64,000 bases of DNA, from assembly GCA_002269645.1 (NCBI GenBank), contig NIVC01003805.1, forward strand, positions 1 to 64,000, written 5' to 3'. Source of the stretch: Macrostomum lignano. Its lineage: Eukaryota. Position 1 is the first letter of the stretch, and each line of letters opens with the position of its first letter. Shown here one piece after another: positions 1 through 64,000 of the stretch. The notes beneath the pieces are model-generated. The model was not told the DNA's origin, made no database searches, and saw only the letters and a list, made by a program, of their open reading frames with translations. The position numbers were made by a program, and so were the translations under genes.

Positions 1-930
1 GGAGTCGGAGGTTAAAATGTCTGTCTATTTTATGCACATCAAGGCTGAAGTATGGATCTGTAGCTCTTCTTTTGGTGTCCTTCTCTAGCTCTCCAGGTAG
101 ATATAAAAAGCGTAGAAACTCAGAGTTTGTCAGTATGTATGGTGATTCAACTCCTGGAAGCTTATGGGTAGTTCGAGGTGTGTTTTGTGTTGTGTGTGTT
201 GTGTGGGGTTGTCGTGTTGTTGTCTGTTCTATGAGATGCCTTAAGTTCGACAGTGTCTGTTGTTTAATTGCATGGGATGGTTTCAATCCAGTCATGCGTG
301 TGACTTCATTGTTCAGTTGCTCTATAACAGTGGGGAGTCTTTCTGTCCACTTGGTATAGTACTGCCGCCACTCAGTTTGAGTTCTTGCGCTGTCTGCTTA
401 GTGAATAGTCTCTTGCTAGAGTTAGATTGAATCTTTCCAAAAAGCCTGGTCTCTGTGCAAGTTTGTTCTGCCATAGCGAATCTCTGTGTTTTTCTTTTCC
501 ATAAGGGATTTCACTACACCCATGAATTCCTTACCCGGGTCGGTCATAAAGATTTGGGGGTATGTGAGCGGAGAGTTTTTATAAATATCTTGCAGTGCGC
601 TGGCAACAACCTCTGACTTCTTCGTCTTGAGTGGGCGAGCTTCCTTATATCTGGAAGCAATGTCAATAATTGTAAGAGCATACTTGTAGCCTGAGTCGTT
701 GGGGAAACAAAAGATCTGCTTGGTGCGCTTCATTAGGTTTATAAATACTGAAATGGGCCTTTCAAATTTTACTGGTGGAAATAGACTGAAAGACAGCCTG
801 CTTAGAGAGCCATTTTTTCTACTGTAGCTTTTGGCTCTTTACTCAGCTCCATGAGTTTACTAACAGCATTTTTGCCTACAAAGAATCCTTTGTCGCTGTA
901 GTAGAGTTTTTTAAGTTTCTGATCTGTCAT
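1..930 (-). pseudogene. Maverick/adintovirus-type rve integrase (element 1), frameshifted, running off the window start
   Basis: ATG at 930 reads MTDQKLKKLYYSDKGF..KWLSKQAVFQ..FERPHFSIYKPNEAHQADLL..YKYALTIIDIASRYKEARPLKTK..MTDPGKEF..ERFN..WTERLPTVIEQLNNEVTRMTGLKP..FLYLPGELEKDTKRRATDPYFSL. These motifs match the adintovirus/Polinton integrase family; several frameshifts are needed to join them. Confidence 0.85.
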
Positions 931-960
931 TTATTTAAAAAGAAAATTTTAAATAAAATA

Positions 961-1404
961 ATGCAGCGCTCTGGTGGTAAAATAGATTCACATGGACTGA
1001 TAGAAAAGCTTCCTCATCCAAACAAAGGCTGGACACTTCCCGGCTATAAATATTGCGGGCCTTTGAATCCTCTTGAAATACAGCTGGATGGAAACAACAA
1101 CCCAAATCCTGGGCATGAGCCTGTGAATGAGCTAGACTCTGTCTGCATGTGGCATGACGTTAAATATAGAGATTTTCCTGAGGAGAAGAATCGTTGGGAC
1201 AAAGAAATGCTTAAGAGACTAGACAATATAGGGGCTTCAAGCGGATTTCGTGAGTCGATCGCTCGGAAGCTAGTTAAAGCTGTTATTTTTAGTAAGACAA
1301 AACTGGGGTTGGGGTGTACGCCGAGGGCGGTGTTTTGGGAGAGAGGCGAGTGCACGGGAGAGAGGCGAACGCACGGGAGCAGAGTTTATTTTGTGCGCTC
1401 CTAA
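961..1404 (+). CDS. Parvovirus VP1u-like phospholipase A2 domain protein (adintovirus PLA2X-like)
   Basis: GWTLPGYKYCGPLN (Ca-binding loop), D..C..HD..Y (catalytic HD) and terminal KTKLGLG. Divergent from the integrase across a 30-nt AT-rich gap. Sequence after KLGLG looks non-homologous; a degenerate partial duplicate lies at ~1940-2018. Confidence 0.85.
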   Translation: MQRSGGKIDSHGLIEKLPHPNKGWTLPGYKYCGPLNPLEIQLDGNNNPNPGHEPVNELDSVCMWHDVKYRDFPEEKNRWDKEMLKRLDNIGASSGFRESIARKLVKAVIFSKTKLGLGCTPRAVFWERGECTGERRTHGSRVYFVRS

Positions 1405-2340
1405 CAATGAATTGGGAAGACTGCTGAAAGAGCTGGGGGTAGAAAGGGGCGCTTGAATCGGGAAGGGCATGAGCAAGTGTGGATTTGAGTAAGTACAGTT
1501 TTTTATTCCCTAAAGAGTTGCGCACAAGAGAGATTCTCATTCTCCAGAGAGCTAGAGAGCAGAAAATAAAAAGTCAACCGCTTCGCCGCCATTAGCATGC
1601 ATGGACTGTGTATGTTGAGATTCCCTCCTTGATTGATATTGATTATTGGCCAAATTGCGAGGCCAGTTGGCCCGCCGAGTTGGCCTCGGCCCGCGATTTG
1701 GCCTCGGAATGTGGCCCGCCTAGTTGGTCTCTACGGTATGAAGATATGGGGCGGGTAGAGAGAGGCGCTTGAGTCGGGAAGGGTAAACTATTATTCTCAG
1801 CCCTAACCAAGCGCAACAGCTGCATTTTGAAAAGTAGAAGCAGAAGGGGGTGGGGTAACTGCTATTTGCTGAGGGAGCGCAGCCCTCTAATCGATTTTGC
1901 GAATGTACAAGTTCCACGCGTGCTTTCCTTTCCGCTTTGACAAACCCAATCAACCAAGGAAATGTATGGGGACTTCAAGCGGGTGGAGGGAATCAATCGC
2001 TCGGAAGCTAGTTAAAGCACCCTCACATTCACACGCCTCATGTTCTATCGTTCACTGAGCTATATCGATTATTTTTTCCCTGCTTGACTCCAAGATTGTA
2101 CAGTCTAAGAATTTTCTGGAATTTTCTAGCTGTATAGCTGTATTTAAGCAAATGCAGAAACACTCGGGTTGATTCTCCCCGCATATGCCATCAACTGCGA
2201 CTGAGAAACGACGACTGCAGGAACTTAAGCACGCTGAAAGCGATCTAAGAAATTGTCCGCCAAACTAGAAGATTAGAAGACAAGAAGATTTAGAAAATGG
2301 AAGTCGAGTGGAATCTTCATTTGACAGATAAGCAAGGCCT

Positions 2341-2973
2341 TTGTGCCATGCTACAAAGAGTTTTACAGGATATTCCGTCACATCTACAAGCAAGAAGAAG
2401 AGAGGAACTAACCACCTTTTTCGGTCTAGAAACTGGCGACCTACCAATCGAGTTTTTCGCCATGGCCCTGATGATATCGCCGCAGCGAATGAAGCGCAAA
2501 ATGTGAGTAGCGAAGAGAAGAAGGCGGCGGCTCTGCAGAAGAAGATGGCGGATCTGCAGATATTCAGGGAGAAGTTGTACGCATCCCGCGTAACACTAGC
2601 TGATCAGCTGATGGACGCTGTTGATCACCAGCTTCCATCTGGCGAGCAGAACATCATCACTAGGGTGAAGGCGGCTCTAGCAAAATACAAGAAGACTCAA
2701 ATTGGAGGTCTACATTGGATTCTCGAAGTTGGGCGGCTGCTAAAAACTTATCGCACCGAGAACTTTGGACAAGATGTTAAAGTGCGGTTCGCCCATTTGT
2801 GTAAAAATGTAAACATCCAGGAATCAACTGGCTATTTGTACATTCGTCTGTACAAACTGTCTGTTACCTACCCAGGCTTGAGACAGGTGTCAATGCCAAT
2901 TAGGGAACTAAACTCTAAGATGAAGTTTCTAGAAGAAATTTTGGCCAGTGATCCTGCGTGGAAAGTTGTGTAA
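2341..2973 (+). CDS. Hypothetical helical protein, weakly DUF3102-like
   Basis: 210-aa ORF, protein-like from about aa 50. ILEVGRLLK....FG......ESTGYLYIRLY loosely resembles the DUF3102 pattern; the true start is uncertain. Confidence 0.35.
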   Translation: MCHATKSFTGYSVTSTSKKKRGTNHLFRSRNWRPTNRVFRHGPDDIAAANEAQNVSSEEKKAAALQKKMADLQIFREKLYASRVTLADQLMDAVDHQLPSGEQNIITRVKAALAKYKKTQIGGLHWILEVGRLLKTYRTENFGQDVKVRFAHLCKNVNIQESTGYLYIRLYKLSVTYPGLRQVSMPIRELNSKMKFLEEILASDPAWKVV

Positions 2974-2994
2974 TTTTTAAATTCAGTTCATTTA

Positions 2995-3440
2995 GAATTT
3001 TTCTAACGCGTTAGAATTTCAAAGAGAAGATTCAACAACTGGAGACAGCCGATTGGTTAAGTAGAGGAGGGTAGCAATTTTCTCAGTACTGTGTGCAACT
3101 CAGTCGGTGGGTTTTAAATTCTAACGCTGTTAGAAATTTCTATGTGAAAAGTTTCCCGCAAGATAAGCTTGGGCACACCAAATTTTCACATAGAAAATTC
3201 TAACGCGTTAGAGAATCTAGCTGCTGGCTCAAAGGAACGCTAGGCTGGCTCTGTATGGTTAAAAAGAGGGGGGTAGAAATTTTCTAACGCCGTTAGAATT
3301 CTCTATGTGAAAAGCTTCCCGCATGATAAGCTTGGGCACACCAAATTTTCACATAGAAAATTCTAACGGCGTTAGAGAATCTAGCTGCTGGCTCAAAGGA
3401 ACGCTAGGCTGGCTCTGTATGTTGTTGAAGAATCTAACGC
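2995..3440. repeat. Array of TTCTAAC-N(2-3)-GTTAGA(A) palindromes within a ~164-nt tandem unit
   Basis: Perfect 16-bp palindrome TTCTAACGCGTTAGAA at 3001, with variants near 3119, 3199, 3282 and 3361. TATGTGAAAAG(T/C)TTCCCGC recurs at ~3141 and ~3305. Confidence 0.85.
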
Positions 3441-3749
3441 AGATCCTACATAGTGTCTGTTTTTTCTACCATTTTTGATACTCTTGTAATAGTTAATACA
3501 TATCCTATCAGCTGTGCAACCGTTAATAAATATATAATTCTTACTAATGAATAATAAAATTATTTTTTTTTTCAATGGGTAAGGACCCTGGGTCAGGGGA
3601 TTTAAAGTTTTAGGGATGTGGTAGCACGTTGCGGATTGAATGTGGGGAGAAGAATGCAGATTATTTTCTGATTGTTTCGAAGATGCTATGGATGGATGTC
3701 AGTGGATTATGTCTGTGTCAGTGAGCATAACAGGTGTCCTACTGTTATG

Positions 3750-3985
3750 CTCTGATTCTGTCAGGGATAATGCTCTGATTCTGTCAGGGATAATATGGAT
3801 GGATTTAATTGGATTATGGAGGATGTTTGTGAGCGAGTGCGACCCCCCTTTTTTTCTTATTCTGTCGGGGATAATATGGATGGATTTAGGTGGATTATGG
3901 AGGACGTTTTCGGAGCGAGTGCGACCCCCTTTTTTTCTGATTCTGTCAGGGATAATATGGATGGATTTAATGGATTATGGAGGAG
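3750..3985. repeat. 81-nt tandem repeat (~2.5 copies)
   Basis: CTGTC(A/G)GGGATAATATGGATGGATTT at 3781, 3862 and 3943. Confidence 0.85.
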
Positions 3986-4791
3986 GTGAAAAATTTTGTC
4001 CAGAAGCCCCTCATGCCTTCTACTATGGTACGACCTCAGCTCACTCCTTTTATTTTTTTAACCTTTTATGCCTATGGCCATTGTTGCTTACTTTCCCAAT
4101 ATTACTGATTAATTTTATATTATTAACGTGTTGTTGCTAAGACCCTCTGTCTAGCTTAAACTTTCTATTCTTCAGCATTAATTGGAGTGTCTCTAATAAA
4201 CGTTGTTCAAAGTTTGCCGTGCGCAAAATTCGTATTAAGCGCTGAATAGAAACTCAAGTATTGCACAAATAAGAATACAGTATTATAATTGGTATGCGGT
4301 CAAAGCCTTTCCTACTACTCAATAACTCGTACTTAGCCAAATGTTCAACCTACTCCAATGCACTACCCTTAATCGAAGCCCACAAGCTACGTACACTCCC
4401 TCTCGCTACAAGACAAGGCTCTTAAAAAGCTCCGAAGCAGCGCACTGGAAAAAATCACCAAGACAATTCTTGGCTCAACTTGCCAAAAGAAACAAAAGAC
4501 ACAAGTTTTCAATTTAAGACTGTATAGTGGGTGCTTGTCTACCAATTTTCTACCGTTATCAACCACACCTATATATTATGCGTCTTTTTCCTAATACGTT
4601 TTGCTTGCATTGCTTACATTTTTTACTAATTAAATTTATTTTGCGGTTTACTCGCTTTACTTTAGCTATAGAAGAAATATACAAGAAACTAAAAAACAGC
4701 TTACGTACAACAGTTGTTTTTCAAAGCCTCTATTAAATTACATAAAAAGCCCAAAGTTTAAAGTATCATTCAAACCTCAGCCTTTCTTCAC

Positions 4792-5121
4792 TTAATTGTC
4801 CATCGTCAAATCAAAGTATTCCTCCGACTTTATTTGAGCACTTCCTTCCTCGTGGATATTCAAGCGATAGCCGTTACTCCCGTTACTCGTTGAGATCAGA
4901 ACAATCTCCACGCCTACTTGTCCTCCTTCAACCCTTCCGATCGTGCTTTCGTAGCCCGGTGGGGGTCTGTTAAATACCCCGTTTTTTTGGCTGCAAGAAG
5001 TAGAAATGCAGGGCATTACTGCAAGATCATTTAAAGATTTTTGTTAAACACAAAGTCAAATAATTGCTTACCTTCTTTGACATACCGCTCGGCTAAGGCC
5101 TTTTTATGCCGACTTTTCCAT
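4792..5121 (-). pseudogene. Small two-exon orphan gene B, copy 1 (exon 1 damaged)
   Basis: TATATAAAAAGG at ~5208-5219; ATG 5121; GTAAGC donor (intron 5019-5071, 53 nt); TTGCAG acceptor; exon 2 open to TAA at 4792. Paralog at 12054-12390. Confidence 0.55.
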
Positions 5122-5229
5122 ACATTCGCCCGTAGTATTGTAATGTATAAAAATATTCTTTTGGAACGCGGCTAAGTTGGATTTGTTAGACTCCATCTCC
5201 TCTCCTTTTTATATAGAGTTGGCCCAACA

Positions 5230-5520
5230 GAGTGGGCCATCACGACCTGCAAGTCTAGCGATATCGAACCGGGCGTGCGGTTTTTTGTTTCAGAAGAGAT
5301 GAGCGATCACCCCATCTTCTTTAGTCCTTGCTACAACTGACTTATTCTTCTTAACCCCACTAACTTTTGTATATACAACAGCTGACAGTTCTTTGAAGAC
5401 AGCCGTGAAGTCGGCAGATTTAGCAATCTCGCTTTGCAGATCGTCCACAACCAAAAGATCTCCGATCGTAAGCTCCCCAACAATGCGCCTGTAAAACCCC
5501 GAATAAAATGCGAGCGTATA
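5230..5520 (-). pseudogene. Chimeric fragment: Maverick ATPase Walker-B region fused to repeated ORF-A segment
   Basis: 5395-5520 matches 21605-21730 (GDLLVVDDLQSEIAKSADFTAVF). 5230-5395 matches the segment repeated at ~12500-12640, ~20430-20600 and ~42150-42310. Confidence 0.7.
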
Positions 5521-7552
5521 TGATGTGTTCCTTACTACCAAGACTTTCTTAGTAATCAAGGAACAATCACTTCTAGCTACTGCTAGGCAACCCAGTAATC
5601 AAACGAAGGTATTTATTACCTTGAGTCCTGACTAGTGTGATGTGTTCCTTATTACCCGACTTTCGATAATCAAGGAAAAATCACTTCTAGCTCAGTAGCT
5701 AGGCAACCCAGTAAGTCAACAGAAGGTATTCAATTACCTTGAGTCCTTTGGAGATCTCTCGGAGTAGCTCTCGATTAGTTTCAGTTGATCTCGTACAGTC
5801 ACTTCTGACTATCGTTTGTAGATCGGGTCCGATTCTTCTTTCTTCTTCAAATAGTTCCGGCCGGATTCTGTCGCTCGACCAATTGATGTGTCCCTTATTA
5901 CCCGACTTATGGTAATCAAAGAACACTCACTTCTAGCTCAATAGCTAGGCAACCCAGTAAGTCAATTAAAGGTACTTCTTACCTTGACGTCGCTTGGAGA
6001 TATCTCTTCTGTAGTCTTCGAGTAGATCTCGCTTGTCTCTATGTGATCTCGTAGATCAGGCGCCTTGATTCTTCAGTTGCTCTGGTCCTGGTTCCTCTTG
6101 TACAGTACTTCCGATAAGTTCCTCCGGCCGGTATCTTCAGTCAGGACCAATCAGAGGCCTCGTATCAACAATGGGTACCCTGCGCCGAACAGCGGTTTGA
6201 ATTAAGCCTCCTTCTTCTAGCAGTGCTCTTGCACTCTAGGTATAGCTCCGGAAACCACTTATAGTCCTCTAAGATCTATCAGGGGCAGTCCTTCTGGAGA
6301 CTGCAACCAATGGAGTCTAAACAGACTCAAGAGTCTCAACAGACTCAAATAGATTCAAGTCTCGATAGACTTGAGCGAGACGTCTCTAACACAACAGGCG
6401 CAAATCAGGAAGGCTTACCGCAACAACTCGACCGAGTCTCGATTGACTTGGTGATCAGGAAGTCCTCCTAAGGCTTCCTCTTCGGAGCTTCTCCTCTCGT
6501 CGGGAGTTGGCTCCTGGTCCGCTTCGGACCGCTTGTATTTATAGGCAACTTTTTGATCCAAAATAGCATCATTACAAACCACGTGTTGCGCTAAAAGGGG
6601 AAAATGGCTCATGGCGTATCATTTTGGTAACATCTTTTCCTGGTAGCGTGATTCATTCAAAGCTTAGGCGCACATGCGTGTACTTACTTACTTGTAGTAG
6701 CATTATACGATTATCTTCTTTTAACCTTTTTTTAACGGGAGGTAGAACACTCTACAAGTGCTCTTCCTGTGAGTTGATCTCGCAATAGGATTCAGTTAGA
6801 TCAGTTGATCTGGCGCCTTACTTCTTGTCTCTGTTCCGAGTCTTCTTTGTGCTCCTTGACTTCTTGCCGGCCGGTGTGGTATCTGTAGTTCGGACCAATA
6901 GGAAGCTTCGAATTAACAATGGGATCCCTGTGCCTTACTTTGGTTTCTAGAAAGCCTTTTCCTTCTAGAGCGCTGCTATGCACTCTAGGTATGGCTCCGG
7001 TAAGCTCTGATAGTCTTCTAAGATCTATCAGGGTTAGTCCTTCTGGAGACTACGACCAATGGATTCTTAATGGATTCAAGAGTCTTAACAGACTCTAACT
7101 CAACAACAATACGAGTCGACTCTAAAAACGGGTGCAAATGAGAAAGGCTTACCGCAAGAACTCGAACGAGTCTAGGTAGGAAGTCTCCTGATGGCTTCCT
7201 CTTCGGAGCTGCTCCTTCTGGAGTCTAAAATCTGAAGCTCCGGGTCCGCTCTGGACCACTTGTATTTATAGGCAATCGGACCCCACATGAGGTTCATTGT
7301 CTTAAATGTCAAAGGTTCACGGATTGGTTGCTGTCAAACATGGCATGGTAGAAAGTTACTTCATTGGTTTAGTGTAAGCGCGCATGATAGGGTACAGCAG
7401 CTCAGTTATTTTTAGATATTTGATCACTTCTAGGTTGATCAAATTATTTGTATGGGTTAGTGCATATCTTTATACATGCTACTTGTCTTACTACTATATA
7501 AGTAGTACGTTAACAATTTTATGGATTTTTGAGAGAGGCTGAATACTCTACA
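5521..7552 (-). mobile_element. LTR family L, copy L1 (probable 3' LTR), interrupted by nested copy L2
   Basis: Begins TGATGTGTTCC at 5521 and ends CTCTACA at 7552. TATA (CCTATAAATACAAG on minus) at ~7260. A degenerate PPT-like flank follows at 7553+. Confidence 0.85.
5638..6756 (-). mobile_element. LTR family L, copy L2, nested in L1, with an extra U5-side segment (5638-5883)
   Basis: TG...CA ends; 4-bp TSD AGTG at 5634-5637 and 6757-6760; a second TGATGTG start at 5884. Confidence 0.9.
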
Positions 7553-7711
7553 AAATCTCCCATGTTACAAAAAACTCGTCCCGAGTTTGAATAATAATAT
7601 AAATTTACAGAAACCTCTTGAACTTGATATGGTATATATTTATATTGTCGGTATGTTACATTGTATACATTAGTAGTGGATAGTTCTGTCAGAGTTAATG
7701 GAAAGTTATCA

Positions 7712-8017
7712 TCAGATAAATGCAGATGACACTTGCCCCTGTGTTGATGCCGCTCGGACGATCAGCCGAAACCGATTCTGAGCACGGCTGTTGTCTGGCG
7801 CGCAGCATACCACTGCCCAGAATGTCGGCTGAAAGCGTGTGAAGCGCGGTTCCTCTGTGCGCTCGAGTATCATCAGGTAGGCGTCAATACTCGTGAGCCC
7901 AGGGTGCTCGCGAGCCAGGCTCCTGGCAATGCCAAGGACGTGACGCCACGACTCCTGATGCCGGTGCGGCCACGGCCACGACCGGACGGCGATGGACAAC
8001 TGCTCGAAGGCCAAGCT
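7712..8017 (-). pseudogene. C-terminal half of a paralog of the double-RING ORF, truncated by L3
   Basis: FEQLSIAVRSWPWPHRHQESWRHVLGIARSLAREHPGLTSIDAYLMILERTEEPRF aligns with LEQLAIAVRSWPWPP*HQASWRTVLNIARDLAREHSELTAVDAYLYLLERTEDPRF at 9528-9790. Confidence 0.8.
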
Positions 8018-9316
8018 TGATGTGTTCCTTATTACCAGATTTTCTCTGTAATCAAGGAACCACCACTTCTAGCTCGATGCTAGGCAACCCAGTTATCAGT
8101 AATGGTACTGTTTACCTTGACTTCAGTTGAGATATCCCTTAGTTGTTCTCTGGTAGGTCTCGTGTCGATCTCTACCGTGAGTAGTTCTCAATCTTCTTCT
8201 TCGTACACGTCGATGGTTTGATGACCAGGTCCGAATCTCTGGTAGTCCTTCGGTGAAGTAGTTGAAGTAGTTGGTCGTTCGGACCAATGATGTGTTCCTT
8301 ATTACTAGACTTTATCTGTAATCAAAGAACACTTACTTCTAGCTCTTTAGCTAGGCAACCCAGTAATCAAATGAAGGTATCTGTTACCTTAACTCCGGAG
8401 TAGTTTCCTCGATACTTCTTGGGTCGACCTCGAGCGTAGATCTCGATGTAGATTTCGTCAACTTCTAGACGTCTAGGGTTAGTAGACCAGGTCCGAGTTC
8501 CTTTCACTTCTGGTTAAGTAGTTCCGGCCAGTATCTGTAGTTCGGACCAATAGGAAGCTTCGTATTAACAATGGGTACCCTGCGCCAAAACTGCGGTTTA
8601 AGTCAAGCCTACTCCTTCTAGCAGTGCCTCTATGCACTCTAGGTGTAGCTCCGGTAATCACTGATAGTCTACCAAGATCTATCAGGGTAGTCCTTCTGGA
8701 GACTGCTGCCAATGGAGTCTCAATAGACTCAATAGTCTCAACAGACTCTAACCCAACACAAGTGAGACGTCTCAATCAACGGGCGCAAATGAGAAAGGCT
8801 TACCGCAAGAACTCGAGCGAGTTTAGCTAGGAAGTCCTCTAGTGGCTTCCTCCTCGGAGCTGCTCCTTCTGGAGTCCAAAATCTGAGGCTCCGGTCCGCT
8901 CTGGACCACTTGTATTTATAGGCAAACGGACCCCACATGAGGTCACGTGAGTTCGACTTCTCAACTGTTAAAGGGTCACGGTTTGCTTGCTGTCAAACAT
9001 GGCAGGTTAGAAAGTTACTCCATTGGTTTAGTGTAAAAACGCATGATTGGTTACAGCATTTGAGTTATTTTTAGTTAAATTTGATTGATTGGTTCACTTG
9101 AGTGCATGCTGAATGATGCATCTCCCTGGGGTTTAAGCTGACAAGCGCGGGTCACACGAGATTGGGTGATTTCTAAAATTCGCATGCTCGAGATTTCTCT
9201 CTTTCTATTGGTTGATTCAAATATATATATGGTTCAGCGCATCTCCTTATTCATGCTCCTCATTTTACTACTATATAAGTAGTCTAAGTATTATTCTGGG
9301 GGTATAATACTCTACA
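8018..9316 (-). mobile_element. LTR family L, copy L3 (3' LTR) with an extra U5-side segment (8018-8287)
   Basis: TGATGTGTTCC at 8018 and again at 8288; CTCTACA end at 9316; adjacent PPT. Confidence 0.9.
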
Positions 9317-9333
9317 ACATCTCCCTTTTTTAC
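9317..9333 (-). promoter_or_regulatory. Polypurine tract preceding 3' LTR L3
   Basis: Minus strand reads AAAAAAGGGAGATGT|TGTAGAG. A homologous degraded flank lies at 7553-7585. Confidence 0.65.
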
Positions 9334-9527
9334 GAAAAAACTCGTCCCGAGTTTTAATAATGACAGAAAATGCATGAGTAAAGTTTCTATATAGGGAGTA
9401 TATTTAGCACTGTCAACTTTACACTGAATATGTCAGTAAGGGTTAGTACTAGTCTAAAGTTATTAACAGTGAAATGGAGCTGGCCTTTTTCTCCGCCGTC
9501 TGTCCGATGTTTGTGCTACCGAGACGT

Positions 9528-10163
9528 TCAGCCGAATCCAAGCCTGAGCACGGTGGAGACCTGCTGCGCAGACCGCGCAGCCAGGCATGCCACGGCCCAG
9601 GTCAACGACTGAAACCTGACGAAGCGAGGGTCTTCTGTCCGCTCCAGCAGATACAGGTAGGCGTCGACGGCGGTGAGCTCCGAGTGCTCACGCGCCAGGT
9701 CCCGTGCGATGTTGAGCACGGTACGCCACGACGCCTGGTGCTAGGGCGGCCAGGGCCACGACCGAACGGCAATCGCCAACTGTTCTAACGTCATGAGGTC
9801 GGGATTGGTGAGCGACAGCTCAGGCACTGCTGACATAGAAGCCAGCAAAAGGACTGTCGAGTGTGTCACCGCCTCCATACACACGGTGCACGTTTGAATG
9901 TCGCGTGCACCGTACTTTCGAAGACAGTCAGCACAGACCCAGTGCCGGTTCGCACAAACCCGGAACTGGGGCTGTTCGCCGCACAGGGCACAGGTGACCC
10001 TCGCTCTGCGACACGTTGGACACGTCGTTACCATCGTGACTGTGCCTTCTAGTTGCCGGGCTGCTGTGTCGCAGGGGAGACACACTTGGTGTCCCCACTC
10101 GCAGGTCGGGAGCATGAAATCCCGCATCTCGAGGCAGCATGGACATGGTGTGTTCTTGGCCAT
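9528..10163 (-). pseudogene. Tandem double C3HC4 RING-finger protein with C-terminal WPWP domain; one in-frame TAG at 9741-9743
   Basis: RING1: CPCC-x10-C-x3-H-x2-C-x2-C-x16-CPTC. RING2: CALC-x8-C-x3-H-x2-C-x2-C-x11-CTVC. ORFs 9741-10163 and 9528-9719 are in frame (636 nt in total), and the paralog is open at the stop position. Confidence 0.8.
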
Positions 10164-10232
10164 CTGCGGGTGAAACGTATTGTTATTATAAAATAGTCAG
10201 GGGCTATCCTGCATACATAACCAGCACATATC

Positions 10233-10589
10233 TTAGTAGTCAGATCGTAAAAGCCATATAAAATAACTACGTGACCTAATTAACCGTTGTAACGCATGAC
10301 AATAGATATGCAATGTCCAATGAAACTCGTTATGAGCCTGCAAAAACTGTCTTAGATGACGTTCTATGTCAAAAGGTAACATGTGTCGCAATATGCCTTG
10401 AGCGTTATGTGCGTAAAGAAGCAGTTCGTTACGTGATCGTCGAGTGAAGCGAGGGACTGGCCAAAACTCCAGTCGCTGCTCGATACTTATAGCGGTTAGG
10501 GTGCGAATATGGTGAACATTTAAACATCGCGCGGCGTCGGGTTTGATACGGCACCATTTCTTACATGTAAAGGTGCGGCTACATGACAT
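10233..10589 (-). CDS. Hypothetical protein with a weak F-box-like motif
   Basis: 118 aa; LPFDIERHLRQFL resembles the LPxEIxxxIxxFL F-box/PRANC core. Lies directly upstream of the double-RING ORF. Confidence 0.3.
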   Translation of the reverse strand: MSCSRTFTCKKWCRIKPDAARCLNVHHIRTLTAISIEQRLEFWPVPRFTRRSRNELLLYAHNAQGILRHMLPFDIERHLRQFLQAHNEFHWTLHIYCHALQRLIRSRSYFIWLLRSDY

Positions 10590-10599
10590 ACTACGCTCG

Positions 10600-13135
10600 T
10601 ACGACTTTTCCTATCACCCCGCCCCCAGCACAAATGTACATTATTCAACAGTCTGCCTCTCGCCTGCGCCAGCGTACACCCGCTGTTATTCTTCGTCCCC
10701 TGTTATCGATCTCATAAGAAAGACCTCTTTCGCTCTCTTTAAAATCGCTTAAATCACTGTGTTAAGAAGTTTAGGAGTGTAGCCGTGTAGGACAGGAGTA
10801 TTTCGCTAAAATCGCATTTAAAGCAAGACAATGATTCAACAACAGATTATCATTGCATTAAGGAACCAGGCTAACCAGATGCGCGCACTCACTCGAGCTA
10901 TTTGGCACTCCAGTCAAAATTCAATGGCTCTACACAGCCGCTGAGTCGCACTTCAAAGCACCAGTTGCAGTCCGCACCATTCAGTGGCACTGAAAAACCA
11001 GTCGGACTGCTAACAGCAACAAAGTTGTTGTTGTGTTCATCTATTCGCTAGTATCGTGGGTTGTTCGCTGCTACAAGTTTTGGTAGGTTTAAATTGCCTA
11101 TGTGAATATTTCAACTCATGTTCTCCAGTTTTGTTTCATTGTTTCATCCTTTTTAACATCAGCGCATCGCGCGCGGCTCGATCAAGAACGCCACCGCAGT
11201 CGCCTTCAATCTCAGCAAGTGGACAACCAACCCAAGAGACAGGTCTGCACTATCCCCGCGGATCGACCCCTCAACGCGAATGGCACGCGATTCCCCTGCA
11301 GAGTATCAATGAGGGACGAGAGTCGCCAAACCAAACTGGAGAGTCAATAGAATTAGATAGCGTTCCATCGCAGCGGATGCAAGGCCTCACTGCCCAGGCT
11401 CTGGTGTGATAGGAACCACAATTTATTGAACTACAAGACAAGACGAGGGTAAGATAAGACAGGATGAGATACATGTACGACAGGGTGATAAAAAGAACGT
11501 ATAGACGACCGAAATAATCATTTTAGGTTCAGTTCCTAAAATCATGTAAAAATGAATTGTTGGCATCATACTACTAAATTGCATAAGTAGAGTAGTTTGC
11601 GAAAATACAGTGTAAGCAATAGTTACTAGATTGGCATTTCCAATGGAACGGTACTAACAACAACACGGTGCAAATTTTTTTACATTTTTTTAATATTTTT
11701 GTATCTGCGATCAGCAGACCCCGCCTATCTTCTGTAACTCTTCATACTGCTTAAATTTATTTTAAATTGTAGCTTAATGCTTAAATGTAATTTCCGTGTG
11801 CTTGATGCTATGTCATTTGCCCATTCTTCATTTTTAACACTTTATCGCCATCGATGCTAACTTTCCCATTATTATTTGGGAAATTTAAATTTAAATTTTA
11901 GAATTTTAAATTTATTTGCGGTTTACTCGTTTTACTATAGATAAAAAATACACAAGAAACTATAAAACAGCGTACGTACATCAGTTGTTTTTCAAAGATT
12001 ATATGCTATTAAATTACATCAAAGTTCAATGTTCCGATCAAACCTCAGTTCAGTTAATTGTCTGTCGTTAGATCAAAATACTCCTCTGTCTTTATCCCAG
12101 CACTTCTTCCATCGTCGATGTTTAACCGATAGCCGTCCCTCCCGGTACTCGTCGACACCAGAACGATCTCCACGCGTACATTTCCTCTTTCATATATTCC
12201 GACCGTACCTTCGTAGCCAGGTGGGGTCTGTTAAATACCCCGTTTTTTTGGCTGGAAGAGGTAGAAATGTAAAACATTACTGTAAGATCGTTTAAAGATA
12301 TTTGTTAAACATAAAGTCGAATATATAACTGTGCTCACCTTCTTTGACGTACCGCTCAGCTAAGGCTTTTTGTTGAGCCGTCTTGTCCATAGCTTTGCTG
12401 GATAAAAATAATCTTTTTATCTTTATATTCAAAAATTCTTTTGGAACGCGGCTAATTTGGATTTGTTAGACTGCATCCCCTCTCCTTTTATATAGAGTTG
12501 CTGTTATCGAACGGAGCGTGCGGTTGTTTGATTCTGAAGGAATGAGCGATCAGCCCCATCATCTTTATCCCTTGCTACAACTGTCTTCTTCGTCTTAACC
12601 CCACTAACTTTTATATATACAACAGCTGACACAGTTCCCCTAGTGGCATTTTCAGCCTTGGCACCAACTGTTTCAGTCTTGACTGCATTTATCATCCCCC
12701 TTTCCATTAGTAGACCATTCCTATTTAAAGGATTTCTAAGAAGACCAACTGTCATTCGCCATTAAAATGAAAAAATTATCGTCTTGCTAATTGCATGCAA
12801 AATTTGAAAAAATCTGGGCGCGGGTTGTCCCTTTGACATTTTGGTAAAAGCATGCGGAATGTTGTTTTTTCATCCGGGCTACAGCTGCATGCCATTTGCT
12901 GAGGCTTATATAAGGGACTAGTCCCACAGCCGCCTAGCAACAACGAAGTGTCTCGAAGGAGGCCCTCGAATGCAAGGATGCCGCAATTATCTTCGGCAGG
13001 GCAGAAAAGTGGAACAAACACGAAAACGGACTGCGAACTCTGGCCTGGAGACCCAGTTCTACATGCCGGGAGCTGCTGCCGCTCGTTTTTCAGACCACAA
13101 AGCCGGTAGAGGTCTTTCGCGGCATCACCCGAATA
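10600..13135. repeat. Segment duplicated in inverted orientation at 41.6-46.0 kb (in pieces)
   Basis: 10600-11425 ~ rc(45150-45976); 11640-11880 ~ rc(44905-45125); 12500-13135 ~ rc(41615-42270). 11910-12500 is also a diverged direct repeat of 4625-5225. Confidence 0.9.
12054..12390 (-). pseudogene. Small two-exon orphan gene B, copy 2 (1-nt deletion in exon 2)
   Basis: ATG 12390, exon 1 MDKTAQQKALAERYVKE; GTGAGC donor; TTACAG acceptor (intron 12280-12338). After correcting one deletion, exon 2 ends VEIVLVSTSTGRDGYRLNIDDGRSAGIKTEEYFDLTTDN*. Confidence 0.55.
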
Positions 13136-13470
13136 TAAGTTTCCTAGTTGGCCGCAAACTAAGAACCTTACATATGATTAATAGTAATTCAAACGAGGTA
13201 GAATATGCTTGGATGTTATTTACCGATCAACCATATAATTATATTTACTACTGCATTTTCAACGTTTGTATTAATAAGTAAATAAGCAAATAAGCGAGCT
13301 ACAAGCTACAAGCAGGGAGAATAAGTCTGAGACACTACGGTATAACTAAGCTACTCAAATACTCCTATTAATCTATATTATATATATATATAAATTACGC
13401 CTATCTACCTGGTCTGAGACCGATACGCTACTATTCATAAATCTATAGTCATGGCAGTGCTCAGTCTTAC
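13135..13470. repeat. Dispersed repeat shared with 51052-51440
   Basis: Both copies start ATATAAGTTTCCTAG..GCAAACTAAGAAC..ACATATGATTAA and end AGTGCTCAGTCTTACC; the middles are diverged. Confidence 0.55.
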
Positions 13471-14130
13471 CCTCCGGTCACAGGGGTCTGCAGAAGCGGT
13501 CGTCGTGATTTAGAAACTATTAAGCAATCCAAAAGTTAATACAAGGCGTGTAAAAGAGAGTGAAAAGAGAGTGAGAAAAGGGGTAAAGTTTTTAGCATTT
13601 AACCCCTCGCTTATTTATAGTAAATTTCCCCGATGAAGTCCCTGTGAAACTGTCTGCGTTATCATTTCCCACGTCTTCCAGCCACCGCGCAATTCCGGCC
13701 GATTCTCACGGTTCCCCTTTCTCGTGCGATTACTGAAATGCCTCTGTTAAAAATGTAATTGAACCCCGCCCCACATAAAGCATACAACCCCTCTAAAGTG
13801 GAAGCAGACTTTTAGGGCGGCCTGCACTCGCCCTTTGCAATGCCGTCATCAAGCACTTGTGGCTTTTTGTAAGAGTGCAGCTGTCCACAACTGCTACACT
13901 CCACCACGCTCTGATAACAATGCAATTCCATAATTATTGCCTAATTTAGTCCCTAATACTACTTCCTAAAATAGTCCCTAAATAGTCCCTAAGGCCTACA
14001 TGCATATGAAATTGAATCCTTATAATCACCATACAGAACATTAGGTGCTGCATGACGGTGACGCGCTCTGCATCAACTGATAACTTGCCACAGAGCAGCG
14101 GTGCGGGAGGAATCACCGATACAAAAACCG

Positions 14131-15369
14131 ATGGCAGCGAAAAAGAGACCTCCGATGCGAAAGGCGAAACACCAGAGCCGGCAGCTGTCCGAAAACGCAA
14201 AAGAACGGACTAGAAAGAACAACTCGCTAGACGTCAAGAACTTCTTAGACAGACAATTTTACGATTTGGACCGCCCTACTGCTTTTGCGGGAAGTAAGCA
14301 ACAGCTATTAAGATATGTTAAAATCCAGTTTCCGTCACTAGCATCTAAACGAGCGGCAGAAATCGTTGATGAATGGGCCCGGGATACCAAAGAATATAAC
14401 CTATTTCGCAAAACTAAACGAATATTCAAAACCCACAGAATTGGTGTACCACATATCCCTGGTTTTCAATTCCAAATCGATCTGGCTGATCTCCCTCAAT
14501 AAAAGTCAGAAAACAAGGGATACCGCTACATCCTCGTTTTGATCGATTGTTTCACTCGCGAAATACGTCTGCGACCTCTACGAACAAAAACTGCTAAAGA
14601 GGTGGGCGCCGCACTTGAAAATCTGTTTCGTGAAGGCTTCCGACCTCTCTATCTTCAGGGTGACGCGGGAAAGGAGTTCCTAGGGCGTGAAACTCAAGCT
14701 GTACTAAAACGTGCGGGTGTACGCTCTTTTGTTAGCCAAAGCAATTACAAGGCTGCGATCGCTGAAAGGTCAATCCGTACTCTGAAAGAGCGGCTCAGCC
14801 GTTATTTTCGGGCTCGAAACCTAGAACGCTGGTATGACATTCTACCCCAAATGGAACGAAATTTGAACTCAAGCCCTCACCGGGCGCTGTTTGGTCAGAG
14901 TCCTCACAACACGGCGGTGGATCCGCGTCTACAAGGAATCATCGGGTCTGAGATTATAGAGCATGAAGCCTCGCAGCAGCCTCTATCAACACTAAAGGTA
15001 GGAGACTGGGTAAGAATCGCTCGACAGCGGGGTGCCTTCGAGAAGGGCTATTCGACAGTGTGGAGCAACATCGTGTTTCGGATCCGTGCTACGAATCCTC
15101 GCCGAGCAGCGTCGTATAAACTAGAGAATCCGGAAGACGGAAATAGCACACTAGAGGGTTACTTCAATGAGGGAGAACTACAGCGTGTAGCAAAAGAAAA
15201 TACGGAGCCGTCAGTCATCGAGCGTGTAGACGCTTACGAACAAGACTCAGACGGTCAGCGGCGGTATTTAGTGAAATGGCAAGGAGTTGAGGCCTTTAGG
15301 AATCAGTGGTTGAAAGAAGGCGAGTTGGATGAGCGAACTCGACGGCTTTTTCCTCGCGTTTATAAGTAA
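14131..15369 (+). pseudogene. Maverick rve integrase with C-terminal chromodomain (element 2); one in-frame TAA at 14500-14502
   Basis: FYDLDRPTAFAGS, FQIDLADL (D), LQGDAGKEF (D), AIAERSIRTLK (E), LKVGDWVRI..FEKGY..WS; chromodomain IERV...YLVKWQG..NQWL. The two ORFs share a frame. Confidence 0.92.
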
Positions 15370-15406
15370 ACTGTGAAATTGGAACATAATAACAATTAAA
15401 AATTTG

Positions 15407-15869
15407 ATGGATCCAATATACCGATTCTATTCTGGACCCACTCAAAGCCGGGGAGGATCCTCCGCCCGAGCGATTCCGATCTACGAAGGCTATGGATTCT
15501 TTTCCAACCTCTCTAATCGAGTATTGATCCCAGTTATGCGGAGTGCGGAAAAGGATCTTTTGGCACGGGGCTTGGAATACCTATCAGGCACTAGCAAACG
15601 AGACAACAAACGTTAATCGCAAACGAAAGCACACGGGAGGCGGTTACAAGATGGCGAGCGCAGCAGTTCCCACAAAACGCAGCCGAAAAAAACGTCCCCG
15701 GAAGACTATAAACAAACGGGGTAAGAAAGCTCGCACTCGTGGAAAACCGGCAAAAACCCAGCGAGGAAAGGGTCTAACCAAGAAGAAGCGACGAAGGGTG
15801 AAGAAAAAGCGGAATCGCAAGGGCGTTGCTGCTAAATCGCTGTTTAGTTTCCTGGAAAACCGAAAATGA
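15407..15869 (+). CDS. Putative Maverick virion core/DNA-condensing protein(s), probably frameshifted
   Basis: IYEGYGFFSNLSNRVLIPVMRS resembles the small Polinton Y.G.G..F..L.R..P ORF, followed by an extremely K/R-rich tail with QRGKG. Lies between the integrase and MCP; the stop overlaps the MCP start (ATGA). Confidence 0.5.
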
Positions 15870-18008
15870 ACCAGTTGCTTGGCCCTGACAGTGTAGTACT
15901 AAAAAGCGAATTGGCCCTTTTTGATGCAGCTGCTGTACAGTACAGTGTAGTGGACAGCCAGTATACCCACATTCAGCCGCAACACGGACTCTCAAAAGGT
16001 GCCCCAATCGAGTTCGAATGATGTGTTCCTTATTACCAGTCTTTTGATAATCAAGGAACCACCACTTCTAGCTATTTAGCTAGGCAGCCCAGTTATCAAC
16101 AAGGTATTACTTACCTCGACTTTCCTCAGAGATATCTCTTCTTAATTCGCGCGGTAGATTCTCGTTGATCTCGTCTGTAGATCCTTCGGCGATCGCGTAG
16201 ACCAGGTTCTGTGTGTCTCCGGTTTCGGGCCCTTTGCTTCTTCTTTACTTCCGATGAAGTAACTTCCGGTCGGTAATGTAGTCAGGGCCAATCAGATTCT
16301 TCTTGTCGACAATGGGATCCCTGCGCCAAATATAGCGGTTTCTCTTAAGCCTTCTTCTTCTAGTGGTGCTTCTCTGCACTCTACTAGGTATGCTCCGGAT
16401 ATCGCTAGTAGGTCCTCTACGATCTACTAGGGTAGTCCTTCGGGAGACTACGACCACAGGAGTCTCAACAGACTCAAAAGTCTCAATAGACTTAATTAAA
16501 CTCAAGTCTCAAAAGACAAGAGCGAGCCGGCTCTAACAACAATAGGCGTAATTAAGAAAGGCTTACCGCAACTATCATACCAAGTCTTAGTTGACTGGTT
16601 AACTAGTATGTCGCCCTATCGACACACTCTTCGGAGCGCTCCTCTTCCGTGGGGAGAATGACTCCGGTGCCGCTCTGGGCCACTTATATTTATAGGCATT
16701 TTGTCCATGAGTCACGTGTTGCGCTGTAAGGTGAAATAAGATTGATTGTGGTTAAATATAGTAACATGACTCATGCTGTTACTATAAATAGTAACATGAA
16801 TCATTCTGATGCTAAAAATAGTAACATGAATCACTATGTCGCCACATGTTGCAACATGATTCATCCGCTATAAATAGCCACATGATTCATACGCTATAAA
16901 TAGCAACTTACATCATTTTCTATCTTAAGTGCGCATGCATGCACTTGCTTACTTACTGTAGTATCTATGATTTTTACTTTTTACTTTTATCGGGAGGTAG
17001 AACACTCTACACGAAGTCGTCTCCGCAGGGGATGCACTCTACCTGGATCTACAAGAGACGATTCTAAATCTGGCCATACGTGTACGAGACTCGGACGGAG
17101 TAACCGCTGATGCGACGAAGAACAACGTAGCGCTGACTAATTTGCATATCGCGAGCCTGTTCCGCGATGTACAACTAACTATTGGAGACACTGTAGTCGA
17201 AGGCGGAACCTTCATGTACCCCTACAAAGCCATGCTACTGACGCTTTTAGAATATGGATCGGATGCTCAAACCTGTGGTCTAACGCCTTGGGGTTTCTAC
17301 AAAGACACAGCTGGACAAATGCATTCAGCCGGCGACGCGAACGTTGGCGCTAAACGCCGACGCGCATTGATAGCAGGGGGTCGAGAGTGCCGCTTATCGG
17401 GGCCCTTGTTCTTGGATATGTGCCGCCAGCCGCGGTTTCTGTTGTCTAAAACTCCTGTGCGAATAAAATTGATTCCGTCTTCCGCTGCCTTCGCCCTCAT
17501 GGTCGGTGCGATAGGTGAAAACCCGCTAAAGAGCTACGAGATAGAGGTGCTAAAGGCCGAGCTCCGTGTACGCTACGTATCCCCCTCGCCGAGTGTACTC
17601 GCTGCGCACGCTGCGGGGTTGAAACAGCACAATGCCATCTATCCAATAAATCAGCTACAGATGAGCACGTTTACTGTTACGAGTGGTACGTCTAGCTACA
17701 CACGTGAAAATCTCTTCCCAAGCGGCGTTCCGAAACTTCTACTTCTGGCCTTTGTGAGCAACAAAGCGTTCAATGGAAGTGTGGACACAAACCCGTTTAG
17801 ATTCGAACACGCCAACCTGAGCAGTTTGGGGGTGTTTGTCAATGGGGAGCTGGCGCACAGGTATATAAAGAGGGCAATGTACGATTAGAACTACGCTTCG
17901 CGACTGCCACGGACAAAGTCTACAACGTCATCGTGGGCGGACTATTCGACAAGCAGCTGCATCTGACGGAGTTCCGCGACGTGGTACCTGGATCTGTATG
18001 GAAGTAGA
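15866..18008 (+). pseudogene. Maverick double-jelly-roll major capsid protein, split by solo LTR L4
   Basis: 15866-16018 encodes MNQLLGPDSVVLKSELALFD..GAPIEFE. The frame resumes at 17016 with VVSAGDALYLDLQETILNL..SLFRDV..YPYKAMLLTLLEY..LPKLL..AFNGSVDTNPFRFEH..VNG. C-terminal RLELRFA..YNVIVGGLFD follows an internal deletion/frameshift. Confidence 0.9.
16019..17011 (-). mobile_element. Solo LTR, family L, copy L4
   Basis: TG...CA ends; TSD CGAA at 16015-16018 and 17012-17015. Removing it restores the MCP frame. Confidence 0.93.
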
Positions 18009-18591
18009 TAACACTACTATTCTATCTGGCGTAACTAATGTGTTTTTGCGCTCGGTCTGCCTAAAACTATTGCGTATTTATCCTGATGCAGTTTTTATGG
18101 GAGTTTACCCAAGCAATTCTCTACCAACGATCCCTACTCTAAACACGAGTCCGTACTTTCAAGACACGCGTAACTATTTTTTCATCGTAAACACGGACCC
18201 CAGGAATTTGCCCGGAAAACACTGGGTTGCTGTCTGGGTCTGTGCAGGCCCTATTGGCGCTGTTAGACGAGCTAGGATAGGTGAATAATTTGATCCGCTA
18301 CGTTTGCACCCGCTGCCTGAAATCTCCCAGTGGATGAGCCGAAATTGTGGAGATCCAAAAAACTGGCGTTACACGCGCTATGCAGTGCAGGATCCCCGTA
18401 CCGCCCACTGTGGAGCCTGGATTCTGTTCTATCTGTTTTTTAAACTTGCTAGTGGAAATGATCTAAATTCGTTCATCCACTGGGTGATGCGACAACATGG
18501 TCGGGCTCGCAGCAGCCCTTTCTCGCGCGCGTTTTCCTCTCTGAGCCTTTTTCTCAAGCATGTTCTTCAACCCCTACTGCGCCGCCGGTAA
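17998..18591 (+). pseudogene. Maverick adenain-like cysteine protease; one in-frame TAA at 18286-18288
   Basis: FIVNTDP.NLPGKHWVAV (His), GE*FDPL (Asp), AVQDPRTAHCGAW (Gln/Cys). Confidence 0.9.
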
Positions 18592-18804
18592 AAAGCTAGC
18601 GTTTCACTGTTTTAATGCAAGCTTGACCTGATAGTTTTTTATCCAGACAAAAAATATAAAAGCTTTCATCTACAAACGAACTGATTCACAAAAGCATTGT
18701 GCCAATAGAGCGATGCGTGTGTATGTGCCTTTTTTTGGCTGTGACACAGACGGTCGTGGCATTGAACGACCACGTATGTAGAAGAAAGAGTGAGGCTAGA
18801 AAGA

Positions 18805-18995
18805 ACATGACGGGGACGAGATTTGGTAACGCGCCTGTGCAGGATGGAAATTCATCGTCTATAACCTAGAACTTTGTATTAGTTTTGCTATGCAAAAACA
18901 GGCTATGCACGTATCCCCATTGAACTAGTGCTTGGAACTTCCTATTGATTTCGCCATGTAAAAACGAGCTATGGGCGTAAAAAACGCTTACTACT
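18805..18995 (+). repeat. Probable Maverick terminal inverted repeat end (...ACTACT-3')
   Basis: Follows the protease gene and ends AAAAAACGCTTACTACT. Homology to 46535-46725 stops exactly after ACTACT in both copies, matching the known Polinton AGTAGT/ACTACT terminus. Confidence 0.6.
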
Positions 18996-19386
18996 TATAA
19001 TTTTTCATTCTCAACTAACTCCATGTATGAAATGAAATCTTGTTAATCTTAATCGTTAAACTGTCTTGGTCTTTAGACTCTGTTATTCACTCAAAGGCTC
19101 GTAGAGAAAATTACTACATCTAGGTTTAAGCTCGCCGTATTAGTTCTAGTGTAAGATCTAAACACTGTTCTAAGTTTGCCGTGCCACATAATACGTATTA
19201 AGCATTGGATAGAAACTTTAGTATTGCACAAATTAAGAACACGGTATTATAATCGCATTGAAGTAACACTGAAAGCGATTAATATTTATTTTCACATACA
19301 TTCGCACATGCTCAATGCAACGGGCTTGCATTCTCTGTAACGGCTGTAACGTTATTAGTTATTAGGCGGGCGCGTAAACACAATGC

Positions 19387-20267
19387 TTAAAATTCACAGA
19401 GGCCCGAGTCCGAGTCAGAAGTCGCCCGTCGAATAGGCGGACCAGGCCTATTCTCTCTAACCAGTATGCGCAATGGACCATAAAGCGAAGGCTCTTCGGC
19501 GATGATTACCCAATTCTCGCCGTTACTACGCACCCGTCCATGCCCGCGCCCATCAAGAGGGCGATGTCGGGCGTAGACGTGAGATGCGTTAAGAAATGGG
19601 TACCAGCGAGGATTGTCGCCGCTCATAGCGCCTTCGCTCCGGCTAGGTCTATCCCGTGACTGTCGACAAACACGAGCCTCGACGGAGCCAATCTCACGAT
19701 GGCTGCCGCCCCCCGCGACGCTCTCGCTTGGTCTAGAAGGCTCGCTCACCAAGTCGGACTGCACAGCGCTTCCGCCGCCCACGGCACCCTCGCCCAGGAC
19801 GGAAGACTCGAGCATCGCAGCGGTCGGTCGAACATCCTCGCCAGAATCACTTTGAAGGCTAGATTCAACATCGCTGTCTCCGCCCGCAGCGCCATATATA
19901 TTATTCCACAGGGCCCTCGCCCACGTCCACGCACTCGACACCCACGTCCACGGTGCCCAGCGTCCATGATCACCCTGCGGTTCAGGACTGATGGCATCTG
20001 CGGAGGAAATTCGCAACACTAGATGTTTATTTCAATGAGGATAAATTAAAGAATAACCAAGCAGGTACCAAACTTACCCTCTTCAGGGATCCGGCATAGT
20101 TCATTTAAGTAGTCGGCATCCGGAAACTCGTCAAACTCCGGAAATTGCGACGAACTATTAAAATATAAAGTATCTATATGGTGTCCATTTCGCGAACGCG
20201 AACGGCCCCGTCTAGGGTCGTTAACAGCTTCAGCAGCGCGTCCGAAATGATTTAGATTCTCGCTCAT
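19387..20267 (-). CDS. Two-exon orphan gene C, 273 aa, apparently intact
   Basis: Exon 1 20078-20267 (MSENLNHF..IPEE), GTAAGT donor, 59-nt intron, CTAG acceptor, exon 2 19387-20018. The phase-1 junction joins the two tracked ORFs in frame. A second copy starts at 42483 on the plus strand. Confidence 0.6.
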
Positions 20268-20814
20268 AACTCAAACAAAATTTAAGAAGTTAAGCTATAT
20301 TGATATTGCTATACAATAGAGATTGCGCTTTTTTAGAGTGTATCCTCTCGGATACAGCTCCCTTGCCGTCTAAGCTTATATCGAAAGTGAAGTTCTTTGT
20401 TTAGGATTGGCTATATTTACCGTCTTTATTCTTCACAACAGAGTGGGTCATCACGGCCAGCAACCCAACCGATATCGAACGGAGCGTGCGGTTGACTGAT
20501 TCTGTAGGAATGAGCGATCACCCCCATCTTCTTTATCTCTTGTTTCAACTGCCTTCTTCGTTTTAATCCCACTAAATTTTGTATATACAACAGCTGACAC
20601 AGTTCCCCTAGTGGCATTTTCAGCCTTGGCACCAACTGTTTCAGTCTTGACTGCATTTATCATCCCCCTTTCCATTAGTAGACCATTGATATTTACAAGA
20701 TTTAGAACGGTTATGTATTCAGTTGAGCTTTTCGCTCTCGCGTAATAACTTTTATAGCTTCCTTCCTCACCAATGAGTGGACTCCGAGTAAGAGATTCAA
20801 TGCTATGGAAATCA

Positions 20815-21198
20815 CTATCCTTCCCGCGCATTATTTTCCACTGATCGAAGCCATAGACATGCATGAAATGTGAAGGTAAACGGATCGCTAATTGACTCGC
20901 GCCACCGTTTCGGAGATACCACAGGTACTGCCGCTCTTCCGGGCGACAAAGCAGATAGACTTCCAGGTCGCCTCCCTGCCAAAATTTTTGTTATTTTATG
21001 CTGCCTATCGGAGGCAGCATAACCAATGTTTTTTATAGCACCTCTGCACAAAAGCTCGACTAAAGCGACCTCGTACGCGTTCGCGGTCCCATAACGTCCG
21101 ATAAGGTTCAAAGAATTTTTCAATCGCACACGAAACTCGTTTGGAGTGTTGGATGGATAGCTTTTGTCGTTTGAGGGAAGAAAAACGTAGAAACTCAT
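20815..21198 (-). pseudogene. Maverick minor capsid (penton) protein, N-terminal part
   Basis: MSFYVFLPSN..YPSNTPNEFRVRLKNSLNL....YEVALVEL matches the Polinton minor capsid N-terminus. Lies directly downstream of the ATPase; the distal part is degraded. Confidence 0.75.
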
Positions 21199-21247
21199 GA
21201 TTGTTTCCTTGGTGGCGATGGTTCAGTCTTGAAACAACATGGCTTGC

Positions 21248-23008
21248 TTATAACCCAGGCGCCTTTAGCTCTCTGTTGCCAGGCCCACCATAGGCTATCA
21301 TCAGCTCTCCCGCAAACACGCCTGTTCGAAGTCGCAAGAAATCTGGCGTATCCTGACGCAAGTCGATAAGTAGATATGAGTACGGTTTTCCATCGGTTGC
21401 TTCTTCGTAGACTTGGACGAGATAGTTACTTTTTTTGGATACATCTGTTTCCCAAGATTCAAAACTGCGGTTCGATCTCGTACCGAGCGGGTTAAACAGA
21501 TGTAGCTTGTAGATAAGCTTCTTGTTCGTGCCTCCGCGTCTGAACGGCTGAACAGATTCTGGCATAGGTGCGCTCGTATATGCAATTTAATGGGAAATGG
21601 TGGGCGTGTTTGGTGAAGACAGCTGTGAAGTCGGCGGATTTAGCAATCTCACTTTGCAGATCGTCAACAACCAAAAGATCACCCGATCGTAAGCTCCCCA
21701 ACAATGCGCCCGTAAAACCCCGAATAAAATGTTGATGTGTTCCTTATTACCCGACTTTTGGTAATCAAAGAACACTCACTTCTAGCTCAGTAGCTAGGCA
21801 ACCCAGTCAACAGAAGGTATTCAACTACCTCGAGTCTTTAAATGAGAGCTCTCGTCAATACTCCTTGTTCGTTGATCTCGCTATCAGTAGCGTTCCTGTC
21901 CTTCAGGAATTCCGGGCGCCGGTCAACAGTTGATTTGGTCCGCTCTGGCAGTTGTCTCCTTGACTTCTTGCCGGCCGGTAATCTGTAGTTCGGACCAATC
22001 GGGAGCTTCCAAACTAACAATAGGTACCCTGCGCCAAACTGCGATTTAATATAAGCCTACTCCTTCTAGTAGTGCCTCTATGCATTCTAAGTATGGCTCC
22101 GGAAACCACTGATAGTCCTCTAAGATCTATCAGGGGCAGTCCTTCTGGAGACTGCAACCAGTAGAGTCTAAACAGACTCAGGAGTCTCAACAGACTCACA
22201 ATAAACTCAAGTCACTCTTGGACTTGAGCGAGACGTCTCTAACAACAACGGCGCAAATGAGTAAGGCTTACCGCAAGAACTCGACCACGTCTTCGAGTTG
22301 CTTCAGGAAGTCTGCTGCAGAGCTTCCTCTTCGGAGCTTTCTCTCTCGGAGATTTTTTGTGTCTCCGGGTCCGTTCCGGACCACTTGTATTTATAGGCAA
22401 ATGGATCCCCATGAGGTCACGTGGGTCCAACTCTTCAGCTGTCAGAAAGGTCACGGTTTGGTTGCTGTCAAACTTGGCAGGGTAGAAAGTTACTCCATTG
22501 GTTCAGTGTAAAAGCGCGTGATTGGTCATCGCATTCGAGTTATTTTTAGTTACATTTGATTGGGTCACGTGCGTATGGTTGAATGATGCATCTTTCCTGG
22601 GGTCTGCGTTTGACAAGTACAGGTTACACGTGATTGGGTGATTTCTAAATTTAGCATGCTCGAAGGTCTCTCTTTTCCTATTGGTTAGTCAGAATCTACG
22701 CATAGATCAAAGCATACCTTTATTCATGCTCTTCAATTTACTACTAAATAAAATGTGTGAGTAGTATCTTAACACTTTTATGTCTTCTTTTACGGGAGGT
22801 AGAACACTCTACACGTGCCGTCTGGCAGATCGATACTTATTCCGGTATCGAGTACACACCAGCTTTGCGCAGTTATGGTTTTTTCTCCAAGCTGGCTAGA
22901 TCGTAGCCAACCGATCGCTCGGTCGCCCGTTGCGGAATCTTTGCTCCGGGCTTCCTCCAAGAAGATTTGCAGCTTCTCGTCCACTGAAGAGCAGCCGGTC
23001 GAGTCCAT
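21248..23008 (-). pseudogene. Maverick FtsK/A32-like packaging ATPase, split by LTR L5 and frameshifted
   Basis: HFIRGF..LLVVDDLQ (Walker B)..FTKHAHH..CQNLF..RTRSLSTSY..RDR..YEEAT.GKPYSYLLIDLRQDTPDFLRLRT. The part at 22814-23008 joins in frame (DLPDGT|HFIRGF) but shows no clear Walker A. Confidence 0.82.
21733..22813 (-). mobile_element. Solo LTR, family L, copy L5
   Basis: TG...CA ends. Flanks rejoin as AAAATG|CGTGCC, but the left TSD copy is eroded. Confidence 0.88.
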
Positions 23009-23286
23009 GTTGCGCAGTGTGCAGATAGAGCTGGAACAGAGATTGGGGTGAGGTGTTTGTTAGTTTCTTGTAGAGGTTTAAAATATCGTTTTCGCTTTAC
23101 TTATAATGCTAAAGCCACCCAAGCTACTTCCCTCCTCGTATCTGCCGCAGAAAAACAAATTGACTAGAACTCTAACAGTTTAGCAAGATTAGTAGTAGAC
23201 CAAGTTTTCGCTGTCGCTATATTTGGTCAAATCACGGCATAGCGCACACTCATCAATACTTGGTTTAAAAAAGTCAAAGCGATAGA

Positions 23287-26200
23287 TTAGTTCAACCGCC
23301 AGTGGCCGTAGGGTAGAGAGGCGAGCGCGCCCAGCCAAGCACGTTTCGTGTCGAAAGAGCTTAGGGCTAGCTTGCGATGCTCGAGCAAAAAGACAACTTG
23401 TTTTTGCGAACTGAAGCGTCGCTGCTGAACGTAGTAGAGGCTTCTCTCGTTAACAGTTCTTACATACTCAGTATGCTTAATCTGTCGGGCAACCGTCTTC
23501 GTCACCCCCTTGCAGCGCGACAGTTGTTGCACAACTTCATTGGCCCTCAAAAAAGAGTAGTTCTTGGGCCGCAGAAACGCCAGCTCGATAGCCAGCTGCC
23601 CGCCGAATTCATCCTTCCACGCCATCAGCCGACCCTTGTGTCTGTCAGTGTAGAGAGGATGGTTCTTCGGGTAGTTGCTGGTGTCCAAAAGGCCTTGCTG
23701 CACAAAGTCCTTAAAAATAGTGTCGTACGGGGTTTCTCCCGACTTGCGCATCACCAGGGCCATCATCAGACTGTCGGTATCGCCAGCGAGGACGCGCGCG
23801 CACTCCAGAGAGCTGTGCGCCTGAACGTGACTGTAATAAAAGTCATAGACAATTGTCTTAGCAATATCGAGAATTGCGGCGCCAATGATGATCGGCTTGT
23901 TTAGCGTAACTTTTCTTGGAGCGAGATTAACTCCCGAGAGATTTTCAGAGTAGATTACAACATCTTGGAAGCGTTCCATACTGACCAGCGTCTCCAGCTT
24001 CTCTGGGTCGGAGCACATTCGAAAGTTCATTCGGTCGCGCACGCGCTGAAGAAACTTCCCGAAGAGCGAATTGTTGAGTAACTTAAAAAATCTTTTTCGA
24101 AATCCCCCGTGGCCGCTTTTCGCCTCTCAATGTTGCGCTCGATGTAAGAGCGCAAGATCGAGCGTTCGGTGAAGACAAGCACTCGGCGAATTCGTGGCAC
24201 GCGCAGTCCCAACTCCAGATAGAGGCGCAGAGCTCTGTAGTGCACCACATAGTCTTTTTTGTGCACCAGCGAAGCGATTAGCTTTTTCGTAGGGCTTTTG
24301 AATAGGCTGACCTCCTCGTATGAGGTTGCGTTAGCGCTGCGATTCGGAATCATCTGCCGCTGTAGTAGTAGCCAGTCTTGTCGTTGAGTTCTTGTCAGCC
24401 AGCTCTCAGTCACAGTTTCGTGACCTAAAGCCAAGGGCAAATCAGCAGTGGAGTCGTGCAGAAAATTTGGATAGTAGAGATCCACCGTGAACAGGGCGCC
24501 CCGGTCTGCCGAACAGAAATTACAAATCCAGTCCAGCAGCTTGCTCCTCACTGACGGATCCTCGAGTTCATCGGCGGACAGTCCATTGTCGCACGGAACG
24601 GACCGGATTTCTTGCAAAGTCATCCACTTGAAATCAGCACAAGGCATGGGATGAACCATGCATGTTGAATAGAGTGAATTTTCATTCAGATAAACAAGAA
24701 AAGTGTTTGCCGGAGCGTTTTTCCGCAACTGCGCAAACTCCGGTTCTTTCTCGTCAAGCTGGCAGCGGAAAGGTTCTACGAGCGGATTATTTGCAGTCGT
24801 CAGGTGCCGTGTACCAAAACTGAAGCCGCCACGAACCGAACGTTCGATTTCGCGGTACATGTCCGCATCAGTGACTAACTAAATAGGCTCCTGAAGAGTT
24901 AGTAGGCAGCTGGCGAGGCTGTACATTGGCGCACCCAAATAGTGGGCCGCGTCAATGCTGTATTCCTCCAGGCCGGTTTTACGGAAAGCCTCGAACACAT
25001 CCGCCAGAAGCAGCACGTCCAAAGACAGATATGCTGTTGTGTAGTCCCGCAGGCTGCGGCAACCGAATTCTTGCCAGCTTTTTTCGGCCCGGGCGTAGTC
25101 CTCGAGCGAGCAGGGCTCCTCCCTCAGGTGGTCAAAAAACGCCTCTCTGGGTGGGAGACGCGTAACTGAATCTATTTTCTCAAAAGAATCCGCAAATGAG
25201 TACGGATAGACTCCTTTTTGCAACAGAGTCGTTTCGCTCGGACCGGGATAGAACTTTAGAAGCTCCCTTGTACAGATGAGTTGATCTGGTTGAAGGCGCC
25301 CTGCCAGGCTCGCCAGGCTTGACGGTAAATAGGCAAATGAGTCTTTGAAACAAATTTCAAACCACGTCTCGTCAATCCCATCCGTGCTGGTGCTGCCTCA
25401 CTGCAGTCGAAACTTAATGGAAAATGTTTTAAACCGCTCACGGTTTTCCGGCAAGACATTCAACCGAATGTCCTTGCTGGTGCCTGAGAAAGTCTCGTAG
25501 ATCTCTCGAATGATAAATTTCGAATCGAAATTTTTCAGGTTATGCATAAAAACTGTTATTTTTCGGCGTTGTAAACTTAGTTTTTGATTGCAAGAGCAAC
25601 ATAAAACAGCACGAGGACGGCCTGTCAAATGGCAGTGATCCAAAACAGCTTGATCTTCTTCTTCTCCGGGTCCGAACTCCCGCAAACACAACTGGCAATT
25701 TGTCGCTGCCTGCAGCACAAGTCTTCGTGCGGGAAGAAACTTTCTCATCAGTGGTTTGTGGAGTTCTAGCCGTCCATAGTGCCTGATTTCCGAAGCTAGT
25801 TGGCGTAATTTTAGAAGAAACTGGCTCACGCAATTGAGCCCGGCCGAGCTCTGACTAGAATACAGCACCTCACACGGCTTTCCAGCGCAATAGGAAGGCA
25901 GCTTGCTTATGAAGTCTTGCGGCTGGGTAACCAATCTGTAGCCCAGGCAGAGTGGTACGAGTACTTCTCGCACAATACCGCTGCCAAGTTTGGGAACCGG
26001 GTGACCGGCTGCAGCCGCCTGTTCCGGACTCATTGCAATCGTTTCTAGATCTGAATAAATAACAAATAAAGCAGGTAGTCGAGTCTCATCGGCTGTGAAG
26101 CGCACAAAAGCCTCCTCTTTAGCTGGCATTTCTTCACGCGGAACAAAGCGGATCTCGCGAAACTGACCCTCCGGTTCAGACTGCCATACACAGCCCCTTG

Positions 26201-27437
26201 GTTGAGCTGCAGGCTCGGTTGGAGGCACGGACGTGCCAGTACAGCAGTGCTCGTTCAAGATGAAGTCCCAGGACACAGTGTGATTAAATGGCGCTAAACA
26301 GTTGGGACAGAAACGCCGTCGCCGCGTGTTAGAACTTAGCAGGCTTTGCAAATTCTTGATAGGCACATAGTGCCCAAACTTGAAGCTTGAATAAGGTGGT
26401 ATGAACAGGCAATTTGCCGTGTAGATAGCTTCTGGTGTTTTTTTCGAAAAAAACAAGCTAGCAGATTTGCTTTTGTGATCCCAGACAAACATGCGTAAGC
26501 CAAGAGTGGGATTTTTTCTCAGAAAATTGTTGTAGCTGTGTGCATTGTGCCGTTTAGGACCGGATGGATTTCGACCGAAATCGAAAACTTGCAACCATCG
26601 CTTGTAGCTGGCTCGTCTAGCCGGTCGGGCCACATCTTTTTGAAAGACGCTTGCTACTACAGCATAGCAAAAACAATCCTGCTGGTTCGCATTGTTGGGT
26701 TTTAGAAGTAGCACAGATCCAGCTTTTCTCGCCAGTGACAGCGGAATTTTGAAAGGTGTGGCCGCCGCCGCCGCGGGTGCTCCAGCTCCTGCACCGCGCT
26801 GTACAGACGCTCTCGCACGAGAGCGTCTGTACAGGGCGAGTAAAAAATCAACCTGTTCCACCGCCTCGAGATGCCAATTGCTGCCTTGTTTTTGAAAATG
26901 TTCCAGTCGAGTGACAAGATCGCCAACAGCGCGCAAAAACCACTGGTTAAAGGCGTCGGGCGAAAGAAGAGCTCCAGCAGCAGCAGCAGACTCTTCGTCA
27001 ATTGTTATCGTGAAGATATTGGTATTGAAATAAACTGAAATCTCGTGTTGTTGCAGCGGTGGCTGGTCGGCATCACTAGCAGCAGCAGCTGCTGGCATCA
27101 GACGACTTAGCTTACACTTTAAATGAATGCAAGTTCGCATTAGTAGATCTGGCTGCAGTAACATACTGAAAAGTCTGTAGATCGGCTGTTGAAGTGAAGC
27201 GAGCACCTCAGAGATCCCGTTGTTGTTGTCGTTGCCAGTGCCGTCAGCAGTGGGAATAAATTTTAGAAAATTAGCTCTTCCATGCAGCGCTGATTCTTCC
27301 AGAGCCGCATTCCAGCCACTAGGCGGATCGCTAATCAACGATTCCAGAGGGTGAAAACAAGCACCGTGCGAATGCGCATGCAGTGCTGCCTGGGTTCCGA
27401 ATCGTTTGCCGCAAACGCGGCACTGAATCCGTGGCAT
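23287..27437 (-). pseudogene. Protein-primed family B DNA polymerase (Maverick/adintovirus pPolB), in several broken frames
   Basis: N-terminal C2H2 finger (CRVC..HAHSH); endonuclease VII-like VLDHCHLTG..AVLCCSCN; exonuclease HNLKNFD and FKDSF; KGVYPY; Y...DVLLLADVFEAFR; RGG; motif A YLNENSLY (D>N); motif B KLLNNSLFGK; motif C GDTDS; C-terminal CKGV..K.ALSSFDTKR..PYGH. Confidence 0.95.
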
Positions 27438-27708
27438 TTGCCGTCGACGAGCTGTAATTTAAGTATTACATGAGTTAATTAGAAGCAGGAAACTTTCTTT
27501 CTACTAATACAAGTAGTAAAAAATTAACTTGAACGCCGATTTGGTTTCATTATTTGACAATAATGAAATGATGGTTGCAAATTTTTTTTTCTTTCAGAGT
27601 AGTCGACTCAGTATGCACAAATTAAATATTCAAGAATTAAGCTTTGATTTCACATCACTGCCTCGATAAAACCGCCACTAGGCGGTGCAAGGCTCGCTGG
27701 TGACGCGA

Positions 27709-28564
27709 TGATGTGTTCCTTATTACCCGACTTTTGGAAATCAAAGAACACTCACTTCTAGCTCAATAGCTAGGCAACCCAGTAAGTCAACAGAAGGTAT
27801 TCGATTACATTGAGTCCTTTGGAGATCTCTCGGAGTAGCTCTCGATTGTTTTCAGTTGCTCTCGTATAGTCACTTCTGACTTTCGTTTGTAGATCGGGTC
27901 CGATTCTTCTTTCTTCTTCAAATAGTTCCGGCCGGATTCTGTCGCTCGGACCAATGGGAAGCTTCCGAATTAACAATGGGATCCCTGCGCCAAACTGCGG
28001 TCTAAATTAAGCCTCCTTCCTCTAGCAGTGCCTCTATGCACTCTAGGTATAGCTCCGGAAACCACTGATAGTCTTCTAAGATCTATCAGGGGCAGTCCTT
28101 CTTGAGACTGCAACCAATGGAGTCTAAACAGACTCAAGAGTCTCAACAGACTCAAATAGACTCAAGTCTCAATAGACTTGAGCGAGACGTCTCTAACACA
28201 ACAGGCGCAAATAAGGAAGGCTCACCGCAACAACTTGACCGAGTCTCGATTGACTTGGTATATCAGGAAGTCCTCCTAAGGCTTCCTCTTCGGAGCGCTC
28301 CTCTTCCGTGGGGAGAATGACTCCGGTACCGCTTCAGATCGCTTGTATTTATAGGCAACTTTTTGTTCCAAAATAGCATCATTACAATTCTCGTGTTGCG
28401 CTAAAAGGGGAAAATGGCTCATGGCGTATTATTCTGGTAACATCTTTTTCTGGTAGCGTGATTCATTCAAAGCTTAGGCGCACATGCGTGTACTTACCTA
28501 CTTATAGTAGTATTATACGATTATCTTCTTTTTTCTGTTTTTGCGGGAGGCAGAACACTCTACA
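27709..28564 (-). mobile_element. Solo LTR, family L, copy L6
   Basis: TG...CA ends; TSD GCGA at 27705-27708 and 28565-28568. Cuts off the last ~15 codons of the kinase gene. Confidence 0.93.
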
Positions 28565-29240
28565 GCGAGCCTTGCACCAGGTCGCGCACCAGCCGGCTCA
28601 GATCTTCGACTGTTGATGATTCTGTAACCCTCAGTTGAACCACAAACCCGTAGCTTGGGAATGTGGCTTGCTGCGCCGCAGCCAGCCCTTGAAGATAGGC
28701 CAGGTCGATGTTGGCTTCTTCAGGCCGATTTCGTTGGCGAATGCGCTGCAGTGCCAGCTCCGGGTCGATTTCAAGGTACACCAGAGTGCAATCCTCTCGA
28801 GGTGTAACTGTCTTTGTCTTCTTTTCTAAGACCTGCAGCTGATTAACGAGAATTGCTTGCTGGGTACCATTCAAACGCCCTTGATGTTTTAGATGCGTTA
28901 AAAATGCATAGCAGCTGCCCAGGTGTCGGTCTGCCACAATAAACCGATGCGTGCCTTTTGCAGCGATTTTGCGGAGCTTCATGTCGCGTCTCACCATCTC
29001 GTGCGACACATGGACTTGAAATTCAAAAGCGGACAAGTCACCATCGTAAAACTGCTGCAGCAGATTCTGCAGATTCTGCTTTCGGTAGTATTCCACCGGC
29101 TCCCGAGCAAACTCGTACACTCCACTCCAGCATTCCAGCCGAGCCATCAGAGCCAGATTGCGGACAAGGGAAGGCTTCCCCGCCCCAATTAGACCTTCGA
29201 TCACGTAAGTTCGAGTCTGAGCACGGATTTGAGCGGCCAT
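28560..29240 (-). CDS. Deoxynucleoside kinase (dNK/dCK/TK2-like), C-terminus truncated by L6
   Basis: VIEGLIGAGK(P) P-loop, REPVEYY, FQ, ADRH, VYLEIDPE.ALQRIRQRNRPEE..IDL.YL. Removing L6 extends the frame with RHQRALHRLVAVLSRQ* to 27655. Confidence 0.88.
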   Translation of the reverse strand: MAAQIRAQTRTYVIEGLIGAGKPSLVRNLALMARLECWSGVYEFAREPVEYYRKQNLQNLLQQFYDGDLSAFEFQVHVSHEMVRRDMKLRKIAAKGTHRFIVADRHLGSCYAFLTHLKHQGRLNGTQQAILVNQLQVLEKKTKTVTPREDCTLVYLEIDPELALQRIRQRNRPEEANIDLAYLQGLAAAQQATFPSYGFVVQLRVTESSTVEDLSRLVRDLVQGSL

Positions 29241-29256
29241 TTGCTGAAATGAATAA

Positions 29257-29910
29257 TTAAATGAATGCTTGGGGCAAATGTTGGAAAACCTTCAACACTT
29301 GCTTCAGTTCCTCGAAATTTTGAGGACCTCAGACTATAAATTTCCGACTAAAGAACAGGTTCAGGAACAGCCTCGGGTTGCACTGAAGCCTGCAGGAGAT
29401 TGCCATAGGGAAATTTTCCTTATCCATGCTTAAACGATAGCCGCTCTCCAACTTCAGTGTAGTGGTATCCGAAAACAGGGACTCCAGGAGGGGAGTGCGG
29501 ACAGATGAGTCTAGGCCTACCGCATAAGTACTTGTCTGCACACACACAGACTCATAGTCTAATCCACCGCTGCATAGCTCGTTTATGAAGCACAGGAACC
29601 TTACTGCTTGGATTTTAGAATCGGCACCAAAAATTGTTACTTTCCCATTGGGATATAGCTGAACAGAACAAACACAAAAGCGGGTTTTAAGCATCGAAGG
29701 TCGCCCACGATAGAGTTTCGCCTCTCGCTGGGCAGAAATTAGCTTAGACTTTAACAGATCCAGCTGCCCGCCTGGTGGAGTGACTAATCGAGCCCCCACT
29801 ACATGTTGCAGCTGTCTCTGGAAGAGACAAGGAACAAGAAAAACACATTTCTTGATTTCTGTAAAACAATGATATGTTACACGTTTATTTGACTTGCATT
29901 TGAACTTCAA
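29257..29910 (-). pseudogene. TATA-binding-protein-like gene; premature TGA at 29329-29331
   Basis: Two TBP-type repeats: LQHVV..LDL..Y..P.M..SVQLYPNGKVTIFGADS, and VQT..L.LESL..ENFP..RL..PR..LNLFFSRKFIV*GPQNFEELKQVL, compared with TBP LIFxSGKxVxTGAK. The frame continues past the stop to TAA at 29257. Confidence 0.72.
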
Positions 29911-29914
29911 CTCA

Positions 29915-30038
29915 AGGACTACTTAACAACACAGGACGGTACACTTGCAAATATTGGCAGAATTCTAACATGCCGCTTTGAATGTATCTGTCTTTGGATA
30001 TTTTGCAAGTGTAACGTCCTGTGTTGTTAAGTAGTCCT
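29915..30038. repeat. ~40-bp inverted repeat (hairpin or tiny MITE)
   Basis: AGGACTACTTAACAACACAGGACGGTACACTTGCAAATAT (29915-29954) pairs with 29998-30038. CTTCAA occurs on both outer flanks. Confidence 0.75.
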
Positions 30039-30519
30039 CGCTTCAAATTTTGGTTAAAAAAATAGCGCGGGTTAACTAGTTTTCAGACTAGCTAGCTTTC
30101 TGACTAACTAGCCAGGCAAAAATCAATGGTCAAGCATTTAGCTAGGACCATAACAATAGTTCATTTTTGTTTTTCTTGGTTTTGAAGAAGTCACTAAAGC
30201 GCCCGATCTAAGCTGATGCTTTTCAGGTAAAAGCGCCAAAGGGCGGTGACAAATCGCGGTCCTCCACTAAGTCATCAGTTTCCTCCTCCGAGCCGTCAGC
30301 AGAAGCTGAAACCGGGCTCTGCGGGGCTCGCATTCTTGGCTTTGTGGGCGCTTTTCGCCCAGACGGACGACTCACGAGCTGCTCTATCGGCGGCTTGCAG
30401 ACCTCCATGAGGTCCTGCGCAATCGCTTCAACGATACATATTTGAGTCCGAGCTGGCAGCAGCAGAGGGGGCCTTCCGCTTGCGAATCCGCGGCAACTTC
30501 TTCGGCTGCGCATGGTCCT

Positions 30520-33500
30520 GTCAGCCAGATATCATCAGTCTGCTGGCTGACCGTCTTTGTCAACGGCTGTTGGTGGATGTGGTTTTCTTGAGTCAGCGTC
30601 CGGGTGAGTTGAGGTAGAAATATCTCAACCGGGAGTTGATCAGGTGATGGTTTCAACTTGGAGGCGTGCGTGACCATTGGTGGAGCATTCAGCTTGTTGA
30701 TGTCCTGTATTAGAGCGTTCTGCGGTGATACCCACTTAAGGAGACGGAACGGTCCTCGATAAGGGTTAGAAAACTTTGAGGCTTTTTGTCTGGAGATCTC
30801 TAGGTAGCAGCGAGAACCAGGTTGTAGTCGGTAAGTCGTTTTGTGGAGTCTCCTCATTATGTCGTTGGGCTCGCTCCTCTGCAGTAGCGTGGAGGTAATG
30901 GAGCGCGACATCTCGAGCCAGAGTAATGCTGGAGCAAATGGTTTCCAATGGTTTTATGTTTTTGGAGTAAACAGAGATCTGGTGATCAAGGATTCGCGTG
31001 CTCGGAGCTTGGTGATTCGCGCATCACAGTGTGGCTGCAGTGTTGAGGGCGAGCGTCACTGCCGGTAGGTGCTCTATCCATTTGTCTGGCTGGTCGTGCA
31101 CGAACGTGGTGAGTGCCTGCTTCAGTGTTCGGTGCGCTCTTTCGACGAAGTTGCTTGACGGCTGATAGTAGGAGGTATAGATTAGTTTAATTCCGAGGGC
31201 TGCCATATAGTCTCTGAATTCCGTAGAGATGAACTGTGGTCCGTTGTCTAGGATGATGTTAGCAGGTATGCCAGCGAGTGCGAAGACATGGCGAAATAGG
31301 TGTTCACACACCGTTGACGATGTTGTGTCAGCTAGTGGGATTGTGAAGAGAAATTTGCTAACTCCGCATTGTGCCGTCAAGATGTACTTGTAGACGTCTC
31401 GCTGATGGTGTGCAGATGGTATCGGACCGACCAGGTCGATGGCTAGGTGTGAGAAGACGTTAGCGAACTTAACTGCTCTGAGTTCAGGGTGGACTTTTCG
31501 ACCAGGTTTCGCTCGATGGCAGATTTCACATTTCTTGACGTAGTCCATGGTGTCATTGTAACAGTTCGGCCAGTAGTAGTATCGAGAGAGCCGGAACCAG
31601 GTTTTTTCAAAACCGAGGTGGCCGCCAAACGGTGATCTGTGACTCTCATTTAGTAGGGCCTGCTGATATTCGGTTGGGATTACTAGTCGCAGGTTGGAAT
31701 TGCCCTTTGCTGACTCATAGTAGAGTGTTTCGTTCGCGTAATGGTAATTGTCAATGTGTTTCCGTACATATCTCAGGTCTCTCTTTGGTAAGGTTTGCGA
31801 CTGGTCCTCACCATCTCCGCTCAATAGAAAAATTATTGTGGCATATAGCAGTGATTGTTTGACGGCTTCCCGAAGTTTTTGAAACGTGGGGATCGGATGC
31901 AGCAGTTGTACCTCCGGAATTCGCGATAGGCAATCGGCAACGGTATTCGCCTCTCCGGTAATGTACTTGAGTGTAAACTGATAATCCTGTAGGTATAGAA
32001 TCCATTTTTGTAATCGCCGGGACAGTGGTTGTTTGTCAGCGAAAAGCGATTGCAGCGGCTGGTGATCAGAGTAGATGGTGAACGGCTGGTAAGAGGCATA
32101 CAAGAAGACATGGAGTTTCTTGATCGCCCAATAGATCGCATAGGCTTCTCGTTCGATTGCCGAGTATCGTTGTTCAGTGGCCGATAGTGTCTTCGAGATG
32201 TAGGCCACAGGTTGTTGGTGTCCTTCGGAGTCTACTTGGGAGAGTACAGCGCCGATAGCCGTATCCGAGGCGTCAGTGTGGAGGACATACGGCTTGTAAG
32301 GGTCCGGGTGGACTAGTCGGATGTCGGTGGTGAGCATATTTTTCGAAGTAGATCGAATGCTGACTGCTGTTCCTTGTTCCAGATTATCTTTTTCGTCTTG
32401 GATGCGTTTCGCAGGGCGTTGAGCAGTGGTGCGACTATTGTGGAGTATCCCTTGATGTGCGTTCGATAGAAGTTCGCCATTCCTAGAAAAGATTGTAGTT
32501 GTTTCACTGTCGTTGGGATCGGAAATTTGTTGATTTTCTCAACCAGGGATGGTGCTGGTCTGATTCCGTCTTCAGAGACTTGAAAACCAAGATATTGAAC
32601 TTCCGGTTTCGCAAAGACACATTTTCGAAGTGAAATTCAAAGTCCATGTTGTCTCAGTTTGTGTAGGAAGTGTTCGAGCTCAACCATCATGCCGTTAAAG
32701 TCTCCAGAGATTAGCAGTATGTCATCCAGATATGCGATTAGGTTTGGTGAGTCCGCAGTTAGTAGCGAGACGAGACGACACATGATGCTTGGGCTTGATT
32801 TGAGACCTTGCGGAAGTCTATTGAATTGCCAAAGAAGTCCGTTTGGCGCAATGAAGGCTGTGTACTTTGAGCTCTGTGGATCCAGTCGAACTTGATAGAA
32901 AGCGTCGGCAAGGTCACAGAGAGAGAGAACAGTTTTGCGCTTCTCAGCCGGTGTAGTAGGTCAGGTATTTTCGGAGGTCGTATGCTTGGCGTGCTAATGA
33001 TCTTGTTCAATCTGCGGAAGTCGGCAACGAGGCGGAGTTGTCGTCGGCCTTGTTCATCGAGTGTTTTCTTTTCGACAAGTAGACATGGGCTGGAGTATTC
33101 GGATTCACTCGGGCTGAGGATGCCTTTCCGGACGAAGTTGTTTATTAGCTCGTCAAAGCGCTCCTGTAGGCCATGTGCGATTGGGAATGGCCGTGACGTG
33201 ATTGGGTCCGAATGCGGGTGGACACTAATTTTGGCTGTGTATTGTGTCGTGCAGCCCATATCGGTTGGCAGGAGGGCCAGTGTGTCACGAAATCGGGATA
33301 GAACTTCAACCACTTGTTTCCGTTGGTCCGGTGATAAGTGTTGATTCTGCTTATCTAGTTGTTTTCTGATAAGGTTTTCGTCGCTTTTGTCAAATCAGGT
33401 GTGACATCCAAGGCGTTGATTTCTGTTGTGGCTGGCGCTGAGGCTAGCGTATAGTCTGCTGGGTCTGATAGTGCGCCGAGATGAGTTCGGGCATATAGCG

Positions 33501-36500
33501 TTACGGGTTGAAGTGTCGGGTTTGAAATCTGAAGCAGTATTGAGCGTCCGGTTTTGTCAGTCTGGCATAATGATGCTGCTAGTAGTAGCTTGTAGCGTTG
33601 CATCGTATGGTCCTTTGGTATAAATAGGACTGGCTGTAGCGGTGTGCCAGGTGTGGATAGTTCGGCTGACACCCACGTTGTTGTCTGTGCTGGGATGTGG
33701 GTGGCTTTCGGAAGTTGGACGTTGACTGTGTTCGCTGGAACAGTCATCGTACTGAGCATCGGAAATGTCGTACCATCGATTAGGGCTTCCGATTTGTTAT
33801 AGTCGATCGTTAGTGGTATATTGAGCGTCTTGAAGGTCTCTACTCCGAGGATGAGATCATATTCTTTGGACATGTTGTCCAGAACGAAGGCAGACATTTT
33901 GTGTTCCTTTGAGCCAATCAGTATGCGGAAGCTGGCTTCTTTCTTAATGTGGATCAGCTGTCCGCCTGCACATTGCACGTGAAGTGAGTGTGGTGTGATC
34001 TTGGCGTTCAGTTTCTGTGCAAAAGTCGGTGAGATGCAACTAATTGAGGCGCCGCTGTCGATGAGAGCCGTGCATTTGTGTCTTGTCGCTGGAGGCATAG
34101 TGCACCATAGTGTTATCAACGTGCGCGTGGTGAGATGTTTTAGGACGGTGTTGTATGCGATCGGCCATGGAGGAACCGGTGGTTTAGGCGCTGGTAGTGG
34201 TTTCCTCGTTGTCGTAGAAGGTGTTGGTGTTGGTTCGGTCTGCTGTGCTGTCGAGGTTATTTCGATTGGCGGTGCTGACGGGGCGGCCGGCGGAGCCCGT
34301 CGTGGCGGTGATGAGTTTAATAGTACCATTGGTATTTGGTTTGGAGCTCGAGTGGGTGAGGATGCATGGTGCCGTCTATTCCTTGGGCTATCTGTTGTTC
34401 GGAGGACCATCAGACGGTGCGTACGTCCGTATCGTACCGTGGTCGCGACGCAGAATCGACCAATATTGCAGATGAAGATTAGTAGCGCGGCATATACAAT
34501 GACCGCGGAGCTGAACAGAAAACGTTCCATGTGGTTATCGCGGAATCGTTCCCAATTAAAGATGGTGGTGCTCCAGAGATTCTTAAATGCTTGTGTAGCG
34601 TCCAGTCTGAAGCTTGAGGCGTCCGCCAGCAGTTCTTGGCGGGTTTTGTTATTGTTCAGCTTAAAGACAGTAACTAGGAAGTCTCTTGTTTGCATGAATT
34701 TTCCCATCATGTCTGTTACGGTAACCGGACTTCGCAGAGTGCTGTAGTTGACATCGCCAATGGGTGTGAAAATGCTCCGTCTCAGGTCGCTATAAAGTGA
34801 TTGTAGAAGGTACGCTTCGTCGGTGACCTGATGTGAGTCTAGTTCGCGAATGTCGCTGAAATTGGTCGTTGCTTTGAAGATAGAGGTATCTTTCGGTAGA
34901 TAGTATCCATCTTGATATTCGCACGGTATTAGTGGTTTGGCGGTTGAGACGATGAGCGTGGTGGTATCCAGATAAGCTAGTACGCTCCTGTTTTGTAGTT
35001 GAAATTTCATAGGTGGTCGCGTATAACATCTATTGGACTTGTACTCCGGTTGGACGAATGTGAAGTCGTAAAGTGGTTTGCACTGATGTACGAAAAGGTG
35101 ACCAGCGATCGACTGAGCGTATAAGAAGCGGTCGTTGAAGAGTTGTCGTGCAGCCAGTGTCGGATTGGTGTAGTACAGTGTGCGACTGTATCTCAGGTTG
35201 AGGGCGTACATTTTGCATTGTGTCTTAGTAAGTTGCGTGTGTACTGTCTTGAGGTCTTGGTGTAATTTCATCTCGAGGGCTTGTAGGCGGCTGGAAAGTA
35301 ATTCTGCTGAGGCCAAGTTTGTAGATAGTTGAGGTGCTGATTGGTTGTCGGCGGGCGTTTCACTTGAGCGTCGAATACGTACTTTGTCTAACGTCGGCGG
35401 TGCGTCTCGTTGTAAATATGGTATTGCCAGTGGATCATATTGATATTCTTCGGTTTGTGGTGTTGTGGCGTCCGTTGGCGGATCGATTGACATTGTGTGG
35501 GTTCTTCGGCTTGTCAATGGAGTTAGAGCAGTTTCCGTTAATCTTGGAGGTTCTGATGTCGTCACTGTCGATGTTTGCGGTTGCGTCGTGGTTGTGGAGG
35601 CCACCAATTGTGTCGTTGGTGTAGGACTGTCCGTGATTGGTTTCGTCGTGGTCGTCTCTTGCGTTGTTGGATCAGTTTTCGTCGTCGTTTGGTGCGTAGT
35701 CGTTCGGGTCATGTCAGTCGTCGATTTTACGACTGTCGTTGTAGGACTTGTTGTAGGGTTGGTTGATGTCTTCAGCGCATCTGTTGTTGTTCGTGTGGTC
35801 GGCGTCGATTTCAGCGTGGTTGTGCTGGTGGCTGTCGTGGTGGTACTCGTCCTTGGATTTGTTAATGTTGTCGATGTCGTCGGTGTCGTTGATGTTGTCG
35901 GTGTCGTCGTCGTTGTCGATGTTGTCGATGTTGTCGGAGTTGGGGAAGTTGTCGGAGTTGGGGAAGTTGTCGAAGTTGTCGCAGTTGTCGAAGTTGTCGC
36001 AGTTGTCGAAGTTGTCGCAGTTGTCGAAGTTGTCGCAGTTGTCGAAGTTGTCGCAGTTGTCGAAGTTGTCGCAGTTGTCGAAGTTGCCATGGCGATTTGT
36101 TTGTAGGGTAGTGAACGGCTAGGACGGGATTTCGTTTCTGCCGTATTGGGAGTGGCGTCCGATGACTGGTTTGTCTGAGCAGTCGGAGTTGGAGGTGTTG
36201 GCCTTATCGCATTAAGGAAGTGTTGTTCTTGTTCAAGTACTTCGACGTAGAGTCCTTGCTCGGAAAGGTAAAGCTTTTTGGTGCCAGCGGAGCAGCTAAG
36301 AGTGTGCTGAGGCGGTGTAGCTGCAAATGTTAAAGCTAGCGTTTGGTCGTCGTTGATGAAAAAGTTGGAGTGCTGTAGTCCATTCAGAGCGCGGAACGGT
36401 ATTAATGAACAATCTGATTGTGGTGGTACATTTCAGGACAACGTTAGTTTTCGCTCGCCTGCTGCGTGGAGATTGGCGACGGCCGGTGGAGTTAGTTGTG

Positions 36501-37923
36501 TCCAGGCCTCTGTCAGAAGCTGATGTGGTAGATTAAAACGCATCATCTGTTCCACAGTTGTCGGGATGGTGCAGCCTTTTGTTGAATAGACACAATGTTT
36601 GATCGGAAACGCCAGTGATTCCATCGGATCTGTTGGACTAGCAAAAGCGGCGATGCTAGTAATCAAGGTGGATGCCATTATCGTTTGAGTACGAGAGGCG
36701 AGGCAGTTGTCCAGCAAAGTTGTATGTATGGCTGACCGGAATAGTTGTTGGCCAGAAACTGTGGCTACTATTTGTAGTTGGCCATCAGGTGAATTTCTGG
36801 ACACGACCCATTGTAGACAAGCGAGTGGCGTTGTCGGTTTCGGTTTCACAGTTATGTGAGCTTCACGAAAAGTGCGTAGGTGTGAGCCAAGACGATTGCA
36901 GTTGATAGTTATCTCTTCCCGATAACACATGTTCATCATTATCCGGGTCTTTGCTAGGTTAGAGGTGTAGAGTCGTAGACGCATTGGGATAGCTCTTGTT
37001 TCTTGCGGGTTGAAGGACTCGCACCGTATTTCGGTAGGGATCTTGAAAATTCGAACTGGGCCTTTGAGCGGGCAGACCATTGGTGTGTCGACGAATGTTG
37101 GGTGATCGAGTGATGCCGTTCCGTTACGTGTTCCGATCAGAGTGGTGATCAGTAAACCAAGGAGTAATACGCCTAGTTGACCGTGAGTGTTTAGATGAGT
37201 CGTCTTGCGGGTCGGTTGTCTCAGAGAACGCTGAGTTGTGGGCGCGCAGTCCGGGCAGTCGGGAGTCCAGGGGACGACCTGGATGCCCATGACTTCGGCC
37301 TTGGTGCTCTGCTGTCGGCGCTTAAGGGCACGCAGGAGGTTGTACTGTGGTCCAGTCCCGGTGAAGTAGTATGGTCCACTACTTACTGGAGTAGACACAT
37401 TGACTTCCGGCTTTGATTCCATGGCCTTGTCGGCACCCGTCGGCTGCGGTTGTTCAGTACTGGAGGGTGCGCTTGTCGTTACGACCTGTAGGGCGTTCAG
37501 CGAGGCTGCTGGGGCTCGCGGTGACGGCGATCGTGAGTGGCTTCCGTTTGATCTGTTTGGTCCATAGGAATTTCTGTTGGAGAAGTGGACCTGTCGTCTG
37601 TCTGAGTGTTGATTGGCATCCATGATGATTTCCGGTACAAACAGATGGGCTGGTGGTGAATAACCAGAGGGCCAAGCAGTTGGTGAAGTAGTTACGTCGG
37701 GAGTAGAGCCAGAAAGTCGTCGGGTACTCGAGGTTGTGTTGTCAAGTGCTTGGTCTGTGTCAGCGGCTGGCGCTGAGTTTGGTTGCAATTCGCTCAATTT
37801 AGCTGTAGGGGATTGTGATGCTGCTCGTCGACCAGAGCGTAATGTGAGCGAGTGTTTATCTGGACTATCCCTTTGGTCATCATTTTGTAATATCGGTATG
37901 ATATGTAATGAGAATTCTGACAT
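30520..37923 (-). mobile_element. Ty3/gypsy retroelement with a gB-like envelope fused upstream of PR-RT-RH-IN; mildly degraded; no flanking LTR pair recognised
   Basis: ORFs 36433-37923 and 33355-36090 share one frame, separated by a single TGA. Protease ALIDSGAS (~34055); RT RLVADFRRLN, RLPQGLKSSP, YLDD (32721-32732); RNase H TDAS..GAVL, EREAYA, DHQPL; integrase HHCC, IDLVGP, DNGPQF, VERAHRTLK, then GPF module. Domain order is gypsy-type. Confidence 0.9.
34465..37176 (-). CDS. Class III (herpesvirus gB-like) fusion glycoprotein domain within the polyprotein
   Basis: Hydrophobic LGVLLLGLLITTLI (37135-37176), Cys-rich ectodomain, RIRR furin-type site (~35370), RLQ-x21-C-x16-NP-x26-C..CYTRP..F..PC, and C-terminal TM FLFSSAVIVYAALLIFIC. 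Confidence 0.78.
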
Positions 37924-38658
37924 GTATGCACACGAGTGACTACTGCCTAAGTAGTATCAGACGATAATCAAACAGAATATATGTGTATCAGCGTATTGAT
38001 CAAAATTGTAGGCTGTAGAGCCTGTAGACTTCTTTGTAAACGAATACGAACATCTATTGCAAAATAGGCTATACGACAGGGCCACAGACTACAGTGTGGG
38101 CTTGTTAGGAAACGGTACGGCGGATGCCACAGGTGCGTTTGTGGGCTTATTGCGCGAGTTCGGTGCACGAACTGTAATGTGTGATGAGTTGCAGGCCAGG
38201 AACGAATGTCGCGGCAGGGCGACCGTCGCAGCTTGTGTCACCTTTTAACCGGAATCGCCGATTTGCGATCTCCGACCAGCTCTTCGGGCACAGCTTGTGT
38301 GGCCGGGTTAACAACTGAGTGCCACTACCGAATTAGTGGCCGCCACGACTGGGTGGCTTGACGTGGGCCCACGTTTTTACTCTCTATGCTACTAGTAGCC
38401 CTCTGTGTCAAGCGTTGTTGAGAAAGAGAGAAGAAAAAAGGGACAGAACGAAGAAAAGGCGGTCTATATATTTTGTGTTTTTTGTTTGTCAATTTTCTGT
38501 AAGACCGCTAATAAGAGAGTGAGATGTAGTTCGTTGTACTTATATTTAGAAAGTTATTTGGAGTAGAGCATTGAAGGTGAAGTATTGTAGTATGTCATTG
38601 TCAGATAAATAGCATAGCGATATACGAGCTAGTGGTGTTAGTTAAGGGACGTTCGTAT

Positions 38659-39243
38659 TCAGAAGTGTTTAAGGACGTCAACGCGAGACTGGTATGAGCC
38701 GACGAGCAGGTGGCGGTAGGCGGGTGGAAGTTGTTTCACTTGGTTGCGGAGCTGTTCGTGGAGGGGGAAACCCCTAGTAACCCTCCATGTATGGTGGAAG
38801 GCCATTTGGGCGAGGTGGGCAAGGCTGGGTGGGGAGAAGGGCGGCTTGGCGAGTGAGCCGATGTCGGCGGCGACGCAGGAGCGGCGAGCTTCGTTGTCCG
38901 TAGCCAGGTGTTCTGGGCGTGTGCCCGCAACCACCAACTCCAAGTGGAGGAGGAGGGGTGCGAGCTCCTGGTACATCAAGACGACCTTCCAGACGGGGGT
39001 GCGTAGACGCGGCAACCTCGTCAGGAAGCGGGCCACCAGGTAGAGTGCCGTTGGCTTGTCATTCGAGCCTTTCAGGATGTAGATTATCGTATTCTGAATG
39101 GCGCGCTCAGATCTTCGGATGGTGTTTGCCGGGAGTAGGGCATACCATGACATCAGGCCATCTAAGACCCGTAGGTCGCCCTTGTTCAACCGCGCCAGTT
39201 CCTCCTGGTCGTCCCATTCGAACACGGTGTCTCCACAGGCCAA
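38659..39243 (-). CDS. Hypothetical protein with a C-terminal SOCS/BC-box-like motif
   Basis: PPSLAHLAQMAF...QLPPAYRHLL at the C-terminus. The frame extends ~25 codons upstream without an ATG. Paralog at 49574-49790. Confidence 0.55.
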   Translation of the reverse strand: MACGDTVFEWDDQEELARLNKGDLRVLDGLMSWYALLPANTIRRSERAIQNTIIYILKGSNDKPTALYLVARFLTRLPRLRTPVWKVVLMYQELAPLLLHLELVVAGTRPEHLATDNEARRSCVAADIGSLAKPPFSPPSLAHLAQMAFHHTWRVTRGFPLHEQLRNQVKQLPPAYRHLLVGSYQSRVDVLKHF

Positions 39244-40689
39244 GTCGATGAGTCGGGCAACGGCTGGGTAATCGTAGCAAAGATGGTAATAGGGGAAGGG
39301 TGGTTGAAGATAGGGCTGGACAAACTAAAATCGTGAGGATCAACCTCCGGGATTAAGCGAAAGGTGCAGAGGGGATTGGAATTGGGCCTAACGAAAGGTG
39401 GTGGAGATGGTCAGGTAGGTTGGAGATAGGTAGCCATAGGGGTTCACGGTCTCGAAGCTGGGAACAAAAAGCGGCATAACTCGTCGGGGAATACATGTCG
39501 GTGGACGGCTCTAGAGAGTGGAAAATTAGGATATGAAACTAGTGGATGGCTGGTGTAGTAAGACTAGGAGCTTTGGAAGGGGAGCAATGAGGGGGGGACG
39601 GAAGATCGGTCTTTATTACGAGGCGCTGTGGGGGATGGGGAACCGCAGACATCCTGACTGAAGAGGCTAAGAAGTGGAATTTGTGATGATTCAACAGACG
39701 CTAGACACTGGGCAGAACCGGCAGTTGACTGCCACGGAGAGACCCCCAGCATAAACAGAGAATGGGGAGGAGGTAGGAGAGTGCCAGCATTTGGAGGCGA
39801 AATCCATCCTACTTCCCAAGGTCCATCGATGAGGGGGATGCCTGCCGGGTGGTAGCATGTTAGCTGGGTTTACTGGCGTGTGACTGGCGGCGGCGTTACG
39901 TTAATCGAATAGTTACAGGCGCGGAGCCTCTGTGTGCTGGAGCGGATCCAGGCTTATTGCGTGGGGGCTAGATCATCCCTGAAAGCAGAACAATACAAAG
40001 CATGGGGTCTGACCCATTGGGACGAATCCAGGTTGACTGACAAAGGGCTGTGTTGGCCGTTTAAACAATAGATAATACCGTTAGTAGAACGTGCCTGCGT
40101 AAGATGCTAAGTGGAGTGGCGCAACGAATTCGGCAATTGGGCTGGAGGCATATGTTCTTGCAGGTAGGAAGTGGGGTGCTTGTCGGTGTCTACAGGATAG
40201 AGGGAACGAAAGTAATCGATTGGGTGCCTAATTAGGAAGAGGGGGGAGGGACCCTAGAATTGGATGGGCAGATAGGCTGAAAGGGGAGCGCGGGTAACAA
40301 AGCGCGGGGGGGCCAAGTGGGAAGCTCGATGCACGAATATCGAGCGATGTCTGAGGGGGCAGAGAGGCTGGGAAGGAATGTCCCGTGCCGATCTGTGTAC
40401 TTCAGCGAAAGCCACAAGTCAGTATTCGACGAATACAGACCAGACTGTACTGTTAAAGTAGACTTCTGGGGAAGGATCGATCGAAAGGGGATAGTCCAAA
40501 GGGCGAGAGCGGCCGTGGGACGAGAAAGGGCTGCACTGTCCAGGCATTCCAGAACTTCTAAATGTCAGCCGTAGCCCCCAAAAGGACGAGGTGGCTGATG
40601 CACTATCCAGCAACAAGTCTACAGCAAATGTCAGAGGAGTGCCTTTCGCCCAAGCGCAAATGTCAAGCCTGCAATTCAGTGCAATTCTT

Positions 40690-41610
40690 ATGAGATATCT
40701 CTCCTTCTTTGAGTCCTTCGTAGATCTCGTGTAGATCTCGATCTGAAGCTCAGGCCTGAATTCGACTCGACTTGTAGTCCTGGTCCGAGTTTCTTTTTCT
40801 TCTTTTGCCGGCCGGTATCTGTCGTTCGGACCAATAAGAAGCTTCCAAATTAACAATGGGTACCCTGCGCCAAACTGCGGTTTAATATAAGCCTACTCCT
40901 TCTAGCAGTGCCTCTATGCACTCTAGGTATAGCTCCGGTAATCACTGATAGTCTACCAAGATCTATCAGGGTAGTCCTTCTGGAGACTGCTGCCAATGGA
41001 ATCTCAATAGACTCAAGAGTCTCAACAGACTCAAACTAAACTCCAACGAGACGTCTCAAAACACAGGCGCAAATGAGTAAGGCTTACCGCAAGAACTCGA
41101 CGAGTCTTCTGTAGGAAGTCCTGTAGTGGCTTCCTCTTCGGAGCTCTTCTCCTTCCGGAGGAATTGTTGGCTCTGAGTCCGTTCCGGACCACTTGTATTT
41201 ATAGGCGTTCAGACCTCTCTCGAGGTCGTACATCACTGTCTTCGCAAATGTCAAAGGGTCACGATTCGGTGGCTGTCAAGCATGACAGGGTAGAAAGTTG
41301 CGCAACTAGTCTACTGTAAAAGCGCATGATTGGTTACCGTAGCTGGTAGACTTTGATTGGTTCATCCGGGTGCAACCCGAGTGCAAACCAAATGATGACT
41401 TGTAGGTGGGGTTTGAATTGACAGTTGTTGGTCGCACGTGATTGGGTGATTTCTAAAATTAGCATGCTCGAGATTTCTCTCTTTCTATTGGTTAATTCGA
41501 ATATACGTATGGTTCAGCGCATATCGTTATACATGCTCCTCAAATTACTACTATTTAAGTAGTACGTTAACAATTTTAAATAACTTTTCTGGGAGATATA
41601 ATACTCTACA
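40690..41610 (-). mobile_element. LTR family L, copy L7, U5 end missing
   Basis: Family motifs GTTCGGACCAAT, GGCTTACCGCAAG and CTTGTATTTATAGGC; CTCTACA end at 41610. Confidence 0.88.
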
Positions 41611-42482
41611 CATCTCGGGTGATGCCGCGAAAGACCTCTACCGGCTTTGTGGTCTGAAAAACGAGCGGCAGCAGCTCCCGGCATGTAGAACTGGGTCTCC
41701 AGGCCAGAGTTCGAAGTCCGTTTTCGTGTTTGTTCCACTTTTCTGCCCTGCCGAAGATAATTGCGGCATCCTTGCGTTCGAGGGCCTCCTTCGAGGCAAT
41801 CGCAGCTTCAGGGAAGAACGCCATCTCGGTCAGCCAGGTTGCTGTTCGTGGCGGCTGTGGGACTAGTGCCTTATATAAGCCTCAGCAAATGGCATGCAGC
41901 TGTAGCCCGGATGGGAAAAAACAACATTCCGCATGCTTTTACCAAAATGTCAAAGGGACAACCCGCGCCCAGATTTTTTCAAATTTTGCATGCAAGTAGC
42001 AAGACGATAATTTTTTCATTTTAATGGCGAATGACAGTTGGTCTTCTAAATCCTGTAAATAGCAATGGTCTACTAATGGAAAGGGGGATGATAAATGCAG
42101 TCAAGACTGAAACAGTTGGTGCCAAGGCTGAAAATGCCACTAGGGGAACTGTGTCAGCTGTTGTATATACAAAATTTAGTGGGATTAAAACGAAGAAGGC
42201 AGTTGTAACAAGGGATAAAGAAGATGGGGGTGATCGCTCATTCCTACAGAATCAGTCAACCGCACGCTCCGTTCGATATCGGTTGGGTTGCTGTCCGTGA
42301 TGACCCACTCTGTTGTGAAGAATAAAGACGGTAAATATAGCCAATCCTAAACAGAGAACTTCACTTTCGATATAAGCTTAGACGGCAAGGGAGCTGTATC
42401 CGAGAGGATACACTCTAAAAAGCGCAATCTCTATTGTATAGCAGTATCAATATAGCTTAACTTCTTAAATTTTGTTTGAGTT

Positions 42483-43345
42483 ATGAGCGAGAATCTAAAT
42501 CATTTCGGACGCGCTGCTGAAGCTGTTAACGACCCTAGACGGGGCCGTTCGCGTTCGCGAAATGGACACCATATAGATACTTTATATTTTAATAGTTCGT
42601 CGCAATTTCCGGAATTTGACGAGTTTCCGGATGCCGACTACTTAAATGAACTATGCCGGATCCCTGAAGAGGGTAAGTTTGGTACCTGCTTGGTTATGTT
42701 TTAATTTATCCTCATTGAAATAAACATCTAGTGTTGCGACTTTCCTCCGCAGATGCCATCAGTCCTGAACCGCAGGGTGATCATGGACGCTGGGCACCGT
42801 GGACGTGGGTGTCGAGTGCGTGGACGTGGGCGAGGGCCCTGTGGAATAATATATATGGCGCTGCGGGCGGAGACAGCGATGTTGAATCTAGCCTTCAAAG
42901 TGATTCTGGCGAGGATGTTCGACCGACCGCTGCGATGCTCGAGTCTTCCGTCCTGGGCGAGGGTGCCGTGGGCGGCGGAAGCGCTGTGCAGTCCGACTTG
43001 GTGAGCGAGCCTTCTAGACCAAGCGAGAGCGTCGCGGGGGGCGGCAGCCATCGTGAGATTGGCTCCGTCGAGGCTCGTGTTTGTCGACAGTCACGGGATG
43101 GACCTAGCCGCAGCGAAGGCGCTATGAGCGGCGACAATCCTCGCTGGTACCCATTTCTTAACCATCGTCACGCATCTCACGTCTACGCGCCCTCTTGATG
43201 GGCGCGGGCATGGACGGGTGCGTAGTAACGGCGAGAATTGGGTAATCATCGCCGAAGAGCCTTCGCTTTATGGTCCATTGCGCATACTGGTTAGAGAGAA
43301 TAGGCCTGGTCCGCCTATTCGACGGGCGACTTCTGACTCGGACTC
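42483..43345 (+). pseudogene. Orphan gene C, copy 2, frameshifted in exon 2
   Basis: Same exon 1, donor and acceptor as 19387-20267. Indels near 43160-43195 shorten the ORF. Confidence 0.6.
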
Positions 43346-43366
43346 GGGCCTCTGTGAATTTTAAGC

Positions 43367-44394
43367 CAAGGACTTCTAGACTAACAGGACGTAAAACTCA
43401 AATATCGTGCAATCCTTTGGAGGCCACGATTTCCTGGAAAAAATACACTGCGAAGATAGGAAAAAATCTGTTTTTCGTCACAAAATCTGTGATTGTATTT
43501 GATCTGGGGCAGTGAAGACTACCATTCTTTTAATTTACCATGCACAACATGTTACTCTATTATATTTTCATATAGCTATGTAATGAAGTTTTAATTTTCA
43601 TATTGTTTTCACTTTATTTCATAAGCCCAAAGTTGCAAACTCACAAGTGGCATTAGCCAAATATCAAATTCAAGAAAAGAAAAGCTATTCAAATTTGTAA
43701 TATAATAATATTTTTAGCCTTTAAAATAAAAATTATAAAAGGACTAATCAATGTTTTTTCTTATAGATACCTAGTAAAAATGGTTAGGGCCTATTTTTGT
43801 GATTAAGTCTATTCTTCTTAAATCTTAGTCTTAAATATAGGCTTAGCTTAAAAACTGATAATACAGCTTTCTCAAGCCTAGGTAACCAACCATATGAAAC
43901 TATGTATTGGTAATCTATATATAATAAAAAATCATTGTCTAAATTTAATTAATTATTAGGCTAGATAGTGTAGTGATAGGTCTAGTTCTAGTAGGCCTAG
44001 GAATTAGTATAGTTACTAAACCTACAATAATAGCTTAAGACTAAGAGTACCTACTTGCAATGTTTTTATACTTTATTTTAAAAAGAACAACACAAAAAGT
44101 TTGGCTAATGCCACTTGTGAGCCTGCAACTTTGGGCTTATGAAATAAAGTGAAAACAATATGAAAATGAAAACTTCACTACACAGCTATATGAAAATATA
44201 ATAGAGTAACATGTTGTGCATGGTAAATTAAAAGAATGGTAGTCTTCACTGCCCCAGATCAAATACAATCACAGATTTTGTGACGAAAAACAGATTTTTT
44301 CCTATCTTCGCAGTGTATTTTTTCCAGGAAATCGTGGCCTCCAAAAAATTGCACGATCTTTGAGTTTTACGTCCTGTTAGTCTAGAAGTCCTTG
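43367..44394. mobile_element. Non-autonomous hAT-type element (1028 bp) with ~310-bp inverted ends
   Basis: Ends CAAGGACTTCTAGACTAAC...GTTAGTCTAGAAGTCCTTG. 8-bp TSD TTTTAAGC at 43359-43366 and 44395-44402. The empty site, with a single copy, is at ~19385-19392. Confidence 0.85.
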
Positions 44395-46534
44395 TTTTAA
44401 GCATTGTGTTTACGCGCCCCCCCCCCCCCCAATAACTAATAACGTTACAGCCGTTACAGAGAATGCAAGCCCGTTGCATTGAGCATGTGTGAATGTATGT
44501 GAAAATAAATATTAATCGCTTTCAGTGTTACTTCAATGCGATTATAATACCGTGTTCTTAATTTGTGCAATACTAAAGTTTCTATCCAATGCTTAATACG
44601 TATTGTGGCACGGCAAACTTAGAACAGTGTTTAGATCTTACACTAGAACTAATACGGCGAGCTTAAACCTAGATGTAGTAATTTTCTCTACGAGCCTTTG
44701 AGTGAATAACAGAGTCTAAAGACCAAGACAGTTTAACGATTAAGGTTAACAAGATTTCATTTCATACATGGAGTTAGTTGAGAATGAAAAATAATACGTT
44801 TAATGAAGCAAAAACATGAGATTAGGAGATAGATATAGAACACCAAACAAAAACACTCAAATATTGTCTTAGCACCAACGCGTAAATATTATAAAACTAA
44901 AAAATAATAATGGGAAAGTTAGCATCGATGGCGATAAAGTGTTAAAAATGAAGAATGGGCAAATGACATAGCATCAAGCACACGGAAATTACATTTAAGC
45001 ATTAAGCTACAATTTAAAATAAATTTAAGCAGTATGAAGAGTTACAGAAGATAGGCGGGGTCTGCTGATCGCAGATACAAAAATATAATTAAAAATTAAA
45101 AAAAAATGCACCGTGTGTTAGTACCGTTACATCAATGCCAATAGTTCAATAAATTGTGGTTCCTATCACACCAGAGCCTGGGCAGTGAGGCCTTGCATCC
45201 GCTGCGATGGAACGCTATCTAATTCTATTGACTCTCCAGTTTGGTTTGGCGACTCTCATCCCTCATTGATACTCTGCAGGGGAATCGCGTGCCATTCGCG
45301 TTGAGGGGTCGATCCGTGGGGATAGTGCAGACCTGTCTCTTGGGTTGGTTGTCCACTTGCTGAGATTGAAGGCGACTGCGGTGGCGTTCTTGATCGAGCC
45401 GCGCGCGATGCGCTGATGTTAAAAAGGATGAAACAATGAAACAAAACTGGAGAACATGAGTTGAAATATTCACATAGGCAATTTAAACCTACCAAAACTT
45501 GTAGCAGCGAACAACCCACGATACTAGCGAATAGATGAACACAACAACAACTTTGTTGCTGTTAGCAGTCCGACTGGTTTTTCAGTGCCACTGAATGATG
45601 CGGACTGCAACTGGTGCTTTGAAGTGCGACTCAGCGGCTGTGTAGAGCCATTGAATTTTGACTGGAGTGCCACAATAGCTCGAGTGAGTGCGCGCATCTG
45701 GTTAGCCTGGTTCCTTAATGCAATGATAATCTGTTGTTGAATCATTGTCTTGCTTTAAATGCGATTTTAGCGAAATACTCCTGTCCTACACGGCTACACT
45801 CCTAAACTTCTTAACACAGTGATTTAAGCGATTTTAAAGAGAGCGAAAGAGGTCTTTCTTATGAGATCGATAACAGGGGGACGAAGAATAACAGCGGGTG
45901 TACGCTGGCGCAGGCGAGAGGCAGACTGTTGAATAATGTACATTTGTGCTGGGGGCGGGGTGATAGGAAAAGTCGTAAAACCCACTGACTGCGAGAGGAT
46001 GGGCTAGTGGATGAGAACGAGCCTCTAGCCTAAGAAGACGAAACGGACTAGCTGCAGTTAAGACAAAACGCTTAGAAGGAATGGAATGATGCGAAAACTT
46101 GTAATTTTTTAACAAACTGGTATAGGGCGGGTGTGAGAGGCAAGCCTGGAAAAAGAAAGAAATCCAGATTTAAGACAAACCATACTAAGCTTATTTTTTC
46201 CATCTGCGGACCAGTGCTAGTGCAACACGGTCTGAATTGAGAGGTGTTTGGTATTGGGACTTCGGCGTGGAGGCAAACATAACTGATGCAGGGTGGCAGT
46301 GACTAGTCCTATTAGCACATTGTTTCTAAATTTGCGCATGAACATTGAAAAGACTTCCAGAAACCAAAAGTTCTGTTGTGCTATAAGAACAAAAAAGAAT
46401 CAGTTGAAGCGGATTTTCCCAGCACCCGAACACTCGCGCATTTAGCTAAAGCGTCGAACCACATCACTATAGCAAAGCAAAAGTTAGCAATCTAGGAGAG
46501 AGTGGCCGCGAGCGTGGCAATAAAGAGGTGGGGA

Positions 46535-46725
46535 AAAGTGGTAGGACGAGATTAGGCAAACGCGCTTGGGTAGGATATAAATTCATCTTCTAGTGGCTGG
46601 GACTTCCTATTGGTTTTGCTATGCAAAAACGGGCTATGCGTGTATCCCATTGAAATAGTGCTTGGAACTTCATATTACTTTGGCCATGGAAAAACGAGCT
46701 ATGGGCGTAAAAAACGCTTACTACT
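46535..46725 (+). repeat. Second Maverick TIR-end copy, abutting a broken gypsy gag
   Basis: Homologous to 18805-18995; ends CTTACTACT, with gag sequence immediately beyond. Confidence 0.55.
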
Positions 46726-48021
46726 GGTCTCTTCCATTTTGATCATGCCGATTCCATTTGCTTTTTCTTTCTCGTCCTTGTTGTCCTCGTTTGTCTTCTT
46801 CCTCTCGATCATGCTGATACCAAGCTCCGGGTCCGTAAAGTCCATCTCCAAGTCGTCGATTGTGAAGACGTGCTGTTCATGTTGCTCATTTTCCGGTGTG
46901 TACGTGATGGCATTTGCGTATCGTTGCATTGCTTGTGTCGGCTGTTTTGGTGTGTACTTGGCGTTGCGTGGCCTGTAGCCATCATTTCCGAAGCGCATCG
47001 TGCCTTGTTGTTGCCGATTTTGATATTGCTGCCATGGCTTTTGAGGTTTCCGACTGTTGAATGGTGGCCTTGGCTTGTCATATCTGGTCGAACGATGAGG
47101 ACAATTAATTTGATAATGGTCTTCTTGTCCGCAGTAGTATCATCTGGCTTGGGCGCGTTCATTTCTTATTTTCTGTTCGGCGATGGCGGCTATTTGATGT
47201 TTCATTAGCTTGTTTAGTTGTTGCGTCAACTTCTGCACTTCTGTGTTGCCTGTTGTCATTAATGGGGCACTGGCTTCTCATTGCATCCCGCACCGCAAAA
47301 GGTCTTCCTCGGTTTCGATGTTCTCGCCAAAAGTCTATCCCGAAGTGACGGCTGTGCATTGTTTATTACGTGCAGGATGAGGTTTTGTTCTCGATCCATC
47401 AATCGTTGTCGTTCTCTAGCGGCTAGTTCCGCTGCACCTAGGGGTGGTTGGTCCGCAGCTTGCAGCGTTGGCTGATGCAGTGCCTTAATTATTTGGCGGA
47501 TATCATCCACAAAGGCGAGGAAGGATTCTGTTGCCTGCATCCTTCTGTTATGTAACTTGTGCAACAGCACTGATCTGTTTGTGCCACAGCGATTGAAGTG
47601 CGCGCGCAGTTGAATGAATAATGCTGGATAATTTTGCTGTGTTTCCGCATCCAGGTTGCCATAAATTTCTCGTGCAGTACCTTGGAGAAGAGGTGGTAGC
47701 AGCTGTGCCAATTCTCTGGATTTTGCAGATTGTATTCCCTGCATACCAGGTCAAAATGGTCGACAAAGGTGTTAAAATCTTTCTCCATCGAGAAGGTACC
47801 CACTGTTTCTTTGATTTTCCTGTGCACCGTTGGGTTGCGCCGCGCCATGTTGTTGATGGGGTAGAAAGGTAGTTCGAGATCTGGATCGATTTGTAATGGA
47901 TCGTCCAGTGTGGTGTTTGCCTCGGAATAAACCTCGACTGTAACGAATTGTCTTGTGGTGTCGATTTGTTATTCGCTGGCCTCGAATGGAGTTGTGGCTT
48001 GCTGCCACTGGCTGTACTCAA
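46726..48021 (-). pseudogene. Ty3/gypsy gag of family L, frameshifted
   Basis: FNTFVDHFDLVCREYNL..LLPPLLQGTAREIY..LRAHF..LHNRRMQATESFLAFVDDIR is a capsid-like pattern. Lies downstream of L8 and its PBS. Confidence 0.75.
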
Positions 48022-48509
48022 ATGAACTTGTTCTGTTTGCTGGTTGGCTCAGCACTTATGCGGCGTCCCGCAAAGTGTATCTTCCACTTGCGTCGAAGTG
48101 TACTTGTCTTCTTGTTTTTTACGGACTTTTTTCTTCTTTGATTCTCTTTCTTTCGTCAATTAACTTTGTTCTCGACGAAGTATCAATTAATTTCGGTTTT
48201 GCTTTAGTTTGCGTCGACGATTCTTTACTTTCGGTTTGTTTTCAGTGTACCGACGAAGTTAATTTTTGGTTTTGTTTTAGATTTACACTTGCTCGAGTTC
48301 GTTAAAACAAAAATTAATACGCGTGCTTAAACTGTACTCAAAATTGACAGGTTCTCAAGCCTGTATACCAAAACTGTATTCGAGTTTCAAAACGTACAAA
48401 ACTCGAAAAGTGTTAACTCTAACACGTGTGCGCAAAATTAATGAAGTCGCTCTCTCGTCACTTTTACAATAGCTTGATCAGGGCTATTGCTCAAAATTTG
48501 AGTAGTGCC

Positions 48510-48529
48510 GAAAGGGCGAGTTCACCAAT
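48510..48529 (-). promoter_or_regulatory. Putative primer-binding site after 5' LTR L8
   Basis: Minus strand reads ...ACATCA|ATTGGTGAACTCGCCC, with TGG two bases after the LTR end. The cognate tRNA was not identified. Confidence 0.5.
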
Positions 48530-49573
48530 TGATGTGTTCCTTATTACAGTCCTCAACTGTAATCAAGGAACAATCACTTCTAGCTCTGTAGTTAGGCAAC
48601 CCAGTAAGTCAACTGCAGGTACTCAATTACCTTAAATCCGGTTGAGCTGTTCCCTTCCTCGAGTAGTTCTCGCAATAGGTCTCTCAGTGGATCCGTAGGT
48701 CTCGCTTATCTTCCGGAAGACTCTGTTGCTCTGGTCCGATTTCTTCTTTGTGTCTCGCCGGCCGGTATCTGTCGTTCGGACCAATGGGAAGCTTCCAATT
48801 ACAATGGGTACCCTGCGCCAACTCCGGTTCAATATAAGCCTCCTTCTTCTAGCAGTGCCTCTATGCACTCTAGGTATAGCTCCGGTATTCTCTAGCAGAT
48901 CTTCTAAGATCTACTAGGGTAGTCCTTCGGGCGACTACAGCCAATGGAGTCTCAAATGGACTCAAGGGTCTCAACAGAATCTAACACTATATCACAAGTG
49001 AGTCGACCCAACAACAACGGGCGCGAATAAGGAAGGCTTACCGCAAGTCACTCGACCGAGTCTCGAGTTGCTTCAGGAAGTCTGCTGCAGAGCTTCCTCT
49101 TCGGAGCTTTCTCTCTAGGAAAACTTGTTGACTCCGGGTTCGCTCCGGACCACTTGTATTTATAGGCAAATGGATCCACATGAGATCACGTGAGTTAGAC
49201 TTTTCAACTGTCAAAAAGGTCACGGATTGGTTGCTGTCAAACATGGCAGGTTAGAAAGTTACTCCATTGGTTTAGTGTAAAAACGCATGATTGGTTATCG
49301 CATTCGAGTTATTTATTTTTAGTTACATTTGATTGGTTCACGTGAGTGCTGTTGAATGATGCATCTCTCCTGGGGTCTGAGTTTGACAAGTGCGGGTTAC
49401 ACGTGATTGGGTGATTTCTAAATTTAGCATGCTCGAAGTCTCTCTCTTCCTATTGGTTAGTCAGAATATACGTAGCTCAAAGCATACCTTTATACATGCT
49501 CTTCATTTTACTACTATGCAAGTAGTACGTTAGCCATTTTTTATGATTTTTGCAGGAGGTAGAACACTCTACA
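48530..49573 (-). mobile_element. LTR family L, copy L8 (5' LTR)
   Basis: Complete TG...CA copy followed on the minus strand by a PBS-like site, leader and gag. Its other side interrupts the SOCS-ORF paralog. Confidence 0.9.
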
Positions 49574-49790
49574 GGCGCGCTCAGACCTCCGGGTGGTGTC
49601 CATCGGGAGCAGGGCGTACCATGACAACAGTGCGTCTAGAACTCGTAGGTCGCCCTTGTCGAGTCGCGCCAATTCGTCGTCATCGTCATAGTCGAAAACA
49701 GGATCACCACAAGCCAAGTGGACAAATTGGGCAACGGCTTGGTAGTAGTCGTGGCGGAGATGGTAGAATGGGAATGGGAAATTAAAGATA
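49574..49790 (-). pseudogene. N-terminal fragment of a paralog of the SOCS-box ORF
   Basis: LACGDPVFDYDDDDELARLDKGDLRVLDALLSWYALLPMDTTRRSERA versus LACGDTVFEWDDQEELARLNKGDLRVLDGLMSWYALLPANTIRRSERA at 39100-39243. Confidence 0.8.
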
Positions 49791-50333
49791 GGGTTTCGGC
49801 TCTCTGTCGGATCTGCGTCCGAATACTCTAAGATTAGACAATAAGCGGCAAGTCTGACTCAATGTTTTCCTGCGGTGTTATACCTTCTCTTTGGATGTTA
49901 TATTTCAATCTAATTCACCGGTGATGTTCGCGCAAAATACAAAGATGTACGAGCTAAACTTCCTAAATACGAAGTATGAAGCAGTCAGAATAGAATGTAT
50001 AGCAATACTTATCGGTACACTCGGATGATCTGGTGTACAAGGCTAATGCCTGTATTTGTTCGTCGGCCGAGTGCGGACTGTGGACTTAATTGATTTGGTT
50101 TCTATCGATATCTTTGGTTACTATGCTAGTGAGTCTGAAGTAGAGGAAAAGGATAGGGGGTCTGCGAGGTTGCGAGGTTTCGAAGGTCTAAGGACTGCTT
50201 CGTACTTTCGTGCATTAAAATACAGCGCGATGTTAGGCTGCTATTGGTAGCCTGCGTTTAGCGAATCAGCAGATGAAAGTGTATAGATGGAGTTTCGTAC
50301 TAAACGCATACGGTAGAAATGGCTACATTTCAC

Positions 50334-50971
50334 TATCAGGGTAGTCCTTCTGGAGACTACAACCAATAAGTCTCAACAGACTGAGAGTCCCAACAGACTC
50401 AAACACCTGGCGCAAATGAGTAAGGCTTACAGCAAGAACTCGACCGAGTCTCGATTACTTGGTCGGAAGGAAGTCCTTTGGAGGCTTCCTCTCGGAGCTC
50501 TTCTTCCTTCTGGAAGGCAAAATCTTGAGCTCTGGTCCGCTCCGGACCACTTGTATTTATAGGCAATCGGACCCCACATGAGTCATTGAGTTCATTGTCA
50601 AATGTCAAAGGTTCACGGATTGGTTGCTGTCAAACATGACAGGTTAGAAAGTTACTCCATTGGTTTCGTGGGAGCATGCATGATTGGTTACCGCAGCTGA
50701 GTTATTTTTAGATATCTTTTAGATTGGTTCATCCAAGTGCAGACTGAATGATGCATCGCAACTGGGGTTTGAGCTGACAATCGCGGGTCACACGTGATTG
50801 GGTGATTTCTAAAACTAGCATGCTTGAGATTTCTCTCTTCCTATTGATTTATTCAAATATATGTATGGTTCAGCGCATATCTTTATACATGCTGCTTAGT
50901 ATACTACTGAATAAAATGTGTGAGTAGTACATTAACAATTTTGTCACTCGTGGGTGGTAGAACACTCTACA
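50334..50971 (-). mobile_element. LTR family L, copy L9, U5 end missing
   Basis: Family core motifs; GGTAGAACACTCTACA end at 50971. Confidence 0.85.
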
Positions 50972-51446
50972 GTGGCCCCTGTTGTTGAAGTGATGGGCGA
51001 TGACGGACGTCCCTCTCGGGGTTCGCCATTAAGCTCGGGTGAGCCCCGTAATATAAGTTTCCTAGACTGTCGCAAACTAAGAACTTACATATGATTAAGA
51101 ATGACTACCTCTCTCAGCCTTTTGCTGGTCATCATCTTTACTAAGGCAAACACATTAAAGCATTATATTTTGAATAAATGATCCGTTGATCTGATAACTT
51201 TAAGTATACATTTATATAGTGGTTTTTAAACATATTGACAAGCGTATATGAGTAAACTAAAGCAAGCATTTAACGCAAAGGATAAGACTGATGCAGTATC
51301 GTCTAACTACGAGTAAAAACCAATGCTAGTTTTATGCTACAAATAATCTGCTATTCTATTCAAGCTTATACATAGCTGGGCTAGTTAGGTCGAAAACCCT
51401 TAATCATAGCAATAAGTCGTGGTAGTGCTCAGTCTTACCTTTGAAC

Positions 51447-52320
51447 TGATGTGTTCCTTACTACCAAGACTCTCTCGTAGTAATCAGGGAACAATCACTT
51501 CTAGCTACTGCTAGGCTAATGAAGGTATTTATTACCTTGACTCTCTGATCAGTTGGTCTCTTCCTAAGAGCTGATCTCGCACTTAGTCTTGTTCCTTGTC
51601 TTCCGGAAGATTTGATGTCTTAAATCTGTTGTCCAGGTCCTGGTTCCTCTTGTACTTCCAACGAAGTATTTCCGACCGGTATCTGTCGTTCGGACCAAAA
51701 GGAAGCTTCGAATTAGCAATAGGATTCCTGCGCCTTACTGCGGTTTCAATTAAGCCTTCTCCTTCTAGCAGTGTCTTAATACACGCTAAGGTATAGCTCC
51801 GGTAATCGCTGATAGACTTCTAATATCTATCTAGGTAGTCCTTCTGGAGACTGCAACCAATGGAATCTCAATAGACTCAACAACAACAACAATAATGAGT
51901 CGACTCAAACAACGGGCAAAAATAAGTAAGGCTTACCGCAAGAACTCAGCCGAATCTCGATTGACTTGGTCTGTAGGAAGTCCTTCTATATATGGCTTCC
52001 TCTTCGGAGCTTCTCCTTCCGGAGGTTCGGTTGTTGGCTCCGGGTCCGCTTCGGACCACTTGTATTTATAGGCAAACGGACCCCTCGTGAGGTCACTGGG
52101 TTCATTTTCGTAAATGTCAAAGGGTCACGCTTTGGTTGCTGTCAAGCATGACAGGGTAGAAAGTTAAGCCACTAGTCTAGTGTAAGCGGTCATGATTGAT
52201 TATTTTAGCAGGGTTATTTTGGATTATCTTTGATTGGTTCATCCGGGGGCAAGCCGAATGATGAATTGCAGATGGGGTCTAAACTTGACAATTGTAGGTC
52301 ACACATGATTGGTCGGTTGC
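51447..52320 (-). mobile_element. LTR family L, copy L10, U3 end missing
   Basis: TGATGTGTTCC at 51447, with family core and TATA motif. Confidence 0.85.
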
Positions 52321-52331
52321 TAAAAATAACA

Positions 52332-53220
52332 TTAGTCTTTCACCGGTGTTCCATACTCGACAATGTTTACTTCTTCAATCTCTAGGAGTTGTAGTTCCTC
52401 AGCTCCTTCGTTCCGTCCATAACCACGGTCCGAATCCTTCCCTCCGACTGCGCCTTGTAATTCAACTACATTCACCGCTGTTCCTCTACCTCTTCTGGTA
52501 GTCCCTTGTCCTCTATTCATCTGACCTCTGCTCAGAAATCGTCCTCGACCAGGATTACCTCGATAATGTCCGTGGTTATTACCTAGGTATCCTCCACCAG
52601 GGTTCCAATATTCTGCTGCATTTCTTTGATCTAGCTTTCCTCGTCTTCGGTTCCACTGATTTGAAGGACGGACTCCTCGAGGTTGCCATCTTCTAAATTG
52701 TGCTGGTTTTCACGCTGGTTCTGCCACTGGTTCCAGCCCCTTCCTCCGTTGCCTTCCATTTGCAGCGTCAACACCTTAAGTTTCTTATTGATGCTATCGT
52801 GCTGAATTTCTGTGTCCGTTCTAAGTGATTCTATCGATTCAAAGTGATTTGCTCTACATAGTAGCTGCTGGGTAGTCTGGATATTTTCATCCAGTAGTTT
52901 GTTGCGGAGATAGATGCGCGAGTTACTAATTGCATACCTCACGACCAACTTTTCGGCCAGTCTTCGCATTAATTCGCGATTCCCGTCTGCGCCTGGTTGT
53001 ATTCCTTCTGCGTTCACCATTTTCTGAACAAGTTGGCGGATATCGTTGTAAAAGTCCATGTATTTCTCGCCTTCCTTTTGCTTTCTAGCTGTTAACCACA
53101 GAACTGTTAACTGGGTCATTGTGACAACATCGTTAGGAGCGTAATTCGCATTTCTTCCTTCAGTGCTTCAGCCATTTGCGCATAAGTAGCTTTCCTTTCA
53201 TTCGGGATAGCTCTATAGAT
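52332..53220 (-). pseudogene. Degenerate gypsy gag fragment
   Basis: LTARKQKEGEKYMDFYNDIRQLV..LRNKLL..TTQQLL..ANHFE is a retrotransposon Gag-like pattern, followed by an RGRG-rich segment. Confidence 0.6.
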
Positions 53221-53283
53221 CGTTCAAGAAAGAAAGGAAAAATTCTTAGTTTATTTGCAGCCGTTACATTGAAAACCTCAGAC

Positions 53284-53345
53284 TGATGTGTTCCTTATTA
53301 CCCGACTTTTGATAATCAAGGAACAATCACTTCTAGCTCTGTAGT
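53284..53345 (-). mobile_element. LTR family L, copy L11 (U5 terminal fragment)
   Basis: TGATGTGTTCCTTATTACCCGACTTTTGATAATCAAGGAACAATCACTTCTAGCTC. Confidence 0.8.
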
Positions 53346-53984
53346 TTCAAACCTTATGTAGCCTACAAGTTCTCACTCCAACGACAAGCCCAAAGGACAC
53401 CAGCCTGTATCAAGGGTAGTACGCCAAACGTACACCTCAATCGATAGTGTAAAACAAAGAAATGCGAACATGAGCATAATCGTATTAATTCTCGATGTTC
53501 ACGACGCACGAAATTTATTTGGACAAATCTCAAAACTTTCGCACAATTTAGCGAGAGTCAGGCGGCGAGAGAGTTAACACGTATCGATGGAGCGATCGTG
53601 TTCAAAAGTTAGAATTTCCCGCTGTCCCACTTGAGGTTTAGGCAGGCCAACGAAAAACACTTGTGCCATCCCAAGTGTCCAGATTGCTTCTCCTCGTGAT
53701 AATTTTGTACAAGGCAAGTAGATATACATTAGGTACTTATGTATCTTATGCTTACTTATACTTATGCCATATTTCACTCGGTATTGATGGACACTTCTCC
53801 TGTATGGTCTCTTCTTTTGGCCCTTACGAGCCTCCGGGTACCAATGTGGTCCTTCTAATTTCGATTCTTCCGAAGGACCCGTACCGTTGGCTGGTGATGC
53901 TCCACAACAGTTCCCGTCCAGCCTCGGCCAGGTTACACGACCAGGTGCCCTAACCTAATTTCCATTCCTAATCCTATGAGCATT

Positions 53985-56900
53985 TTAGCTCAAATGAGCA
54001 TCCAATGAATCATCCAAGACTTGCGTGCCAATTTTTCTATATAGCGGCTTCCTGTGCTGCAATGCCATTCTTCTCGGGTCCGTTGGTTGGAAATCGGGCA
54101 AGATTATAGATTCCTTCGGGTTCTGCATCTTTTCCAATCTGTTGACGTGTACCCGGATTGGTTCCTTGTTCTTGTCATCCGATCGAATGGCCGCATTCGT
54201 TTCGTTGAATTTCCGAATCACTCTATACGGTCCCGAGAATCGTGGTTGATGTTTTGCAGTTCTTAGTGGTTTTGTATTCTTGACTCTGTCACCTACTTGT
54301 AGAGTCGTTTGCTGTCGCCCCTTGTTACGAGCTAGTTTGTTTGTGCGTTCGGTTTTGTGCTGAAGAGTTTGATCGGGTGGTGATCAGTCACCCGAAGACT
54401 CCCACTTCCAGACCCTAAGCCTGGGAACAAAATTTAGTGATCACTTACTGTTGCGGGCTCCTCTTCTTTGTCGCGCGTGTCTGTAGAGCTGTTCCTCCCG
54501 GGGTAGTCTTCTTGAAGTCTAAAATCGGCCGAAGGTGACAGCGTAACAATTAAATCCGTTGACGTCGCAGTATTCCTCGAATGCAGAAATCAATATAGGC
54601 CTCAGATTCAAAAAGCAATATCAACGATGCGCCCTAATAACAAAGTCAACTTTCTATAACAATAACGAGGTCCTCCAAAAAGGGCGTCTTCTTCTAGAAA
54701 TAACGGAATCGGAGTGGTTTGCTCCTATCGGTTACTCTAGGATAATCCAAATCAATAAATCAATAATCCTCTAAGGGTATCGGAATCGGTCCGCAGATCC
54801 TATCCAATCCCTTAGGAAAATGGGAGGCCTCAAATTCAATGAACTCAGTTAAATCAACTGATCAATAACGGCCGGCAATAAAATCGCTCTCGGTAATCCA
54901 AATAACAAAGGCTAGAACAAAGGCTCACCAATTGGTTTACTTCTCCCTCAGATATGTAGCCTCGATTAGCTTCTGCAGTATGCTCAAGGTGTTTTGAGGC
55001 TGCTCCGAGTCTGAGATTTTTAGCTCGGATTTTGGCCTGTATTTATGGGAAAATCTTGCGAAAAACTGATTATTTTTAGTAGTTGACAGTTTTGCGTTTT
55101 GGAAATTTGACCCCTATAGAATACACTAGATTTGAGCATCAAATACTCGTACCATATTCAGAGTTCTAAATTTAAATGTTGCAAAAGATGATCATTTGTT
55201 GCTTTCGTGGTCTTAAAAATAGAGTGTGACAATTTGGAATTTTTAGCTTTCAAGTTTTTCCGCATTTTTACGTTACTACTTATAGTAGTTTACTTTGCAC
55301 TGTATTTTGGAAATCTCTACAGTGCTTCCCGTAGATTGTGTCTGGTGATTTCTCGAGTGTTAAATGTAATCGTTCCATAAAGTTGCTCCTCGGTGAGTAT
55401 GTGAACACAGTATGTGTTTGACTGCCATCAGTGCGAAAGCTTCATCCAACAGTTTCGCTGTAAATTTCCGTCCGTTGTCTGTCGTCACTTCTCTAGGTAT
55501 ACCAAATATCCTGAATGTCTCGGACAATGTCGTAGCTGTTGTCTGTGCTGTCAAGTCTGGTACGGCTCGTGCCATTGCAAACTTTGTGAAACAACAGATC
55601 ATCGTCATGATGTGTGTGTACATCTCTCCTCGAACTGACGTAGTTAAAATGGTTCCGTTTTTCGTCCATTTGGAATCGCCACCTCGTTTGACGTTTGCGT
55701 CTCCTGTGACTTAATCGTCGTGCCTGTTGGCTTGACCAGGTCCTGCATTACGGCTTCTTTTCGTTCGTCCAGTTCCAGAATCCGTAGTTTTTTGGTCTCC
55801 TCTAACGCGACATAGACTACTTTTTTGTTCAGTCTTTTACTTCGCTCTCGGCGTTCTTCCACAGTGGGTTCTGTCCACTGGGTTTTCTCGGTCGGTTCCG
55901 TTGTACTTACTTTCTCTTGTCTAGCGATTTCTGGTTTACTCGGCGTACCCTGGATGGGTTTTTGGATTTTTGGCTCTTCCGTCAAAACGGCTGTCCTTCA
56001 AAATCCGCTTGGTAAACGCTTTGTCTTGTTGCTCTTGTTGTTTGGGCGCTCGACAGTTGCGCACTGTGTCCCATCTTGTTGCAGTTGAAGCATATCTTGT
56101 CGCTGCGACAGGTTTTTGCGGTGTGACCAAACTTCTTGCACTTGTCACATCGGACCTGTTGTCGGCCGTGGCTTTGTTGATAGCCAGTGGCTCCAGTTGT
56201 TGCTGTTCGTTCTTCAGCTTTCGGCAATCGGATTCCTTGTGTTCTGTCGCACCACTGACATGTGATTCCAGCATTGTCTTCTTTCGCATTCAACGTTGTT
56301 AGCGTCTCTTCTAACTTTTGACGTTCAGTTCTCATTTTTCGACTACAGCGATGAGTTGACGCTTAATGTTTTCCTCTTCATCATACTCTTTCATAGATTG
56401 CCATAGTGCAAACTTCAGCAAATCCTCTGTTGCTCTTATTATCTTGGACATCAGGTGACGTCGCAGTCCCGGTAATGCATTCTGTTTGACCGTGGAGATC
56501 AGCGCATCTTGCAAAATCTGCTGGTTTCTGACTATTCGTGCCCTTCTATATTCCGCTCCTTCTTCTCCTTCTGGTGCAGCCTCTTGGTACACCGCGTTCT
56601 CCACCAATCGTCGAATGTCAGTTATGAACTTATTGACATCTTCATCGTGTGCCATCTTGCATGTCCAGAGTTGCGCTTGCGCAGCCTGGCCGTTGTCGGT
56701 TTTCGTGTCGTAGGTCGTCATTAAAGTTTGTGTTAGCTGTATTAGTCGTTAGTCGTTTAGTCGCTAAACAGTGTTAGTCGTTTCTGATGTTTTCCGGTTG
56801 TTCTACGTGTCGCAAGTTTTCAGTGCATCTGGTTGCAGGAACGCTGGTAGAATTCGAGCTTTCTCAGCGTCCGTCAATCCGAATGTTCTCATCATCAGAT

Positions 56901-57087
56901 CGTGTACTCGGGGTTGACTGCTTTCTTTTAAACGAGTAAATCCCACTACTGTCCCTAAGTCGTCCCAGAGTTTTGCTTGTTCGTTCTTAGAATTTACTTG
57001 ATTTCCTAGAAATCTCTGGTGAATGCCCGAGCGGTATGACACTGTATTTCTAATTAAGTCCGGAATTATGGCGTTTCCTGAGACCAA
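53985..57087 (-). mobile_element. Heavily deleted Ty3/gypsy internal fragments (gag, zinc knuckles, integrase)
   Basis: Gag pieces at 56332-57087; CDKCKKFGHTAKTC and CFNCNKMGH knuckles (~56090-56150); integrase CCFTKFAMA..FGIPREVTTDNGRKF (55360-55623); GPYRVI..VHVNRL (53985-54240). Confidence 0.8.
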
Positions 57088-57289
57088 GGGTGTCCAGCAG
57101 TAGGCGTCAATCTATTAATATCTTCACGATTTTTTTATTTCAAGCCTAAACATTTCCTATGCTTACAATACATGTATTTCACCTAATTTCCTAATCCCTA
57201 ATCCTGTTTAGCCTTCACGGCTTGTAACCTTGAGTCTTCACGACTTCTGTCTTACCTATAAGAGTCTTCACGACTTCTTAATATCAATA

Positions 57290-58262
57290 TGTTGTGTGAC
57301 TGAGCAGTGTGTGACTCAGTATGTTGTGTGATTGAGCAGAATGTGGCTCAAGATGTTGTGTGATTGAGAAGTGTGCCTGTAGATTGTGTGTGATTGAGCA
57401 GTGTGTGCCTGTAAATTGTGTGTGATTGAGCAGTGTGACTAAAGATTTTGTGTGATTGAGCAATATGTTACTGGAAACTGTGATTGAGCAGTGTGTGACT
57501 GACAACTGTGATTAAGCAGTGTGTGACTGACAACTGTGATTTAGCAGTGTGTGACTGACAACTGTAATTTAGCATTGTGTGACTGACAACTGTGATTTAG
57601 CAGTGTGTGACTGACGACTGTGACTGAGCAGTGTGTGACTGACGACTGTGATTTAGCAGTGTGTGACTGACGACTGTGACTGAGCAGTGTGTGACTGACA
57701 ACTGTGATTGAGCAGTATGTGACTGACAACTGTGATTTAGCAGTGTGTGACTGACAACTGTGACTGAGCGGTGTGTGACTGACGACTGTGACTGAGCAGT
57801 GTGTGACTGACAACTGTGATTTAGCAGTGTGTGGCTGACAACTGTGATTGAGCAGTGTGTGACTGACAACTGTGACTGAGCAGTGTGTGACTGACAACTG
57901 TGATTTAGCAGTGTGTGACTGGCAACTGTGACTGAGCAGTGTGTGACTGACAACTGTGATTTAGCAGTGTGTGACTGGCAACTGTGACTGAGCAGTGTGT
58001 GACTGACAACTGTGATTTAGCAGTGTGTGACTGGCAACTGTGACTGAGCAGTGTGTGACTGACAACTGTGATTTAGCAGTGTGTGACTGGCAACTGTGAC
58101 TGAGCAGTGTGTGACTGACAACTGTGATTTAGCAGTGTGTGACTGACAACTGTGATTTAGCAGTGTGTGACTGACAACTGTGATTTAGCAGTGTGTGACT
58201 GACAACTGTGATTTAGCAGTGTGTGACTGACAACTGTGATTTAGCAGTGTGTGACTGACAGC
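57290..58262. repeat. 28-nt minisatellite
   Basis: Unit TTAGCAGTGTGTGACTGACAACTGTGAT with variants, more than 25 copies; degenerate at the left end. Confidence 0.95.
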
Positions 58263-58819
58263 TAATGTGAGAATGTCACTCTGCAGTTTGAATCAGCAAT
58301 AAATGAAAAAAAATTTAACCATTACTACAGAAGGCTGTGAAATGCCATTGAGGATTTTGTTGAACTCATTTCAATCAATAAATATAACTGGACTCCTAAA
58401 AACGCCTCACGCCACAGCCAGTTCCAAGGACAAACAAGGTTATCTAGTGTATTTACTGTGGGTGAGTACAGTAGCGATCTCATATTCATATATGATACAC
58501 TGAACAATAGCGGAGCAAACTGAAGAAGTCTCAAAAATTCAATACGGGATCAGCGAGTTCCCGGCAGATAAGACAAGGGAATCGTTTAGCGGGAACCGTG
58601 AGCCTAAACTGCTGTGAAATTGCTCGATTTAAACAAACAACAGCTAAGCAACAAGCGAGAGTGCTGGACCCGGAGACTGCAGGCTGAAGATGCTTGGAGA
58701 GGAGAAAGATAAGAAGAGGTGAAACTCGTTTAAATTGCTCAGACCTCTTCGAGACAGAGGCACATCCTTATTAATCATTTGTTCAGAGATAATTATTGGC
58801 AAAGATATTTTGATTTTGG

Positions 58820-59222
58820 CACTCACCCCCACCAAGCCAACCCCCACCAAGCCAACCCCAGCAGCCAACCTCCACCAAGCCAACCCCAGGACCCACCCCC
58901 ACCAAGCCAACCCCCACCAAGCCAACCCCAGCACCCACCCCCACCAAGCCAACCCCAGCAGCCAACCTCCACCAAGCCAACCCCAGCACTCACCCCCACC
59001 AAGCCAACCCCAGCACTCACCCCCACCAAGCCAACCCCAGCACTCACCCCCACCAAGCCAACCCCCAGCAGGCCAATCACAGAAGCCAACCCCCACCAAG
59101 CCAACCCCAGCACTTACCCCACCAAGCCAACCCCCACCAAGCCAACCCCAGCACCCACCCCCACCAAGCCAACCCCAGCATCCACACCCACCAAGCCAAC
59201 CCCAGCACTCACCCCCACCAAG
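58820..59222. repeat. C-rich minisatellite (14/26-nt units)
   Basis: CCCCACCAAGCCAA and CCCCACCAAGCCAACCCCAGCACTCA units. Confidence 0.92.
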
Positions 59223-59411
59223 CCTAATATAAACGACTATAACGGTTAGTAGGCGCTGCACTCATTTATACGATTGTGGACTCTCCTGCACTCCTAGGGA
59301 GTTAAATAGTCGATGGCTCGAGCCCCTGGTCATAGGAGGCTTAGACAGAAAAGATAGGGAGAGGGGAGATTGAGAGAGAATCAGCAGCGCAGTGGAGGGT
59401 CAGTTTGGCGG

Positions 59412-62400
59412 TCAGTAGAGGCTCTTCCCGCTGGCAATCCAGGCTTTCCGCATGGGGTGCATCTTGGGGTCGATCCACTCCATGTTGGCGGCGGCCCGCA
59501 GCCGCTCCAGCTCGCGCTCCCGCTCCTGCCGGAGCCGCTCCTCCTCCTGACGGCGCTCCTCCTCCTGCAGCTGGCGCAGGTGCTCGTTGAAGTTGATCTG
59601 CGCCTTCAGCTCTTCACCGAAGTTCAGATTCTTCTGATGACGGGCGGCCGCCTCCTCGCGCTCCTCCACCTTCATGGCTTCGATGCGGGCGAGGATTTCC
59701 GCCTTCTCCTCGGCGGCCTCCCGCTGCCGCCGCTCGTTGGCCAGCAGGCGCTCCTGGATCTGCGTGCGCCGCTCCGCCATGACCTGCTCCAGCAGCTGCC
59801 GCCTCGCCTCCTTCTCGCGGCGCCACTGGTCCACTCGCTTCTGCCACTGCTGCTGGATCTCCGCGTCCAGAAGACGCTCCAGCTCCGCCTCCCTGCGGGT
59901 TTGGGCGCGGATTGTTGAGTGTGCGGGATTGGTGAGTGTGCGGGATTGGTGAGTGTGCGGGATTGGTGAGTGTGCGGGATTGGTGAGTGTGCGGGATTGG
60001 TGAGTGTGCGGGATTGGTGAGTGACTGTGCGGGATTCGTGAGTGTGCGGGATTGTTGAGTGTGCGGGATTGGTAAGTGTGCGGGATTGGTGAGTGTGCGG
60101 GATTGGTGAGTGACTGTGTGGGATTCGTGAGTGTGCGGGAATGTTGAGTGTGCGGGATTTGTGAGTGCGCGGGATTCGTGAGTGTGCGGGAATGTTGAGT
60201 GTGCGGGATTTGTGAGTGTGCGGGAATGTTGAGTGTGCGGGATTGGTGAGTGTGCGGTAATGTTGAGTGTGCGGGATTGTTGAGTGTGCGGGATTGGTGA
60301 GTGTGCGGGATTGGTGAGTGTGCGGGATTTGTGAGTGCGCGGGATTCGTGAGTGTGCGGGAATGTTGAGTGTGCGGGATTTGTGAGTGTGCGGGATTTGT
60401 GAGTGTGCGGGAATGTTGAGTGTGCGGGATTGGTGAGTGTGCGGGAATGTTGAGTGTGCGGGATCGTTGAGAGTGCGGGATCGGTGAGTGACTGTGCGGG
60501 ATTGGTGAGTGACTGTGCGGGATTGGTGAGTGACTGTGCGGGATTGGTGAGTGACTGTGCGGGATCGGTGAGTGACTGCGGAATTCGTGAGACAGATGCT
60601 GGAGTGTGAGACTAATTCCAGGGAAACCCACCTGGCCTTCTCCTCCTCCATCATGTTGCGCAGGTACTCGCGGTATCTGCGGTCCTCCTCCCTCATCGCC
60701 AGCTTCCTGGCCCGGGTGTTGGCCTCCTCCACGCGGCTCTCCTCGGCCAGCTGCTCGAGGATCTTCATGTCGAAGGCCAGCTCCTCCTGGGCCTCGCGGG
60801 CCTTCTGGCGCATCCGCAGGCGGATGTTGCGGTCCAGCATCCGGCGAGTCTCCTGCTCCTTGCGGCGCCGCTCCTCAGCCGCCTGAGCCGCCTCCACCTG
60901 CGGGTTCGAGTCAGTGTTTTTCCCTGGGAAATGCTCCGGGAGAAACCTGGGCTGACTTGGGGCTGGTGAGCTGTGCAACCCTGCTCACCTTTCGGAGCTC
61001 CTCCATCTCGCGGACCAGCTGAGCCTCCTCCTCCTTCAGCTTGAGCTCCTCGTCGCGTCTGGCCTTGAAGGCGGCCCGCTGTTGCTCCAGCACCGCCACC
61101 GTCTCCATCTCGCGCTGCTTGCGCTCCGCCAGGTCCCGCTCCTCACGCTCCGCCTTGGCTGCCAGCTCCTCCTTCCACAGCTCGTGAAAATAGCGCTCCT
61201 CTGCCTGGCGCTGCGCCTCCAGGCGCTTCTTCAGGTGCACCTGCGGATGCGATGGCGGTGAGACAGTTAGCGGGTGAGACAGTTGGCGGTGAGACAGTTG
61301 GGGGTGAGCCAGTTGGTGGGTGAGACAGTTGGCGGGTGAGACAGTTGGTGGGTGAGACAGTTGGCGGGTGAGACAGTTGGTGGGTGAGACAGTTGGTGGG
61401 TGAGACAGTTGGTGGGTGAGACAGTTGGTGGGTGAGACAGTTGGCGGGTGAGACAGTTGGCGGGTGAGACAGTTAGTGGGTGAGACAGTTGGTGGGTGAG
61501 ACAGTTGGTGGGTGAGACAGTTAGTGAGTGAGACAGTTGGTGGGTGAGACAGTTAGTGAGTGAGACAGTTAGTGAGTGAGACAGTTGGTGGGTGAGACAG
61601 TTGGTGGGTGAGACAGTTGGTGGGTGAGACAGTTGGTGGGTGAGACAGTTGGCGGGTGAGACAGTTTGTGGGTGAGACAGTTGGCGGGTGAGACAGTTGG
61701 TGGGTGAGACAGTTGGTGGGTGAGACAGTTGGTGGGTGAGACAGTTGGTGGGTGAGACAGTTGGCGGGTGAGACAGTTGGCGGGTGAGACAGTTAGTGGG
61801 TGAGACAGTTGGTGGGTGAGACAGTTGGTGGGTGAGACAGTTGGTGGGTGAGACAGTTGGTGGGTGAGACAGTTAGTGAGTGAGACAGTTTGTGGGTGAG
61901 ACAGTTGGTGAGTGAGACAGTTGGTGGGTGAGACAGTTGGTGGGTGAGACAGTTGGCGGGTGAGACAGTTGGCGGGTGAGACAGTTGGGGGTGAGCCAGT
62001 TGGTGGGTGAGACAGTTGGCGGGTGAGACAGTTGGCGGGTGAGACAGTTGGCGGGTGAGACAGTTGGTGGGTGAGACAGTTGGTGGGTGAGACAGTTGGT
62101 GGGTGAGACAGTTGGTGGGTGAGACAGTTGGTGGGTGAGACAGTTGGTGGGTGAGACAGTTGGTGGGTGAGACAGTTGGTGGGTGAGACAGTTGGTGGGT
62201 GAGACAGTTGGTGGGTGAGACAGTTGGTGGGTGAGACAGTTGGTGGGTGAGACAGTTGGTGGGTGAGACAGTTGGTGGGTGAGACAGTTGGTGGGTGAGA
62301 CAGTTGGTGGGTGAGACAGTTGGTGGGTGAGACAGTTGGTGGGTAAGACAGTTGGAGCTTGCTAAGACGGTCACCTGATTGTCCCGCTCGGCGATGACCT

Positions 62401-63912
62401 CCGCCAGGTGCCGCTTCTGCAGGTTGGTGCGCAGCTCCTCGCTCTGCTCCCGCCACAGCTCGTTCATCTTCTGCTCAACCAGCTGCTGCCGCTCCGCCTC
62501 TTTCTCCTCCCTGAGCTGCTTGGCCCGCTCGCGCATCTTGGCCTGGCGCTCCAGCACCGTCTCCTGGCTGGCGTCCATCTCCTCCAGGTGGCGCCGCTCG
62601 TCAGCCTCCAGCAGGGCGCGCAGTCGGTCCCGGCGCTCCTCGATGCGCATCTCCATCTGGCGCCGGTACTCCTGCAGCCGGCGGTTGACGGCCTTGCGCT
62701 GCAGCCGCTTGTTGGTCTGCTGCTCCCAGTCGCTGCGCATGTCCATGAGGGCCTGGGCGCGGACCTCGGCGTCTCTCTCCGCCCGGCGGGCGGCCTCCTC
62801 CCGGCTCTGTTGGATGATCCAGTCGCCGCCGCCGCTGCCCGGTGTTCGGCCCAGCTACGAAAATAGATGGATTTGTTTTAATCCTGCCGTTTTAGGCGAA
62901 TTCTTTCGAATTCTTTTAATTTGCTTTGGACATGACTGTGAGCAGCGATTCCTCAAAGAATTCGATAGTGAAAGAATCGCTTCATTCTTCTTCGCTTTTA
63001 ATTAGAACAACTTCGCTTGATTTCAAGACATGTTTTAATCGACAATTAATTATCTATTCGCTGCTCTTTTATGTGTTTGGGGTTATAAATTTTTGTTTAA
63101 TTGTAATACACATTTTGTGTCGTTGAGTAAAAAATGTTTATTTTTTGTTCTTATAAAGTTATAAGTATTAAAAACCATAAAACAATTTTCGCTAATAGTC
63201 CCATATATGAGACATTTAAAACAATATATTCTGTACTTTATTAGCCATCTCTTCAAAAATTTGAAAGTTATAAAGTCCTGATTTAGAGACACTATATAAT
63301 TCAGAAGGAAACAGCATTCTGATTTTTATTTAGAGATTAGACCTACACTAAAACTTTCTTGAAAGTGGAGGTAAAGCTACTTTGAATTTGTTTTCCAGCA
63401 TTTGTATGGCCTTCAAAATTGCTAGTTTTAATGAGTGAAAAGAAGAAAGGCTTTATAAATTTTTAAAAACTTCAAAAGTTTGCATTTATAACTTTTTATA
63501 ATTTATAACTTTTATCTTAATTTAAAACAATAAATTTCAACTCTGATTTAAGCATAACATTAACACAATAACAATTGCCCATGTAGTTCGCTCATTAATT
63601 TTCTTTTTTAAATAATGTTAAAAATGGTATATCTTGTACTTCGCATTCTCCAAGGCTTCTGTAGTTACAGTCGTAGACGTTTCTTGTTCTATTCATTTTG
63701 CCGAAACTATTGGGTTTATATGTGTCATCAAATCACTGTATTATAAACACAGTATTAGTATTTGATTTTTAAAATTTTATTTAACACACTATACATACTT
63801 ATTGATGTAAGAGAAAAAATTAAGATATTTATTCACTTACAATTCCAACGCTGTTGGGCTCCGGCCCACGAAATTCCCTTTGGCGCGTCCTCCTTTTTTC
63901 TACTGTAAGCAT
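59412..63912 (-). CDS. CFAP53: Cilia- and flagella-associated protein 53 (CCDC11), 516 aa, 5 exons
   Basis: Exons 63841-63912, 62375-62854, 60989-61240, 60632-60897 and 59412-59892; all introns GT-AG; phases 0,0,0,2; 1551 nt open. N-terminal REFRGPEP, WEQ..IEERRDRLRALLE..EQSEELR, long coiled coil and C-terminal HPMRK match CFAP53 as recalled. Confidence 0.9.
59900..60590. repeat. 17-nt intronic minisatellite (CFAP53 intron 4)
   Basis: GGGATTGGTGAGTGTGC units fill the intron. Confidence 0.95.
61255..62355. repeat. 16-nt intronic minisatellite (CFAP53 intron 2)
   Basis: TGAGACAGTTGGTGGG units, more than 60 copies. Confidence 0.95.
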
Positions 63913-64000
63913 TCTGATATGAGGAACAATACCAAAGCGTAAAAAACAGGCGAATTTGTGAAAAGTTAAAAATTGAATTGATAAACCCTAAATCTTTTAC

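Follow-up and report, generated by a model that had tools for sequence, protein, structure and literature searches.

The 64,000-nucleotide stretch of Macrostomum lignano DNA analysed here (GCA_002269645.1, NIVC01003805.1:1-64000; hereafter the window) is made up of the broken pieces of several envelope-bearing retrovirus-like elements and does not represent one giant element. It constitutes a same-orientation nest in which at least four Ty3/Gypsy families with a gB envelope lie inside Polinton-like DNA. Two of these families, L and B, carry additional genes, and their two architectures, each equipped with accessory genes of a putative host-modulating, E3-related type, probably provide the best explanation for the arrangement observed.

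Nested insertions in the window

All LTR-element features described below are located on the minus strand, as stated in the initial annotation, and every L-LTR boundary found in the window agrees (nine of nine starts and eleven of eleven ends). The LTR insertions were received by decayed Polinton-like DNA (14062-29922), which contains an rve+chromo integrase, PolB and a deoxynucleoside kinase, together with segments that we take to encode a capsid, an ATPase and a protease. L LTRs are found at 27709-28564 (TSD TCGC), 21733-22813 (without a matching TSD) and 16019-17011 (TSD TTCG), and another (5638-6756, TSD CACT) splits a family L 3' LTR at 5521-7552. The three L LTRs that are flanked by 4-bp TSDs within the span considered here (5521-49790) are solo LTRs. 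The LTR at 13336-14024 belongs to a third gB-env family and is 95% identical to the paired LTR of C103. The segment at 10600-13132, previously read as a series of orphan genes of the element, proved to be dispersed, unrelated DNA and not LTR-element interior; parts of 41615-45977 recur in it in inverted orientation, and it has a relative at C513 near a PLA2-like gene.

The two sites at which a truncated LTR adjoins a SOCS-like ORF had been taken as links within one element. They turned out to be secondary junctions, generated by one deletion and one nested insertion. At ~40.7 kb, the window lacks ~1.15 kb present in the homologous region C2285, comprising the end of the L LTR, the 573-bp family B LTR and the B PBS, so that L LTR copy G (40774-41610) has lost its 3' end and family B its 5' LTR and PBS. 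At 50332, a 573-bp-type family B LTR with a deleted end (49793-50332; 81% identical to a solo B LTR) interrupts L LTR copy I, whose 5' part (50333-50971) lies just beyond the edge of the span, and L LTR copy H then breaks another SOCS-like ORF copy, a truncated one (49574-49793). All accessory gene copies in the window are broken.

Family L and its RING cassette

Family L is the source of the L LTRs in the window, of its gag and of the piece comprising a RING gene, PPT and LTR. Elsewhere in the genome, L-LTR pairs that are 99.7-100% identical and flanked by 4-bp TSDs enclose ~11.7 kb, as in C1639 (99.9%, TSD ATAT), C282 (100%, TSD AAAT) and C1154 (99.7%, TSD matching at three of four bases). 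The sister families C717 and C391 likewise have paired LTRs with TSDs, and the paired-LTR elements span 11.3-13.4 kb. The order in family L is LTR-PBS-[gag-env(gB)-PR-RT-RH-IN, one frame]-R1-R2-PPT-LTR, with the domains of the polyprotein following one another as gag CCHC, env, PR, RT, RH and IN. The interior is thus not an ordinary gag-pol: a gB env is present alongside gag and pol, and a pair of double-RING genes precedes the PPT. Of the four components proposed to occur between one LTR pair, gag, gB-Pol and the RING genes are indeed found together, whereas SOCS is missing. In intact-length L elements, gag is in frame with env-pol and does not form the separate ORF envisaged initially.

In the window, the LTR-PBS-gag piece was confirmed. 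It consists of the 5' LTR copy H (49573-48530; TGTAGAG start, ACACATCA end), which is inserted into the SOCS-like ORF copy, a PBS (~48527-48516) with one mismatch to that of the paired elements C1639 and C282, and a frameshifted gag (47968-46723) that is cut off at 46725. This gag is 97-99% identical to residues 1-85 and 96-213 of the C1639 polyprotein, and its zf-CCHC match in Pfam is weak. The RING-PPT-LTR piece was verified as well, with RING gene 2 (R2; 10163-9531) followed by a segment (9338-8018) that harbours the PPT, the family L 3' LTR (9316-8288) and a duplicated LTR end (8287-8018), and then by the 3' part of another R2 copy with its PPT (8017-7556). R2 encodes two C3HC4-type fingers and a helical domain; the window copy has one premature stop near 9741 and a CAG immediately 5' of its ATG. 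The adjacent ORF at 10610-10233, originally described as F-box-like, matches no F-box family of Pfam at E<=1. It represents the C-terminal half of family L RING gene 1 (10586-10233), with 70% identity to R1 residues 106-220.

Both R1 and R2 display a C3HC4 ligand pattern in their sequences and a RING fold in the predicted model (pLDDT 89). In all eight R1/R2 proteins compared, the Cys/His ligands are unchanged, as is a P-x-C-R motif that follows the first finger; an arginine at this place is of significance for E3 function. Structure comparison of the model with E3 RING domains yielded middling Z-scores, the best for the first finger being 6.6 (rmsd 2.5, 54 aligned), and Foldseek returned no match at E 0.001. 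R2 of C717 exceeds the Pfam cut-off (zf-C3HC4_3), whereas most other RING ORFs stay below it, C1405 only narrowly (Sina_RING, 28.6 versus 29.3). Prediction of an R1-R2 heterodimer yielded no answer (score 0.00), an outcome that carries no weight for or against pairing. An AG lies 0-2 nt 5' of the ATG in seven of nine downstream RING ORFs, compared with none of five R1 ORFs.

Two or three RING paralogues are kept across four LTR families. In an RNase H-integrase tree restricted to elements of this genome, with the C1639 and C282 rows left out, the four RING-bearing rows form one clade with a support of 100/100; the order among the three clades of this tree is unsure because of long branches. 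Where dS was measurable, dN/dS amounted to 0.10-0.17 for R1, 0.15-0.33 for R2 and 0.19-0.27 for the SOCS-like ORF (dS of 0.4-2.5), compared with 0.04 for the integrase. Judging from these ratios, all three genes are under purifying selection. Full-length homologues were recovered from sequencing-run contigs P0003-P0005 (E 4e-42 to 7e-31). The word-index homologue search with the RING alignment found nothing, a word-index search among longer proteins only the host's own gene model, the metagenome scan with the R1 alignment no relative, and Atlas no usable match for the R2 helical tail. All seven own-genome R2-type matches whose fetched flanks lack a gB match sit in an element or LTR context (arrays in C66, C1704, C255, C272 and C1405), and no host parent gene was seen among the R2-type matches inspected, which form a part of all matches.

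The cassette is frequently lost. Among the matches listed, 38 of 58 L loci have it reduced to an R1 stub of 70-144 aa, in two deletion classes; both RING genes are full length in 16, several of them frameshifted, and four are interrupted or uninformative. These counts are lower bounds, with 150 candidates scored per search and duplicated assembly regions included. The commonest stub (124-144 aa, 16-18 Cys) keeps both fingers, while the second, also numerous class is a 70-aa stub devoid of even the first one. Since most of the cassette is lost in these 38 loci, amplification within the genome does not require it in cis. Contigs covering the cassette were obtained from four sequencing runs, and all four contain the deletion joint. 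No joint between an LTR donor-like site (about position 770 of the 870-bp LTR) and an R1 or R2 acceptor was listed in these contigs, which drop rare forms. Among the runs listed as containing the cassette, none was identified as RNA.

Family B and its SOCS-like ORF

The Env-Pol of the window belongs to family B, whose order, LTR-PBS-leader with SOCS-like ORF-[gag-env-pol]-PPT-LTR, was assembled from overlapping natural copies; no single complete copy was seen. The third piece recognised initially was also confirmed, with the SOCS-box-like ORF at 39324-38659, a TATATAG near 38465 and an env-pol region at 37956-30530 that matches a gB-like protein, protease, RNase H and integrase. Upstream of the ORF lies the family B 5' leader (40687-39325), which in C2285 and C1753 is preceded by the B LTR and PBS. 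The gag-gB env-PR-RT-RH-IN frame of family B (37884-30530) has a stop and frameshifts, its 3' end is cut off, and ~1.0 kb of gag is missing at 37610. The frame is therefore not naturally devoid of a capsid, as had been assumed, because family B has its own gag, which is full length in C1884, C255, C114 and C1272, whereas the window and C2285 have the deletion. Family B does not share the L LTRs either: it has its own, unrelated LTR of 573 bp with TG..CA ends and its own PBS, and clear 4-bp TSDs flank eight of the 14 B LTR loci fetched, solo copies included. A 555-bp repeat around C1884 was considered as the family B LTR and rejected.

The SOCS-like ORF has its first Met ~55 codons in. Its ten best Atlas matches are all SOCS_box (top 0.94), at a recognition score of 2108, below the 2300 mark. 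Searches of Pfam and of PDB sequences gave no match, and the word-index homologue search found nothing. The predicted model is poor (pLDDT 47), and a Foldseek search with it was uninformative. At least nine matches exist genome-wide, most of them damaged, and those examined adjoin a B LTR, leader or gag. Placement of the ORF as a U3 gene was rejected, as it lies in the leader, 3' of the LTR and PBS. No SOCS-like ORF was detected in the 58 3' regions of L loci or between the fetched L LTR pairs. SOCS-like and RING genes belong to separate clades in the RNase H-integrase tree, and no element was seen to carry both. A comparable accessory ORF is absent from C247, which the tree places near B, and the ORFs found in two further families are unrelated.

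Relatives and possible roles of the accessory genes

The envelope assignment is based on an env profile from six natural copies, which matched herpesvirus gB structures in the PDB (E 4e-15), and on Monjiviricetes_fusion matches above the Pfam cut-off in two families. A signal-like segment, a furin-like site and a TM follow each other in the same order in four of five families scored, the stretch from C1695 ending before the TM. Paired TG..CA LTRs, TSDs of 4-6 bp, a PBS, a PPT and the Pol order PR-RT-RH-IN are marks of Ty3/Gypsy elements (Metaviridae). The position of Env between gag and pol corresponds to the GAG-ENV-POL arrangement of HSV/gB errantiviruses, which the available text of PMC13524379 describes for Platyhelminthes, Nematoda and Bryozoa and which resemble the present elements in the position and gB type of Env and in being multicopy. 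One supplementary row of that report, Mlig_errantivirus_2, has LTRs of ~863 nt and a span of 10.6 kb (PMC13524379). Family L is probably identical or very closely related to it because, in a comparison by LTR length, PBS and env type, the two agree in LTR length, in the 12-nt PBS of C1639 and C282, and in the type of envelope. The reported 10.6 kb is the length expected of a cassette-deleted family L element (11.7 kb minus ~1.05 kb). The words RING and SOCS are absent from the main text and the seven supplements searched, and ubiquitin and accessory from the main text; none of the nine flatworm rows matches the family B LTR or PBS (PMC13524379). Our literature searches yielded no account of such elements carrying RING or SOCS genes, although Repbase, subscription journals, bioRxiv supplements or figures may describe them.

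Accessory functions have precedents in invertebrate elements. According to the portion of PMC10309623 available, the LTR retrotransposon Cer1 produces, from a spliced RNA, the accessory protein CERV, which has a Cys loop and is needed for export of the genomic RNA; unlike R1 and R2, CERV comprises G-like, M and H domains and has a proven RNA-export role. The Burro/GYPSM1 elements, giant planarian Gypsy elements of >30 kb with a polyprotein of 4,900-5,100 aa, contain MATH/TRAF, BIR, BCL2, SUMO-like and ankyrin domains, mostly inside the polyprotein, and the sections available of a review already propose that they meddle with host ubiquitination and apoptosis (PMC6431247). They resemble the present elements in their flatworm host, an env that lies between gag and pol in the same frame, and extra ubiquitination-linked domains (PMC6431247). 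By contrast, the elements described here measure 11-13 kb and carry either double-RING genes that stand alone 3' of pol or, within the leader, a SOCS-like ORF. They show none of the BIR, MATH or BCL2 Pfam domains, and their spans are below the >25 kb of Burro. Viral proteins acting on the ubiquitin system include lentiviral Vif and the RING E3 ligases of large DNA viruses. By analogy rather than demonstrated homology, the SOCS-like ORF could be likened to Vif in its BC-box-like S-L-x-x-L-A near the C-terminus, and R1 and R2, each with a RING and a putative substrate domain, to the RING ligases.

Motifs, fold and selection lead us to infer ubiquitin hijacking. An internal signal peptide and a single TM anchor may thread the polyprotein through the ER, such that Gag and Pol would stay cytosolic and gB would be lumenal and cut by furin. 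R2, and probably also the SOCS-like ORF, would be made from spliced RNAs. R1 and R2 could then act as RING E3 ubiquitin ligases, with the substrate chosen by the helical tail, and the SOCS-like protein as an Elongin BC/Cullin adaptor; both would act in trans to eliminate a factor by which the host restricts or silences the element. Copies lacking the cassette might free-ride, or copying in the germline may require no cassette.

The proposal that all pieces derive from a single element, 5'LTR-gag-SOCS-[env-pol]-accessory genes-RING2-3'LTR with gag as a separate ORF, now appears extremely improbable. The common strand and the co-occurrence of L LTR, gag, gB-pol and RINGs in real elements speak for it, but SOCS and the Env-Pol of the window are not part of L: this Env-Pol is only 28-37% identical to family L, compared with 97-99% for the gag, a separate gag and an unrelated LTR belong to family B (the latter being the second half of the refuting condition set initially), L elements lack SOCS, and the LTR-SOCS links reflect a deletion and a nested insertion. 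The proposal is refuted by C1639, C282, C1154, C1884 and C2285.

Given the two architectures, R1 and R2 may instead serve the element's own cycle, by Rev- or CERV-like RNA export or as a budding or matrix helper, which we regard as rather unlikely. The dependence of Cer1 on CERV would fit this idea, but CERV shows no RING finger in the text available (PMC10309623). Arenavirus Z RING proteins are among the weak fold matches, and a trans-acting factor would likewise let deleted copies spread. The retention of both fingers in the commonest stub agrees with such a role, yet the numerous 70-aa class loses even the first, and the MGNxxS start of family L R1, which we assume to be a myristoylation-like motif, is missing from the sister families. 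It is more doubtful still that the elements captured the RING and SOCS-like ORFs as passengers, which would now be on their way to being lost and have no present role. The 38 of 58 listed L loci without most of the cassette, the broken window copies and the damage to most SOCS-like copies would be expected in this case, but dN/dS of 0.10-0.33 over dS of 0.4-2.5, the paralogues kept in four LTR families and the element context of all seven R2-type matches, with no host parent among the matches inspected, argue against it. A role as host-modulating, E3-type accessory genes thus probably remains the best reading of the RING and SOCS-like genes.

Our findings hint at extra host-manipulating genes in these invertebrate elements. 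Dedicated counter-defence accessory genes are a hallmark of complex vertebrate retroviruses. For invertebrate Ty3/Gypsy elements, the available portions of the published accounts offer domain lists (Burro) and an RNA-export factor (CERV). It is tempting, if quite tentative, to speculate that "complex" invertebrate retroviruses exist, in which gB-envelope clades independently gained ubiquitin-ligase modules as counter-defence genes that are used in moving between cells and shed by germline-only copies. If so, the modules would be stand-alone RING E3s in one clade and an Elongin-Cullin adaptor in another. This would amount to a strategy like that of Vif in an animal that lacks adaptive immunity, and would imply a flatworm restriction factor. 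Surveys using the commonest copy can overlook such accessory genes. As these genes are small, soluble and selected and have natural deletion variants, the question of element versus host defence is directly testable in M. lignano, in which RNAi works.

Family L and the proposed composite element

The RING-bearing gB-envelope element with L long terminal repeats (family L) is real. When the genome assembly (G000, 764 Mb in 5269 contigs) was searched with the env sequence of the window, at least 149 matches were obtained, in groups of ~99, 69, 59, 35, 32 and 30% identity, while the RING ORF yielded at least 145, many of them ~5.5 kb downstream of the 30% env group; such copy counts are inflated by duplicated regions, including contigs C66, C1704, C2285 and C4060, which repeat large parts of the window at 96-100% identity in rearranged form. 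Three of these loci are bounded by L LTR pairs 866-1060 bp long, with 99.7-100% identity between partners; they span 11.7-11.8 kb and have the TSDs ATAT, AAAT and TTAG/ATAG. Their interior is a single frame (2538 aa open at C1639) comprising a zinc knuckle, env, PR, RT, RH and IN, followed by two ORFs of ~220 and ~210 aa, a PPT and the LTR, a plan shared by two sister families with other LTRs (C391, C717). Since the window gag shares 97-99% identity with the beginning of this frame, one pair of L LTRs indeed encloses gag, gB-Pol and the double-RING genes, as initially annotated, yet gag is in frame with env-pol rather than a separate ORF. A profile compiled from six natural env sequences matched herpesvirus gB structures (E 4e-15). 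Three features recur across families, namely a signal-like segment downstream of gag, a furin-like site, and a TM upstream of the protease; the product would be a single polyprotein that passes through the ER membrane once.

The initial annotation had tentatively merged these parts with a SOCS ORF and the window's Env-Pol (30530-37884, minus strand) into a single composite element. Its LTR-PBS-gag, ORF-TATA-env-pol and RING-PPT-LTR pieces do lie where it placed them, but the links between them dissolve on inspection. LTR H is an insertion within a copy of the SOCS-like ORF, and the LTR preceding that copy is a different, 573-bp repeat that interrupts L LTR I. The junction of LTR G with the SOCS leader reflects a deletion: in the homologous region C2285, a complete LTR G is separated by ~140 bp of other sequence from the 573-bp LTR, which has its own PBS. 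The supposed orphan genes repeat the DNA of 41615-45977 in inverted orientation, and a relative lies at C513; the F-box-like ORF represents the C-terminal half of a RING gene. Moreover, the Env-Pol shares only 28% (env) and 37% (pol) identity with family L and belongs to family B, which has its own gag and LTR, the latter with no similarity to L LTRs. A single composite element is therefore very unlikely.

Family B and related clades

The gene order of family B was pieced together from overlapping natural copies, no single complete copy having been seen. A full-length gag occurs in C1884, C255, C114 and C1272, and the window copy and that of C2285 have lost ~1.0 kb of it; the 573-bp LTR has TG..CA ends and comes after a PPT in C1884 and C513, and 4-bp TSDs are clear at eight of the 14 LTR loci fetched. 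In the window, a 9-bp tandem array (35859-36086) encodes a Thr-rich, mucin-like insert in the gB ectodomain, and this insert varies in length among copies. The SOCS-like ORF (38659-39324, minus strand) has nine matches in the genome, representing ~4 independent places after merging of duplicated regions, and lies between LTR-PBS and gag in C2285 and C1753 and between leader and gag in C255. It was found neither in 58 3' regions nor in the paired L elements fetched; the gene belongs to a separate family. Its ten best Atlas hits were all SOCS_box clusters (best 0.94, with recognition short of the mark), and searches of Pfam, of PDB by sequence and by fold yielded nothing; the SOCS identity follows this one lead, together with a stretch that we take to be BC-box-like.

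In a tree of RNase H-integrase (13 rows), the four RING-bearing rows formed one clade (100/100), and family B clustered with C247, which has no evident accessory ORF, and C172. The family of C172 (L059:753-1706), C3269 (L069) and C1695 (L068) has an unrelated 318-aa ORF downstream of pol, without a Pfam match. A further unrelated ORF of 254-260 aa follows pol in a third gB clade (L061:6798-7577 (C1189), L064, L080, L065 (C1674)); its ATG is immediately preceded by CAG, and the ORF shows 41% identity between families and no clear Pfam match. Two further features were noted around L001/L003 (C247), L006/L007 (C158) and L009/L011 (C600): LTRs of the C247 family terminate in TTTGA, not CA, with perfect 4-bp TSDs in three of three copies, and tandem-repeat arrays contain or adjoin several gB elements.

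The RING cassette and its loss

The two RING genes of family L, R1 and R2, each encode a pair of C3HC4-type fingers plus a helical tail, with 20-24% mutual identity. R2 was modelled with confidence (pLDDT 89); its first finger aligns with E3 RING domains at a middling score (Z up to 6.6, rmsd 2.5, 54 aligned), while structure comparison of its tail gave no clear match. Where measurable, most other pairs being saturated, dN/dS was 0.10-0.17 for R1, 0.15-0.33 for R2, 0.19-0.27 for the SOCS-like ORF and 0.04 for integrase. An AG lies 0-2 nt upstream of the ATG in 7/9 downstream RING ORFs, whereas none of five R1 ORFs has one, which suggests that the downstream ORFs may be made by splicing. Two contigs of sequencing run X1 exit an LTR at a donor-like AAG|GTAATT (L021:4577) into other sequence, possibly reflecting LTR-driven splicing to a neighbouring exon. 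Sequencing-run proteins P0003, P0004, P0005 and P0021 (back half only) are homologous to the double-RING, helical-tail family.

We compared 58 L-type loci (an initial three, 40 picked for absence of an R2 match and 15 more); the numbers are minimum values in which duplicated parts of the assembly are counted too. Both RING genes were full-length in 16, and 38 carried a deletion of one of two classes that leaves an R1 stub directly before the PPT-LTR; one was interrupted and three were uninformative. The deletion joint was present in contigs of all four public sequencing runs examined. In many deleted copies the 3' LTR shares 99-100% identity with the 3' LTRs of full copies, so the deleted copies are amplifying alongside the full ones. 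The cassette is therefore not needed in cis.

Genomic setting and possible roles

The window, which is the first 64 kb of contig C3805, combines fragments of LTR elements with Polinton-like DNA (rve+chromo integrase, PolB, deoxynucleoside kinase, PLA2-like ORF and genes that we assume to encode capsid, ATPase and protease). Nine starts and 11 ends of L LTRs, all on the minus strand, include three solo copies with 4-bp TSDs, one nested inside another L LTR. The minus strand holds every LTR found (5521-55321), and four families are represented: L, B, C103 type (14024-13336) and C391 type (55321-54361). Unlike the LTRs, Polinton-like pieces occupy both strands. Same-orientation arrays recur at C2121, C1130, C87, C669 and C272, and the first four hold 10/16 full RING cassettes; together, these features suggest a flamenco-like piRNA cluster or orientation-biased self-insertion. 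Within 28560-29922, the deoxynucleoside kinase gene (Pfam dNK, E 3e-21) and an ORF without a Pfam match that we presume to be TBP-like lie upstream of the Polinton-like PolB. The PLA2-like ORF (Pfam Phospholip_A2_4, E 1e-13) and a dispersed segment that occurs in several copies in both orientations account for 790-1404 and 4025-5387, 10600-13132, 18993-20707 and 41615-45977; a diverged copy at C513 has the PLA2-like gene close by, which would fit an endogenous DNA virus. Within 57284-62355 there are several satellite arrays, their periods being 28, 27, 17 and 16 bp.

GAG-ENV-POL gB errantiviruses have already been published for flatworms (PMC13524379); family L agrees with a row of the supplement in LTR length and PBS, the 10.6-kb span fitting the cassette-deleted form, and that paper mentions neither RING nor SOCS. 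Burro elements already tie ubiquitination domains to flatworm elements with in-frame env (PMC6431247). In the literature searched (outside Repbase and subscription journals), we found no report of RING or SOCS-like genes in such elements. As for function, the RING genes could regulate the element itself, a distinctly less probable option, for which CERV, the product of a spliced accessory gene, offers a precedent (PMC10309623). That the RING and SOCS-like ORFs are passengers appears improbable. A Macrostomum lignano gene model includes an element RING protein at 100% identity, which makes this flatworm the most likely host. Taken as a whole, we consider our reading reasonably probable, with a host-directed E3 function as the most likely role.

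Follow-up and report, generated by a model that had tools for sequence, protein, structure and literature searches.

A Ty3/gypsy element of the GAG-ENV-POL gB-type kind very probably lies in the 64,000-nucleotide window analysed here, as a dead copy with internal deletions. Its intact relatives carry Gag, Env and Pol in one open reading frame (ORF) and would express it as a membrane-threaded polyprotein. The element is a new family of this known kind. The window copy itself is dead: it is without its gag core, its LTRs and its pol frame, and yields no polyprotein. With its relatives it adds a further clade of single-ORF Gag-Env-Pol elements with recent activity to the one family in print, in a tractable laboratory flatworm.

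Decay and gag deletion in the window copy

The original prediction described a single minus-strand frame from 37923 to 33355 with one TGA in it. Translation, with the TGA read as X, bears this out, as the codon at 36433-36435 is the sole interruption. Along this frame follow a hydrophobic segment, an ectodomain with 14 cysteines, a TM segment, a Pro-rich linker of ~135 aa and the DSG motif (Table 1). The Env ectodomain of the window copy thereby leads into a Ty3/gypsy protease in one frame, and the predicted continuity from TM through linker to protease holds, with no stop or shift before DSG. The Pfam domains keep the Ty3/gypsy Pol order PR-RT-RH-IN. Pol is more decayed than had been thought: instead of one small frameshift there are about four, with frame changes at ~33350, 32922, 32335 and 30835, and two in-frame stops (32637-32639 and 31024-31026). 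Similarity to a sister copy stops at 30530, in integrase (blastn), and no 3' LTR of the window copy is present beyond it.

Table 1. Features of the window copy and of its 5' leader
Feature	Position	Strand	Remarks
Long 5' leader remnant	37957..40687	-	Common with G000:C255 (83% over 1.75 kb), partly with C114/C45/C1272
Extra leader ORF upstream of gag	38659..39324	-	221 codons stop to stop; no known family
Gag N-terminal remnant	37613..37923	-	blastn vs sister G000:C1884
Gag deletion junction, capsid and CCHC knuckle gone	37610..37613	-	~1.0 kb absent vs sister copies
Gag C-terminal tail (basic RRQVHF..SRSPSPR) and spacer	37177..37609	-	After CCHC knuckle in C1884, C247
TM1, putative internal signal sequence	37126..37176	-	Hydropathy peak; shortened in window copy
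Predicted gB-type class III fusogen ectodomain	34519..37131	-	Profile and fold searches; TGA at 36433-36435 interrupts
Thr-rich mucin-like insert, 9-nt repeats	35353..36171	-	pLDDT <50, model residues 321-593
TM2, putative stop-transfer anchor	34462..34518	-	Hydropathy 2.36
Pro-rich cytoplasmic linker, in frame	34081..34461	-	Sequence varies; scored in 5 proteins
Aspartic protease (DSG)	33829..34080	-	Pfam gag-asp_proteas E 5.5e-07
RT	32340..33394	-	Pfam RVT_1 E 6e-16; broken by frameshifts and stop
RNase H	31981..32304	-	Pfam RT_RNaseH E 8.5e-37
Integrase: H2C2, core, C-terminal part	30530..31680	-	Pfam; broken by stop and frameshift

The element had also been described as having no capsid Gag. 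This stands for the window copy only and fails as a headline, because sister and intact copies carry a retroviral-type capsid and CCHC Gag. The window copy is without a capsid because ~1.0 kb of gag was lost in that copy. Three of the eight places that match the region show the deletion junction, and the other five have ~1.0 kb between the two halves. An assembly search found the junction only at the window locus and at two duplicates of that locus. The three loci have >10 kb of flank on each side in common at 95-99%, and therefore represent one insertion that was duplicated, not an amplified family. The start region of gag was lost through a second gap, ~115 nt long, at 37842-37852 (blastn against G000:C1884), and roughly the first 25 codons of the Gag N-terminal remnant are leader, joined across this gap. 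The RRQVHF..SRSPSPR stretch was rightly suspected of being a Gag C-terminal tail: in C1884 and C247 it comes after the CCHC knuckle.

A Gag-less model, with Env-Pol as the sole functional unit, Pol as the Env tail and Gag perhaps supplied in trans by another element, could draw on the missing capsid of the window copy and on an N-terminal remnant that is in frame with env. A mirror-image Gag-only derivative with LTRs, G000:C1356, also exists in a related family. Against this, the three junction loci go back to one duplicated insertion and are all broken in env or pol, and five sister copies keep gag. The loading of Pol without Gag, as originally proposed, likewise conflicts with intact copies, where capsid and CCHC knuckle lie upstream of env in the same ORF. 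We consider a Gag-less element extremely improbable, and for this assembly the model is refuted. The case is a caution, as a 1-kb deletion gave a known architecture a Gag-less look.

Mobile elements lie nested in the window. Two further families of this genome, designated the 63% and 29% families, have paired LTRs, a PBS and target-site duplications, of which none are left in the window copy. The LTR pairs of intact relatives in these families are 99.1-100% identical, and target-site duplications of 4-5 bp were found in all four copies read. The repeats at 40685-41610 and 27709-28564 were rejected as LTRs of the element since they belong to the 29% family; the latter is absent from both duplicate loci. 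A 555-bp repeat around C1884 was rejected as the subfamily LTR because it is not common to the sister copies, and comparison of sister and duplicate loci found no true LTR pair of the window's own subfamily. The window copy is without the 5' LTR end and PBS. Both are retained at the duplicate locus G000:C2285, which has 1.15 kb more at 40687 and a TGG-type PBS, putatively for tRNA-Glu. The extra leader ORF has no Pfam match; it recurs in C255 at 76% amino acid identity and is open in C2285 and C4060.

A predicted gB-type fusogen between two membrane segments

The ectodomain is predicted to be a class III fusogen of the herpes gB type, as had been proposed from the sequence, and both profile searches against PDB and Foldseek agree. 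Of the 48 PDB rows matched by a 43-sequence profile, 47 are herpes gB chains (lowest E 1.2e-21). The AF2 model of the window ectodomain matches gB (Foldseek E 1.1e-11) and nyamivirus/chuvirus G (E 6.9e-17), with nyavirus G as the best viral fold match. This monomer model has a long central helix and conserved cysteines, in addition to gB-domain likeness in sequence and fold. The predicted RLQ-x21-C-x16-NP-x26-C spacing and CYTRP are present in the translation (counted by hand), and the profile search aligns this block to EBV gB. Profile and fold searches were needed here because a phmmer search of PDB with the window protein alone as query gave nothing useful and its Pfam gB match reached only E 0.046.

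The Thr-rich insert, which is absent from the 29% family, ends at a furin-type RIRR site (35379-35368). In a motif scan of five own-genome proteins, each has R-x-[KR]-R at the corresponding position. Read from hydropathy, charge and motifs only, the topology fits a signal/TM, an ectodomain and a TM anchor. In the same five proteins, TM1 coincides with a hydropathy peak, the net charge is +3 to +5 before TM1 and 0 to -2 after it, and +2 to +3 after TM2, while the catalytic Asp lies 111-137 aa from TM2 in five proteins. TM1 of the window copy falls below the hydropathy scan threshold. The ectodomain shows no clear excess of N-glycosylation sequons: their density there is 0.6-1.0 per 100 aa, compared with 0.3-1.6 in the N-terminal part. 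The motif [VILAY][NH][ASTGV][ILV] was rejected as a marker of protease sites: it is found on both the luminal and the cytosolic side and therefore does not discriminate between them.

One Gag-Env-Pol frame in intact relatives

A genome search for copies of the TM-linker-protease junction, as the original prediction had suggested, returned 88 matches at 28-100% identity. TM2 and the catalytic Asp are spanned in one frame by 61 of the 88, and 52 of those 61 are free of stops (both counts made by hand from the match table). The Env-protease junction is therefore not due to chance, and the position of env upstream of, and in frame with, PR-RT-RH-IN holds across the whole family. Fifteen of the 88 matches lie within open frames of 2,460-2,866 aa. 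Intact relatives have a single ORF of 2,500-2,870 aa in the order Gag (capsid and CCHC), Env, PR, RT, RH and IN, flanked by an LTR pair, which confirms that env sits between gag and pro. The series CCHC-TM-TM-DSG-YxDD-H2C2 was found in all four long ORFs checked, two of which Pfam confirms. Within the window's own subfamily, G000:C114 has one frame from Gag into the first TM, and no fully intact copy was seen among the genome matches. A search for near-length homologues gave two proteins only, 98-99% identical to the query. Near-identical proteins in the databases carry the label Macrostomum lignano.

The capsid of the relatives is two-lobed by fold comparison. The top VIA rows for the Gag model are dArc2, PEG10, RSV, Copia and MLV capsids at Z ~10, a value within the tool's helical-fold warning range, and the model is of moderate quality (pLDDT 68, Foldseek E ~0.01). 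Among 57 env homologues elsewhere, a protease motif follows env in the same protein in 17, CCHC precedes env in 19, and both occur in 10; these include two from Macrostomum lignano, and one comes from the nematode Panagrolaimus.

In a window with such a nest of mobile elements, one might suspect that an unrelated glycoprotein block had inserted between gag and pol by chance. Its position and frame are nevertheless the same in families 29% to 98% alike and in proteins from other sources, and no repeat boundaries surround env in the window. The genome matches refute this explanation, to which we give practically no credence, and the separate nested insertion named beforehand as a refuting result was not found.

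Known relatives and a proposed membrane-threaded polyprotein

The RT-RH of C247, a member of the 63% family, has Ty3 RT as its best PDB matches (E 4e-58); RTs of caulimoviruses and retroviruses rank behind it. The elements resemble Ty3 in PR-RT-RH-IN order, RT-RH and two-lobed capsid fold; Ty3 is not known to carry an env and joins Pol to Gag by a frameshift. In nematode endogenous retroviruses (NERV), gag, env, pro and pol reportedly form a continuous ORF, and the glycoprotein resembles that of Nyamiviridae. If so, the intact relatives share the continuous ORF of NERV and differ in host, which is a flatworm here.

GAG-ENV-POL gB-type elements have been reported in Platyhelminthes, Nematoda and Bryozoa (Chary and Hayashi 2026, PMC13524379), so the gene order, which had at first seemed unprecedented, is not. 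The intact relatives fit the definition used in PMC13524379, a Ty3/gypsy element whose gag and pol are separated by a gB-type env, and also share with those errantiviruses the gene order, an ectodomain between two hydrophobic segments and the host phylum. Our literature search for a Gag-Env-Pol arrangement found only PMC13524379 to treat it, and that paper cites nematode NERV (Sacco et al. 2022, J Gen Virol 103:1739) as having ENV before POL. Its main text makes no mention of a polyprotein, a fused, single or in-frame ORF, frameshift or splicing. The genome's 29% family matches Mlig_errantivirus_2 (PMC13524379) in LTR length (864), LTR spacing and PBS. In contrast, the window clade is only ~40% identical to Mlig_errantivirus_2 in RT, ~28% in env and 37-38% (aa) in pol, and has other LTRs and PBS, a ~270-aa Thr-rich env insert and, in the subfamily, an extra 5' ORF. 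The window copy is thus not a member of Mlig_errantivirus_2, and the 29%-family LTRs in the window are separate insertions. The window family is absent from the nine flatworm rows of Supplementary file 1 (PMC13524379). Its clade is 28-37% identical in RT to the other-source Gag-Env-Pol proteins compared.

We propose that unspliced RNA would be translated as one chain, with Gag made in the cytosol. The gB ectodomain would be threaded into the ER lumen by TM1, in the role of an internal signal sequence, with signal peptidase cutting after TM1. TM2 would stop transfer, so that PR-RT-RH-IN would be made as the cytoplasmic tail of Env. R-x-[KR]-R would be the furin cleavage site of the ectodomain, and capsid, nucleocapsid and Pol domains would be released by the protease that the element encodes. 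One membrane-threaded chain would bring Gag, Env and Pol together on the same membrane, where enveloped particles could bud. The window copy later lost its gag core, LTRs and pol frame. Alphavirus and flavivirus polyproteins hold capsid, internal signal sequence and glycoprotein in one chain cut by signal peptidase. Their structural polyproteins and the foamy virus Env leader peptide are analogous in strategy only; the viruses are unrelated and the fusogen class is another.

Tentatively, and as somewhat short of an even prospect, we suggest a togavirus/flavivirus-like threaded polyprotein without frameshift or readthrough, with Gag anchored by the Env signal peptide and Pol packaged as the Env tail, three Pol per Env trimer. 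If true, this would be a route of Pol packaging that is not known from any retroelement, and several lineages of flatworms, nematodes and other animals would rely on it; we did not find it discussed in the main text of PMC13524379. With this clade, observation could address how capsid, a luminal fusogen and cytosolic enzymes can all come from one ORF in usable amounts, and whether packaging of Pol goes via Env.

The polyprotein might instead be made as described with Env serving intracellular budding or cell-to-cell passage into the germ line, not free infectious particles. PMC13524379 (Discussion) states that it is not known how gB-type errantiviruses gain entry, and that gB of herpesviruses depends on partner glycoproteins. 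Against this, the families retain the full ectodomain fold, the furin motif and 12-14 Cys, as viral fusogens do; this does not separate the two routes. We regard this reading as rather unlikely.

The threaded polyprotein carries a difficulty of its own: a capsid could hardly accommodate Gag, Env and Pol at a ratio of 1:1:1, so that some further control (splicing, early termination or Pol turnover) is probably required; we found none. Single-ORF LTR elements often gain an excess of Gag via splicing or Pol turnover, and Copia is an example with a shortened RNA. Gag and Gag-Pol could thus come mostly from spliced or shortened RNAs that skip env, with the single ORF real and Pol not packaged as an Env tail, which would solve the stoichiometry problem. 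However, the gag-env and env-pro frames are kept between families only 29% alike in env, where splicing alone needs no such frames, and the 63% family is represented in databases by gene models of full length (2,852-2,859 aa). We think this explanation unlikely. Contigs from four of 24 listed runs, whose RNA status is guessed, were aligned to C247: they bridge env-TM2-pol in two runs and contain no GT-AG joint. The only skip on C247, of 5,742 nt with 8 filler letters, was rejected as a splice, as it is the genomic deletion copy G000:C1356.

Fusogen and reading frame of the window copy

The original prediction of a long minus-strand frame, interrupted solely by one TGA, was confirmed by translation (see table). 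The pol region downstream has the Ty3/gypsy order of protease, RT, RNase H and integrase (Pfam). It had been described as carrying one small frameshift, which proved too few: tblastn with an intact relative revealed frame changes at ~33350, 32922, 32335 and 30835, and pol ORFs stop at 32637 and 31024. Similarity to the sister copy ends at 30530, after which no 3' LTR was found in the window copy.

Features of the window element (residues are those of the 37923-33355 frame)
Feature	Position	Strand	Basis
Env-protease frame	37923-33355	-	open save for TGA at 36433-36435, read as X
Hydrophobic segment (TM1)	near residue 250	-	translation
TM2	residues 1136-1154	-	hydropathy; Pro-rich linker next
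Protease DSG motif	residues 1289-1291	-	after Pro-rich linker

The translated ectodomain contains 14 Cys and a Thr-rich insert. The single window sequence found no useful match in the PDB. We then used a profile of 43 sequences (the window first, four genome relatives and 38 of 57 database env homologues), for which herpesvirus gB made up 47 of 48 rows (best E-value 1.2e-21), with an alignment that takes in the central-helix, NP and CYSRP block. An AF2 model of the ectodomain (mean pLDDT 66.7; 470/871 residues at ≥70; insert disordered) matched HSV, KSHV, VZV and CMV gB in Foldseek (best E-value 1.1e-11), as well as nyamivirus, chuvirus and related G proteins (best E-value 6.9e-17). TM-scores of these matches were low, about 0.3, which is expected because of the 270-residue insert and domain shifts. 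Profile and model both uphold the assignment to gB-like, class III fusogens.

Gag-Env-Pol order in the genome and beyond

Searching the M. lignano assembly with the env-TM-protease piece gave at least 88 matches, grouped at about 88-98%, 63-68%, 55% and 29% identity. Among these, 61 cover the stretch from TM2 to the catalytic Asp within one reading frame, and 52 of the 61 have no stop; 15 of the 88 sit in open frames of 2,460-2,866 aa. Env had been proposed to lie between gag and pro, and all four fetched single-ORF copies (C247 and C1672 of the 63% family, C1639 and C2112 of the 29% family) carry CCHC, TM, DSG, YxDD and H2C2 in this order. Pfam domains are consistent with it in C247 and C2112, the C247 knuckle being seen by motif scan only. 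LTR pairs of fetched copies are 99.1-100% identical, and TSDs of 4-5 bp were present in all four copies read. The N-terminal region is predicted to adopt a two-lobed retro-capsid fold (best VIA rows dArc2, MOAP1, PEG10, RSV, Copia and MLV, Z about 10). Its Foldseek match to HIV CA had an E-value of only about 0.01, and the profile search gave nucleocapsid knuckles, dArc1 and Copia.

The gB-type GAG-ENV-POL order is already published, and the window's family itself is new. PMC13524379 describes this order in Nematoda, Bryozoa and Platyhelminthes, where the ectodomain of some elements lies between two TMs, and cites Sacco et al. 2022 for nematode elements in which ENV precedes POL. Its main text does not mention a single-ORF or polyprotein layout, frameshifting or splicing, though its figures may show ORF layout. 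Supplementary file 1 of PMC13524379 lists one M. lignano family, Mlig_errantivirus_2, whose LTR length, spacing and PBS are identical to those of the 29% family; the window's clade is absent from that file. With RT about 40% and env about 28% identical to Mlig_errantivirus_2, this clade is a different family. The part of PMC12801592 consulted mentions no gag, glycoprotein or ORF. We found no other treatment of the arrangement in literature that mostly excludes subscription journals.

Across the 57 env homologues, a protease motif follows env within one protein in 17 cases, a CCHC precedes env in 19, and both occur in 10, including two from M. lignano. In P0030, one 2,741-aa chain holds Ty3 capsid, gB, protease, RT, RH and IN (Pfam; 25 of 57 homologues scanned); P0035 comes from the nematode Panagrolaimus superbus. 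Database proteins almost identical to members of this genome's families bear the label Macrostomum lignano. The abstract of Sacco et al. 2022 reportedly describes a continuous gag-env-pro-pol ORF. Some Gag-Env-Pol polyproteins of other sources (among P0030, P0052 and P0024) have two protease-like motifs after env. In P0024, protease domains flank env on both sides, and in P0011 env is preceded by a NADAR domain.

Gag loss and the proposed polyprotein model

The absence of a capsid Gag holds for the window copy but not for its sisters. Relative to sister C1884 (96-98% nt identity), two stretches are missing from the window: about 1.0 kb at 37610-37613, encoding capsid and knuckle in C1884, and about 115 nt in the region of the gag start, at 37842-37852. 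A search with the deletion junction matched eight places in the genome, three of which have it (window, C2285 and C4060); in the other five (C1884, C114, C45, C1272 and C255) about 1.0 kb separates its halves. The three deleted loci share flanks of >10 kb each side at 95-99% identity (C4060 meets its contig end on one side) and therefore represent one insertion, duplicated. M. lignano is described as a hidden allotetraploid whose assembly is redundant (PMC12801592). The TGA of the window is absent from C2285 and C4060, but each carries a stop of its own in the insert, and PR-RT is gone from both. A single frame of 603 aa extends from Gag into TM1 in C114. Among the copies examined, none of the subfamily was fully intact. 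The window element is a decayed copy, with gag deleted, that belongs to a new family of an already published kind, and the original prediction stands in part, in observation as in interpretation.

Pol was proposed to be packaged as the tail of Env, which we consider possible but somewhat doubtful. The likely mechanism is one membrane-threaded chain, in which Gag would stay cytosolic, TM1 would act as an internal signal cleaved by signal peptidase, the ectodomain would be luminal, TM2 would be a stop-transfer, and Pol would be cytosolic and freed by the element's own protease. In all five proteins scored (TM positions hand-set for two), one ORF encodes an ectodomain with a hydrophobic segment on either side, a motif of the furin type and a linker of 111-137 aa. 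Net charge is +3 to +5 before TM1, 0 to -2 after it and +2 to +3 after TM2. Three points count against the mechanism: sequons show no clear enrichment in the ectodomain, the protease-site motif does not discriminate between regions, and equimolar Gag, Env and Pol from one chain probably needs further control, of which we found none.

Related and neighbouring elements

An extra ORF at 38659-39324 (-), upstream of gag within the ~3-kb leader, has no known family; it is 76% identical in C255 and has a partial copy at 49544-49795. Using tblastn, none was found in fetched stretches of the 63%, 55% and 29% families. The 29% family has two RING-finger ORFs between integrase and 3' LTR (L051:8134-9540, from C2112; the first zf-RING_2, E-value 2e-04), with remnants at window 9531-10586 and 7811-8041 (-). 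A 325-codon ORF without Pfam match follows integrase in the 55% family (L059:561-1535, from C3269). L078 (C1356:207460-214999) is a 63%-family deletion derivative missing 5.7 kb, with LTR sequence at both ends and a 932-aa ORF of gag, TM1 and env start. Contigs from two runs contain this form, with a depth similar to that of the full form.

Between 5520 and 53344, more than ten LTRs, whole or partial, of the 29% family and its relatives lie in the window. The stretch 27709-28564 is a solo LTR missing at both duplicate loci, and 46723-49573 holds a 5' LTR and a gag remnant. A 1.3-kb inverted repeat pair (19385-20707 and 42044-43366; 97.7% identical) encloses ~21 kb, including the element studied. 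We take 23290-29922 (-) to be a degraded Polinton/adintovirus-like block: it contains DNA polymerase B-like pieces with endonuclease VII and a C2H2 finger, a deoxynucleoside kinase (Pfam E-value 3e-21) and, judged by eye, a TBP-like ORF. A 37-bp inverted repeat (29915-30038) marks its edge, and integrase-like (14503-15366) and capsid-like (17001-17885) ORFs were noted nearby by eye. Finally, 59415-62854 (-) is presumably a coiled-coil host gene resembling CFAP53, whose introns are full of minisatellite.
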